A DNA stretch of 32,000 nt from assembly GCA_028279745.1 (NCBI GenBank), contig JANQNC010000001.1, forward strand, positions 30,001 to 62,000. The letters are read 5' to 3'. The notes under the pieces are model-generated. The model did no database searches, was not told where the DNA came from, and was given only the letters and a program-made list of their open reading frames with translations. Numbering within the stretch: the stretch's first letter is position 1; every line of letters starts with the position of its first letter. Below are positions 1 to 32,000 of the stretch, piece after piece. The translations under genes were made by a program, and so were the position numbers. This DNA comes from Candidatus Nanoarchaeia archaeon. Its GTDB lineage: Archaea > Nanobdellota > Nanobdellia > Woesearchaeales > JANQNC01.

Positions 1-92
1 CAGAATGTGGTGAGAAAATAGGAATCACCAAAAAAATGAAAGCGCCAAAAAGCAAAAAGAAGAAAGCAGAAGTTGATCCGGAGGATATGTAA
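1..92 (+). CDS. 3' end of an upstream CDS (partial, product unknown)
   Basis: Frame 3 is open from the window edge to TAA at 90-92. It translates to ...ECGEKIGITKKMKAPKSKKKKAEVDPEDM*, with a Lys-rich tail. Absent from the ORF track because it is truncated. Confidence 0.35.
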   Translation, partial: ECGEKIGITKKMKAPKSKKKKAEVDPEDM

Positions 93-93
93 A

Positions 94-435
94 ATGGAAC
101 CACTTATTGGAGAATCATTGAAAAGATTCTTGTTAAAACTGGGGAAGTTAAGAGGAGCAAAAATAACCATTAATGGCGAAGAAGAAAAAGGAGCATTCCA
201 TAATGGGGAAGCAGTGTACAGAATTATTGAAGGACAGTATGGCTTGAGAGAGGTGCCAACGAAAGACATAACTGTAGAAAAGAACTTTGGAAAACGTAAT
301 GACAAGATGAAGATTACTCTTCTGTTTGAGGAAGAGAGGAAAACACATGATGATAAAGGGAATGAAACAGGAAAACAGCAAATACAGCATAAAGTTGAGT
401 TGGAATTCCATCTGATGGAGGCACTATCATTATGA
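94..435 (+). CDS. hypothetical protein (113 aa from ATG 94)
   Basis: The ORF-track entry 73-435 begins at a TTG inside the upstream CDS. The first ATG (94) lies 1 nt after the upstream TAA. Its stop overlaps the metG start (ATGA at 432-435), so the two are probably co-translated. No motif recognised. Confidence 0.55.
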   Translation: MEPLIGESLKRFLLKLGKLRGAKITINGEEEKGAFHNGEAVYRIIEGQYGLREVPTKDITVEKNFGKRNDKMKITLLFEEERKTHDDKGNETGKQQIQHKVELEFHLMEALSL

Positions 436-2582
436 GTCCAAGAATATTGGTAACATCAGCACTGCCATACGTAAATAACGTTCCACACTTAGGAACTATG
501 GTCTGTATCTTAAGTGCAGACTGTTACTCAAGATTTCTGAGATCAAAAGGAGAAGATGTTGTGTTTACATGCGGGACAGATGAACATGGAACAACAGCAG
601 AGACAAAAGCTCTTGAGGAAGGATTAACTCCGCAACAATTAACTGATAAATATTTTAAGATACACAAAGAGATCTATGAATGGTTCAACTGTGAGTTTGA
701 CTGTTTTGGAAGGACTTCATCTGAAGCAAACCATTCAGTTGCTATTGATATTTTTAAGAAGTTACACGCAAACGGATATATTGCAGAAGACACAATCGAA
801 CAAACATACTGTGAGAAATGTTCTAAATTCTTAGCAGACAGATTTGTAGAAGGAGAGTGCCCTTATTGCGGATATGAAGATGCAAGAGGGGATCAGTGCG
901 AGAAGTGTGGCAAGTTACTGAATGCGGTAGAGCTTGTTAAGCCAAAATGTAAAGTTTGTGGGAGTTCACCTATCGTGAAAGAGACAAAACACTTATTTGT
1001 GGATTTACCAAAAATAAAACCAGAATTGGAAAAGTGGATGAACCCAGTAAAACAAAAATGGTCAACAAACGCAAGAACCATGACAGATTCATGGATGAAA
1101 GAAGGACTTAAGTTAAGAAGCATTACAAGGGATCTAAAATGGGGAATACCTGTACCTTTAGAAGGCTATGAAGATAAAGTATTTTACTCATGGTTTGATG
1201 CACCAATAGGATATATAGGAATTACAAAAGAAAACAGAGAAGACTGGGGAGAATGGTGGCACTCTTCTGATGTAAGATTAGTACAGTTCATGGGAAAAGA
1301 CAATATTCCATTCCACACAATATTATTCCCAGCATTCTGCATAGGTGCAAAAGATAACTATACATTACTTGACACAATCTCAGTAAATGAATACTTGAAT
1401 TACGAAGGAGGAATGTTCAGTAAGAGCAGAGGTGTTGGAGTATTCGGGGATAATGCAAGAGAGTCAGGAATCCCTGCAGATATGTGGAGATATTATATTT
1501 TGGTTAATAGGCCTGAGAAGACAGATACTGAGTTTAGTTGGGATGACTTCCAACAGAAGATCAATAATGAACTAGTTGCAAATGTTGGAAACTTGTTGAA
1601 TAGGTTAGTCACATTCTTGAACAACAATTATAACGGAGAGATTCCAGGAATAGATCTTGCTGAAGAGGATGAAAAATTCTTAGCATCTGTCAAAGAACAA
1701 GAGAAAGAGATAGAAAGACTGATGGAAGAGATAGAGCTAAAAGAAGCACTAAAGAAAATAATGGTATTATCAAAGAATGCGAATGCTTACTTCCAAGAAC
1801 AAGAGCCATGGCAGAAAATTAAAGATGACAAAGATAGAGCAGGAACTGTTTTGGGTGTGTTGGCTAACGTTATTAAGGATTTGGCAGTGTTATTAGAACC
1901 CTTCATGCCTCAAGTGGCAGAAGATATGTTTAAACAACTTGGCAAAGATAAACTAAAATGGGAAAGTTTAGGTGAACTAACTTTGTTAGTTGGTCACAAA
2001 GTTTCAGAGCCATCAATATTGTTCCAAAAGATAGAAGATGTAAGTGAGTTAAGAGCGAAGTATGGTGGCAAGAAAGAAGAAACTTTGGAAAAAGGTGGAA
2101 ATGCTGAGACTTCAAACAAAAAAGGGGGTAACTTATTGAATCTTAAAGTTGCTAAAATTGTCGAGGCAAAAAAACATCCTGATGCGGATAAACTGATCAT
2201 ATTACAAGTTGATCTTGGAAGTGAGAAAAGACAGATCGTTGCAGGGTTAGCAGAATATTATTCGGCTGAAGAGATGCTTGGAAAGAACATAGTTATTGTA
2301 AGTAATCTAGCTCCAGCAAAATTTAGAGGAGAGAAATCAGAAGGGATGCTTATGGCAGGAGAAGATGAAAGTGCGGTTGGGTTATTGACTATTGAAGCAG
2401 ATGCGGGAGAACAAGTAACGGTTGAAGGTTGTTCTCCTAACAATGAACAGATTAAGTTTGACGATTTTATCAAGTTAAACATTGAAGCAAAAGAAGGAAA
2501 GGTATACTGTGAAGGAAAACAGTTGAAAGTGGGAGATAAAGACGTTGGTATTGAGAGGATCACTAACGGCAAGGTAAGGTAA
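432..2582 (+). CDS. metG: methionyl-tRNA synthetase with C-terminal tRNA-binding domain
   Basis: 716-aa ORF. Class I aaRS signatures PHLGT (HIGH variant, aa 18-22) and MFSKS (KMSKS variant, aa 328-332). Four CxxC pairs (C127/130, C143/146, C156/159, C173/176) form nested zinc knuckles. GGAGG lies 10 nt upstream. Confidence 0.97.
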   Translation: MSPRILVTSALPYVNNVPHLGTMVCILSADCYSRFLRSKGEDVVFTCGTDEHGTTAETKALEEGLTPQQLTDKYFKIHKEIYEWFNCEFDCFGRTSSEANHSVAIDIFKKLHANGYIAEDTIEQTYCEKCSKFLADRFVEGECPYCGYEDARGDQCEKCGKLLNAVELVKPKCKVCGSSPIVKETKHLFVDLPKIKPELEKWMNPVKQKWSTNARTMTDSWMKEGLKLRSITRDLKWGIPVPLEGYEDKVFYSWFDAPIGYIGITKENREDWGEWWHSSDVRLVQFMGKDNIPFHTILFPAFCIGAKDNYTLLDTISVNEYLNYEGGMFSKSRGVGVFGDNARESGIPADMWRYYILVNRPEKTDTEFSWDDFQQKINNELVANVGNLLNRLVTFLNNNYNGEIPGIDLAEEDEKFLASVKEQEKEIERLMEEIELKEALKKIMVLSKNANAYFQEQEPWQKIKDDKDRAGTVLGVLANVIKDLAVLLEPFMPQVAEDMFKQLGKDKLKWESLGELTLLVGHKVSEPSILFQKIEDVSELRAKYGGKKEETLEKGGNAETSNKKGGNLLNLKVAKIVEAKKHPDADKLIILQVDLGSEKRQIVAGLAEYYSAEEMLGKNIVIVSNLAPAKFRGEKSEGMLMAGEDESAVGLLTIEADAGEQVTVEGCSPNNEQIKFDDFIKLNIEAKEGKVYCEGKQLKVGDKDVGIERITNGKVR
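2133..2579 (+). other. Trbp111/EMAP-II-like OB-fold tRNA-binding domain appended to MetRS
   Basis: LNLKVAKIVEAKKHPDADKLIILQVDLGSEKRQIVAGL...VSNLAPAKFRGEKSEGMLMA is the canonical pattern of this appended domain. Confidence 0.85.
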
Positions 2583-2739
2583 GCGTAAGAAAGGCACGAC
2601 AGGAGGAGTGCCACTAACATGTGCATTATGTGATTAAGATGGTGGTGTATTACGTGATAAATGTGTTAGAGTAAAACAATAAACTGGTGATATAGGCGCT
2701 CACAAAATTCGCGCTTTATGAAAAATAAAAGGTGAAAAA

Positions 2740-3159
2740 ATGGCAGATGAAAACATACTAAAAAATGTATTAGAGATGGAAAGAAAGTCAATAAGTAAAT
2801 TACAACAACAGATAAACATAACATCAGAAGAAAAAGTTTTAGAACTATTGGAACAGATGTTGCAAGATCATAAGTCACATTTCAATGATGTCTTAGGGAA
2901 ATTAAAAGAGTTAAACCCGCAACTGAAAGAAGAAGATGTTTCAATCGTACAAACTGCTGAACCTGATCCAGAAGCAATAGTCTCACAAGATGAGTTAGAG
3001 CAGGAATTAAAAAATAATCTGGAAGAGACTTATGTGGAAGTGACAGAATATACAGGTTATGCAGATGAAGCACAAGATCCTGAAATCAAAGCGATGATAT
3101 CAGAGTTTGCAAATGATGAAAAAGATCACGAAGCAAAAATAAAAGAGTTACTTGGCTAG
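2740..3159 (+). CDS. ferritin-like / rubrerythrin-like four-helix-bundle protein (tentative)
   Basis: 139-aa all-helical ORF with two halves. The second half has E..E..Y...(x)..EFANDEKDHEAKI (ExxH). The first half has LEMERKS...LLEQMLQDHKSH, with QDH in place of ExxH. AGGTGA lies 6 nt upstream of the ATG. Confidence 0.5.
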   Translation: MADENILKNVLEMERKSISKLQQQINITSEEKVLELLEQMLQDHKSHFNDVLGKLKELNPQLKEEDVSIVQTAEPDPEAIVSQDELEQELKNNLEETYVEVTEYTGYADEAQDPEIKAMISEFANDEKDHEAKIKELLG

Positions 3160-3888
3160 TAACTTATTTTTTAATTCTTTATAACAAAACTCCATCAAAG
3201 GCTTAAGGTTAATAGTATCTTCTTCGTTGTACTCGATCAATGTGGTTAAGTAATCTTGATCTCCAGATGCATGGAACGCTTTCCAAAGCCAGTAAGGATT
3301 TTCAGAACCACCTCTTAGATATTGAGGTCTTTCAATACCTAGCTGTTTTTCAATATTTTTTAATCCTCCTTCAAGATTAAGTCTTTTGCAGCAATGCCTT
3401 AGATCAATATGGGGGATGGTTGGAATTATGTTTCCAAGATATCTTTTGATTATAGGCAGATCACAACTGCTTCCGTTGAAAGTTATCATTAGTTTGTACT
3501 TTTTTAGTTCTTCTTTTACTACGTCTGGGAATAAGTTAATGTTTCTGACTAATGTTTTAGTTTCTATACCGTTGAAGAGGGTTATTACTGTGATGTCTCT
3601 TTCACCACACATCTCTAAGTCTAAGAAAACAGCGTCATCTTTGAAAAAATGGTATAGTCTCCAGGTCTCAGTGGTTGGGAGAGAGACGAAGAATGAGCTA
3701 TCGTAGTTGACCAATGCATTTTTTGCTTTCATAAGCTGAGAGTTGTAGAACATCTTTCTTTTATCTGATATTCCTTTGATAGTTCCTTTTTTTAGAAAGT
3801 CGTTCCAGTCAGTTATTTTTTGTTTCCAGATGTTAGTTTCAGACTTTTTGCTGATTTTGTCAAGGAAAATGAATGATCGTGTAATCAT
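3148..3888 (-). CDS. RNase H-like 3'-5' exonuclease (YprB/COG3359-type, PolB-exonuclease-like)
   Basis: 246-aa ORF with DEDD motifs in the expected order: VFLDLEM (ExoI DxE), ITFNGSSCDLPII (ExoII), YNEEDTINL (ExoIII Yx3D). Family name recalled from memory. The 3' end overlaps the convergent 2740-3159 gene by 12 nt. Confidence 0.7.
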   Translation of the reverse strand: MITRSFIFLDKISKKSETNIWKQKITDWNDFLKKGTIKGISDKRKMFYNSQLMKAKNALVNYDSSFFVSLPTTETWRLYHFFKDDAVFLDLEMCGERDITVITLFNGIETKTLVRNINLFPDVVKEELKKYKLMITFNGSSCDLPIIKRYLGNIIPTIPHIDLRHCCKRLNLEGGLKNIEKQLGIERPQYLRGGSENPYWLWKAFHASGDQDYLTTLIEYNEEDTINLKPLMEFCYKELKNKLLAK

Positions 3889-3910
3889 GAATCATAAAAG
3901 GACCAATTTC

Positions 3911-3919
3911 CTTAAAAGT
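3911..3919 (-). promoter_or_regulatory. TATA-like box for the exonuclease gene (leaderless geometry)
   Basis: Minus-strand reading cacTTTTAAGg is centred ~28 nt upstream of the ATG at 3888. No SD in between. Confidence 0.35.
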
Positions 3920-3959
3920 GCTCTTTCGGATGGTGTCCAGTGTCCAATGAGGCGATAAC

Positions 3960-3967
3960 TTTTTAAA
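3960..3967 (+). promoter_or_regulatory. TATA-like box for the 3990 pilin-like gene (leaderless geometry)
   Basis: TTTTTAAA is centred ~26 nt upstream of the ATG at 3990. No SD in between. Confidence 0.35.
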
Positions 3968-3989
3968 CTAAAACTATTGAAAACAATGT

Positions 3990-5282
3990 ATGAAAAGGGG
4001 TCAGATAACAGTCTTTATAGTGTTAGGAATAGTTATAGTGATACTGGCATCAACATTCATATTCATAAGAAATTCTGCAATAGAAGAAGATAAGGGAGAA
4101 ATAGTATTTGACAGCTCAGACCCTGTGAAAGTCTACATAGAAAACTGCCTGGAAAGCAAGATGGATGATGTGATAAGATTAGTAGCATTCCAAGGAGGAC
4201 ACTATAAAGCAAACGGATATTCTTTCAACAAAGATTTTGACATAAACCTGTCAGCAGAGATACCTTATTACTACTATGATTCAATAGATCTTTCAACTAA
4301 CTTGACAACCATCGAAAGCGAGCTTGCGCTAGGTATAAAAGACGCAATAGAGTACTGTGTTGATTTCTCACCATTCACATACCCTGTAACTGCAGAAGTT
4401 GACAGAGCAATGGTTGAGACCTCCATAAATGTGAAATCAGTGGATAGTGAGATAGAGCTGCCTGTAGAGATAGAAAGGCAAGATGGAATAACATCAATAA
4501 CTGGGTTTTCAGTATCGATGCCTTCAAACATTTACACTTTGTACAATGCTGCAAAAGAGATAAATGAAGAACAGAAAAAGTATGACAATCTGATATGTTT
4601 GACATGCATAGCAAAAGTAGCAAATGAAAATGACATATACCTATCAAGCTTTGAGATAGAAGATAGTGATACTTATGCAACTGTCTACTCATTAAACGAC
4701 CGAAGCCAAGACGTAGATGGATGGGTGACATTCTCATTTGCACATGGGTTTGTATTAGGAAAAGAAAAAGATGGGAATGTATCGTTTGGTTTCATCGAAC
4801 AACAACTAGCATATGCAGACTCAGAATTTTATTATGATGTAAACGTATCTGGGGCAGTTAAATTTTCAGATAACTCAGACCTGTTTGAGATAGATAGTGT
4901 GACAGGAGTTATTAACTTTACACCTTCTAAATCCGATTTAGGGAACTGGATAACAACAATTAAAGCAAAAGATATAAACAACGAAACAGCATCAAGATCA
5001 TTTTTATTAAAAGTTGAGGTTCCACCCTTAAGATTGTTGGAACCATCCCCTGAGTTAGTGGCTAAAGTAGGTCAGCCATTCAGCTACACCTTCGAAACAA
5101 ACTCAGATGAACAGTTACAATTTTATTCAAACTCAGATCTATTTGAATTGGATAGGATGACGGGAAGAGTATACTTCATACCAACACCTGATGATGTTGG
5201 AGAGTATAGTTTCAGTTTGATCGTGGTGGATGAGAGAGATAACATACTAGTTAAACAGTTGGAGATAAACGTAGTACAATGA
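3990..5282 (+). CDS. pilin-like (class III signal peptide) modular surface protein with two cadherin-like repeats
   Basis: The 430-aa N-terminus MKRG|QITVFIVLGIVIVILASTFIFI has basic residues, then G at -1, Q at +1 and a ~22-aa hydrophobic helix. This is the archaeal prepilin-peptidase-type signal. The head domain is shared with ORFs 15845 and 18871 (V..[YF][IV].[NE]C-x8-[IV]R..[GA].[QH]GG[HY]; [IVL]PY[YW]). Confidence 0.75.
   Translation: MKRGQITVFIVLGIVIVILASTFIFIRNSAIEEDKGEIVFDSSDPVKVYIENCLESKMDDVIRLVAFQGGHYKANGYSFNKDFDINLSAEIPYYYYDSIDLSTNLTTIESELALGIKDAIEYCVDFSPFTYPVTAEVDRAMVETSINVKSVDSEIELPVEIERQDGITSITGFSVSMPSNIYTLYNAAKEINEEQKKYDNLICLTCIAKVANENDIYLSSFEIEDSDTYATVYSLNDRSQDVDGWVTFSFAHGFVLGKEKDGNVSFGFIEQQLAYADSEFYYDVNVSGAVKFSDNSDLFEIDSVTGVINFTPSKSDLGNWITTIKAKDINNETASRSFLLKVEVPPLRLLEPSPELVAKVGQPFSYTFETNSDEQLQFYSNSDLFELDRMTGRVYFIPTPDDVGEYSFSLIVVDERDNILVKQLEINVVQ
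4791..5276 (+). repeat. two tandem cadherin-like / He_PIG-type putative Ig domains (protein-level repeat)
   Basis: aa 268-344 and 353-429 align: F.Y.V....(K/Q)F.(D/S)NSDLFE(I/L)D..TG.(I/V).F.P...D.G.....I...D. This is the typical dystroglycan-type cadherin-like pattern. Confidence 0.6.
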
Positions 5283-7372
5283 GCAAAAAATTATTTGGGA
5301 TAACAGGAATATTGTTTTTGTTAGTTTGCACTTTGGTCGTTGCACAAGAAGATGATTTCTACTCATTTGACCAAAACCAGCAGCAAGAGTTCTTATTAGA
5401 CAATCCAGACTCGGCAGACTTTGACGTTTACGCAAGAGATTACCTTTTAGCATCAGACTTTTCAGACATTCAAGACTTGACAGTTGCGGAAGATTTCTTT
5501 AGATCAGATGATGGATCAAATCTTGCAAACGTAAATGACAACAAAAAACTTTTTGAAAGATATATTGGGGTGCAGGGAAGCAAGATGACCATGCTGGGAA
5601 ATCTTAAAGGATTTAGTGAGTTGGGGGATCTTCAAGGAAAAAATCAAAACATAAACCTTGATGACTTTTTAGAAAGCCCTGCAAAAGATAAATATGAATT
5701 ATTTGTAGATGGAGATGGAACATTAAGAATAGTAACCAAACAAGATCTGATAGTGAAGTTTACAGGAACACTAGCACCAAATCCTGCAGGAGGATTTGAC
5801 CTTGATGATGGAACATTTGAAGACAACAAGATAAAAGGTGGAAAAGGGTTGGTGTTTGATGAAGGCGCAAACTTGGTGGATGGAACAATAACACACTTTA
5901 ATGGAATAGAATTTGAAGGTGACACAAGAGTAAGCATAGGAACATCGAGGTATGGAGATGTAGGGACTGCAGAAGTTGATTATGTAAATGTGTTGGATGG
6001 AGGAACAATAAAATCAGTAGAAGCAGGAAGCTCAGCATTCATAGCGGGAGATGTACAAATAACAGACTACGATGCAATAGACGACCCGATAAGAATCCCA
6101 AGAGGACAAACATTAAACGTAAATGGGGTGAGTATGACTGCCCCATTTGAAACGACTGCAGTTGATTTTGGTAAGAAATCATTGGTTGAGTTAGCAGCAG
6201 GAGCAAGCGCAGAAAGATACACAAACTATGTTAGATTTGTATCTGATGACAGGATAGAAGGATTTGGAAGTGAGGATTTTGAGATAAGCTTTAACTCAGA
6301 AAACTTTGTATCTGAAGCGGATGACCCTTCTAAAGAAGATGATGTACAAATATTACTAAACTCTGCAAACTTCAAGATAAACAACAAGGATGGAAAGTTA
6401 AGCTTTGGATTATCAGATGGAAGCCAGATAAACATAGGGGATAACGAATACTTTGTTCAGGAAGGGAATATACTAAAAACCCCTGGGATGACAGACAAAA
6501 GCGTAACTCATGAAATATCATCAGCACCAGGAGATAGTGTAGTCACAGTAGATGATACAGGAACATCAGTAAACGTTATAGGAGGAAAAAGTGACTTTTT
6601 AGTTGTAGATGCAGCAGACCTGCTACTTGCACGAGTGCAAGACCCAGACGCAATCCAATTCAGGATCAATGATATAGTAAACAAGATAGAGCTGGGTGTT
6701 GATTTGACAAGCAGCGACATAAACTATCTAAAAACATTGTACAAAGGAGTTGCAGTTGGGGGGGCATGGAAATTAGGCTATAATTCAGGAAAAGCACTGA
6801 ATGCGTACATTTCAGGAAAAGGAGGAGATGTTGATTTTGATCCTGACTTATGGAGAGAATCAAACATAGTAAGCAAAAAAGTATTTCCCGAAATAAAAAG
6901 AGATGTAAGAAACTTGGTTGCGGGAGGACAAACATCAGGAACAATACATGAACTAGTAGAACCAATAAGACCAGATGACCAACTAAAAGACACAAAAGGG
7001 ACAGACCCTGAGTTGTTCTATGCAAGCCACAACTCATTCTTAGATGGGACGTGGGAGTTGGGGGATGATGGAAAGATACACTTCAACCTAGAAGTTAATG
7101 ACCTTTACGACTTTGAAAAATACTCGTCAGATGAAGGGGATGAACCTGGCACGATAAGGAAAGTAACACCTTTACCTATGGGGCAGGGCAAGGTAATAGA
7201 CCTACCTGGCTCATTAGCATACCATCTTGAAAACATAAAAGATGAAGATGGTGAGCCGTTAGCAAAAAGATTCAACATGCATACAGAATGGGAAGAGACA
7301 ATAGAAGTAGATTGTACAATTTATGAGTATGCAGATGACACTTGTATAAAAGATGAAGAACAAGGGGGTTAA
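5279..7372 (+). CDS. large secreted protein, function unknown (697 aa)
   Basis: Sec-type signal MSKKLFGITGILFLLVCTLVVA|QEDD. ATGA overlap with the upstream pilin-like gene. Acidic, beta-rich, G/D-rich middle, and a C-terminal ~230-aa globular part with no motif I recognise. Confidence 0.75.
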   Translation: MSKKLFGITGILFLLVCTLVVAQEDDFYSFDQNQQQEFLLDNPDSADFDVYARDYLLASDFSDIQDLTVAEDFFRSDDGSNLANVNDNKKLFERYIGVQGSKMTMLGNLKGFSELGDLQGKNQNINLDDFLESPAKDKYELFVDGDGTLRIVTKQDLIVKFTGTLAPNPAGGFDLDDGTFEDNKIKGGKGLVFDEGANLVDGTITHFNGIEFEGDTRVSIGTSRYGDVGTAEVDYVNVLDGGTIKSVEAGSSAFIAGDVQITDYDAIDDPIRIPRGQTLNVNGVSMTAPFETTAVDFGKKSLVELAAGASAERYTNYVRFVSDDRIEGFGSEDFEISFNSENFVSEADDPSKEDDVQILLNSANFKINNKDGKLSFGLSDGSQINIGDNEYFVQEGNILKTPGMTDKSVTHEISSAPGDSVVTVDDTGTSVNVIGGKSDFLVVDAADLLLARVQDPDAIQFRINDIVNKIELGVDLTSSDINYLKTLYKGVAVGGAWKLGYNSGKALNAYISGKGGDVDFDPDLWRESNIVSKKVFPEIKRDVRNLVAGGQTSGTIHELVEPIRPDDQLKDTKGTDPELFYASHNSFLDGTWELGDDGKIHFNLEVNDLYDFEKYSSDEGDEPGTIRKVTPLPMGQGKVIDLPGSLAYHLENIKDEDGEPLAKRFNMHTEWEETIEVDCTIYEYADDTCIKDEEQGG

Positions 7373-8469
7373 TCATACCACTGTGTCATGTTGTTGATAT
7401 TAAACTGAATAGATTCTGCAAGAAGACTGTTAGCAATTTCACCGATGCTTTCATTTTTACTTGCTATAAATTCACCAATCCTTTCAATATTTTTTAGCTG
7501 CCAATAAGTGATTTTATCATCAACTTTCTTGCTTGCACCGATGCCGAAAGCAGTAGCAGCAATACCCACATCATACATTATAGGGCCGGAGTCAAGATCC
7601 ATGTGATCCTTGAAAGGGGAGTTAGGATTCCACTCTCTGAATCCCGCAATCAACGCAGCGCTTTTCTTATGATGTTTTTTGTAATTCTCCCAAAGCTCTT
7701 TAGCTTCTTTAGGTGCAAAGTTATGCATGTATCTAACACTCCATGATAAAGCGCAGCCTCTTGACTGTCTAGAAAAGCTAGTGTTTCTGCTAACTTCTGA
7801 AAAATGAAGGTTTGTACTTTTATCAGTTGCAGAATCATCCATGTAACAAAGCCAGTCTGCAATAGGATCTTCACTTATATCTGTCTTATAGTTTTTATCG
7901 AAAAGATAAAGTGAATAAAGAGTTACAGACTGGTCTGCAGGCCACTTGAAAAGAGGCTCAGTAGAATCCGCAGGATAAGAAGGCATGTGACATTTTATAT
8001 CTGTAACAGATCTGTCAGCAAGATAGTTAGAAATTTTTTCATTAAGAGTTTTGAACTTATCGCTTCCAGTAGCTCTTTTGTATGCTCCCAAAATAACGTT
8101 GAGGTGGCTAAGATAAAGACCGTGGTTCCCGAATGATTCAACTTTTGGGAGCTTTTCTGTATAAGGAGAAACGTTCGGGTCCAGGGCAGTCTTTACAATA
8201 AGATCTAAACTTTTTCCTGCTAGATTTTTGTAGCTAGGATCTTTAATTGAAAGGTTAGTGAATCCTTCTGCAAGATTAGAAAGCGCGATAATTCTATGAC
8301 TTTCAAAAGTCGTTTTATCTTCTTGAATTGTATGAATTGGGTTATTTAGAAACTGATTAACTTTTGGCTGGATAACTTGAGATGCTTTGTTAGTTGTACA
8401 TGCTTTGTAAGATAGAAATGAAACTAGTGTTGATATAAGTAATATTTTTGCAAATCTTTTTACCCTCAT
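7369..8469 (-). CDS. secreted protein, function unknown (366 aa)
   Basis: N-terminal signal MRVKRFAKILLISTLVSFLSYKA|CTT. GGGAG lies 7 nt upstream. The helical-repeat-looking body (HGLYLSHLNVILGAY, GCALSWSVRYM, GIAATAFGIGA) hints at an alpha/alpha toroid, but this is unverified. Its stop shares TTAA with the convergent 5279-7372 gene. Confidence 0.65.
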   Translation of the reverse strand: MRVKRFAKILLISTLVSFLSYKACTTNKASQVIQPKVNQFLNNPIHTIQEDKTTFESHRIIALSNLAEGFTNLSIKDPSYKNLAGKSLDLIVKTALDPNVSPYTEKLPKVESFGNHGLYLSHLNVILGAYKRATGSDKFKTLNEKISNYLADRSVTDIKCHMPSYPADSTEPLFKWPADQSVTLYSLYLFDKNYKTDISEDPIADWLCYMDDSATDKSTNLHFSEVSRNTSFSRQSRGCALSWSVRYMHNFAPKEAKELWENYKKHHKKSAALIAGFREWNPNSPFKDHMDLDSGPIMYDVGIAATAFGIGASKKVDDKITYWQLKNIERIGEFIASKNESIGEIANSLLAESIQFNINNMTQWYD

Positions 8470-8562
8470 TCTGGTGCTCCCAACACCATCCCCTCATAAA
8501 GGTGTTAATGAGAATTCATTTATAAATGTTTCGAAAGTTATCACTCAGAAGTAATTATATTA

Positions 8563-9126
8563 TTATTTAGACTGGAAACCACCTTTTCCAACCCTTATGA
8601 AGAGCTGTATGCCTCTTCTTTTGTCTTCAGGGGATTCTTGTTTGATTCGGATACCGATGTCTGAGTAGCCGTATCCCTTTTTCTTTTTAGCCGTCTGCAT
8701 ATATCTAAAATAGATCGGTATTGAGATGCCTGGTTGGGTGATGTCGTGTTCTATGTCTATACCCATGCCAAAGTATTCAGTTCCAACTTCTCCTTCGGGG
8801 AGACTGTCTTTTACTCCGTAATGTTCATTTTTATGGAATGGTCTAAACAGTCCTGCCTTTACGGTTGGGCCATTGATGATACGAACGCTTTCAATTCTTT
8901 CGTCGTAACGACCTCCTTCAAAACCTGCGCCTGCATCTATCATAACTTGTTTGTTTAGTATTGTGCCGAAGTTAAGAGTTACGGTGTGATCAGATAGTGC
9001 TCTCCAGGAAAGGCTGGGTCCTGTTGTAAATTCTGCACTTTTAGAAGGTGTTGCAGCATAAGCTGTTGTAAGTGCTGTAAGTATCCCGGTTAAATTTCTT
9101 GCTTTAGATTTTATTGATTTATACAT
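8563..9126 (-). CDS. secreted beta-rich protein, paralog of 26285-26923 (187 aa)
   Basis: Signal MYKSIKSKARNLTGILTALTTAYA|ATP. About 8 segments have alternating hydrophobic/polar residues (HTVTLNFGTIL, TEYFGMGIDIEHDI, GIQLFIRVGKGGF). The N-terminus MY[KQ].IKSK is shared with the 26285 ORF. Confidence 0.6.
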   Translation of the reverse strand: MYKSIKSKARNLTGILTALTTAYAATPSKSAEFTTGPSLSWRALSDHTVTLNFGTILNKQVMIDAGAGFEGGRYDERIESVRIINGPTVKAGLFRPFHKNEHYGVKDSLPEGEVGTEYFGMGIDIEHDITQPGISIPIYFRYMQTAKKKKGYGYSDIGIRIKQESPEDKRRGIQLFIRVGKGGFQSK

Positions 9127-9260
9127 GCTATCAGTATAAGGAGTTATAGTGGAGTTATATATAAATATTATCGAAATAACTACTTTAGAGTGCTAAAAAC
9201 AGGTTCTGGGGCAATTTAAAAGGGTTTTGAGGTGTTTGAGATATATGAAAAATAGAAACC

Positions 9261-9290
9261 TTTATAAATGGAGAAAGGTGTTTATTTAAA
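9261..9290 (+). promoter_or_regulatory. candidate TATA boxes for the large operon
   Basis: TTTATAAA (9261-9268) and TTTATTTAAA (9281-9290) lie in the 258-nt divergent intergenic region. I cannot tell which one is used. Confidence 0.3.
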
Positions 9291-9311
9291 ACAGGGTGAT
9301 AGAGGGTAAAA

Positions 9312-9324
9312 GCTAGTAACTAGC
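9312..9324. promoter_or_regulatory. perfect palindrome GCTAGT-A-ACTAGC (candidate operator)
   Basis: 6-bp arms with a 1-nt spacer, ~25-30 nt downstream of the 9281 TATA-like box. This is near a predicted TSS and 60 nt upstream of the ATG at 9385. Confidence 0.3.
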
Positions 9325-9384
9325 AGTTATTCTCATTAAAGAGGGGGATAGAAAATTAATTACATTAAGCTTAAATCACTGTTT

Positions 9385-12300
9385 ATGATATTTCTGATAG
9401 TGACAATTCCGTTCTATGTTGCAGACGTAATGGCTCTGCCAGAAGATAACTATAATTATCCAGGACATCAGATAACAAAAGTTTGGCTCTATGGAAACGA
9501 TGAAATCAATGGTGCATTAAGAGAATCGTCAGAGACGATAAAAGTAAGAGTAGAGATTAATGTAGCAGACGTTTTACCACACCAAGTTTTATTTAACAAT
9601 GTAGAACAGTTTAACAATTGCTCAACACAATTTGGATTAAGTTACTGTACATATGAAGCACCGCACCCAAGCGTGATAGGTGTACAACCGTTTTCAGTGA
9701 GGTACAGTTCAGACATCGTAACAGGAAACTATTACATAGATAATACTGCACCGGCAGTCAATAATATTGCAGCAACACCTGATAGTGTGGGAGTGGGAAA
9801 TGTAACATTAAGCTATCAAGCACATGACTACTACCTATCAACAGATTTCTCAGGATGTTCAGGAATAAGTGAGTTACAGATAATAGAAGAAGGAACACTA
9901 AGGGAGACAATAAATGTCAACACAACAGACTGTGTTGTTACAGACACAATGGCTTATGATCCTGTGGGGATTACAGGTGAAAGAAGAAATTCAACAATCT
10001 GCATGAAAGCAATAGATAACTTCGGACAAGAATCTGAAGATAGTTGTATTGAAGTTTTAGTCGATAATGCACTACCACAAATATCTGCACCTTACATAAT
10101 ACAAAACAACGTAAAAGTAGATTTCTTACAATCAGGACTACAAACATTCGACATAGCAGTTAACGACACATACGGAGATATAAACTTGATAACGATGAGT
10201 TCTATCTCATTAGACAAAGTAAACGAGACAGCAAGCTGCATCAACGGAGTTTGCAAATGGAGCTCAATAATCTATAACGTGGATAATGCAACAACAGCAT
10301 TTGATGCACAGTTTTACATAAATGATGTTTATGGAAACTCAGACGTTGTGACTACAACAATACCTGTTGTAAAAGACGACTTAGCACCGGTGATAGAATC
10401 AGTGGCATCAACATACACAGCAGAAGGGGTAAACTATTTCGGAATAAAAGATAACACAGTAATAGCAACAATAACCGAAGGAGGGTCAGGATTAAACCCA
10501 CTAAATGTTAAGGCAGACTTTGCGCCTGTAGGGGGGAGATTAGAGACTGCAGATAATTGTACAGTATCAGGATCAATAAACTACTGTGGTTGGTATGACA
10601 TAGACACAACAATAGAAGGAACATTTGGGGTTACATTTACAGCAGTAGACAATGTAGGAAATGTGGCAGTATCAAAAACAGAATCAATCGTAGTTGATAG
10701 AACCCCTCCAAGCACAGACTCATACTTTATAGGAGCAGATGGAGCACCATCAGCGCCAGAAGATAATGAAAGCTTAACAAACGCAAAAGGATTACAACTA
10801 AGTATAACATCACAAGCAGGATATGAATTCTACCAAGTAGGAGATGATTTAGAAATCTCATTTATACTGTCTGATACAGAATCTGGGATAAGTGATGTAG
10901 ACTCTAGTGTGAATCTGTCAGGCATAACCCTTGAAGGAGTTGCTTATCCGACATGCACACTGATCAGCGAAGAAGTCTACGGTGTTTATGATTGTGTGTT
11001 TACAGCAAGACAAATCTTAGGACCAAAAATTGGAGCAAAACTAAGATTCAACATATGCGACAATGCAGGAAACTGCATACCTTACATAGAAGAGATAGAC
11101 ATAAGAGAATCAGAAGCAGGAGTTGCGGATTTCTGGAGAATAGTTGTTGAAGGAAACATGCCAAACGAGATAGACAGGCAAACAACAGCACTAGTACAGC
11201 AAAGAATGTACTTCAATCTGGCACTAAGATCAAAATCATCAGGTTCAATAGAACCAATCTTTATGGAAATTACAGACTGTGGGCCACAGGCAGCACAAGC
11301 ATTCTTAGCAGATACACCATCCTTACTTGGGTACACAAGAGGAAGCACAGAGGCATGGATGAAACTAACATTAGCACAACAAAGCATAGAAGTTGATAAT
11401 CTAACATTTGAATGCAGAGCAAGCATAGTTACAAAACACGGACAAAAAATATCACAACCAGAAATTGAAGTGTTTAACGTAACTGTACCATTGTACAACA
11501 TGCCACTAGGTGAGATATCAGACAATGTACAAGAAAAAATAGACGAAGTGCAGAATGGTTGGCTAGTACAGGGAGAATGGATAGGATCATTTAATAACTT
11601 AATGCAAAGGATGAAACAGACGTGTGCGTTGATAAGCACACTATCAACAGCAGTAACAGCATATAACTCATTCGCACTTGCGTTTGGGTGGACAAGATTC
11701 ACAGGAATACTACTGCCAATACAGAAAGCGATAGAAGGCACATCAGACGCACTAACATTTGCATTTACGGGAATAGTTAAACTTGTACAGTACACTTGTG
11801 TTGTGGGTAGCTGTCAGATAATCCCAAAAATAGTTGAGCAGTTGGGATTAAAAAATACAAACGAACTGGTACAAAAAATTATTTTGACATTAATAGCGCC
11901 GAATTCAAAAGGTTCAGCACTAACCGCGATACCTGGAATGGGACAGATAAACCAACAAGACAGTCTATGGTTAAGTGTTTTCACACTATGTCTACCAGGA
12001 ATCATTTACAACTTACAGAAAGCAAGAAACATAGAATGTAAATACATACAGTGTCTAAGAGATGAAGTGCCGCAAGGTAAACCAGTCTTTATCTGTGACT
12101 CGATGAGAGGATACGAATGGTGTACATATGTAACACACCCATTCTTAGAACTAATACCATTCAAAGCATTAGCAAGCCAACTTTACCATCTGGTAGAGGA
12201 TCTGTTCAAGAATCCATTATCTTTAGGATTGGGCTTGGCTGCATTGGCGTGCTGGGCAATACCTAACTTTGAAACTAAAAAAGGGTGCCACATAACTGCA

Positions 12301-12432
12301 GGAGTACAAGCAACAATCAGCGTAGCTTACTATATCTACAACTTCAAAGACCAATGGGAGTTAGATGCAGATTATTGTGAATTGGTGTTGAATGAAACAG
12401 AAGAAGAGGATGAAGAGGAGGAAGAAGAATAA
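9385..12432 (+). CDS. giant cell-surface protein: Ig-like repeats + hydrophobic Cys-rich C-terminal region + poly-Glu tail (1015 aa)
   Basis: Hydrophobic N-terminus MIFLIVTIPFYVADVMA|LPEDN. Four or more ~105-aa repeats, many N-x-S/T sequons, hydrophobic C-terminal segments, the C-x2-GI-x2-NL-x12-CL-x12-C-x8-C module and the tail ETEEEDEEEEEE. The start is uncertain: the GAGGGGG SD-like element sits 37 nt upstream of the ATG. Confidence 0.8.
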   Translation: MIFLIVTIPFYVADVMALPEDNYNYPGHQITKVWLYGNDEINGALRESSETIKVRVEINVADVLPHQVLFNNVEQFNNCSTQFGLSYCTYEAPHPSVIGVQPFSVRYSSDIVTGNYYIDNTAPAVNNIAATPDSVGVGNVTLSYQAHDYYLSTDFSGCSGISELQIIEEGTLRETINVNTTDCVVTDTMAYDPVGITGERRNSTICMKAIDNFGQESEDSCIEVLVDNALPQISAPYIIQNNVKVDFLQSGLQTFDIAVNDTYGDINLITMSSISLDKVNETASCINGVCKWSSIIYNVDNATTAFDAQFYINDVYGNSDVVTTTIPVVKDDLAPVIESVASTYTAEGVNYFGIKDNTVIATITEGGSGLNPLNVKADFAPVGGRLETADNCTVSGSINYCGWYDIDTTIEGTFGVTFTAVDNVGNVAVSKTESIVVDRTPPSTDSYFIGADGAPSAPEDNESLTNAKGLQLSITSQAGYEFYQVGDDLEISFILSDTESGISDVDSSVNLSGITLEGVAYPTCTLISEEVYGVYDCVFTARQILGPKIGAKLRFNICDNAGNCIPYIEEIDIRESEAGVADFWRIVVEGNMPNEIDRQTTALVQQRMYFNLALRSKSSGSIEPIFMEITDCGPQAAQAFLADTPSLLGYTRGSTEAWMKLTLAQQSIEVDNLTFECRASIVTKHGQKISQPEIEVFNVTVPLYNMPLGEISDNVQEKIDEVQNGWLVQGEWIGSFNNLMQRMKQTCALISTLSTAVTAYNSFALAFGWTRFTGILLPIQKAIEGTSDALTFAFTGIVKLVQYTCVVGSCQIIPKIVEQLGLKNTNELVQKIILTLIAPNSKGSALTAIPGMGQINQQDSLWLSVFTLCLPGIIYNLQKARNIECKYIQCLRDEVPQGKPVFICDSMRGYEWCTYVTHPFLELIPFKALASQLYHLVEDLFKNPLSLGLGLAALACWAIPNFETKKGCHITAGVQATISVAYYIYNFKDQWELDADYCELVLNETEEEDEEEEEE
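9739..10710 (+). repeat. tandem Ig-like domain repeats (protein-level, ~105-aa period)
   Basis: Boundary motif D-x-[TAL]-[AP]-P at aa 119 (DNTAP), 227 (DNALP), 331 (DDLAP) and 438 (DRTPP). Each is preceded by [AI].DN.GN-type strands (AIDNFGQ, INDVYGN, AVDNVGN), with a further ICDNAGN at aa 557. Confidence 0.65.
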
Positions 12433-13100
12433 TGGCATATCAACAATATCCTCAACAACAACCTCAACCACAAAGAGGGATGCAACAATACTACAGACCA
12501 CAGTACACGCCTCAACCACAAGCACCGCCACAAGGAACACATAAACATACGTTGTTAGTTGCAATGGCAGTCTTACTTGTTGTTGTGTTAGTAGCATTAG
12601 TTTTTGTCTATGTAAATGTGGATGGAACTGAACAAGGAACAACAGAAGAAGTAACATACCCTTATTCAACAGGCGAACTTTCACCAGATGAATTAGTGGA
12701 ACCAGAATTTAAGATAAACAACTTCAAATTCGCATCATTAGTTGATGACAATTTAAACTATCAAGAAACACCTGCAACATTCAACCGAGGAGATAAGTTT
12801 TGGGTGTACTTTGAGATAAACAATCTGGCCTCAGGAGACATGAGAGGAAAATACAGAACAAGCTATGATGAATATATTGCAGTAAATGATCCAAACGGAA
12901 ATCCAGTAACTGACTTAACCGGATTTTTAGGAACAACAACAGAAAATGCTGAAGAGGGGAAGTTCTATAGTTTCCCAGTTGCACACCAGTTACCAACATC
13001 TGTTGATTATGTTCCAGGAAAATATGATCTGACAATCTTCATAGACGATGCAATAAATGAGGAAAGCGCAGCAATATCAGCAAGCTTCATACTAAAATGA
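12432..13100 (+). CDS. single-pass membrane protein: Q/P/Y-rich N-terminal tail, TM, extracellular beta domain (222 aa)
   Basis: aa 3-35 YQQYPQQQPQPQRGMQQYYRPQYTPQPQAPPQG. TM LLVAMAVLLVVVLVALVFVYV (aa 41-61) has basic residues before it and acidic residues after it (N-in). The start overlaps the upstream stop (TAATG). Confidence 0.75.
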   Translation: MAYQQYPQQQPQPQRGMQQYYRPQYTPQPQAPPQGTHKHTLLVAMAVLLVVVLVALVFVYVNVDGTEQGTTEEVTYPYSTGELSPDELVEPEFKINNFKFASLVDDNLNYQETPATFNRGDKFWVYFEINNLASGDMRGKYRTSYDEYIAVNDPNGNPVTDLTGFLGTTTENAEEGKFYSFPVAHQLPTSVDYVPGKYDLTIFIDDAINEESAAISASFILK

Positions 13101-15829
13101 AAAAGATAATCTTACTAACATTGATGGTTTTAGTAGTTGTGAGTAGTGCAATGGCATTACAAACAAAACCAGTATCTATCTCTGACGGTCAAGACACATA
13201 CAGATATGTTTATGTGAGAGACGACCCAATAGGTGCAGATGGATGGTACTTAATAGGTAAAGATAATTCGGTTAGTCCGGTAAGTGAAATAGCTGAAGAT
13301 CTAGGGGGGCATGATGATTTAGTGTCTTCTTTAGTTGACAAGAACTTTGAAGATGGAGTAATACAAATCCAAAGAAATAATCCTGGAGTTGTAATGTATA
13401 ATGATAGATTAGTTGATAATAACGCAATTGCAGCAGTACTTTGGGGAAAAGACAATCAACCAGCATCAATAAGAAGCATAACGGGAACAGGAGATACAAG
13501 AACCGCAACATCAAAAAGTTCAACAGTACAACAATCAACAATAGCTTATAATGAAGCAAATGAAAGAGGTACGTTTACAGTAACAACCGGCAGGGGGAAT
13601 GTTTACACTTATGAAGAAGATCCAAACAATAAAGGAATCTACAGATGTGCCTTTAAAGGTACGGGTGCACCTTGTGGAACTTACAAACTAAATAATAATA
13701 ACCAGTTTGAGTGTGTTGGAGGAGATTGTAGAACTGGCTCATTGAGCACCTTTAACACAGTACAAGGAGTAGATAATGCATTTGCATACGCTAAATCACA
13801 ATCAGACACAATAGTAACACAACCTGAAGAACCTGCAACAGAACCAAATTTAGATGGAGAACCTGCGGAACCTTCTACGCCATCTTCACAATCACCAACA
13901 TCATTTAACGATCCAAGAATTGAGATAAAAACTGCGGGAAACACAACATCTGTCAACATGTATTATGTAAATGCAAGAACTGGATCATTAGAAAGAGCAA
14001 AACTAGCAGGAGACTTTGAAGGATACACTATGTCAAAAGAAGTCTTTGACAAACTAGGTGTAGGAGAAGACATATCTTACGATCAGTTAGCAAACTTACT
14101 GTCAGATCCAAACATAGACATACAAAACCTAAAACCATCACAGATAACAACAGATGCATCAGGAAACATACAAATATCGAAGTTTGATGACCAAGGAAAG
14201 CCTGCAGGAACTGTAGATGTGAATGTTAATAATGGAGCTTATACCATAAAAAGCACAACCACCGAAGATGGAAAACAAGTTGAAAGAACAGTACAATACA
14301 GAACAGATGGACTAATAGAGCATGGAGGAGACATAGTAGCAGGCAATGGTAAAGCTTACACAAGAACAGGACAGTTAGCATTATACAATGATTTGGCAAT
14401 ACCTCCTGGAGGGTATGATCAAACAACACAGAACAGAATTAATGATCTAACTTCAACAGCAAATTCACTAACGTCGACAATAGACAACACGAATAAAGAG
14501 ATAGAAAATCTTGCTAAGGCAAGTGCAGATATACAACAACAGATTGCAGCTTTAGCAAATGCGCCGGGAGCTGCTGAACAGGAACAAAGGCAACAGTTAC
14601 AAAAAGATTTAGAAGATAACAAAGCAAAACAAGACGAACTAAACAAAAAGAATGACAAAGATAAAGCAGATCTTAAGAAAGCACAACAAGATCTAACACA
14701 AACACAAGAAAACGGAAAAGTAACAAGACCTATAGATCTAAGGAAGGTAAACGTAAGCAACATATTCTCAACAGGCACACAATCAGGACTTTGGGCAGCA
14801 GATGATTATTGTGAAAAGCAAGGACTGACAGGAGGATCATTAGATAATTGTATAGCAAACATAAACGACAACTACCTAAGACAGGAAGGAGGAACATTCT
14901 TCACAGGAGAGTTTGGAAGAAGTTTCAGAAGAGATCACCCAAGCCTAACAAGAGGCATAATACTAACAAGAGCTATAACCGACAAGCTAAGTGCTGGTGC
15001 GTCAGCGATGCAGGCTGGAGCAACAGCAGGAGCAAAACTGTGGAGCTTCTTCCCAGGAACAGATGAGGAGCCGTTGTGGGATGTAGGAGATACAGAATTT
15101 GGGCAATTTGCACAAAGATATCTAGATAACGATAACATAAGAGCAGAAGCATGCAGGCACTGGCTAAACCAAGGGTCAGGAGAGATTGGAGTTGTGGATC
15201 CAAGCAGACCGCACCTAAGAGGAGACATATTATTCCTAGATGATAACAGGGATACAATAGGTGCATACGTTGTAGCTGAAAGAAGCTCATTTATAGATGT
15301 GCCGGGAGAAAGAAGAAACCAGACAAAACAATACTTCTACAAAATAAACTATAAGATAAGCGCAATAAAAGGAAAGATAGAATACAATATCAACTTATGC
15401 AGCGGAGATGCAGAGGATTGTAAAAAAGGAACAGGGGTAGTGGTTGAAGGATTATTCCCAGAAGAAGTCAAACTTAAGAAAGGCGAAACAGAGGATAGAA
15501 GCGGTGCACAAACACTTACAAAATACAGCGACAGAAGTTATGGGTCAGTTTGTGTTGCTGTAAGTAAAGGATTCAAAAATTTCAGATTTACAGATTCAGA
15601 TGAAGGAGCGTTCTGCGCAAACATAGCGGAGTCATCAGGAGGAATGCAAGCATACGAGTTCAAAGATCCAAGCGATGATCCAAACGGAGCAGGGGTGTGG
15701 CCGTTCTACGCTCCTGATGAGTATGAAGACTCAACAGCAGACGATGATGAAGATGACAGTGATGATGATAGCGGGAGTGATGACTCATCAGAAGAAGATA
15801 CAAGATATCAAGATCCAGGAAGCTGGTAA
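13097..15829 (+). CDS. large secreted protein with coiled-coil stalk and poly-acidic tail (910 aa)
   Basis: Sec signal MKKIILLTLMVLVVVSSAMA|LQT. P/E-rich linker (QPEEPATEPNLDGEPAEPSTPSS). Heptad-like Q/K/E/D/L-rich region at aa ~445-545. Cys-containing C-terminal domain and the tail DEYEDSTADDDEDDSDDDSGSDDSSEED. ATGA overlap with the upstream gene. Confidence 0.8.
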   Translation: MKKIILLTLMVLVVVSSAMALQTKPVSISDGQDTYRYVYVRDDPIGADGWYLIGKDNSVSPVSEIAEDLGGHDDLVSSLVDKNFEDGVIQIQRNNPGVVMYNDRLVDNNAIAAVLWGKDNQPASIRSITGTGDTRTATSKSSTVQQSTIAYNEANERGTFTVTTGRGNVYTYEEDPNNKGIYRCAFKGTGAPCGTYKLNNNNQFECVGGDCRTGSLSTFNTVQGVDNAFAYAKSQSDTIVTQPEEPATEPNLDGEPAEPSTPSSQSPTSFNDPRIEIKTAGNTTSVNMYYVNARTGSLERAKLAGDFEGYTMSKEVFDKLGVGEDISYDQLANLLSDPNIDIQNLKPSQITTDASGNIQISKFDDQGKPAGTVDVNVNNGAYTIKSTTTEDGKQVERTVQYRTDGLIEHGGDIVAGNGKAYTRTGQLALYNDLAIPPGGYDQTTQNRINDLTSTANSLTSTIDNTNKEIENLAKASADIQQQIAALANAPGAAEQEQRQQLQKDLEDNKAKQDELNKKNDKDKADLKKAQQDLTQTQENGKVTRPIDLRKVNVSNIFSTGTQSGLWAADDYCEKQGLTGGSLDNCIANINDNYLRQEGGTFFTGEFGRSFRRDHPSLTRGIILTRAITDKLSAGASAMQAGATAGAKLWSFFPGTDEEPLWDVGDTEFGQFAQRYLDNDNIRAEACRHWLNQGSGEIGVVDPSRPHLRGDILFLDDNRDTIGAYVVAERSSFIDVPGERRNQTKQYFYKINYKISAIKGKIEYNINLCSGDAEDCKKGTGVVVEGLFPEEVKLKKGETEDRSGAQTLTKYSDRSYGSVCVAVSKGFKNFRFTDSDEGAFCANIAESSGGMQAYEFKDPSDDPNGAGVWPFYAPDEYEDSTADDDEDDSDDDSGSDDSSEEDTRYQDPGSW
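14420..14720 (+). other. predicted coiled-coil segment
   Basis: TQNRINDLTSTANSLTSTIDNTNKEIENLAKASADIQQQIAALA...QRQQLQKDLEDNKAKQDELNKKNDKDKADLKKAQQDLTQTQE. Proline is absent apart from one central AP, and the region is charged and Gln-rich. Confidence 0.6.
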
Positions 15830-15844
15830 AAAAAGAGGTAAAAA

Positions 15845-18046
15845 ATGAAAGATAAGAGGGGGCAGATAACAGTATTTATTGTAATAGGAGTAATACTAGT
15901 ATTATCACTATCAGCGATGATATTCTTCAGATCACAATCAATAGAAGAAAAAGGAGAAGAAGAGGTTGCAAGAGCAGCACAAGAAATTCCTTACAACATG
16001 CAAAGAGTAAACCAGTTTGTAAAGAACTGTGCAGAAGATGTAGCTAAAGAAGGAATAAGAGCTATAGGTGCACACGGAGGATACATAGACCCATTAGATG
16101 CAGAGCTAAGCGGAACAATAATGAGAATAGGTGAAGCTCAAACAGAATCAGACGCACTGAAAATGGGTGAGTTAGTAGTGCCTTATTGGAATCACCTAAG
16201 ATCACCAAATGAGTGTATATCAAACTGCAACTTTGACTCAAAGATGCCAAACTTATACAAGTCTGAAGGAGAGCCAAGCATAGAAGGACAGATAGACAGA
16301 TATCTACAAAGAGAACTTCCAAACTGCATAGATAACTTTACAGAATTGAGAGAGTTAGGGTTTGAAGTATTATCAGAAGGGAACATAGAATCATCAACAC
16401 TATTTAGCATAGCAGATGCAAGCATAACATTACAATACCCATTACAAGTCGCAAAAGGAGACGAACGATACGACTTAAATGAGTTCACAGTAGATGTTCC
16501 AGTAAGTGTAAAACAAGTTTATGACCTTGCAAAAGAACTAACAAAGGTAGAACAAGAAGATAACTACCTAGAAAAACATACACTAAATACGATTGCAGCA
16601 TTCTCACAAGTTAACGCAGATAAATTACCGCCAATGGCATCAACAGATTTTGACTGTGACAAAAGAGTCACATGGGTGAGAAGCGATGTAGAGGAAAACA
16701 AACTAAAACCAGTATTACTAAGTCACACATCACTATTACAACCCTTCGGAGTAAGCAACTACAGAAGTTATGATGAAATAACAGACCCAACAACAAGAGG
16801 GATACTTACACAAGCACTAATACCATTTAACGGAAGCGTGTCAGCAGGCTTTGATGTTGACTTTGACTATTTAGGATGGCCAGTATACTTACAGATAACA
16901 CCAAACACAGGAGAGATAATAGAGCCGATGACTGCAGAAGCGTCAGTGTTCGACTTCTGCGTAAACCAATACAAATTTGCATACGATTTATCATATCCTG
17001 TACTGGTAACAATAAGAGATCCACTAGCATTTGCAGGAGAAGGATATAATTTTAATTTTGCTCTGGAAACAAACATAAGAGCAAACGAAATACTAACACA
17101 AAATTCAACAATACAAGAACTAAGACAAGAATTCAACTACTATGATGATGGATTCTTATGTAACACAAACCAAAGAACAAGTGGAAACGTAACTGTAATG
17201 ATAGACGACACAAGAACAGACCTTCCAGTAGAAGGAGTAAGAGTTAAGTTCTGCGTGCCTGATGGAGACGGAGCATGCGGATTTGACTCATGTTTTATGG
17301 GGTTGACAGGTGGAGATGGAAAATTAACAACTGAGTTCCCGTCAGCAGATGGAATAGTGTTGTTCACAAAAGAAGGATACTATGACTTTGCAGGTGCTTT
17401 AGCGACAAGACCTGGAGAAGAGACAAGCTATAATGCATCAATACATCCTATAAGAGAAAAAACAGTAGATGTACAGCTATTGTTGATGAAAGAAAAGTGT
17501 AATGAAGAGATGTCTTTTGTTAGTTCAAGCAATAAAGTTGCAGAAGTAGTGGATGTTGTAGAAGAAGAAGTGACATGCATGTGGGAATTCATGCCATCAC
17601 AAACAACAACATTGGGAGATGAGGATGAAGTGATAATAAACCTAGAGCGAGTAACGCCATCATACTCAACATTCCTTTCAACAGTAAGATTAGAAAAAGG
17701 ATCGGCAGAAACAGTAAAACTGATCCCAGGAGATTATAGTGTTAATGTTATGTATCTAAATGGAGACGGCATAAGCATTCCTGAAAGGGATTTAGATTGT
17801 GATGGTTGTGGTGGCTTAGATGCTATAGAGATAGACTCTATAGTGTTAGGGGGAGCAACTCTGAATAACGAAACGGGATATTGGACATTAACACAAGAAG
17901 AGCTAGACTCAGGAAATAACGTAGTGTTTAAAGCGATAGTCGCAGACGCAACACAGATAGACAAACACGAAGACTTGATAATCTCAGGATTAGTTGAGAA
18001 CACTTCAATGAAATTCACAGAACACATAATACCAGAAATAAGATAA
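15845..18046 (+). CDS. pilin-like (class III signal peptide) modular surface protein (733 aa)
   Basis: N-terminus MKDKRG|QITVFIVIGVILVLSLSAMIFF. It shares the head domain with ORFs 3990 and 18871. A prealbumin/CarboxypepD_reg-like sandwich lies around 17183-17401 (...DGKLTTEFPSADGIVLFTKEGYYD). AGAGGT SD lies 6 nt upstream. Confidence 0.8.
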   Translation: MKDKRGQITVFIVIGVILVLSLSAMIFFRSQSIEEKGEEEVARAAQEIPYNMQRVNQFVKNCAEDVAKEGIRAIGAHGGYIDPLDAELSGTIMRIGEAQTESDALKMGELVVPYWNHLRSPNECISNCNFDSKMPNLYKSEGEPSIEGQIDRYLQRELPNCIDNFTELRELGFEVLSEGNIESSTLFSIADASITLQYPLQVAKGDERYDLNEFTVDVPVSVKQVYDLAKELTKVEQEDNYLEKHTLNTIAAFSQVNADKLPPMASTDFDCDKRVTWVRSDVEENKLKPVLLSHTSLLQPFGVSNYRSYDEITDPTTRGILTQALIPFNGSVSAGFDVDFDYLGWPVYLQITPNTGEIIEPMTAEASVFDFCVNQYKFAYDLSYPVLVTIRDPLAFAGEGYNFNFALETNIRANEILTQNSTIQELRQEFNYYDDGFLCNTNQRTSGNVTVMIDDTRTDLPVEGVRVKFCVPDGDGACGFDSCFMGLTGGDGKLTTEFPSADGIVLFTKEGYYDFAGALATRPGEETSYNASIHPIREKTVDVQLLLMKEKCNEEMSFVSSSNKVAEVVDVVEEEVTCMWEFMPSQTTTLGDEDEVIINLERVTPSYSTFLSTVRLEKGSAETVKLIPGDYSVNVMYLNGDGISIPERDLDCDGCGGLDAIEIDSIVLGGATLNNETGYWTLTQEELDSGNNVVFKAIVADATQIDKHEDLIISGLVENTSMKFTEHIIPEIR

Positions 18047-18071
18047 CTGAACATAGGTGAGGGGTGGAAGA

Positions 18072-18881
18072 ATGGCTAAACAGAAGAAAAAGACAGAGAA
18101 AAAAGGCAAGTTTATAGACTACCTGGATGAAAATATAAAGCTAGCTTTAACCTCAATAAAAGAAAGACCAAAAAAATTAATTCTTCCCTCTGTGGTCGAT
18201 ATAATATTCTATGTGTTGATAGCAATTGTTTTCATTGCATTTGGAAGTTACTTAGTCTCAATATCAGCAGGATTTCCTCTGATGCAGCCAGAACTATTGC
18301 AACCAGAACAACTAGAGCCTTATGATGACATGTTCGCATCACTAATAGTAAAAGTGTTGGTATCAGTAAGCATATTGTTTATTGTTATCAATGCATTAAC
18401 CGCAGTAGCTAAAGGAACGATATGGCAGTATGTACTAAAGAAGAAATTAGAGGTAAAAGATTATTTTAAACTGGCAGGGCTAAATGCACTAATGCTTCTT
18501 TTATTTATCTTAGTAATACTTATGCTTCCAATAAAATTCATAGACCCAACAAGCAACGCATCGTTAATAGGGTATGCGGTGTTTGTTAACCTGATGACTT
18601 TGGTGTTATTACACTTTAGCATAATAGTATACTACAAATTTGTATCACTAAAAAAATTCTTCACAGCAATAAAAGAGGGATTCTTAGTCGGGATAAAAGT
18701 ACACAGATTTATCTTCCCATACTTACTCTCTATTGTAGTCTTATTTGTTTTGGGATTAGTGACTGTTCCGCTGCAATTACTGGGAGATGTTGTTAACCTA
18801 GTAGTATCAACTATTCTACTATTGATATTTATGGCATGGTTCAGGTTTTACATTGCAGAGGTGATAAAGCGTGTCAACTAA
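18072..18881 (+). CDS. polytopic membrane protein, ~6 TM helices (269 aa from ATG 18072)
   Basis: The ORF track starts at GTG 18057. ATG 18072 is better placed behind AGGTGAGGGGTGGA. Lys-rich N-terminus (MAKQKKKTEKKGK) followed by six ~20-aa hydrophobic segments. No family recognised. Confidence 0.7.
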   Translation: MAKQKKKTEKKGKFIDYLDENIKLALTSIKERPKKLILPSVVDIIFYVLIAIVFIAFGSYLVSISAGFPLMQPELLQPEQLEPYDDMFASLIVKVLVSVSILFIVINALTAVAKGTIWQYVLKKKLEVKDYFKLAGLNALMLLLFILVILMLPIKFIDPTSNASLIGYAVFVNLMTLVLLHFSIIVYYKFVSLKKFFTAIKEGFLVGIKVHRFIFPYLLSIVVLFVLGLVTVPLQLLGDVVNLVVSTILLLIFMAWFRFYIAEVIKRVN

Positions 18882-20721
18882 ATCACAAGTGACCCAATTC
18901 ATAGCAATGGGAATCATACTTGTGATAGCAGTAGCAATATTCTTATTCGTAAAAGACCAATTTGTGGGAGCAGAAGTAGTATCAACAGAGTTCGTGCCAG
19001 TAGCAGAATACGTAAAAGAATGCGCATCACAAACAACAGACGAAGCAGTAAGACTGTTGGGGTTACAAGGAGGCTATGTATACATGCCAGACTTCATCAG
19101 GTTTGACCCATTAAGCTACGTAAACAATGCAGGCGTAACACTGCCTTACTGGTATCATAAAGGAGAAAGCAGAGCTCCAACGTTAGAGCTGATGGAAAAT
19201 GACATATCAAGATATGTAAAAGAAAACATTGAAGGATGCACACTGGGCTTTGAAGGGTTTGAGGAAGAGTTTGAGATAGAACAAACAGGCGACATAGAAG
19301 TAGAAACGCACATAAGCGATGAAGAGATAGAAATAGAACTAGTGTACCCCTTATCTTTAAAGCTAAGAGGACAAGAACAAGTTGAAGAAATCACAAAAAT
19401 AAGAACAACAAACAACATAAGATTGGGAAAAATATACTCATTAGCAAAAGACATAATGGACACAGAAAATGAACAAACATTCTTAGAAAACAATACCCTG
19501 GACATGATCGCAGTAGCAGACTTACCTTATGAAGGGTTAGAGGTGGCTTGTGGAAAAGACTGGAGCGTACAAGGACAGATAAAACCACAAGTGCAAGAGA
19601 TGGTGAAATACAATTTCCACTACTTAAATTTCAAAAACACAAAATATGAACGATCAGGAATAGACTACTTCGAATCATTCTACGAACAAGAAGTAGGAAC
19701 ATCTAACTATAAAGACATAAGAGTAAAAACAATATATGACGAAGAGTACGGTATGGAGATAGACGTATATCCCTCACACGGAGACATAACAGAAGGAATC
19801 GACTTAGGGATGCCAGACGTAATACCTTGTCTAAATGTCTATCATCACTTTTACAACATAGAATATCCTGTAGTATTCCAACTAACAGACGAAAAGAATC
19901 CAGAAGACACATATAACTTCTTCTTTGCATCGCCAGTCATAATAGACAAAAACTCAGCAAGAAGATCAAAACCAATAGAAGTAGTAGATGACAGCTTCAA
20001 TACGATAACCTCAGACGATTATTGTGCAACAGCAGAATATGAGCTAACTGTATTTGCAGTAGATAAGTTGTCAGGACAAGAGCTAGCAGATGCAAAAGTT
20101 GAATATCAATGTGTTAACTTTAACTGTAAGATGGGCGTAACAGAACAACCAACATTTGACGGAATCCCAATCGCAAACTCACTACCAAAAGCAGTAGAAA
20201 GATTCCCAGGATGTGTTAACGGATTTATAATCACAACAAAAGAAGGATATCTAGATGGGGAGCTGCAAGAAACCGCAGACGAATCAACCCACGGAGGAAG
20301 CGTGGCAGTAGAGATGACCCCTTTAAGGGATCTAGGATATTCATTCGTGATAAAAGAAGGAGACTCAACAAGACTCCCAAGAGATAATGAAGTAATATAC
20401 ATGGTTATAGAAGACAAAGAGAACGATTACAGAACCGCAATATACTACCCAACAGACTTAGAACAGTTCAATAGATTAAGCTTACCGATAAGAGACGCAG
20501 TATATGATGTTGATGCAAGAATAATAGTTGATGAAACGGTGGTTGGAGGCTTAGAGATACTAGAATGGGAAGTTACACAAGCAGATGTAGAAAGAGCAAA
20601 CTTTTTAGGATTAACACTACTATCATCAGACCCACAACCGACAACAACAGAAGACTATGTGGAACTGTACAGAAATGTAATAATGACTGAGTCAGAGAAT
20701 TATGAACCAAGACTAGAATGA
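18871..20721 (+). CDS. pilin-like (class III signal peptide) modular surface protein (616 aa)
   Basis: A GTG start overlaps the 6-TM gene by 11 nt. N-terminus MSTKS|QVTQFIAMGIILVIAVAIFLFV. Full-length paralog of ORF 15845 (head domain plus a prealbumin-like sandwich at 20038-20271 with ITTKEGYLD). Confidence 0.8.
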   Translation: MSTKSQVTQFIAMGIILVIAVAIFLFVKDQFVGAEVVSTEFVPVAEYVKECASQTTDEAVRLLGLQGGYVYMPDFIRFDPLSYVNNAGVTLPYWYHKGESRAPTLELMENDISRYVKENIEGCTLGFEGFEEEFEIEQTGDIEVETHISDEEIEIELVYPLSLKLRGQEQVEEITKIRTTNNIRLGKIYSLAKDIMDTENEQTFLENNTLDMIAVADLPYEGLEVACGKDWSVQGQIKPQVQEMVKYNFHYLNFKNTKYERSGIDYFESFYEQEVGTSNYKDIRVKTIYDEEYGMEIDVYPSHGDITEGIDLGMPDVIPCLNVYHHFYNIEYPVVFQLTDEKNPEDTYNFFFASPVIIDKNSARRSKPIEVVDDSFNTITSDDYCATAEYELTVFAVDKLSGQELADAKVEYQCVNFNCKMGVTEQPTFDGIPIANSLPKAVERFPGCVNGFIITTKEGYLDGELQETADESTHGGSVAVEMTPLRDLGYSFVIKEGDSTRLPRDNEVIYMVIEDKENDYRTAIYYPTDLEQFNRLSLPIRDAVYDVDARIIVDETVVGGLEILEWEVTQADVERANFLGLTLLSSDPQPTTTEDYVELYRNVIMTESENYEPRLE

Positions 20722-23700
20722 AATCAGAATACCTAAAACAAATAATCGCGAACTTCATAATATTGATAATACTCTTCTTGCCGCATGCACAAGCATTGTC
20801 GATATCAAATGTTAATATAGATGAGATAACAAGCAATTCTGCAAGGATTACATGGAATACAGATAACGCAAGCAACAGTATCGTAAGATATGGAGACACA
20901 CAACAGATACTGGAGTCAGAAGAAAAAACAGAAAGTGTAGTTAATCATTCTGTGACCATCTCTGGATTGAGTAAGGACACAAAATATTATTACAGCGTAA
21001 GATCTGGAGAAATATTTGATAACAATGCAGGAAGCCTGTATACTTTCAGAACATCAGAAGAAGAAATTGTTTCTGAGGATGTTAGCGAAAATGTTAGTGT
21101 CAATGAAACAACAACAGACAATGTAACTTATGTATATGAGGGAACACCTGCAATATCACTAGAAACAATACCTGAATTTACAAGAGAAAGAGACTTCCTG
21201 ATAAAAGGAACAACAAATCCAAATGTTGTATTAAGGTTTTACATCAACGACCACAAAATACCCGAACAGATAGCAGGAACAGAAAGATTTAGCGTGAAAT
21301 CGGGGGTGGATGGCAAATTTAACGCAACAATAAGACTACTATCTGGGTTTTATAACAGCACTTTGGGTCTGAATATCATAAAAGTAGAAGCCACAACAGC
21401 AGATTACTTCAGAAATTATGCATACCAAACAATAGTATATGATGCAGTACCTCCAAGACTTACAGTTAACACAATACCTTTAACTTCAAACCAAGGAAGC
21501 ATAACTGTAAAAGGATCAACAAACGAGGCAACCAAGATAGAGATTGTTGTAAACAATGCAACGCAGTCAACAGTTGAAACAGGAGAAAATAATATCTTTG
21601 AAACAACAGCAACACTATCAACAGGAATAAACCAACTAGAAGTAATAGCAATAGACAAAGCAAACCATACTGCAGTACACAGACAGACAGTAACGCTAGA
21701 CAACACACCACCTTCAATCGTGTTTGAAGAACTTGACGAAACATACCATTTCACAATTGCCACAATAAAAGGAAACACCTCTGAAGGTAATGTAAAAATA
21801 AAAGTAACAAACACAGGATCAGCAAGAATAGATTATGGAGATCCTTCTGGAGTGAGTAGAGTAAGAGCCACATACAATACCACAAACGTAACGACAATAA
21901 GATACGGAAGACAAGAAAACGTAACGGTGGGAGCAGACATAGATGTGTTAGGAAGCATTATTGGATACGAGAAGGAGACAACTTCTGGTGAAAATGGAGC
22001 GTTTACAATAAGAGTTGGTTTAATCAACGGAACAAACAATTTACTCTTTGAGCTAGAAGATGCTGCGGGAAATAAAGCAATAGTGGAGCAAACTCTACAG
22101 ATGGAAGCATCTACGGGATTGTGGAAGATAGGAAGAATAACCACTTTACCAAATGAAGTTTACACAGATAATCTAGGGAATGGAAATGTAGATATTGGAT
22201 TGACGTATGACTTATTTTATCTAGGCTCACAAGCAGAAGATCTAAACTCATTAAGGATAGCAGCAACACTAGATGGAAGCAGATTGAATAATGAATTATT
22301 TAGAGTATCCGACAAACCATACGTATACTGGAACCCAGACCAAAACAAAGCTGTTGTGTACCAAGAGATACAGATGATAAAGTATACTGGCAATCCACAA
22401 GAACTGCCAGACCAAGCAGACTTTGGAATGCAAAACAGGATAACATACAGAATAGGAAGAGAAGCAGAATATGATGAAAAATTATTTTATGATTCAGGAG
22501 TATCCGTTGAGAAACCGCTGAAGTACAGCAGGTTCTTAACACCAGAAATGATCAATAAAAGCCTAGAAAGACTAAACAAAACAATAGCAATACTAGAAAA
22601 AGCATTAGAGATAGCAGAGATAGGAACATATGTATCATTAGGAGCATGTCTAGCGATGACAGTCTACACATATGTGGCAGGTGCAGGTGATAGTCCATTG
22701 CCAAGTGGAGGGCAATTAGAAAAACTATTCTTAGCATGTGATAGACTATTATGTCCAACGGTTCCACCAAAATGTACAGACACAACATTCTCAGATGATG
22801 AATACAAAGGAAATGGGGTGTATGAAAAACAACTTATGGAAGGGAATGAAGTTGTAGGCACAGTAGTTGTACAACACTCAGTCAATCAACCACAAGGATG
22901 TCCACAAGCACCACCAAACTACGCTTATGTAAAAGTAACCACGACAGGATCAGCAGATACACAACTATTTGGACAACAGTTCCCAGGAGCAAATAATAGT
23001 CCAAGCTGGTATCAAACAACACCAATAAGACTACAACAAGGAACAGTAACATCAATCAACAGCAACTGCTTCTATACAGATGTAAGGAATCAGTCAGCAT
23101 TTGAGCCACAACTAGCAAAAGCAGGATGCTACACGCCCGAAAACCCATTCTATGACAACACAAAATGTCTATGGAACTTCAAAAAAGGCAATAATCCAAC
23201 AATGACAGACCTAAATCCTTATGATGACATAATCACATCAGTAAGATGTGGATGTGTAACAGGAATAAGAGGAAATTTAGAAAACATAATAGGAATACTG
23301 GAAGGAATCAGAGGATGTTTACAACAAGCACAAATCGGAGAAGTCCGAGGAGGGTATTGTGAAAGATTAGTTGCACAATTCGCATGCGATTGGATATCTT
23401 GGTTGGTAAAACAAGTAGTCAATGCAGATTGGCAAGGAATAATAAAATCAAAAGCATCATCAGAATACATAGGAAACGTACAACAAAGAATAGGTGAAGT
23501 AAACAGTAATCTACAAGCAAGATATGGTGCAATAGCAGCAAGCAGAGTTGGATTATCAGCAGATCAGCTATTCAACAAAGCATGTATAGCTGCAATCACT
23601 GGTGATTGGACAGACTTACAGAACTTATTAAGAGAGTCAACAAGAATCCCAGTCAAACCAGTAATAGGACCAATGCTTCCAGAATCAAGAGTAACAGCAT

Positions 23701-25280
23701 ATAATCCATTCACAGGAACAATCTCAATTAATTATCTATTGACAATAGGTGTGATGTCGGGAGGACAAGAAGTTAGTGGAAAGGTAGAGATATGGTGCGA
23801 TCCAAACTACCCAACACCAGACGGAATGCCAGTAATGTGTCCTGACAGACGAATAAAGTTAGGAGATAGAGGAGTTTATGTGCCAAGAGATGGGGCAGTA
23901 TCAGAAAACTGGGCATACCAAACAGACGATATACCTTACTGGGGCAATGTAGCGATAATGACCCTTGACTACCAAGTTGGAGGAGAGCAGAAACATGAAG
24001 AAAAAGTAGAACCGATCGTAAGAAAAGGAGGGTTGATAGGACAGTGCCATTGGCAAATCTTCCCACCAGTAATCGTATGTGAATCAATAGTTCCAGGAGC
24101 AGAAGCATTACTAGAAGCAGAACAGATAAGAAAGTCACCAGACGTAAGAACATACTACCCTGGAAACGTGTTAGGGGTTAGGATAGATGCAAGAAGAGTT
24201 GGAGCTATCACTAATCGTACTAACGATCTAGAAAAAGTTGCAGTAGTCTATGAAATGACAATACCTGGAACAGGACAAGATGGACAGGCTCGAACTGTTG
24301 ATAATAAAAATAACTTAAATGCATACAAACCATTCGCATCACTAAAAGGAAAAGTTGACGATACGGTATTTGTATCATTACATGAGTTCCCATCAGAAGC
24401 ACAAGTACAGTATGAAACAAAACAAATACTTGCAAGAAGGATAGCATATCCTTCACGATTGATCGAGAAAGATGAAGAGATTATTGTAAGAGCGTTTACA
24501 ACAGGAACACAAACAACTGCACAAACGCCAAGAAATGTATTGAGAGTGTTGACTGATGGACTGAATGATAACAAGTGGACAGAAGATGGTGTGGCTCTAA
24601 GGTATAGAGCAGATGCAAATGTGACTTTAGGAAACATAACCCTTGTAGAGATAGAAGCAGATGCAGAACAGACCCAATCATTAACCATAGAGATAGAAGC
24701 GGATGGAGTTAGAACTCCTGTACAGGTAGGTTTTGCAGCAGGAGAATCAAAAACAGTTACAGAATATCCCGCAAGCTCAAATTATAAATTAGCGGTTACT
24801 TTATGGGAAGACACAGACAACAATAACGCAATAGATCCATCACAAGATAAACTAGTGTTGTACAGAGGATATAACCAATCAGAACGATTCACATTTGGAT
24901 TTAATCCAGAACCTGCATGCGGAATAACTCCTCGGGTTGAGATATTAAAACCTAGAAATGATGAACTATTCTGTAAAGGTGAGTTAGAACTTGCATACTG
25001 GGATGATTGTAACCAGATAGATCAGGTTGGGTTATTCTATGACAAAGCAAACGAGACAAATAAGATACAGTTGCCATCACCAGCAAGATCCGAAGCAGGC
25101 TACAGACAGTATTTAGATGTTGATCTATCAGGCTTAGGTTTTGAGAACAATCAAGAAGTAGAGTTAATTGTGAGAGTAGAGGATAATAGGAACAAAGTAG
25201 CAACTAATAAACAGACTATCAGCTTTAGCAGTAATAGATGTGTTAGTGCGGGTGGAAGTGTAGACACTAGTGAAGAATAA
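20718..25280 (+). CDS. giant cell-surface protein: FN3 + Ig-like repeats + Cys-rich core (1520 aa)
   Basis: Signal MKSEYLKQIIANFIILIILFLPHAQA|LS, an FN3 domain and three Ig-like repeats. It has the same [FL]W[RK]I...PNE region, helical/hydrophobic segment and Cys-spaced module as ORF 9385. Sequon-rich. ATGA overlap with the upstream gene. Confidence 0.85.
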   Translation: MKSEYLKQIIANFIILIILFLPHAQALSISNVNIDEITSNSARITWNTDNASNSIVRYGDTQQILESEEKTESVVNHSVTISGLSKDTKYYYSVRSGEIFDNNAGSLYTFRTSEEEIVSEDVSENVSVNETTTDNVTYVYEGTPAISLETIPEFTRERDFLIKGTTNPNVVLRFYINDHKIPEQIAGTERFSVKSGVDGKFNATIRLLSGFYNSTLGLNIIKVEATTADYFRNYAYQTIVYDAVPPRLTVNTIPLTSNQGSITVKGSTNEATKIEIVVNNATQSTVETGENNIFETTATLSTGINQLEVIAIDKANHTAVHRQTVTLDNTPPSIVFEELDETYHFTIATIKGNTSEGNVKIKVTNTGSARIDYGDPSGVSRVRATYNTTNVTTIRYGRQENVTVGADIDVLGSIIGYEKETTSGENGAFTIRVGLINGTNNLLFELEDAAGNKAIVEQTLQMEASTGLWKIGRITTLPNEVYTDNLGNGNVDIGLTYDLFYLGSQAEDLNSLRIAATLDGSRLNNELFRVSDKPYVYWNPDQNKAVVYQEIQMIKYTGNPQELPDQADFGMQNRITYRIGREAEYDEKLFYDSGVSVEKPLKYSRFLTPEMINKSLERLNKTIAILEKALEIAEIGTYVSLGACLAMTVYTYVAGAGDSPLPSGGQLEKLFLACDRLLCPTVPPKCTDTTFSDDEYKGNGVYEKQLMEGNEVVGTVVVQHSVNQPQGCPQAPPNYAYVKVTTTGSADTQLFGQQFPGANNSPSWYQTTPIRLQQGTVTSINSNCFYTDVRNQSAFEPQLAKAGCYTPENPFYDNTKCLWNFKKGNNPTMTDLNPYDDIITSVRCGCVTGIRGNLENIIGILEGIRGCLQQAQIGEVRGGYCERLVAQFACDWISWLVKQVVNADWQGIIKSKASSEYIGNVQQRIGEVNSNLQARYGAIAASRVGLSADQLFNKACIAAITGDWTDLQNLLRESTRIPVKPVIGPMLPESRVTAYNPFTGTISINYLLTIGVMSGGQEVSGKVEIWCDPNYPTPDGMPVMCPDRRIKLGDRGVYVPRDGAVSENWAYQTDDIPYWGNVAIMTLDYQVGGEQKHEEKVEPIVRKGGLIGQCHWQIFPPVIVCESIVPGAEALLEAEQIRKSPDVRTYYPGNVLGVRIDARRVGAITNRTNDLEKVAVVYEMTIPGTGQDGQARTVDNKNNLNAYKPFASLKGKVDDTVFVSLHEFPSEAQVQYETKQILARRIAYPSRLIEKDEEIIVRAFTTGTQTTAQTPRNVLRVLTDGLNDNKWTEDGVALRYRADANVTLGNITLVEIEADAEQTQSLTIEIEADGVRTPVQVGFAAGESKTVTEYPASSNYKLAVTLWEDTDNNNAIDPSQDKLVLYRGYNQSERFTFGFNPEPACGITPRVEILKPRNDELFCKGELELAYWDDCNQIDQVGLFYDKANETNKIQLPSPARSEAGYRQYLDVDLSGLGFENNQEVELIVRVEDNRNKVATNKQTISFSSNRCVSAGGSVDTSEE
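20799..21053 (+). other. fibronectin type III-like domain
   Basis: ISNVNIDEITSNSARITWNTDNASNSIVRYG...HSVTISGLSKDTKYYYSVRS...YTFRT is the classic FN3 pattern (ITW.T, V.YG, H.V.L.GL...T.YYY.V.S). Confidence 0.8.
21144..22097 (+). repeat. three tandem Ig-like repeats (protein-level)
   Basis: The repeat starts align: TPAISLETIPEFTRERDFLIKGTTNPNVVLRFYIN / PPRLTVNTIPLTSNQGSITVKGSTNEATKIEIVVN / PPSIVFEELDETYHFTIATIKGNTSEGNVKIKVTN. D..PP boundaries at aa 242 and 328. Confidence 0.65.
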
Positions 25281-25294
25281 GTTGAGTTTGTATT

Positions 25295-26134
25295 CTATTC
25301 ATTTAAAGATTTTCTTAATTCCTTAACATTGTTCTTTGACTTTTTATGGTTTGGATCAATCTTTAAGCACTTTTGGTATTCTTTTAGTGCTGCTCTATGT
25401 TTACCTTTATTGTAGTATTGACTTCCTAAATTAAAGTGAGCTGCTAAATAATTCTTTCTTAATTTAATTGCTGTTTTATAATGTTCAATTGCTTTTTCAC
25501 CATCGCCTTTTCTTCTATGTACGTTACCTAGGTAGTTATGCACCATTGCTTTGTTGTGCTTATCAGCAGTCTGTTCCAAAGCTTTTGTTAAGTGCTTCTT
25601 AGCAGACCATAGTTTGTTAAGTTTAAGTGCTCCGTATCCTAGACCGAATATGTAAGCCGGATCATTAGGGTTAGGTGTTGTCTTAAAATCGTAATGGTTA
25701 TTTGTGTATTCAAGCATGAAAACATTGGTTGTTAGAACGGGATCATCAGAATCAACATAGTGTTTAACTATTTCGAAATTGTCAATCTTGCCGTCAAGTG
25801 CATCAGCATCCATGACTTCCATTAGCATCTGATTAGCTTCATCTCTCGGTCCTAATTTGAAAAGTTTAGCTAAAGCATTTTCATATTTTGTTTGTAGTGC
25901 TGGGCTAACGTTTCTAAGTTGGTGATTTGTGACGTCAAAAATAAACTGGCTTCTTGTGTGGGGTACTTGGTATGTTCTGGTTTTTCTGTTTTCAAGGTTG
26001 TTTTCAGCGAAAATACCCGTAGAAAGCGCCAAAGTAAGGATTGTGGTTGTTATTCCTTTAGCTATTTTAGAGTCTCTTAATGAGCTCAGAAATGGTTTCT
26101 TTGCTATATTATCTAATGATTTATGTGACGTCAT
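25295..26134 (-). CDS. TPR-repeat protein with N-terminal signal/anchor (279 aa)
   Basis: Hydrophobic GITTTILTLALSTGIFA|ENN. The C-terminal third (about 25325-25687) has three TPR-like units (AMVHNYLGNVHRRKGDGEKAIEHYKTAIKLRKNY; LAAHFNLGSQYYNKGKHRAALKEYQKCLKIDPNH). Confidence 0.8.
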   Translation of the reverse strand: MTSHKSLDNIAKKPFLSSLRDSKIAKGITTTILTLALSTGIFAENNLENRKTRTYQVPHTRSQFIFDVTNHQLRNVSPALQTKYENALAKLFKLGPRDEANQMLMEVMDADALDGKIDNFEIVKHYVDSDDPVLTTNVFMLEYTNNHYDFKTTPNPNDPAYIFGLGYGALKLNKLWSAKKHLTKALEQTADKHNKAMVHNYLGNVHRRKGDGEKAIEHYKTAIKLRKNYLAAHFNLGSQYYNKGKHRAALKEYQKCLKIDPNHKKSKNNVKELRKSLNE

Positions 26135-26157
26135 AATAGAGGTTGAGGTATAAGTAG

Positions 26158-26166
26158 TATATAAAT
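26158..26166 (-). promoter_or_regulatory. TATA box for the TPR gene (leaderless geometry)
   Basis: Minus-strand ATTTATATA is centred ~28 nt upstream of the ATG at 26134. Confidence 0.4.
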
Positions 26167-26177
26167 GTTTCTATTTT

Positions 26178-26197
26178 TAACCACTTGTGAGTGGTTA
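26178..26197 (-). promoter_or_regulatory. 8-bp perfect hairpin (TAACCACT-tgtg-AGTGGTTA) between 26285 gene and TPR promoter
   Basis: Inverted repeat seen directly. It lies ~90 nt downstream of the stop of the 212-aa gene and immediately upstream of the TPR TATA box. It could be a terminator-like or operator element. Confidence 0.3.
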
Positions 26198-26284
26198 TAG
26201 ATGGCCTAAAGGGGCATTAATTATTTTCTATATTGAAAGTAATTGGGGGGTTTTTGTAATCTCTCTGATATTTTGTATAAAAAC

Positions 26285-26923
26285 TTATTTCCCAAAAGTT
26301 CTGCTTAAGAAAATTCCGAAGTCAAATGTTGGGTTGAGTTCGTTATCAAATGTCATGTTTGCTGATAACCCTCCCATGTAACTATTTTTGCCTATCCCGA
26401 CTCGGTTGTTTGATGTAATGAAATTAAGTCCTTCTTTGCCAAAGTTTACGAAGTCTTCTGAGGCTGCTGCGATATACATGTTGTTAGGGAAAAGTTTAAC
26501 ATATGATAATATGCCAAGAACTTCACAGTCAATATCTTTGCCAACTTTTGCAGTTGATAAGATATAAGCAGAAGCGCCTCCTTTACTTTTAAATAAGCTT
26601 AGACCTGCTCTTTGAACTATGCCCATTCCTGGTGCTGCTTGTGTCTCAGAGACTGCACTAATGCCCTTTCCAATATTGTATGAGATGTCTGCAAAGAAAA
26701 AAGTGTTTACGTTGTTTTCATAATCTGTAGTGATTGTGTTTCGACTCATGTAACTTAGATTCTTTGAGAAATTCCCTGTTATCTCTGTTTCAAGTCCAGA
26801 ACTGTTGTGTCCTGCTCTGGCTCTTACTGTGGCATCGTCTGCATATAGAGGGTTAGCTAAAACTGCCAAAGTAGTTAGAAATGTTACTCCTTTTTTTATT
26901 TTTGATTTTATGGCTTGGTACAT
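26285..26923 (-). CDS. secreted beta-rich protein, paralog of 8563-9126 (212 aa)
   Basis: Signal MYQAIKSKIKKGVTFLTTLAVLANPLYA|DDA. About 10 alternating-pattern segments, ending ...NPTFDFGIFLSRTFGK. Only 9 nt separate it from the upstream 351-aa gene. Confidence 0.6.
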   Translation of the reverse strand: MYQAIKSKIKKGVTFLTTLAVLANPLYADDATVRARAGHNSSGLETEITGNFSKNLSYMSRNTITTDYENNVNTFFFADISYNIGKGISAVSETQAAPGMGIVQRAGLSLFKSKGGASAYILSTAKVGKDIDCEVLGILSYVKLFPNNMYIAAASEDFVNFGKEGLNFITSNNRVGIGKNSYMGGLSANMTFDNELNPTFDFGIFLSRTFGK

Positions 26924-26932
26924 CTTTAAACT

Positions 26933-27988
26933 TCAAGCTGCTTCTTTGATTATACTAAGTCTTTTTTCATAACCTGAACCAACAATTCTCTTGTAGACAT
27001 TAAGATCTTCGATGATTCTTCCTTTGAAAGATAACTTGCCTTTTGTTGTTGTGTTAAATTGTATCTGGTAAGGGCTATTGAAGTCTTTTCCAGGTTCAGC
27101 AACTCTTCCTGTTAGGTATAGAATGGAGTGGCCTTTTTTATTTTTCTTGATCTCTAAAGCGTCAATGAAACAGTCATAAGCGATGTCTTTTGTGAACCAT
27201 CCTTTCAAGCCGCTTCCTCTCCTAGCGCTTTTGCTGTAGATAAATTTGGCTTTGTTGTATTCAAACTTAGCCTTAATATTCTCTCCATGTCCGTAATCTC
27301 TTATCTTGAAAGATGAATAGATGTCTATCTTAGAGTCAAGTGCATCTGCAATATTTTGTCTGAAAGGCTCTTTGATATAAACCTGTGTAACATTTCCTGA
27401 TCTAGCTATGGACTTGATTGCTGAGAAATCAATACCTAAGTTGATTCCGTCTGCCTTAAGAGTTTTATCTGCTTGGTATAATTCTAATCCTGTTGTCTTG
27501 TAGTTGATCTTTTCTTGTTTTAAATTATCAAGCAAACCTTTGCCTGCTCTTAAGAAATCAATCTTGATTGACTTATTTTGGTTCATGCTCTGTGCAAGAA
27601 CTAACGTGAAGTATGAATCATCTAAAAATCTGAATTTAGGCGCTTCTCTTTTTGCTTTTGCGACTTTTCTTTTCGGCAACACTTTCTCTTTTTGGAATTC
27701 AATAATTTTCTCCTCGGTAAGTTGTTCAGGTTCTAATGTGTCTTGAACTGGTTCGGGAAGCAAATTGAATATTTTTGTCTTTTTGTTAGCTGTAACTAGA
27801 TTATCGATTGTAGAACTCTCTAAAGTTTGTTTAATCTCTTGTTGGTTGTGGATCTCTAGCTTAACTCTTTTTTCCAACTCTCTTATCGGTTTGTTAGCTA
27901 GGTAATTTCCGATAAAAGTTCCTGTCATTGCTATTACGACCCACTTTGTGAACTCGCTTTTAAGCACTCTTTTGAGTTTGCCGATCAT
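26933..27988 (-). CDS. N-terminally membrane-anchored protein, function unknown (351 aa)
   Basis: MIGKLKRVLKSEFTKWVVIAMTGTFIGNYL is a basic-residue-plus-TM anchor. It is followed by a charged helical linker and a Lys-rich beta-rich domain. Confidence 0.65.
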   Translation of the reverse strand: MIGKLKRVLKSEFTKWVVIAMTGTFIGNYLANKPIRELEKRVKLEIHNQQEIKQTLESSTIDNLVTANKKTKIFNLLPEPVQDTLEPEQLTEEKIIEFQKEKVLPKRKVAKAKREAPKFRFLDDSYFTLVLAQSMNQNKSIKIDFLRAGKGLLDNLKQEKINYKTTGLELYQADKTLKADGINLGIDFSAIKSIARSGNVTQVYIKEPFRQNIADALDSKIDIYSSFKIRDYGHGENIKAKFEYNKAKFIYSKSARRGSGLKGWFTKDIAYDCFIDALEIKKNKKGHSILYLTGRVAEPGKDFNSPYQIQFNTTTKGKLSFKGRIIEDLNVYKRIVGSGYEKRLSIIKEAA

Positions 27989-28017
27989 TTTAACTCGTAC
28001 TAAGGTTGTAGAACTAG

Positions 28018-28025
28018 TATATAAA
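28018..28025 (-). promoter_or_regulatory. TATA box for the 27988 gene
   Basis: TATATAAA is centred ~33 nt upstream of the ATG at 27988. Confidence 0.35.
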
Positions 28026-28064
28026 CCTTTTGGTTTTGTAGTATCTTTCTAGTGGTAACAAGAC

Positions 28065-28292
28065 CTATTTCATATGTTTCTTCCTTAACTCGACAGATAG
28101 TTGAAGAACTTCTAAGAATAGTTTAGCATCCTCTAGCTCAATATTGAAAAGTTTAGAAAATTCATTAACATCAATTCCATCATTGCCATGTTTGGTTATG
28201 TAGTTAGCTAACTCTTCAGCCTTATCATGATCATCCAATTTGTATTTTGCAATCATCTTTCTGAATTCAACTGCTTTGTTTAAGTCTGTCAT
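28065..28292 (-). CDS. small helical hypothetical protein (75 aa)
   Basis: Intact ORF with a TATA box (TATAAAAA, 28315-28322) ~26 nt upstream of its ATG (leaderless geometry). No motif recognised. Confidence 0.5.
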   Translation of the reverse strand: MTDLNKAVEFRKMIAKYKLDDHDKAEELANYITKHGNDGIDVNEFSKLFNIELEDAKLFLEVLQLSVELRKKHMK

Positions 28293-28360
28293 ATCTGTTA
28301 ATTGAGAAAGGTAGTATAAAAAGGTATGGAAATATTCCGAATTTAGACAGAAACATTTAT

Positions 28361-28379
28361 AACTTAGTTTAACTTAGTT
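28361..28379 (+). promoter_or_regulatory. tandem direct repeat AACTTAGTT x2 (10-nt period), candidate operator
   Basis: aacttagtt-t-aacttagtt lies between the TATA-like ATTTATAA (28355-28362) and the AAGGTGA SD (28385-28391) of the RHH-like gene. Confidence 0.4.
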
Positions 28380-28397
28380 AGACTAAGGTGAAATAAT

Positions 28398-28634
28398 ATG
28401 GTGCAAGCACTAGTAAACATCGATGAAAATACAAACAGAGTGTTAAATTTTGTTAAAGCAAAGTATAACCTAAAAGACAAAGGTGAAGCTATAGAAACAG
28501 TGGTAAGTAAATATATAGAAGAACAAGATGATCCTGAGCTAAGACCTGAGTTTATCGCAGAGATGAAGAAAATAGCAAAACAGAAAGGGAAAATTGTTAA
28601 AGATTTTGCGAAGGAATTTGGTTTGAAGGATTAA
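28398..28634 (+). CDS. ribbon-helix-helix-like antitoxin-type protein (DUF2683-like, from memory)
   Basis: 78 aa. MVQALVNIDENTNRVLNFVKAKYNLKDKGEAIE shows the beta-strand-plus-helix pattern of RHH/antitoxin proteins. It resembles a small archaeal family I recall as DUF2683. Confidence 0.55.
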   Translation: MVQALVNIDENTNRVLNFVKAKYNLKDKGEAIETVVSKYIEEQDDPELRPEFIAEMKKIAKQKGKIVKDFAKEFGLKD

Positions 28635-28930
28635 GGTTTCCAAGTGTATACGGTGTCATGGTGTTTGTAGTGATGGAATTCGACTACACTTTGAATGTGG
28701 TCAATTTTGAAGATTAAAACAAAATGCTTTTCTATGTGTACCCTGTTAAACATATGTAAAGGTTTTCTTAGAAACTTATAGTTATGAAATGGATTAGAGC
28801 TTATTTGTTTAATCTTTTTTTGCACTGTTCTAAGTTGGTTTTTGTCTTTTTTAGCAAGTTTTCTAAATATTTTATGGGCTTCGTCCATTATCTTAGTCTT
28901 ATACGTTATTTTACCAAACAATCTTCTCAC
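28631..28930 (-). CDS. RelE/ParE-family toxin-like protein
   Basis: ...ITYKTKIMDEAHKIFRKLAKKDKNQLRTVQKKIKQISSNPFHNYKFLRKPLHMFNRVHIEKHFVLIFKIDHIQSVVEFHHYKHHDTVY matches the RelE/ParE layout (Y.I...A.K.L.KL, I..L..NP, R..I...[FY]..I[FY].ID). The start is uncertain: GTG 28930, TTG 28921, ATG 28888 or ORF-track ATG 28963. Confidence 0.65.
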   Translation of the reverse strand: MRRLFGKITYKTKIMDEAHKIFRKLAKKDKNQLRTVQKKIKQISSNPFHNYKFLRKPLHMFNRVHIEKHFVLIFKIDHIQSVVEFHHYKHHDTVYTWKP

Positions 28931-29237
28931 CCAACACCTGTTTATCGCCTTTATACTCATCAACAGTTCCTTCTACTTTTACACTGATGCCTTCAGATAA
29001 TTTAAGGTTTTCAAAAACAACAACATCAACCAGTTCAATTTTTTCTATTGATATAATCGTAACATTGCCTCTTGAGGTGACTTTCTTGACTTTTCCATCA
29101 AATGAAACAAAATCATCAACTTCAAATTCAGAATAAGATTTATCTGGAATTTTTAACATGGAGCTGATTATCGCTAAGAATAATATTCCTGTTAAACTAG
29201 AAGTTATAGCCAACTTAAGCAAGGTCTTTTCTTTCAT
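28911..29237 (-). CDS. membrane-anchored OB-fold protein (108 aa)
   Basis: N-terminal TM LLKLAITSSLTGILFLAIISSML, followed by VSFDGKVKKVTSRGNVTIISIEKIELVDVVVFENL...ISVKVEGTVDEYKGDKQVL. This is an OB-fold (tRNA_anti-like) strand pattern. Confidence 0.6.
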   Translation of the reverse strand: MKEKTLLKLAITSSLTGILFLAIISSMLKIPDKSYSEFEVDDFVSFDGKVKKVTSRGNVTIISIEKIELVDVVVFENLKLSEGISVKVEGTVDEYKGDKQVLGEKIVW

Positions 29238-29293
29238 ACCATCTATATTGATTTAATGATTAATAAAAGAGTTCAAAGAAAAATCGGAAATAC

Positions 29294-29301
29294 TTTTAAA
29301 T
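29294..29301 (+). promoter_or_regulatory. TATA-like box for lon
   Basis: TTTTAAAT lies ~40 nt upstream of the ATG at 29338. GAGGGGG SD at 29328-29334 implies a short leader. Confidence 0.35.
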
Positions 29302-29337
29302 ACAACCTATACAAGACAAAGAATATAGAGGGGGAAT

Positions 29338-31221
29338 ATGCCAAGTTTCAAGACAACCAAAGATATAGAAGTTCCTAAAAGGGTAGTAGACCAGGTTATA
29401 GGTCAAGATTTTGCTGTTGAAGTAATCAAAAAAGCAGCAGAACAAAGAAGACACGTTCTATTAATTGGAGAGCCAGGAACAGGAAAATCAATGTTGGGCG
29501 TGGCATTAGCTGACTTACTAACTTCTCATCATGAACAAGAAGATGTTCTATGTTATCCAAACGAAAAAGATCCAAATCAGCCACTGATCAAAACTTTCAA
29601 AGCAGAAGAAGGAGAAAAGATTATCGTAAAATTAAGAAACATAATGCAATCAGGCATATCAGCAAGAAGATTTCTACTATTTATCATATTTGGAATAGTG
29701 ATACTGGGATTAATATTTATGTTCTGGCAATACAAAGAATCAGAATTCGCACCATTCGTAATTCTTGGAGGCGTGTTCAATATGATCTGGATCATATTCA
29801 TGCTATCCTTCCTGATGAGAGGCGCACCAGGAATGTTCAAAACAGTTACGGGGTTGGCGATGATGCCTAAACCCTTAGTTACGCATAAGAAAAACGAAAA
29901 AGCACCATTCGTAGATGCAACGGGAGCACACGATGGAGCATTACTAGGAGATGTATTGCACGATCCATTCCAATCAGGAGGGTTAGGGACTCCACCACAC
30001 GAAAGAGTAATACCTGGAATGATCCATAAAGCAAACAATGGGGTACTATTCTTAGATGAGGTAGCAACGCTAAGCCCAAGATCACAACAAGAACTTCTGA
30101 CAGCATTGCAAGAAGGAAAGTACTCAATCACAGGACAGTCAGAAAAGTCAGCAGGAAGCATGGTAAGAACAGAAGCAGTACCCTGTAAATTCATTTTAGT
30201 TGCAGCAGGAAACATGATGGAAATACAGCACATGCACCCAGCACTAAGATCAAGAATCAGAGGATATGGTTATGAGGTACATATGAAGGAGACCATGCCC
30301 GACAGTAAAGAAAACAGACAAAAGATAGCAAGGTTTGTAGCACAAGAGATCAAAAAAGACGGTAAGATTCCAGCATTTGACAAAAAAGCAGTAGAAACAA
30401 TAATACACGAAGCCAGAAAAATGGCAAACAGGAAAGATCATCTAACACTAAGATTAAGAGAGGTTGGCGGGTTAATCAGAGCAGCAGGAGACCTAGCAAA
30501 AGAACAAAAAGCAAAGACAGTGACACCAAAACATGTTTTAGAGGCAAGAAAGATAGCAAAAACACTAGAACAACAGATCGCAGACAAATACATCGCACGA
30601 AAAAAAGAATATGAAGTTATAGTAACAAAAGGAAAGCAAGTAGGAAGAGTAAATGGGCTGGCAGTAATGGGAAGCGATGGTGCTTACTCCGGAATAATAC
30701 TTCCGATAGAATCAGCAGTCACACCTGGCGGAAAAGAACGAGAGATAGTAGCAACAGGAAAATTAGGAGATATAGCAAAAGAAGCAATCAAAAACGTATC
30801 CGCAATAATCAAAAAACACTTTGGACAAGACATAAAAGAAACACACGACGTTTATGTGCAATTTTTACAAACATATGAAGGGGTTGAAGGAGACTCAGCT
30901 TCAGTAGCAGTAGCAACAACAATAATATCAGCACTAAAAGGGATCCCAATCAAACAAGACTATGCAATGACTGGTTCACTTTCTGTAAGAGGAGAAGTCT
31001 TGCCAATAGGGGGAGTTTCAGCAAAGATAGATGCAGCAATCGATGCAGGAATCAAAAATGTGATAGTTCCAGAAAGCAACATGAAAGACATAGTCATAGA
31101 CGAAGACAGAATGAAGAAGATAAAGATCATACCTGTAAAAACAATAACTGAAGTGTTAAAAAGTGCGCTTGAGTGGAAAGGAAAAGAAAATATTCTGAAA
31201 AAAATTAATTCTAAACTATAA
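29338..31221 (+). CDS. lon: archaeal membrane-bound Lon protease (LonB type)
   Basis: 627 aa. Walker A GEPGTGKS (aa 44-51). Two TM helices are inserted into the AAA+ module (aa ~112-160, nt 29671-29817). Walker B VLFLDE. Protease domain with GDSAS (Ser codon 30895-30897) and [10 protein letters not shown] (Lys). The N-terminus [40 protein letters not shown] is typical of archaeal Lon. Confidence 0.95.
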
Positions 31222-31435
31222 GAAAAGAAAATAGCACAACAGCTAAAATAATCCAAACCAGCAAGAGAAGTAAAGTGACGACAGAAATAACTCTAACCGC
31301 TTTAGGTCTTGAAGATTGATTTGCTTTAATCAACAATATGATTGGAAGCACAATGGGCAGTAACATGTTTACTACTGGAATCAAAGCAACAATAGCGATG
31401 ATTGCAAGCCATAAAGATAAATTGTCTTTTGCCAT
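31211..31435 (-). CDS. small integral membrane protein (74 aa), tandem paralog
   Basis: Hydrophobic segments flank [17 protein letters not shown]. The pattern is shared with ORF 31437-31727 (LKNAKKSSMPWLVRLLSI). The 3' end overlaps lon by 11 nt (convergent). Confidence 0.55.
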
Positions 31436-31436
31436 C

Positions 31437-31727
31437 TTAAGCCAACGCCCCCAAAATAGTTGATAGTACTGTTATGGTCATGTATGCAACCCAAATAACA
31501 ATTGCAACGATACTTAGTAACCTAACCAGCCAAGGCATTGAAGATTTCTTAGCATTCTTCAAAGCGATTATTGAAATTACCGGAACAACAAACTTGTTTG
31601 CTATCGGTATCACAAACATCAAAGCAACAAGTGCTAAAGAATAATATAGGTCTGGTCCAGAAACATCCTTCTTAACCACCTTCTTTTTTACTGCTTTTTT
31701 CTTAACTGCTTTCTTCTTAGCTGCCAT
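31437..31727 (-). CDS. small integral membrane protein with Lys-rich repeat N-terminus (96 aa), tandem paralog
   Basis: MAAKKKAVKKKAVKKKVVKK followed by hydrophobic segments. TATATAAA (31751-31758) lies ~27 nt upstream of the ATG. A 1-nt gap separates it from the downstream paralog. Confidence 0.6.
   Translation of the reverse strand: MAAKKKAVKKKAVKKKVVKKDVSGPDLYYSLALVALMFVIPIANKFVVPVISIIALKNAKKSSMPWLVRLLSIVAIVIWVAYMTITVLSTILGALA
31668..31724 (-). repeat. 15-nt tandem repeat (~4 units) encoding [AV][AV]KKK
   Basis: Minus-strand units are gca gct aag aag aaa / gca gtt aag aaa aaa / gca gta aaa aag aag / gtg gtt aag aag. Confidence 0.7.
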
Positions 31728-31792
31728 AATATGTATTTTGATGACAGTTGTATATAAAGCTTTTCATGAGGTTTAAAAAGGAAAAGGTAAGT

Positions 31793-32000
31793 TTATTCTT
31801 CTTTATTAGCGCTAACTGCTAGAGAATACAAATCCAACGTTTTTACTGCTCTCGCTTTAGCTTCCTCGAGAGTGAGGTCTGAAGAATAGTTAACCAAATA
31901 ATTCTTGCCGTCAATCTGACCGATTTCTAAAACTGTGCTAAGTGTGTCTTCTCTATTAAGAACTGAAGCTTTAATCTTTCTTTCCCATAGAGTTAAGCTA
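31793..32000 (-). CDS. 3' end of a CDS running into the window edge (partial, product unknown)
   Basis: The minus-strand frame is open from the window edge to TAA (31795-31793). It translates to ...LEIGQIDGKNYLVNYSSDLTLEEAKARAVKTLDLYSLAVSANKEE*. Confidence 0.4.
   Translation of the reverse strand, partial: SLTLWERKIKASVLNREDTLSTVLEIGQIDGKNYLVNYSSDLTLEEAKARAVKTLDLYSLAVSANKEE

Follow-up and report, generated by a model that had tools for sequence, protein, structure and literature searches.

Seven open reading frames on the + strand at 9385-25280 of the window (the whole 32,000-nucleotide stretch analysed) constitute, in this small-genome archaeon, a 16-kb operon whose products belong to a set of seven protein families that is undescribed yet widely conserved in Woesearchaeota-type DPANN. 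The set contains two paralogous modules, g4 + g1 and g6 + g7, each pairing a helix-head-sandwich-stalk protein with a giant secreted Ig/FN3-rich protein; the coiled-coil secreted g3, the bitopic g2 and the 6-TM g5 are its other members. Our preferred reading, held with about as much doubt as confidence, is that the operon specifies a membrane-anchored multi-subunit surface complex, most likely one for contact with a partner or host cell. (It is gene adjacency that suggests complex formation and the pairing of g4 with g1 and of g6 with g7.)

Organization of the operon and its upstream neighbors

The reading frames follow one another as g1 (9385-12432, 1015 aa), g2 (12432-13100, 222 aa), g3 (13097-15829, 910 aa), g4 (15845-18046, 733 aa), g5 (18057-18881, 274 aa), g6 (18871-20721, 616 aa, GTG start) and g7 (20718-25280, 1520 aa). 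Genes g1 and g2 meet in TAATG (12430-12434), g2/g3 and g6/g7 in ATGA (13097-13100 and 20718-20721, respectively), and g5 and g6 overlap by 11 nt (18871-18881) with GAGGTGAT upstream; the spacer before g4 is AAAAAGAGGTAAAAA. The probable start of g5 is the ATG at 18072, which AGGTGAGGGGTGGA precedes, and would yield a protein of 269 aa (274 aa if translation begins at the GTG). All overlaps and short SD-bearing spacers listed in an earlier note on this DNA are found in the sequence, and its description of the seven frames as a single tightly coupled unit holds. The unit at 9385-25280 thus stands, but the system probably extends to 3990-7372, further than that note took it.

The start of g1 is probably a conserved ATT at 9355, 30 nt upstream of the listed frame and behind the SD GAGGGGGA (9355-12432, 1025 aa), because the in-frame peptide INY/F-K..SLF[ML]IFLIVT[IL]PFY is conserved in the ortholog of locus L083, which has no ATG, GTG or TTG at the matching position. 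The intergenic region at 9127-9354 (+ strand) is, to judge from its sequence, likely to hold the operon promoter and leader: it contains TATA-like A/T-rich boxes (TATATAAATATT and TTTATAAAT) as well as the SD, and aligns with L083 in a common ATATATAAA block and in the SD/start region. No T6 run occurs across the operon, to which no significance attaches (1.5 expected, p about 0.2).

Upstream, u430 (3990-5282, + strand; N-terminus MKRGQITVFIVLG) encodes a third, shorter paralog of g4 and g6 with a C-terminal Ig-like region, for which the Ig matches are weak. It matches g4 in BLASTP at 4e-13, a jackhmmer search started from it converges on the g4 family, and u430, g4 and g6 fall into one BLAST cluster. 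ATGA-coupled to it is u697 (5279-7372, + strand), encoding a secreted and very acidic protein of 697 aa with no detectable kinship to the g1, g3 or g7 families and no homolog in related loci; with u430 it may make up a third pair of pilin-like and secreted proteins. Both genes lie outside the coordinates covered by the earlier note.

The products and their domains

Hydropathy assigns a single N-terminal hydrophobic segment to each of g1, g3, g4, g6 and g7, a TM at residues 41-59 to g2 and six hydrophobic segments to g5, with no C-terminal TM in any of the seven products, in agreement with the proposal that all seven carry a signal for export or anchoring. Net charges of the exported products run from -50 to -73, and conserved Cys are numerous in them; g1 and g7 show a mild enrichment of N-glycosylation sequons. 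What can be recognized with Pfam, NCBIfam, PHROGs, PDB profiles and Foldseek is confined to generic Ig/FN3/transthyretin-like domains, much as the earlier note had it in speaking of generic adhesion folds. Its failure to name a family for the conserved cores is borne out by the absence of any Pfam, NCBIfam, PHROG or PDB family match to them, and the profile and structure check that it proposed gives no confident match placing the giants in a characterized S-layer or pilus family. The set is neither viral nor mobile: there are no PHROG matches, and 2.9 million viral contigs hold no relatives.

In the giant secreted protein g1, a signal peptide is followed by Big_3-type Ig-like repeats, a helical C-terminal region rich in Cys and a tail of poly-Glu. 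The protein contains 27 Cys, its net charge is -73, and Big_3_3 matches occur in 12 of 42 members of its family. In g7 (+ strand), a signal peptide and an FN3/Ig N-terminal array precede a conserved core, made up of a beta-sandwich, a 48-residue helix and a helical bundle rich in Cys; further beta-sandwiches form a C-terminal array. The protein matches Pur_ac_phosph_N/fn3, Glucodextran_B and Big_13, and the core family numbers 251 representatives at E<=1e-3 among 1.84 billion. The AlphaFold2 model of the g7 core (pLDDT 76, pTM 0.69) shows beta-sandwich, long helix, Cys-rich helical bundle and beta-sandwich array, and Foldseek against PDB and BFVD returns Ig/MG strings only. The two giants share a Cys-rich helical module, at aa 851-929 of g1 (11935-12171, + strand) and aa 829-906 of g7 (23202-23435, + strand). 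This kinship, proposed in the earlier note as a shared Cys-spaced module, is invisible to BLASTP but confirmed by profile-profile comparison (hhalign of alignments A5 and A3: 98.3% probability, E 2.1e-14). The family consensus is ClPGIIYNLxKYRQIxCxYADCL...ACEDQKxYxTCKYV; in g7 the module lies where the family is most conserved (about aa 800-1160), is modeled as a helical hairpin (pLDDT about 80) and has Cys columns that are invariant in the family alignment.

On the + strand, g4 encodes a protein whose N-terminus (MKDKRGQITVFIVIG) is class-III-like and precedes a novel alpha/beta head (about aa 50-420) and three beta-sandwich domains. Its AlphaFold2 model (pLDDT 85) shows a TM helix, a flexible linker, the confidently modeled head and three transthyretin/CnaB-like sandwiches. 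Foldseek against PDB matches the beta-sandwich part alone, with a TM-score of at most 0.15 normalized to the query; profile searches with the g4 family give no PDB or Pfam match, and 47 homologs of g4 are found among 5.8 billion proteins. The paralog g6 (+ strand; BLASTP 2e-21 against g4; N-terminus MSTKSQVTQFIAMG) has an ortholog of 55% identity in L085. The N-terminal motif of the family, [KR][GAS]Q-x-T-x-F (also [KR][GAS]Q-x-[TSA]-[ILV]-F), is kept across 112 members with Q at +1 and F at +5. The two prepilin-like class III signals reported earlier are accordingly present as motif matches, that of g4 being FlaFind-type and that of g6 having Ser at -1.

The remaining products are encoded on the same (+) strand. 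The Q/P-rich cytoplasmic tail of g2 is followed by its TM and an ectodomain of about 160 aa; domain searches find no family match, and the protein is 70% identical to its ortholog in L083 and 44% to that in L084. In secreted g3, a signal peptide and an N-terminal part that varies precede a coiled coil (about aa 440-545; SMC/coiled-coil matches are weak), a conserved C-terminal domain (about aa 640-860) and an acidic, disordered tail with a final Trp. Its family is present in 34 loci, with a conserved C-terminal domain consensus and C-termini that finish in D-F or D-W. The polytopic g5, with a net charge of +14, has family members in 36 loci; no Pfam match is found among 30 of them.

Conservation of the set

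Relatives of g4 number 238 in species-representative genomes (alignment A2, g4 and close homologs), and of the 80 loci kept almost every one is labeled Woesearchaeota or Nanoarchaeota. All seven families recur in MAGs of these groups. The g1 family is present in 75 of 82 related loci, and where 9 kb or more is available downstream of g4 (36 loci) we find g1 in 34, g3 in 24, g5 in 24 and g6 in 22; g7 is found in 13 of the 36, a count limited by the 10-kb flank. Homologs are strictly syntenic rather than scattered (the co-occurrence check suggested by the earlier note), with gene order collinear at 27/27 informative loci. The usual order in relatives is g4-g1-(small TM)-g3-g5-g6-g7; that of the window, which its closest relatives match exactly, is a permutation specific to the lineage. 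In most genomes the g4 family neighbors g1 and the g6 family g7: we count 73 gene pairs in which g1 comes after g4, with additional g4-g1 pairs in L006, L029 and L053, and g6 and g7 homologs are at most 20 nt apart in 12 of 14 related loci, the median being a 4-nt overlap.

Function and competing readings

That the complex might serve host contact, as the earlier note proposed, receives independent support from peptidoglycan-hydrolase domains in other Woesearchaeota, although function itself is still inferred. Members of the g3 family in L018, L052, L046 and L021 carry an SLT domain (68-95 bits in these four g3-slot proteins; cut-off 21.3), which the g3 of the window does not. Of 23 g7-family members scanned, two have SLT and one VanY, and a local SLT profile matches four of 149 g7-family representatives; stand-alone secreted SLT proteins adjoin the cluster in L001, L023, L042 and L072. 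The assertion that the operon encodes no enzyme is therefore correct for this genome's copy, none of the seven products matching an enzyme family, but not for its relatives. The gain of SLT or VanY by g3- and g7-type subunits in several lineages implies reach to bacterial peptidoglycan. On the other hand, carriers are a minority (about 4/40 g3-slot and 3-5/150 g7-type proteins, and none in the window), so that the target could differ between lineages. Castelle et al. (2021, PMC8204110) describe, within a module of 51 co-occurring and mostly unknown families, large SLT proteins found specifically in Woesearchaeota and Pacearchaeota.

In the surface complex as we picture it, Sec would carry g1, g3 and g7 out of the cell, and g4 and g6 would be inserted in the membrane and perhaps cut by a prepilin-type peptidase that reads [KR][GAS]-Q. 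The giants would be kept at the surface in two pairs, g4-g1 and g6-g7, by g2, g5 and the hydrophobic helices of g4 and g6, with Ig/FN3 arrays pointing outward to bind another cell. Several lineages have added lytic transglycosylase or D,D-carboxypeptidase domains to g3- and g7-type subunits; since the copy in the window has no such enzyme, the complex would here serve as adhesin or scaffold.

Much of this would also fit an S-layer or constitutive envelope coat of Woesearchaeales, in which g1 and g7 would be canopy or lattice and g4 and g6, with g2 and g5, the stalks (SlaA/SlaB of Sulfolobales being the model for a canopy with membrane-anchored stalk). We think this unlikely. A single-locus set kept across the lineage, often beside MetRS or other housekeeping genes, suits a constitutive layer equally well, as do acidic, mildly sequon-enriched Ig-array giants and products devoid of ATPase or enzyme. 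SlaB, an S-layer stalk, is the best PDB match of g4 (8qox_B, E 3e-6), and the matches of the g7 core include Haloferax csg (7ptp) and SbsB alongside generic Ig arrays, but these are generic beta-sandwich matches with TM-scores <=0.18. Moreover, one gene or two suffice for known S-layers, against seven families including two paralogous pairs here; relatives have extra partial copies; and a highly conserved small gene lying upstream of g4, perhaps coding for a regulator, points to regulated expression. We know of no report of recurrent peptidoglycan-hydrolase fusion to archaeal S-layer proteins. Alternatively, the set might be an accessory or tip-adhesin module of a type IV filament, with g4 and g6 as large minor-pilin-like subunits, cut by prepilin peptidase and incorporated by a TFF ATPase and platform encoded elsewhere into a filament presenting g1 and g7, a reading that we hold to be quite improbable. 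The conserved N-terminal motif speaks for it (76/112 members are FlaFind-type), as does a complete TFF locus 3-9 kb upstream on the opposite strand in L037, L044, L051, L059 and L063, with a T2SSE ATPase, two T2SSF platform proteins and two canonical pilins (KKAQAAMEFLMTYGW) that use the same [KR][GA]-Q junction as the g4/g6 family. Several archaeal TFF loci with large adhesin-like proteins are presented in a 2026 preprint (10.64898/2026.04.22.720090). The TFF adjacency is, however, confined to one subclade and may reflect a single event. ATPase, platform protein, peptidase and small pilin are absent from the window and, in the other 77 loci, from the nearest 10 kb. In the model of g4 the TM helix leads into a low-confidence, poorly conserved linker rather than a pilin alpha1-C packed on a beta-sheet, type IV pilins are absent from its fold matches, and Ser occupies -1 in about a third of the family, g6 included.

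That the genes encode independent adhesins and membrane proteins, neighbors sharing no common apparatus, is very improbable. Each giant comes with a signal peptide and could act independently, and u697 and g2 lack detectable homologs in most loci, but start and stop codons overlap in relatives as they do in the window, collinearity persists at a pairwise identity of only about 25-30%, and the same set survives the lineage-specific permutation.

The operon and its products

The seven genes g1 to g7 constitute a tightly coupled unit that is conserved across the lineage as a collinear set, and that specifies proteins with novel cores and class-III-like N-termini (that is, resembling archaeal prepilin-type signal peptides). 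All seven lie on the + strand where the earlier note had placed them, and are recovered by ORF calling as g1 (9385-12432, 1015 aa), g2 (12432-13100, 222 aa), g3 (13097-15829, 910 aa), g4 (15845-18046, 733 aa), g5 (18057-18881, 274 aa, or 269 aa if read from the ATG at 18072), g6 (18871-20721, 616 aa, with a GTG start) and g7 (20718-25280, 1520 aa). The junctions described in that note are also found in the window: a TAATG, two ATGA overlaps, an 11-nt overlap of g5 and g6 with GAGGTGAT just upstream, and two short intergenic spacers that contain AGAGGT and AGGTGAGGGGTGGA. Internal oligo-T runs are absent across the operon, at a level that is not statistically significant.

A hydropathy scan assigns a single N-terminal hydrophobic segment to each of g1, g3, g4, g6 and g7, one transmembrane (TM) segment preceded by a Q/P-rich tail to g2, six hydrophobic segments to g5, and a C-terminal anchor to none of the seven products. 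The exported products are strongly acidic (net charge -50 to -73), and N-glycosylation sequons are mildly enriched in g1 and g7 (z 1.3-2.0). An acidic C-terminal tail is not a conserved feature of the g1 family (it is present in just 10 of 42 members) and was rejected as such.

The true start of g1 is probably a conserved ATT at 9355, behind the Shine-Dalgarno (SD) sequence GAGGGGGA. In a comparison of the start region (9355-9387) with that of the ortholog in L083, one of the three closest related loci (1856-1888), SD GAGGGGGA or AGGTGAGGG stands just upstream, and the upstream in-frame peptide INY-IKLKSLF-MIFLIVTIPFY is kept with synonymous changes. There is no ATG, GTG or TTG at the corresponding L083 position, ahead of the Met in the signal-peptide cleavage region. 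Read from the ATT, g1 gains a normal basic n-region that matches the consensus of its family.

That recognizable parts are generic folds and that the cores match no known family is borne out by searches of Pfam, NCBIfam, PHROGs and PDB. Against the first three, g7 matches FN3/Pur_ac_phosph_N, Glucodextran_B and Big domains only, g1 has weak Big domain matches only, and g3 yields coiled-coil noise only; scanning 30-42 members per family adds Ig-type domains and a murein lytic transglycosylase domain (SLT, PF01464), and nothing else. In PDB profile searches the cores of g4, g1 and g3 have no match, and g7 has N-terminal Ig/FN3 matches alone. Homology tests relate g3 to neither g1 nor g7. The C-termini of the g3 family (15770-15829 in the window; alignment A6) are low-complexity tails rich in S/T/Q/G/D that end in D-F or D-W, and in S-W in the window (e.g. 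...INDF, ...SDDW, ...DPGSW); this end may be a conserved C-terminal docking motif.

Anchors, giants and their conservation

The N-terminus common to 112 members of the pilin-like family reads [KR][GAS]-Q-x-[TSA]-[ILV]-F, and is followed by a hydrophobic helix. The strict class III pattern of FlaFind (basic residues, [KRDE][GA][ALIFQMVED][ILMVTAS]x3, then a hydrophobic helix, in the form that Szabo and colleagues are said to have given it in 2007) is fitted by 76 of the 112, including g4 and its upstream paralog u430 (both KRGQITV). The remaining members, g6 (KSQVTQ) among them, have Ser at -1. Of the two class III signals read earlier in this operon, that of g4 is a match to the motif and that of g6 is similar, with Ser at -1. 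Within the g4 family Q7, T9, F11 and G15 are each at least 90% conserved, more than a plain membrane anchor should require. A prepilin peptidase was looked for in the window, none of whose ORFs matches a peptidase family.

The AlphaFold2 model of g4 (32-sequence alignment, pLDDT 85) consists of an N-terminal helix, a low-confidence linker, a confident alpha/beta head of ~370 residues and three beta-sandwiches. Confidence in the helix (residues 4-44) declines past residue ~31 and drops to pLDDT values under 50 at 36-42, and the linker is poorly conserved. In a Foldseek search of PDB with this model the sandwiches alone are matched (to the SlaB stalk, CnaB pilins and transthyretin-like proteins), at query TM-scores of at most 0.15; the head is matched by nothing. 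Type IV pilins are absent from the matches, and the pilin fold, a continuous alpha1 on a small beta-sheet domain, is not what the model presents. For these reasons g4 and g6 are better described as proteins with class-III-like signals than as pilins, which they cannot be demonstrated to be. What the cluster adds is a large family of such proteins with a novel, confidently modelled head domain.

The seven-gene operon contains two paralogous pairs, each made up of an anchor and a giant. The anchors g4 and g6 are paralogs (E 2e-21). The giants g1 and g7 have no visible relation by BLASTP; their family profiles align collinearly with 92% probability, and deep profiles locate a Cys-rich helical module common to g1 851-929 and g7 829-906 (98.3% probability, E 2.1e-14). 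The Cys-spaced module that the earlier note had described for the 1015- and 1520-aa proteins is thereby confirmed. In the majority arrangement a giant gene directly follows each pilin-like gene: g1 comes after g4 in 73 pairs and g7 after g6 in 14 (median overlap 4 nt, and no more than 20 nt apart in 12 of the 14), with additional pairs of the g4-g1 type in L006, L029 and L053.

A model of the g7 core (40-sequence alignment, pLDDT 76, pTM 0.69, numbered from g7 residue 461) begins with a beta-sandwich and a 48-residue helix, and continues with a Cys-rich helical bundle that includes the module in common with g1, a low-confidence hairpin region and an array of beta-sandwiches (residues 529-1043 of the modelled segment). 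The g7 family has 13 invariant Cys columns, and invariant Cys are also many in the g1 family. Against PDB and BFVD the core matches strings of Ig/MG/FN3 domains alone, at TM-scores of at most 0.25 (at most 0.14 when query-normalized).

The families have many members. For g4, a word-indexed set of 5.8 billion proteins holds 47 homologs, every one from Woesearchaeota or Nanoarchaeota, and 238 encoded g4 relatives are found in a set with one genome per species. Word-indexed searches with g7 and g1 yield just 1-2 true relatives, and these families were rebuilt from the loci and from an exhaustive search of 1.84 billion cluster representatives, 251 of which match the g7 core at E<=1e-3. In the 82 loci retrieved, ORFs were called and put through iterative searches with the proteins of the window; each of the seven families turns up again, and together they make up one collinear block. 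Most often the block runs g4, g1, a small TM protein, g3, g5, g6, g7. Where the sequence extends 9 kb or more downstream of g4 (36 loci), g1 is found in 34, g3 and g5 in 24 each, g6 in 22 and g7 in 13 (a count limited by flank length). The order is collinear in all 27 loci that hold at least three families, so that the synteny check proposed in the earlier note comes out in favor of a cluster that recurs in related loci.

The window departs from the majority order in that g1-g2-g3 precede g4. This permutation is lineage-specific and common to the closest relatives, which carry a minus-strand RNase_H gene, g1 and g2 (L083), g2, g3 and g4 (L084), and g5, g6 and g7 (L085). Retention of the set through rearrangement argues that selection acts on the set and not merely on its order. 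Comparison of g2 with the small TM proteins, or with a divergently transcribed 406-aa membrane protein that adjoins the cluster elsewhere, aligns TM segments alone and does not support homology.

Peptidoglycan hydrolases and possible functions

In some relatives, subunits of the cluster carry domains that act on peptidoglycan. SLT is found in four proteins in the g3 slot (L018, 1706 aa; L052, 1171 aa; L046, 2143 aa; L021, 1808 aa) at 68-95 bits, for a cut-off of 21.3, and all four also match the g3 family profile. Among 23 g7-family proteins scanned, two have SLT and one has VanY, a D,D-carboxypeptidase domain; a local SLT profile finds SLT, C-terminal to the conserved core, in 4 of 149 g7-type representatives. 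(Proteins matched in these two scans include P0190, P0136 and P0179.) The SLT-bearing g3 and g7 members are secreted proteins of 1,171-2,406 aa, and stand-alone secreted SLT proteins adjoin the cluster in L001, L023, L042 and L072. Grafting of SLT or VanY onto two subunit families is recurrent.

Castelle et al. 2021 (PMC8204110) reported a family of large SLT proteins, fam00969, that is specific to the Woesearchaeota and Pacearchaeota. These proteins form part of a 51-family co-occurrence module of unknown function, 'Module 98', and a role in attachment to the walls of bacteria was proposed for them. They come from the same lineage, and some g3 and g7 family members are exactly such proteins; it is plausible that the remaining families of the cluster belong to the same 51-family module. 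The report describes the family and the module, and does not describe the gene cluster, the pairing, the class-III-like subunits or the architecture. The window's own g3 and g7 are unlike the fam00969 proteins in having no SLT by Pfam, and the local SLT profile finds none in any of the six frames of the window.

Specialized lytic transglycosylases serve bacterial envelope-spanning machines, as VirB1 does in type IV secretion and as do enzymes of the FlgJ/EtgA type. In the relatives, as in those systems, SLT goes with a surface machine of several proteins, either as an attached domain or as the product of a neighboring gene, a likeness that suggests local opening of peptidoglycan. The differences are that SLT is here fused to structural subunits, in some lineages only, and that the producer itself lacks peptidoglycan, so that the substrate would be the wall of another organism.

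The products of the operon can be thought of as forming a single membrane-anchored surface complex, in which g4 would hold g1 and g6 would hold g7, and which would make contact with other cells (in at least some lineages, those of bacteria). That the complex serves host contact is a proposition for which the chances stand about even. Other episymbiotic DPANN archaea with small genomes also secrete very large proteins with many adhesion domains, for example the SPEARE proteins of Nanohaloarchaeum antarcticus, for which a role in host contact has been proposed. The likeness is a general one: each SPEARE protein is a single giant of many domains, protease and nuclease domains among them, unlike the conserved seven-gene set. 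A constitutive coat resembling an S-layer would also bring a big secreted canopy-type protein together with a membrane-anchored beta-sandwich stalk protein, as in SlaA/SlaB of the Sulfolobales, and SlaB is the top PDB Foldseek match for g4. That match (TM-score 0.12 query-normalized, 0.18 target-normalized) covers generic beta-sandwiches only. The anchor is N-terminal here and C-terminal in SlaA/SlaB, seven families with two paralogous pairs are involved here, and there is no sequence homology. No S-layer family is among the Pfam/NCBIfam matches, PDB profiles are empty save for weak (E >= 7e-4) generic Ig/FN3 matches, and the Foldseek matches to 8qox_B, 7ptp and 4aq1, none with a TM-score above 0.18, are of a generic kind. 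We regard a coat of this kind as unlikely. Resemblance to the sortase-assembled CnaB pilins of Gram-positive bacteria is confined to the fold of the C-terminal sandwiches of g4 (query TM-scores 0.10-0.15), and the hydropathy scan finds no C-terminal hydrophobic segment for LPXTG-type sorting. Altogether, the confident match to a characterized S-layer or pilus family that would have contradicted the first reading of this operon was not found by Pfam, NCBIfam, PDB profiles or Foldseek.

A tip or accessory module of a type IV filament (TFF) has the class-III-like signals in its favor. In archaeal class III proteins, exemplified by the Epd pilins and minor pilins of Methanococcus and the sugar-binding proteins of the Sulfolobus bindosome, as in g4 and u430, the N-terminus is short and basic, and a [KR][GA]-Q junction leads into a hydrophobic helix of ~20 residues. 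In L037, L044, L051, L059 and L063 a full TFF locus is found on the opposite strand, 3-9 kb upstream. It encodes a T2SSE ATPase, a pair of T2SSF platform proteins and a pair of canonical pilins (KKAQAAMEFLMTYGW) that have the same [KR][GA]-Q junction as g4; genes for a 652-aa protein, a 236-aa protein and methionyl-tRNA synthetase (MetRS) intervene. TFF genes are absent within 10 kb in 77 of the 82 loci, and from the window. Unlike class III pilins, g4 and g6 are 616-733 aa long, lack E at +5, and have a novel 370-residue head, three beta-sandwiches and a flexible linker after the helix, and Pfam/NCBIfam searches find no ATPase, platform protein or peptidase among the operon products. In archaea, large surface proteins that are not pilins can carry a class III signal. 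The filament-accessory reading seems to us rather improbable. It overlaps in part with the S-layer-like reading and with that of a host-contact complex. A set of unrelated genes that are mere neighbors is hard to credit for a group so tightly coupled and so consistently collinear, and we consider it very improbable. The host-contact complex could, in a more specific and distinctly tentative form, be a new kind of organelle comprising two heterodimeric modules (in each, a giant protein with a Cys core joined to a head-and-stalk protein that has a class III anchor), organized by the 6-TM and coiled-coil subunits and assembled without a dedicated ATPase. Woesearchaeales would dock on bacteria with it, and SLT- or VanY-armed lineages would also breach the bacterial walls. 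If so, it would be a device for cross-domain episymbiosis or predation without homolog among known pili, S-layers and secretion systems.

The kind of system is familiar, in that surface adhesion or envelope complexes and class III proteins are well-known entities, and what is unfamiliar is the protein families, how they pair and the architecture of seven genes; literature searches found no published description of the cluster. The Woesearchaeales are among the most widespread DPANN archaea; we know of none in culture, nor of established hosts or attachment machinery. The cluster is a concrete, testable candidate for that machinery and for a route to partner identity, and provides defined subunits, pairings and motifs for modelling, labelling and metaproteome searches. 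The idea that the hosts may be bacteria was raised by Castelle et al. 2021 (PMC8204110), who had only the SLT proteins to go on; the grafting of hydrolases onto cluster subunits is genomic evidence on the long-standing question of whether some Woesearchaeota live on bacteria rather than archaea.

Genes around the cluster

The operon is flanked by genes for MetRS and for rubrerythrin-like, RNase-H-like and TPR proteins, and by archaeal LonB (29338-31221), which marks the organism as archaeal. The g4 protein record is on a 1.30-Mb contig, of which the cluster takes up ~1.2%. An origin in a virus or mobile element was rejected: there are no PHROG matches and no relatives in viral contigs. At 27989-29337 the window reaches its lowest GC content (0.31); the only ORFs in this segment are a short, overlapping pair on the minus strand (110 and 108 aa; weak OB-fold match), ~640 nt of it lack any ORF of at least 80 aa, and neither a tRNA nor an Rfam match is present.

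Upstream of the operon, u430 (3990-5282, MKRGQITVFIVLG) is a third, shorter paralog of g4 and g6 (4e-13 vs g4), and is ATGA-coupled to u697 (5279-7372), which specifies a secreted, acidic protein of 697 aa with no detectable relatedness to the g1, g3 or g7 families in homology tests. Two minus-strand genes, u366 (7369-8469) and u187 (8563-9126), have N-terminal signal-like sequences, no homologs in the 82 related loci, and no homology to the 406-aa membrane protein family. The whole block 3990-9126 looks like an insertion relative to L083, the closest ortholog locus, since it is missing there and the RNase_H_2 gene immediately precedes g1.

MetRS is near the cluster in the window (432-2582), and is noted also in L028, L031, L037, L044, L056, L059, L063 and L079; in one subclade a conserved 236-aa protein is followed by MetRS and then directly by g4. 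A MetRS-anchored metagenome scan finds six closer relatives (45-61% identity) without the cluster or TFF genes nearby, so this linkage is confined to the subclade.

Two further genes accompany the cluster elsewhere and have no counterpart in the window. One, immediately upstream of g4 in 47 loci (L001 9834-10004 and 46 others), specifies a 57-aa protein (MSIQIRITVSKEINDLLERVSKKLGKKKSMLARELMEQKMYDLELIQ...) that is 80-91% identical among genomes whose g4 is only ~30% identical to that of the window. By its sequence pattern it looks like a ribbon-helix-helix regulator; a PDB profile search with it returns nothing. The other, divergently transcribed beside the cluster in 45 loci (L001 8402-9637 on the minus strand and 44 others), specifies a membrane protein of ~406 aa with a cytoplasmic N-domain, one TM segment, a beta-sandwich and a Cys-rich repeat region, and has no Pfam family.

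Groundwater sites (the 'NC_groundwater' and Rifle datasets) are the source of many of the MAGs. Many contigs that bear the cluster (L003, L011, L012, L018, L019 and others) have 'uncultured Methanosarcinales archaeon' as their title (these are co-assembly or binchicken MAGs), and the title of one reads 'Candidatus Binatia bacterium' (the contigs listed include L076). These are probably placeholder labels or mis-binned contigs; at least some of them (e.g. L019) have flanking genes similar to those of contigs labelled Woesearchaeota. In some genomes an additional, partial copy lies upstream of the canonical system (L053, L057, L067, L069, L041 and L003; e.g. g1-x-g4'-g5). In L053, L067 and L069 the canonical block is without g5, and some of the g4' proteins of the partial copies are longer, at 788-1001 aa.

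Follow-up and report, generated by a model that had tools for sequence, protein, structure and literature searches.

A cysteine-rich all-alpha domain shared by two large secreted proteins of a conserved Woesearchaeota operon

The analysed stretch of DNA (32 kb, hereafter the window) encodes two large secreted proteins, here called A and B. The genes considered are:

3990..7372, + strand: third cassette, with genes for a 430-aa class-III-like-leader protein and, overlapping it by 4 nt, a 697-aa secreted protein without the module described below
9385..12432, + strand: protein A (A-type), 1015 aa, with a Sec-like leader, an Ig-like region, a C-terminal all-alpha Cys-rich core and an acidic tail
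12432..15829, + strand: a 222-aa protein with a single transmembrane (TM) segment and a 910-aa secreted protein, separating A from the pilin-like genes; same order in locus L019
15845..18046, + strand: 733-aa protein with a class-III-signal-like N-terminus (KRG/QITVFIVIG); its orthologue immediately precedes an A-like gene in loci L015 and L016
18057..18881, + strand: 274-aa protein with five predicted TM helices, conserved in the operon
18871..20721, + strand: 616-aa protein whose hydrophobic N-terminal segment, MSTKSQVTQFIAMG, is pilin-like; its orthologues have a basic-Gly site that is degenerate in this copy
20718..25280, + strand: protein B (B-type), 1520 aa, with a Sec-like leader (AQA/LS), fn3/Ig-like domains, a Cys-rich alpha core with a beta insert, a beta-sandwich and a long C-terminal region

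An initial annotation had drawn attention to an identically spaced cysteine module in A and B. Nucleotides 11989-12123 and 23253-23387 translate exactly to the two 45-mers concerned, and the spacing C-x2-G-I-x2-N-L-x12-C-L-x12-C-x8-C, checked on the translations, is the same in both proteins. The hydrophobic Cys-containing helix described ahead of the module is likewise present in both, and these helices align between the two families (MAFFT). The elements of the two cores are:

11452..12429, + strand: A-core, all-alpha, aa 690-1015; all 11 Cys at least 94% conserved in 67 sequences
11623..11691, + strand: hydrophobic Cys helix of A, CALISTLSTAVTAYNSFALAFGW, aa 747-769, within a 42-residue helix; not TM; aligned by MAFFT with the B helix
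11797..11814, + strand: CxxxxC motif of A, CVVGSC, aa 805-810; counterpart of CDRLLC in B
11929..12168, + strand: extended homologous module in A, aa 849-928, corresponding to the 80-column hhalign alignment
11989..12123, + strand: 45-aa module in A, C869 to C913 (aa 869-913); helix at about aa 870-894, loop 895-900, helix 901-922
22485..24122, + strand: B-core as modelled, aa 590-1135; long helix, CxxxxC helix, low-confidence beta insert, hairpin, three helices, beta-sandwich
22620..22688, + strand: hydrophobic Cys helix of B, IGTYVSLGACLAMTVYTYVAGAG, aa 635-657, part of a longer helix of 48 residues; not a TM segment
22737..22754, + strand: CxxxxC motif of B, CDRLLC, aa 674-679
23193..23432, + strand: extended homologous module in B, aa 826-905 (hhalign)
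23253..23387, + strand: 45-aa module in B, C846 to C890 (aa 846-890); helix at about aa 847-873, loop, helix 878-902

Compared directly and without gaps, the two modules share 10 of 45 residues, with a BLOSUM62 score of 14. A BLASTP comparison of A with B returned only a 29-residue piece that is not significant (E 0.51), and family profiles were therefore needed. The chance of finding four Cys in register within 45 residues is about 1e-4 under uniform Cys placement, and about 4e-3 with shuffled Cys gaps or with placement confined to the Cys-rich regions.

Profiles of the A and B families were built independently of each other (67 and 87 sequences). Using hhalign, the match had a P of 9.8e-5 with 5 versus 15 sequences and 2.2e-5 with 9 versus 16, reaching 2.5e-6 with 67 A-type versus 87 B-type sequences (probability 88.8%, 80 columns), in the register given by the initial annotation. 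The real pair scored 54.1, versus 10-22 for reversed or column-shuffled controls. After masking of all Cys, the score was 43.6 (P 6.7e-5) and the register was unchanged. In a MAFFT alignment of 22 sequences, the A and B modules fall in register unaided, and an HMM made from A sequences only ranks all 15 B proteins straight after the A family, with matches at the module position. Divergent A-like proteins of loci L008, L009 and L011 are sequence intermediates (PPCLPGI..., VCDLVLCEDC, ...VCD), of which VCDLVLCEDC lies between the A and B forms of the CxxxxC motif. This motif, absent from the initial annotation, is aligned by MAFFT (CVVGSC at 805-810 in A, CDRLLC at 674-679 in B), and hhalign finds the upstream part as a colinear second match, weak alone (P 0.07). 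From the sequences, the homology between A and B probably reaches upstream to the CxxxxC motif and the hydrophobic Cys helix.

Next, both cores were modelled with AlphaFold2, with matches from the exhaustive search as input rows (54 rows in the full-length B-family alignment). The A-core consists of helices only (pLDDT 85.4, pTM 0.77), with the hairpin at H181-205/H212-233. The B-core was modelled with a pLDDT of 74.8 and a pTM of 0.72, with the hairpin at H258-284/H289-313. The order of elements common to both models is a long Cys helix, the CxxxxC helix, an insert, a short helix, the hairpin and further helices. The claim that the module is conserved between two otherwise diverged large proteins holds up, with a significant profile alignment both with and without Cys and with a helix-loop-helix hairpin, not unrelated folds, predicted for the two segments. 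These comparisons show that A and B are distant paralogues with a common all-alpha extracellular domain, about 200-250 residues long, of which the 45-residue module, a helix-loop-helix hairpin with four Cys at fixed positions, is the most conserved piece. We consider the homology and the fold of this domain highly probable.

An exhaustive search retrieved 1208 relatives (clusters at 50% identity), all unnamed, and every member that was looked up is annotated as hypothetical. Two types make up this superfamily: A-type proteins of about 1000 aa with a C-terminal domain, and B-type proteins of 1450-2300 aa with an internal domain that contains a beta insert and is followed by a beta-sandwich. In 66 A-type representatives, the module ends 78-169 aa (mostly 80-125) before the C-terminus; in A it lies about 100 aa from the end, ahead of the acidic low-complexity tail. 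Full-length B-type proteins have about 620-1290 residues C-terminal to the module, which in B itself sits mid-protein. The superfamily signature, which both window proteins fit, is a helix-loop-helix bearing C1-x20-C2-x(12-15)-C3-x8-C4, where C1 is followed by [LVI]-[PST]-G and C2 by L. The exact form C1-x20-C2-x13-C3-x8-C4 is found in 59 of 66 A-type and 78 of 79 B-type representatives. A second signature is also present, a long helix with one Cys upstream followed by CxxxxC (C747 and C805/C810 in A, C644 and C674/C679 in B); each of its Cys is conserved in at least about 89% of the sequences that cover the column, and they align in MAFFT, hhalign alone being weak there, as noted above. Among the relatives traced, the superfamily occurs only in Woesearchaeota/Nanoarchaeota (DPANN) archaea, names being absent for the 1208.

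The all-alpha domain is undescribed and has no counterpart in Pfam, NCBIfam, PDB or BFVD. Scans of A and B against Pfam and NCBIfam matched only the N-terminal fn3/Ig-like parts, and scans with the A-core and B-core alone gave no match, nor did sequence-profile searches of the PDB with both cores. Using Foldseek, the best E for the A-core was 0.37 against the PDB, and the search against BFVD gave no informative match (best E 1.1); for the B-core, only the beta-sandwich was matched (ApaG-like, E 5.7e-4). Word-index homologue searches yielded one fragment each for A and B and five with a 22-sequence profile, this index largely missing the family. An exact-sequence look-up of protein A found no record. 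Neither family alignment found relatives in scans of viral contigs, which gives no indication of a viral origin. In the literature on DPANN/Woesearchaeota surface proteins, pilins and giant proteins, neither the family nor the operon is described.

Both A and B carry an N-terminal Sec-like leader, which is their only strongly hydrophobic segment. A Kyte-Doolittle scan gave no TM segment in the A-core or B-core, nor elsewhere beyond the leader. The hydrophobic Cys helices have a 19-residue mean below 1.5, and the maximum, 1.55, is reached by another A-core segment (aa 789-807). In the AlphaFold2 models, the hydrophobic helices of A and B are buried in a soluble bundle.

Three of the module Cys are present without exception (100%) in about 150 representatives that share less than 50% identity with one another. 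In the A-core, 8 of the 11 Cys are conserved in 67/67 sequences, and in the B module C867 is kept in 86/86, C881 in 87/87 and C890 in 87/87. In six sequences, C679 and C846 (module Cys1) of B are lost together, and C846 is never lost alone (phi 0.75); this correlated loss points to a disulfide. Among the module spacings only that between C2 and C3 varies (12-15), which fits a loop between them, and in both models these Cys are symmetric about the predicted loop (core numbering 201 and 215 in A, 278 and 292 in B). The number of conserved Cys in the A-core is odd (11), so at least one is free or paired outside the domain. The module had been called disulfide- or metal-stabilised. Of this, covalent stabilisation stands, as pointed to by the near-invariant Cys, with disulfides as the likely form because of the extracellular location (Sec-like leaders, no TM helix); a metal site is unlikely. 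Based on conservation, co-loss and helix arithmetic, a disulfide map can be drawn and bracing of the domain in this way is likely. The Cys would brace the helical bundle outside the cell, with a C2-C3 bond stapling the hairpin beside the loop. A bond from C1 to the second Cys of the CxxxxC helix upstream would fasten the beginning of the hairpin, and the first Cys of that motif would probably pair with C4. The corresponding proposed pairs are C890-C904, C810-C869 and C805-C913 in A and C867-C881, C679-C846 and C674-C890 in B.

The A- and B-type genes belong to one conserved Woesearchaeota seven-gene operon, together with two to three large class-III-leader proteins and a 5-TM protein. The order A / small TM / secreted / pilin-like / multi-TM / pilin-like / B is found in loci L004, L016, L018 and L019 and partly in L005-L013. 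Of the 15 loci with sequence upstream of the B-type gene, 14 have a pilin-like gene (the 616-aa orthologue) immediately before it, and the B-type start overlaps the stop of that gene by 4 nt in the window as well as in several loci (e.g. L002, L004, L005, L008, L009, L016). In the window, A is not adjacent to a pilin-like gene. Most of the 16 proteins compared have a conserved class-III-like N-terminus, [KR][KR]G/[QMNIF][IV][ST].F[IV]I.G; the 430-, 733- and 616-type proteins share the form [KR][KR]G/Q[IV][ST].F[IV]I.G, which is degenerate in the 616-aa protein of the window, all of these being predicted leaders. Pilin and archaellin models of Pfam and NCBIfam did not match them. Neither a T2SSE-family ATPase nor a platform protein (PilC/FlaJ) was found in the 32-kb window or in the annotated flanks of L004, L005, L009 and L016, and no prepilin peptidase was found in the window or annotated flanks; on reading its sequence, the 5-TM protein of the operon has no GxGD-type motif. 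The only T2SSE gene found near these loci is in L017, 2.5 kb from a B-type gene that stands alone.

Several other explanations of the shared module were weighed. A chance or convergent resemblance between two unrelated Cys-rich helical segments would agree with the poor BLASTP and ungapped scores, but it is rejected by the profile-profile statistics against the controls, the persistence of the signal after Cys masking, the intermediate sequences and the colinear upstream motifs. The same predicted order of secondary structure and the location of A and B in the same operon also speak against it, leaving it a negligible probability. The main reading of the initial annotation, a membrane-proximal anchor beside a TM helix, draws on the many small and hydrophobic residues of the flanking helices. 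It has to be dropped as extremely unlikely: neither core has a TM segment, strong hydrophobicity being confined to the leaders, the helices are modelled within a soluble bundle, and in B-type proteins a long region follows the mid-protein module. A C-terminally membrane-anchored surface protein was rejected as well, there being no TM segment beyond the leader and A ending in its acidic tail. Alternatively, the bundle might hide its semi-hydrophobic helices (CALISTLSTAV..., ALTFAFTGIVKLV..., LSLGLGLAALACW...) and insert them into a host membrane during episymbiosis, as alpha-pore-forming toxins do, which would suit an all-alpha bundle in a secreted DPANN protein. This is improbable, since TM-like hydrophobicity is lacking, multiple conserved disulfides would impede the unfolding required for insertion, and Foldseek gave no similarity to pore-forming toxins. 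Metal binding by the Cys (a Zn or Fe-S site) is about as improbable, if not slightly more so. The Cys are invariant, and cytoplasmic Cys clusters of archaea often bind metal, but both A and B have secretory leaders, the Cys are distributed along some 45 residues of two helices, no CxxC or CxxH motif is present, no His or Asp near the Cys is conserved in both families, and the pairwise loss of C679 and C846 is a disulfide signature. A zinc ribbon or similar metal-binding cluster was rejected on the same leaders and on the lack of paired CxxC/CxxH knuckles.

The alternative offered by the initial annotation, an oligomerisation core, deserves somewhat more weight. Helices from copies of A, of B or of both would associate in a coiled-coil bundle or stalk, with Cys locking the oligomer. 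In line with this, each core begins with a very long helix (42 residues in A, 48 in B), A and B are always found together and have only this domain in common, and the odd Cys count of the A-core leaves one Cys for an intermolecular bond. On the other hand, the monomer models are compact and confident by their pTM values, with the helices packed within one chain, and self-association is rather unlikely as the main role. It is compatible with, and not exclusive of, the docking of the domain on pilin-like proteins that is proposed below.

Disulfide-stapled alpha-helical hairpins are known from CHCH domains (twin Cx9C), plant alpha-hairpinins (CX3C...CX3C) and saposin-like folds. As in these, the module of A and B is a helix-loop-helix with Cys at fixed spacing on both helices, probably with cross-links that stabilise a compact helical unit located outside the reducing cytoplasm. 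However, its spacing is C-x20-C-x13-C-x8-C rather than twin Cx9C or Cx3C, probably only one Cys pair staples the hairpin and the others tie it to a neighbouring helix, and the hairpin sits in a 200-250-residue bundle of a 1000-2300-aa protein, without a Foldseek match. A CHCH or twin-CX9C assignment was rejected: helix 2 has Cx8C, helix 1 of the B-type has no matching motif, and the extra Cys of the A-type gives Cx4C, out of register with C4.

For the operon, three known systems can be compared. In type IV pili and type II secretion systems, tip complexes are formed by minor pilins with the PilY1 adhesin and by GspK-I-J. The arrangement is similar here in that a large non-pilin adhesin-like gene lies directly downstream of, and is coupled to, class-III/pilin-type genes. 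In contrast, the pilin-like proteins of this putative system are very large (430-756 aa), the cluster has no ATPase, platform or peptidase gene, and A and B have no beta-propeller or any similarity to PilY1. The bindosome of Sulfolobus consists of large secreted binding proteins with class-III signal peptides and resembles the present set in its large extracellular proteins and pilin-type leaders; long pili are not required, and the proteins may simply be surface-anchored. Unlike the bindosome, with its solute-binding proteins and ATPase/platform pair (BasEF), nothing comparable to these was found here. Giant surface proteins are also known from other DPANN archaea, for example the SPEARE proteins of Nanohaloarchaeota. 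They are likewise very large secreted multi-domain proteins of episymbiotic archaea with presumed host contact, but no domain in common was detected, the A and B cores matching no Pfam or NCBIfam family. A PilY-like adhesin is mentioned for subsystem 4A of the archaeal type IV filament (TFF) systems (bioRxiv 10.64898/2026.04.22.720090).

Based on gene order and translational coupling, the braced alpha-domain might act as a hub that docks to the pilin-like protein whose gene is translationally coupled and in this way keeps the large, leader-cleaved protein attached to the cell. Minor pilins holding a tip adhesin would be a similar arrangement, and the variable N-terminal Ig/fn3 arrays could, by a weaker argument, be the outward-facing binding part. 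Docking by itself is a tentative suggestion with rather less than an even chance. Taken as a whole, a homologous domain with disulfide bracing and docking on pilin-like partners is the best explanation and somewhat favoured. More speculatively, and with considerable doubt, the seven-gene operon may encode an undescribed DPANN-specific surface apparatus, in which two adhesin-like paralogues are carried on large pilin-like subunits through a disulfide-braced alpha-fold, serving host recognition and attachment (or breaching) by Woesearchaeota.

The Cys module is a compact and highly specific signature for a large superfamily and adds a new family of domains that annotation can use. For two ORFs that were anonymous before, it yields a structural hypothesis consisting of a proposed disulfide map and a candidate docking partner. 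The Woesearchaeota and related archaea are abundant, ultra-small and uncultivated, and a host-attached way of life is presumed for them. The operon, in which large Ig-domain proteins are paired with pilin-like proteins, offers candidates for the attachment machinery used in host contact, and, if the proposal is true, the Cys-hairpin domain would be a signature for finding this surface apparatus in metagenomes.

A homologous hairpin with fixed cysteines forms the centre of an extracellular all-alpha domain common to two co-encoded paralogous families, represented by protein A (1015 aa) and protein B (1520 aa). The hairpin corresponds to a 45-residue module, with its four cysteines (C1 to C4) at the same spacing in both proteins:

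11989-12123, + strand: module in protein A, aa 869-913 of ORF 9385..12432
23253-23387, + strand: module in protein B, aa 846-890 of ORF 20718..25280

Translation of both intervals reproduces exactly the two 45-mers quoted in the initial annotation, confirming the observation. As a bare sequence pair the modules are only weakly similar, with 10/45 identities and an ungapped BLOSUM62 score of 14, and BLASTP of A against B aligns only a 29-residue piece (E 0.51). Four cysteines in register within 45 residues have a P of ~1e-4 under uniform placement and ~4e-3 with shuffled Cys gaps or with placement confined to Cys-rich regions; alone, this is unusual yet not overwhelming.

Word-index searches returned a single fragment for each query, the A-like P0001 and the B-like P0002. 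Using the B alignment to pattern-scan GTDB genomes gave 13 loci, titled as 11 Woesearchaeota or Nanoarchaeota MAGs and 2 'uncultured Methanosarcinales archaeon', and a metagenome scan with the A alignment gave three. The loci L008 and L011 bear the Methanosarcinales title despite carrying the same operon as Woesearchaeota MAGs, probably a binning or labelling problem. ORF extraction and phmmer on the collected loci yielded 4 A-like and 14 B-like proteins, and L008, L009 and L011, all B loci, each carry a further, divergent A-like C-terminus at their upstream edge. No relatives were found in the viral contigs scanned, nor a description of the family in the literature searched. HMMER was run exhaustively against 1.84 billion representatives with a balanced A+B profile, which in a local check recovers most members of both families; 1208 proteins matched at E ≤ 1e-3, 633 of them also at E ≤ 1e-10. 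The members looked up are named solely 'hypothetical protein', and the one organism given is Candidatus Woesearchaeota.

The best 150 of the 1208 proteins, together with the earlier hits, divide cleanly into 66 A-type and 87 B-type sequences. In A-type proteins, which have about 1000 aa, 78-169 residues (mostly 80-125) separate the end of the module from the C-terminus. Full-length B-type proteins have about 1450-2300 aa; here the module sits in mid-protein and is followed by 600-1300 aa. An architecture between the two is seen in an A-like protein with about 440 residues after the module (L004:1-2685). Some B-type homologues (P0003, P0004) end in a compact Cys-rich tail of ~30 aa (C..GG.C...C.......LG.C....CC), absent from protein B.

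In an unguided MAFFT alignment of 22 sequences, the modules of both families align in the register originally proposed. Three module cysteines are invariant, and C1, a Gly, a Leu and the upstream two-cysteine motif CxxxxC are nearly so. The exact spacing C1-x20-C2-x13-C3-x8-C4 is found in 59/66 A-type and 78/79 B-type representatives, variation being confined to the C2-C3 distance (12 to 15). C-L-P-G-I, identical to A, occurs in many B-type proteins. A divergent A-like group reads PPCLPGILAKL...VCVN...QCDDYYDTQVCD and VCDLVLCEDC, which in sequence lies between A (TCVVGSC) and B (CDRVLCP). Chance similarity, to which the weak pairwise match might point, is unlikely: as independent families were enlarged, hhalign P values for A versus B fell from 9.8e-5 to 2.2e-5 and 2.5e-6 at a constant register, the deepest comparison covering 80 columns with a probability of 88.8%. 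Reversed and column-shuffled controls score 10-22 versus 54.1 for the real pair, and masking all cysteines lowers the score only to 43.6 (P 6.7e-5). In a search with an HMM built from A-type sequences alone, all 15 B proteins come straight behind the A family and match at the module position. Homology of the module is thereby established. It probably spans the whole alpha core; the CxxxxC motif is a second, colinear hhalign hit, weak alone (P 0.07).

AlphaFold2 was run with family alignments on the A-core (aa 690-1015) and B-core (aa 590-1135). The A-core is modelled as an all-helical domain (mean pLDDT 85.4, pTM 0.77), in which the module comprises helices 181-205 and 212-233 (core numbering), joined by a six-residue loop. 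The B-core model (mean pLDDT 74.8, pTM 0.72) has the same order of elements. It starts with a 48-residue helix bearing the 'hydrophobic Cys helix' and a helix with CDRLLC at its end, continues with a low-confidence beta insert, a short helix and the module hairpin (H258-284 / H289-313), and ends with three further helices and a beta-sandwich. Both segments therefore share one predicted fold, and not the unrelated folds that the initial annotation had named as evidence against a common core. Foldseek found no counterpart of the alpha core in the PDB (best E 0.37) or BFVD (best E 1.1), and nothing among PDB sequence profiles, Pfam and NCBIfam matched within either core. For the C-terminal part of the B-core, Foldseek matches only generic ApaG-like beta-sandwiches. 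This conserved region past the alpha core (23900-24122, + strand; B aa ~990-1121) is confidently modelled, and its weak similarity to ApaG/DUF525-like and GH2 Ig-like domains (E 5.7e-4) probably reflects a generic Ig-like fold.

The initial annotation had placed the module close to the membrane, next to hydrophobic Cys-containing helices. A Kyte-Doolittle scan gives a single strongly hydrophobic segment in each protein, the N-terminal leader, while the Cys helices score below 1.5 and are buried bundle helices in the models. A and B are therefore soluble secreted proteins, and a membrane-proximal position of the module is not supported; a TM-proximal anchor is unlikely. The suggested stabilisation fared better. 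All 11 cysteines of the A-core are ≥ 94% conserved, eight of them in 67/67 sequences, and in B C867 (86/86), C881 (87/87) and C890 (87/87) are invariant. Six B sequences lack both C846 (module C1) and C679, which is the second Cys of CxxxxC, and C846 is never lost alone (phi 0.75); the remaining co-loss pairs lie inside the B-specific insert. Moreover, in both models C2 and C3 flank the predicted loop symmetrically, and theirs is the only variable spacing. These observations together point to disulfide pairs in a conserved core, rather than to a metal site, which is unlikely as no CxxC or His pattern suggestive of metal binding is present. The best supported pair is C2-C3, which probably staples the hairpin, followed by a likely bond between C1 and the second Cys of CxxxxC; pairing of C4 with the first Cys is the most tentative. 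The A-specific C885, C956, C968 and C998 would form further links; C885 and C998 are both missing from the divergent A-like group.

LonB and MetRS genes mark the window as archaeal, and its closest resemblance is to Woesearchaeota MAGs. Genes 3990-25280 are clustered, and all of their products carry a hydrophobic segment at the N-terminus. The 430-, 733- and 616-aa products are paralogues; their 'pilin-like' family conserves a leader of class-III-like type ([KR][KR]G|Q[IV][ST].F[IV]I.G) and, after it, a common Y.E.C...QGGY region. In the window's 616-aa protein (MSTKSQVTQF...) the basic-Gly site is degenerate. The gene order is A, small TM protein, secreted protein, pilin-like 1, multi-TM protein, pilin-like 2, B. 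The same arrangement is found in L019, including the MetRS neighbour, and with variations in L004, L016 and L018; its B-proximal half is present in L005-L013. A pilin-like gene lies immediately upstream of the B-type gene in 14/15 loci having upstream sequence, with a 4-nt overlap in the window and several loci (e.g. L002, L004, L005, L008, L009, L016). The A-like gene of L015 and L016 is immediately preceded by the other pilin-like paralogue, in L016 again overlapping by 4 nt. This suggests that the operon goes back to an ancient duplication of a cassette pairing a pilin-like gene with that of a large protein. A third cassette (3990-7372, + strand) couples the 430-aa leader protein to a secreted 697-aa partner, also with a 4-nt overlap; as this partner is without the Cys module, cassettes of this design are not confined to module-bearing proteins.

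Other products of the region include a 222-aa single-TM protein with a Q/P-rich N-terminus (12432-13100, + strand), and strongly acidic low-complexity C-terminal tails occur in protein A and the 910-aa protein of ORF 13097..15829 (EEEDEEEEEE; DDDEDDSDDDSGSDDSSEED). Two small opposite-strand proteins flank the cluster (8563-9126 and 26285-26923, - strand). They have no Pfam match and only an N-terminal 'MY.xIKSK...' leader in common (BLASTP E 0.024).

There is good support for disulfides bracing the hairpin and tying it to the CxxxxC helix, which would give a rigid bundle outside the cell. With more modest support, the alpha-domain may be a hub docking each large protein to its pilin-like partner, like a tip adhesin held by minor pilins. 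This is proposed because the Ig/fn3 arrays are variable, leaving the alpha-domain as the only constant part common to both families, and because these proteins lack any anchor once the leader is cleaved, while translation of each is coupled to that of a pilin-like protein. Less likely alternatives are a core for self- or hetero-oligomerisation, as suggested initially, and, with lower probability still, a membrane-active bundle. The operon resembles minor-pilin/adhesin cassettes of type IV filaments, although its pilin-like proteins are unusually large and no TFF ATPase, platform or peptidase genes were found in the cluster or annotated flanks. The sole hint of a link to such machinery comes from a stand-alone B-type gene (L017:3476-8251), which lacks a pilin-like gene upstream and is separated by 2.5 kb from the gene of a T2SSE-family ATPase (L017:10763-12229).

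Like CHCH domains and alpha-hairpinins, the module would be a disulfide-stapled alpha-hairpin, but it does not match their defining twin-motif spacing and no fold relative is detectable. It thus represents a previously undescribed family of cysteine-braced extracellular domains in surface proteins with pilin-like partners, its main value being a specific handle on the candidate host-contact machinery of uncultivated DPANN archaea.

Follow-up and report, generated by a model that had tools for sequence, protein, structure and literature searches.

Prepilin-like paralogs of a conserved DPANN operon that probably anchor or display giant secreted partners on the cell surface

What role do three large proteins with prepilin-like N-termini play in a place where no pilus machinery is encoded? 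This question is raised by a 32,000-nt stretch of contig JANQNC010000001.1 (GCA_028279745.1), hereafter the window, from a Candidatus Nanoarchaeia archaeon, a tiny organism of the symbiotic type (DPANN). All three genes lie on the plus strand, and their coordinates and N-termini (a slash marks the predicted cleavage site) were found as reported in the first-pass annotation: A1 (15845..18046, 733 aa) begins with MKDKRG/QITVFIVIG, its leader MKDKRG at 15845-15862 being followed by Gln at +1 and a hydrophobic helix; A2 (18871..20721, 616 aa) begins with MSTKS/QVTQFIAMG, and A3 (3990..5282, 430 aa) with MKRG/QITVFIVLG. The A2 start codon is GTG and is located 5 nt downstream of a GGTGAT Shine-Dalgarno-like site. 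The same annotation had considered these proteins to be modular pilins, i.e. pilin stems with grafted adhesion modules.

The proposed paralogy was reproduced with BLASTP (E-values of 4e-13 to 2e-21), the common part comprising the N-terminus and a head of ~210 aa. A1 and A2 were aligned over ~540 residues (E=2e-21), and the matches of A3 to A1 (E=4e-13) and to A2 (E=7e-17) both spanned the first ~215-260 residues. From the motifs listed earlier, V..[YF][IV][EK][NE]C-x8-[IV]R.[LIV][GA].[QH]GG[HY], PY[YW] and the second Cys recur at identical spacing in all three proteins, but [IV]Y.LAK[ED] applies to two of them, A3 reading LYNAAKE. Across 25 family members Q7, C62, G79 and C161 (A1 numbering) are invariant. 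The N-terminal similarity of A3 and A1 at the DNA level is real as well (42/60 nt), but is due to identical amino acids and codon bias; the same codon is used at only 7/12 identical residues, so that a recent gene conversion is not indicated. Furthermore, 47 full-length homologs were retrieved, none with a non-DPANN source name, and the number of cluster representatives in the family was 9,157 at E<=1e-3 and still 7,003 when the limit was set to E<=1e-10. Among GTDB species genomes 328 loci were confirmed by tblastn, and the 80 that were kept are all of Woesearchaeota/Nanoarchaeia type. All three ORFs belong, as subtypes A1, A2 and A3, to a single large family of proteins that lacks annotation.

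The best conserved part of these proteins is positions +1 to +13, with a pairwise identity of 58%, against 31% in the head domain and 23% in the linker. The consensus across relatives reads K-[KR]-[GAS], then Q-x-[TS]-x-F-x-x-x-G, then hydrophobic residues. When +1 was left unconstrained, Gln occupied it in 80/81 members; position -2 is always K or R (R41/K40), position -1 is G (58%), A (23%) or S (19%) and nothing else (G48/S17/A16), and T/S at +3, F at +5 and G at +9 occur in 90%, 97% and 96%, respectively. In the window, the predicted site is preceded by KRG in A1, KS in A2 and RG in A3, and each paralog possesses a single strong hydrophobic segment (residues 8-28) directly after the motif. 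The leader may be as short as 4 or as long as 40 residues, with no change in the motif. As judged from these alignments, conservation of the N-terminus far exceeds the needs of a plain membrane anchor; its predicted class III-like nature, put forward in the first pass, is well supported by the comparison with relatives and with true pilins.

A competing explanation is that these N-termini are uncleaved signal anchors of type II membrane proteins inserted via Sec/YidC, with the Q-x-T-x-F-x-x-x-G face packing against a membrane component, such as a conserved polytopic protein of 274 aa encoded in the same operon (18057..18881, plus strand, about 6 hydrophobic segments). A window lacking both peptidase and type IV filament machinery would agree with it, as would the absence of Glu at +5, the flexible linker and non-pilin head that follow the helix, the frequency of Ser at -1, and the occurrence of that polytopic protein in the operon. 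It should be added that this Ser, present in A2, falls outside the classical G/A set of prepilin peptidases, and A2 would presumably fail a FlaFind-style pattern. Nevertheless, we consider uncleaved anchors unlikely: they leave unexplained the near-invariant Gln right after a small and two basic residues, the fixed motif behind leaders of variable length, and the identity of the signature with that of pilins of the same lineage and of EppA substrates (PMC3875500).

The pilins in question are encoded in a T2SSE/2xT2SSF (system-1) type IV filament locus of related genomes and begin with KKKA/QAAMEF, RKA/QASIEV and KKA/QTWSLD. These bona fide Woesearchaeota pilins carry the same -2/-1/+1 signature as the A proteins, but the Glu at +5 that is typical of them is replaced by Phe in the latter; set against the class III motif QxSxExxxL, the A proteins carry Phe at +5, where the motif has Glu, and Gly at +9, where it has Leu. 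Pfam models PF04021 (Class_IIIsignal) and PF07790 and the NCBIfam archaeal pilin N-terminal models gave no match, even at E<=10 on isolated N-termini. Since the bona fide pilin of one such filament locus (L028) was unmatched by Pfam too, these model searches have little power and constitute weak evidence.

EppA/PibD substrates, such as the Methanococcus DUF361-type pilins and the proteins of the Sulfolobus bindosome, resemble the A proteins in the short basic leader with a small final residue, in the ~20 hydrophobic residues directly after the site and in the position of their genes away from the assembly machinery. In the bindosome proteins, which bind sugars, the helix likewise carries a large globular domain that is not of pilin type, and EppA substrates, with leaders of 5-13 aa ending in Gly, share the Gln at +1 (PMC3875500). 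Class III signal peptides have also been found on non-pilin surface proteins (bioRxiv 10.64898/2026.04.22.720090). The A proteins differ from these groups in tolerating Ser at -1, in matching no Pfam or NCBIfam model and in their globular part, which is a new head with a beta-sandwich stalk and not a pilin or solute-binding protein; moreover, in contrast to the bindosome, no ABC transporter is encoded near A genes.

As to the machinery itself, T2SSE ATPase, T2SSF platform and A24 peptidase domains were absent from any large ORF of the window, in line with the first-pass annotation, and none of the membrane proteins that were tested from the 10-kb flanks of 85 loci proved to be an A24-family prepilin peptidase. 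The absence of machinery in cis is, however, not general, as in one subclade a type IV filament locus is located beside the syntenic cluster: T2SSE/2xT2SSF genes divergently adjoin the cluster of methionyl-tRNA synthetase (MetRS), A1 and B in L028, L032, L037, L044 and L047, and in L041 the coiled-coil gene alone of the filament locus lies within the locus. This adjacency is confined to one closely related subclade and may therefore reflect a single event. The type IV filament ATPase family is very common in Woesearchaeota, system-1 loci occur in DPANN (bioRxiv 10.64898/2026.04.22.720090), and pilin genes are commonly located outside machinery operons (PMC4858521).

According to the modular-pilin interpretation, A proteins would use their pilin stem to build a type IV pilus by polymerisation or to cap one, with C-terminal modules as adhesins. 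It could draw on the class III-like motif, on the existence in the lineage of filament loci that possess a pair of platform genes and that adjoin the cluster in the subclade mentioned, and on the C-terminal beta-sandwich modules. Loss of Glu at +5 is compatible with it too, being typical also of tip pseudopilins such as GspK, and there are examples of a large minor pilin binding a secreted protein, e.g. CofB-CofJ (PMC6048534). The predicted structures point in another direction. AF2 models (pLDDT 85.5 and 87.7) were compared with the PDB using Foldseek. Behind the hydrophobic helix of A1 there is a linker (residues ~29-49) that is variable in length and sequence, indel-rich and modelled with low confidence, followed by a conserved alpha+beta head (residues 50-260, with Cys62 and Cys161) predicted to consist of two long helices plus a beta-meander, then by a beta-rich middle region and C-terminal beta-sandwich domains. 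A pilin has an unbroken N-terminal alpha-1 helix, the C-terminal half of which packs on a beta sheet; with a low-confidence linker and a non-pilin head in the AF2 models, assignment to the pilin fold was rejected. The head matched no solved fold, its best PDB match having E=0.02; no pilin, pseudopilin or archaellin was among the top 50, and no Pfam match to the head was obtained in 36 members. In addition, no pilin-like ORF of at least 50 aa accompanied the operon in 85 loci. The pilin stem of the earlier interpretation is thus not upheld by the linker and head as modelled, and we regard modular pilins as highly unlikely. Its grafted modules fared better for A1, whose C-terminal parts were predicted as CnaB/transthyretin-like beta-sandwich modules, which makes "adhesion-type modules" a reasonable wording; the C-terminal region of A3 gave only weak Ig-like Pfam matches below threshold.

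The genomic neighbourhood offers a different perspective. A genes belong to a conserved operon of ~16 kb with the canonical order MetRS > A1 > B > X > TM > A2 > G, near which A3 and its partner are situated. MetRS (432..2582 in the window, plus strand) is a synteny anchor without a functional part. B was present in 77/85 loci, MetRS was adjacent in 44/85 and the membrane protein (TM) was recorded in 29. Translational coupling usually links an A gene to a downstream gene for a giant Sec-secreted partner, and most pairs overlap by 4 nt: A1 was paired with B 64 times, A2 with G in 17/17 pairs, and A3 with a variable partner about 10 times. Both this operon and the usual coupling of each paralog to a giant secreted partner had been missed in the first-pass annotation.

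In the window, the operon genes described here are all on the plus strand. The A2 stop overlaps by 4 nt the start of G (20718..25280, 1520 aa, 22 Cys, secreted), and the A3 stop overlaps, also by 4 nt, the start of its partner (5279..7372), a secreted protein of 697 aa with a Sec-type signal peptide and no match in the Pfam search. The corresponding position is occupied elsewhere by variable proteins of 436-1738 aa, 3/9 of them with an SLT lytic transglycosylase domain. B (9385..12432, 1015 aa, 27 Cys, secreted) sits here upstream of A1, not downstream as usual. Its stop is overlapped by the start of a gene (12432..13100) for a single-pass membrane protein of 222 aa, in which the one TM segment lies between a Q/P-rich N-terminus and a C-terminal domain; the stop of this gene in turn overlaps the start of X (13097..15829). 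The product of X is a secreted protein of 910 aa: it has a Sec signal peptide, its central part is a coiled coil, Cys residues occur in the C-terminal part, and the tail is acidic. X is a variable operon position, and in some genomes the protein found there has its own class III-like KG/[IL]VSL N-terminus. The 274-aa membrane protein mentioned above has a conserved place between X and A2 (29 loci); it matched no Pfam family and has no relationship to T2SSF platform proteins. G contains N-terminal FN3-like and glucodextranase-B-like domains and is a distant relative of B; Ig/FN3-type domains exceed the Pfam threshold in G, and only weak Ig-like matches were obtained in B, which ends in a hydrophobic Cys-rich region and an acidic tail. 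In B and G of the window, the sole strong hydrophobic segment is the N-terminal signal peptide, with no strong membrane anchor, while some B orthologs have 4-5 hydrophobic segments and may anchor themselves.

Giant Cys-rich partners, together with a cluster widespread in the lineage and fixed in place beside a housekeeping gene, might suggest the core of an S-layer-like envelope modelled on SlaA/SlaB of Sulfolobales: B, X and G would make up the outer canopy, and A proteins would be its stalks, bound to the membrane. In Sulfolobales, too, the gene for a membrane-anchored beta-sandwich stalk is next to that for a large secreted canopy protein. On this view type IV filament machinery would have no role save possible signal peptide removal. 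Full-length A1 indeed had SlaB (8qox_B) as its best PDB match in Foldseek (E=4e-6), and its C-terminal stalk is similar to beta-sandwich domains found in SlaB and in Gram-positive pilins; the SlaB match is weak, given a TM-score of just 0.12/0.19 and the generic character of beta-sandwich domains. SlaB is anchored by a C-terminal helix, in contrast to the N-terminal prepilin-like anchor of A proteins. A stalk of the SlaB type would have this C-terminal TM anchor, a coiled-coil stalk and a single canopy protein, and was rejected as an identity for A, which has an N-terminal anchor and three partner types. Three anchor/partner pairs plus extra proteins, i.e. seven or more proteins, also contrast with the usual composition of S-layers, which is one or two proteins (PMC5744192). 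Proteins at the partner position of A3 differ greatly and include a murein hydrolase in some cases, which fits host interaction better than a lattice. An S-layer-like envelope is thus, in our view, quite unlikely.

We therefore return to the coupling of A genes to secreted partners, and propose that A proteins are prepilin-processed anchors or adaptors of these partners in a multi-protein cell-surface or host-contact assembly, and not filament-forming pilins; we hold the chances of this being correct to be about even. The N-terminus would be a true class III signal peptide, cut before the invariant Gln by the EppA/PibD-type prepilin peptidase of the lineage, which in related genomes would also process the Q+1 pilins of the system-1 filament locus. 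The exposed Gln may then cyclise, as in methanococcal pilins. The mature helix would hold the A protein in the membrane, similarly to Sulfolobus sugar-binding proteins or, alternatively, in a basal or tip position on a short stalk resembling a type IV filament. The cognate partner, be it B, G or a variable enzyme or adhesin, would be bound by the membrane-proximal head and the beta-sandwich stalk and displayed on them. A proteins probably anchor or display the giant secreted partner on the cell surface; their physical interaction with it is what we infer from gene order alone. It should be added that several points count against this proposal, namely Ser at -1, the lack of Glu at +5, A1 without B downstream in this window, and B orthologs that could be self-anchoring.

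A functional analogy is offered by CofB-CofJ (ETEC), TcpB-TcpF (Vibrio cholerae) and the tip complexes of minor pilins with PilY1, where a large prepilin-type protein is likewise encoded beside a Sec-dependent partner; bacterial type IVb minor pilins are thought to bind and present the partner, with several paralogous prepilin-like proteins per system. The analogy does not extend to homology of sequence or fold: bacterial minor pilins have the canonical pilin fold and genes in the pilus operon, whereas in A proteins no pilin fold was detected, the machinery is elsewhere and the partners reach 1,500 aa.

More speculatively, and with a rather low probability, the operon could encode the central part of an apparatus for host contact that is specific to DPANN and new to science. 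After processing by the pilus peptidase, the three ancient prepilin-like paralogs would associate through their conserved Q-x-T-x-F-x-x-x-G helices, and the bundle would serve as a pseudopilus-like base for the display of the giant Cys-rich proteins B, X and G and, in some lineages, also of murein hydrolases that would breach the host cell wall. If true, this would represent a new use of the type IV filament toolkit by DPANN and provide a molecular handle on the attachment of Woesearchaeota to their hosts and on their feeding on them.

The three open reading frames listed in the first-pass annotation were all present in the window, an AT-rich stretch (GC content of approximately 37%) which also encodes an archaeal-type methionyl-tRNA synthetase (MetRS, 432-2582) and a LonB protease. 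They are referred to here as A1 (starting at 15845, 733 aa), A2 (18871, 616 aa) and A3 (3990, 430 aa). Their paralogy was borne out by BLASTP, which aligned A1 with A2 over approximately 540 residues (E = 2e-21), and A3 with A1 (E = 4e-13) and A2 (E = 7e-17) over the first 215-260 residues in both cases. The shared motifs described for these proteins showed identical spacing in the alignment; one of them, [IV]Y.LAK[ED], was looser than claimed, with A3 reading LYNAAKE. Across the N-terminal 260 residues of a 25-sequence alignment, Q7 (the putative +1 position), C62, G79 and C161 were invariant. The GTG start of A2 is credible, since it is preceded by a Shine-Dalgarno-like GGTGAT site and orthologs begin with MKKRG↓QITIF (arrows mark putative cleavage sites). 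The DNA-level likeness of the 5' ends of A3 and A1 was also recovered (42 of 60 nt), and recent gene conversion was ruled out as its source, because identical amino acids and codon bias suffice to explain it.

None of the A proteins in a 36-sequence set matched a meaningful Pfam family, and searches of NCBIfam and of PDB sequences, the latter with an A-family profile, were empty. A profile of the N-terminal domain retrieved 9,157 cluster representatives at E ≤ 1e-3 and 7,003 at E ≤ 1e-10 from a library of 1.84 billion representatives of 50% identity clusters, in which matches carry no taxonomy. At least 328 relatives were confirmed when a single genome from each GTDB species was scanned, and all 80 loci kept were from Woesearchaeota/Nanoarchaeia-type assemblies. 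Full-length homologs of A1 (47 in total) originated from metagenome-assembled genomes, whose source names, where existing, were Woesearchaeota, Nanoarchaeota or Nanoarchaeia, which places the window in a DPANN member of the Woesearchaeota/Nanoarchaeia. The A family is hence a large dark-matter family, every recovered locus of which belongs to the Woesearchaeota/Nanoarchaeia lineage, and together with its operon it appears to be undescribed in the literature searched. It should be added that many cluster-carrying GTDB records (L005, L009, L011 and L014 among them; L-numbers denote loci with the family in related genomes) are titled 'uncultured Methanosarcinales archaeon'. These titles are probably mislabelled automated names and not evidence of the family in Methanosarcinales.

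The proposed class III (prepilin-like) signal peptide context was examined with a pattern demanding no more than an uncharged hydrophobic stretch behind [KR][GAS], the +1 position being left free, which found 81 family members. Gln occupied +1 in 80 of these; position -1 was Gly (48), Ser (17) or Ala (16) and position -2 Arg (41) or Lys (40), while the leader ahead of the motif varied from 4 to 40 residues. The resulting logo reads K-[KR]-[GAS]↓Q-[IV]-[TS]-[IV]-F-I-I-[IV]-G, with Phe at +5 in 97% and Gly at +9 in 96% of sequences, and conservation falls off after approximately +22 into a linker rich in Glu, Lys and Pro and interrupted by indels. Mean pairwise identity was 58% at +1 to +13 as compared to 23% at +14 to +22, 23% in the linker and 31% in the head domain; constraint on the A protein is thus highest where the hydrophobic helix begins. 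A prepilin-type signal would be expected to show this pattern, whereas a generic membrane anchor, the competing explanation of such an N-terminus, would not, and the family-wide signature makes a class III signal peptide likely. Class III and pilin models, for their part, gave no match with the isolated A N-termini. The Pfam motif DUF361, QxSxExxxL, has its conserved positions at +1, +3, +5 and +9. The same four positions are conserved in the A family, which however has Thr or Ser in place of Ser, Phe in place of Glu and Gly in place of Leu. In Methanococcus maripaludis, EppA acts on substrates whose leaders, 5-13 residues long, end in Gly, and which have a +1 Gln that may be needed for processing as well as a +5 Glu; this Glu is missing from Sulfolobus and Haloferax pilins (PMC3875500).

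A1 was modelled using AlphaFold2 with the family alignment (mean pLDDT 85.5; 87.7 for a head-only model). The model comprises an N-terminal helix (residues 4-43, the second half with low confidence), an alpha+beta head (residues 50-260) and beta-rich domains C-terminal of it. Long helices of the head (50-76 and 146-169) bear the invariant Cys62 and Cys161; the head also contains a hairpin carrying the PYW motif, a meander of four strands and another two helices. Foldseek comparison of the full model with the PDB returned SlaB (8qox_B, E = 4e-6), Gram-positive pilins, CnaB and transthyretin-like domains, all with low TM-scores, i.e. generic beta-sandwich matches only. The best PDB match of the head-only model had E = 0.02, the top 50 contained no pilin, pseudopilin or archaellin, and no significant match was found among viral structures. 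Since the head-only search finds no pilin-type match, the head as modelled is not a recognisable pilin domain and is tethered, rather than fused, to the helix. The suggestion that A proteins are modular pilins is, on this basis, unlikely.

In agreement with the first-pass annotation, domain scans of the large window ORFs detected no assembly ATPase, platform protein or A24 peptidase. Archaeal pilin genes are normally located away from machinery operons (PMC4858521). In five closely related loci (L028, L032, L037, L044 and L047), a type IV filament locus lies divergent from the MetRS-A1-B cluster with 1-2 genes between; in L041 only its first gene falls inside the locus, and this adjacency is confined to one subclade. 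The complete-looking, system-1-type locus (L085 6393-14491; also L086 and the same five loci) contains genes for a T2SSE ATPase (Pfam E = 1e-39) and a pair of T2SSF platform proteins (E = 1e-10 and 4e-12), together with one for a coiled-coil protein and five for small, pilin-like proteins with the N-termini KKKA↓QAAMEFLMTYGW, RKA↓QASIEV, KKA↓QTWSLD, KKKA↓YFFTLD and KKG↓IFFTF, and is followed by a methyltransferase and then a form III-like RuBisCO. Two platform genes are the hallmark of the system-1 (Epd-like) machinery reported in DPANN (bioRxiv 10.64898/2026.04.22.720090). Relatives of the filament ATPase were extremely common (7,884 matches at E ≤ 1e-40), and those named among the 120 matches listed were mostly Woesearchaeota or Nanoarchaeota. 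Together with the filament locus beside the cluster, this indicates that the lineage has predicted pilus machinery and pilins with a cleavage signature matching that of the A family. No peptidase gene was present within the filament locus of L085 and similar loci, nor was a prepilin peptidase found among polytopic membrane proteins of the locus flanks, which turned out to be SpoIIM, M50, DUF1189, DUF6159 and carotenoid synthase proteins. The 274-aa polytopic protein of the operon (TM protein, 18057-18881) and another membrane protein, f9, were rejected as diverged T2SSF platforms (hhalign probability <1%).

Gene context was assessed by calling and clustering ORFs in 85 loci. The canonical order is MetRS, A1 (~720 aa), B (~1,050 aa), X (variable, 600-1,200 aa), TM protein (~270 aa), A2 (~635 aa) and G (>1,500 aa), with B present in 77, MetRS in 44 and the TM protein in 29 of the 85 loci. 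A3, the third and shorter paralog (250-430 aa), is found near the cluster with a variable large protein next downstream. In the window the order is rearranged to B (9385-12432, 1015 aa), a 222-aa single-pass protein, X (13097-15829, 910 aa), A1, TM protein, A2 and G (20718-25280, 1520 aa), with A3 and its 697-aa partner (5279-7372) between MetRS and B. The stretch 9385-25280 is densely filled with genes whose stops and starts overlap or nearly abut. Pairing across the loci obeys a strong rule: B came next after A1 (64 pairs), G after A2 (17 of 17) and a variable partner after A3 (approximately ten pairs), most A/partner pairs sharing a 4-nt ATGA-type overlap. The weak match of a B-family HMM to G (E = 6e-10 in a small database) takes in the Cys-rich C-terminal region; distant paralogy of B and G, with duplication of the module of A plus partner, is therefore probable.

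Stable chromosomal synteny with MetRS ruled out a mobile-element or viral origin of the operon, and no connection was found to the hypervariable Ig module of Thermococcales. Small pilin genes hidden in the operon were also dismissed: the recurrent small ORFs encode PIN-like proteins and a ribbon-helix-helix-like protein, or are an antisense artefact of the latter. The ribbon-helix-helix-like one, a highly conserved protein of 54-60 aa (MSIQIRITVSKEIN..LGKKKSMLARELMEQK), lies directly upstream of A1 in L003 (9834-10004) and 12 other loci and is absent from the window; by eye it looks like a ribbon-helix-helix regulator, which may control the operon. Proteins of ~165 aa starting with M..LLD(T/S)NIYG, PIN-like by eye, occur in 1-3 copies between B and X in L014, L016, L024, L038, L080 and L083.

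When all operon proteins were scanned with Pfam and NCBIfam, nothing informative emerged for the A proteins, TM protein, B and X, and PDB sequence searches with B and with G had no match. The sole strong hydrophobic segment of B (27 Cys) and G (22 Cys) in the window is an N-terminal Sec-type signal peptide; some B orthologs have 4-5 hydrophobic segments. An unusually conserved signal peptide with the end (I/L)PFY(T/V)(T/A)(S/D)V(Y/F)A was observed in B and many G proteins (L001-L084; window 9385-9435 and 20718-20810), being far better conserved than the mature proteins. The B ORF of the window opens directly in this motif (MIFLIVTIPFYVADVMA) and has no basic n-region; an in-frame ATT at ~9355, just 3' of the Shine-Dalgarno-like site GAGGGGGA, would add NYIKLKSLF, matching orthologs.

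An SLT lytic transglycosylase domain was detected in three of nine A3 partners, at the C-terminus of secreted proteins (L003 7005-8396, L018 6662-8212 and L017 143-2227; Pfam E 7e-12 to 5e-15), and none in the 697-aa partner of the window. This domain is odd for a murein-free archaeon and suggests action on bacterial cell walls. The occurrence of murein hydrolases in the variable A3 slot points to contact with bacteria. Large proteins at the X position in L015 (7377-12245), L018 (16468-18930), L020 (7865-11080), L045 (15826-18357) and L052 (14029-17508) begin with a class III-like ..KG↓[IL]VSL plus hydrophobic stretch, unlike both the A-family motif and the Sec signal peptide of the window's X. 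On each side of the operon lies a minus-strand gene for a small secreted protein (8563-9126 and 26285-26923); the two proteins are alike only in the N-terminal signal region (MY[KQ][SA]IKSK...; BLASTP E = 0.024) and have no Pfam match. Neighbouring genes encode a TPR protein (25295-26134) and a protein of 366 aa in which SYKAC resembles a lipobox (7369-8469).

The data favour the view that a surface protein other than a pilin bears a genuine class III signal peptide, an arrangement known from Sulfolobus sugar-binding proteins. Other non-pilin proteins of this class are listed in a 2026 census (bioRxiv 10.64898/2026.04.22.720090). The way the genes pair suggests a role for each A protein in anchoring or presenting its secreted partner, in close functional analogy to CofB-CofJ, where a large minor pilin binds a secreted partner (PMC6048534), and to the stalk and canopy pair SlaB/SlaA.

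Woesearchaeota and their DPANN relatives are abundant archaea that have not been cultured and presumably live attached to other cells, and their surface and host-contact proteins are essentially unknown. The A family, with thousands of sequence clusters and a conserved position, is completely unannotated, and its likely signal peptide would tie it to the type IV filament system, one of few recognisable surface systems in these genomes. Were the anchor-and-partner model true, the three anchors, their giant partners and the variable slot, sometimes with a peptidoglycan hydrolase, would offer metaproteomics, cryo-ET and structure prediction definite targets on the DPANN cell surface, and the known uses of class III signal peptides would be widened beyond pilins, archaellins and solute-binding proteins. 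Should the model be wrong and the N-terminus be a plain anchor, the conserved operon would still mark a core envelope module of the lineage.
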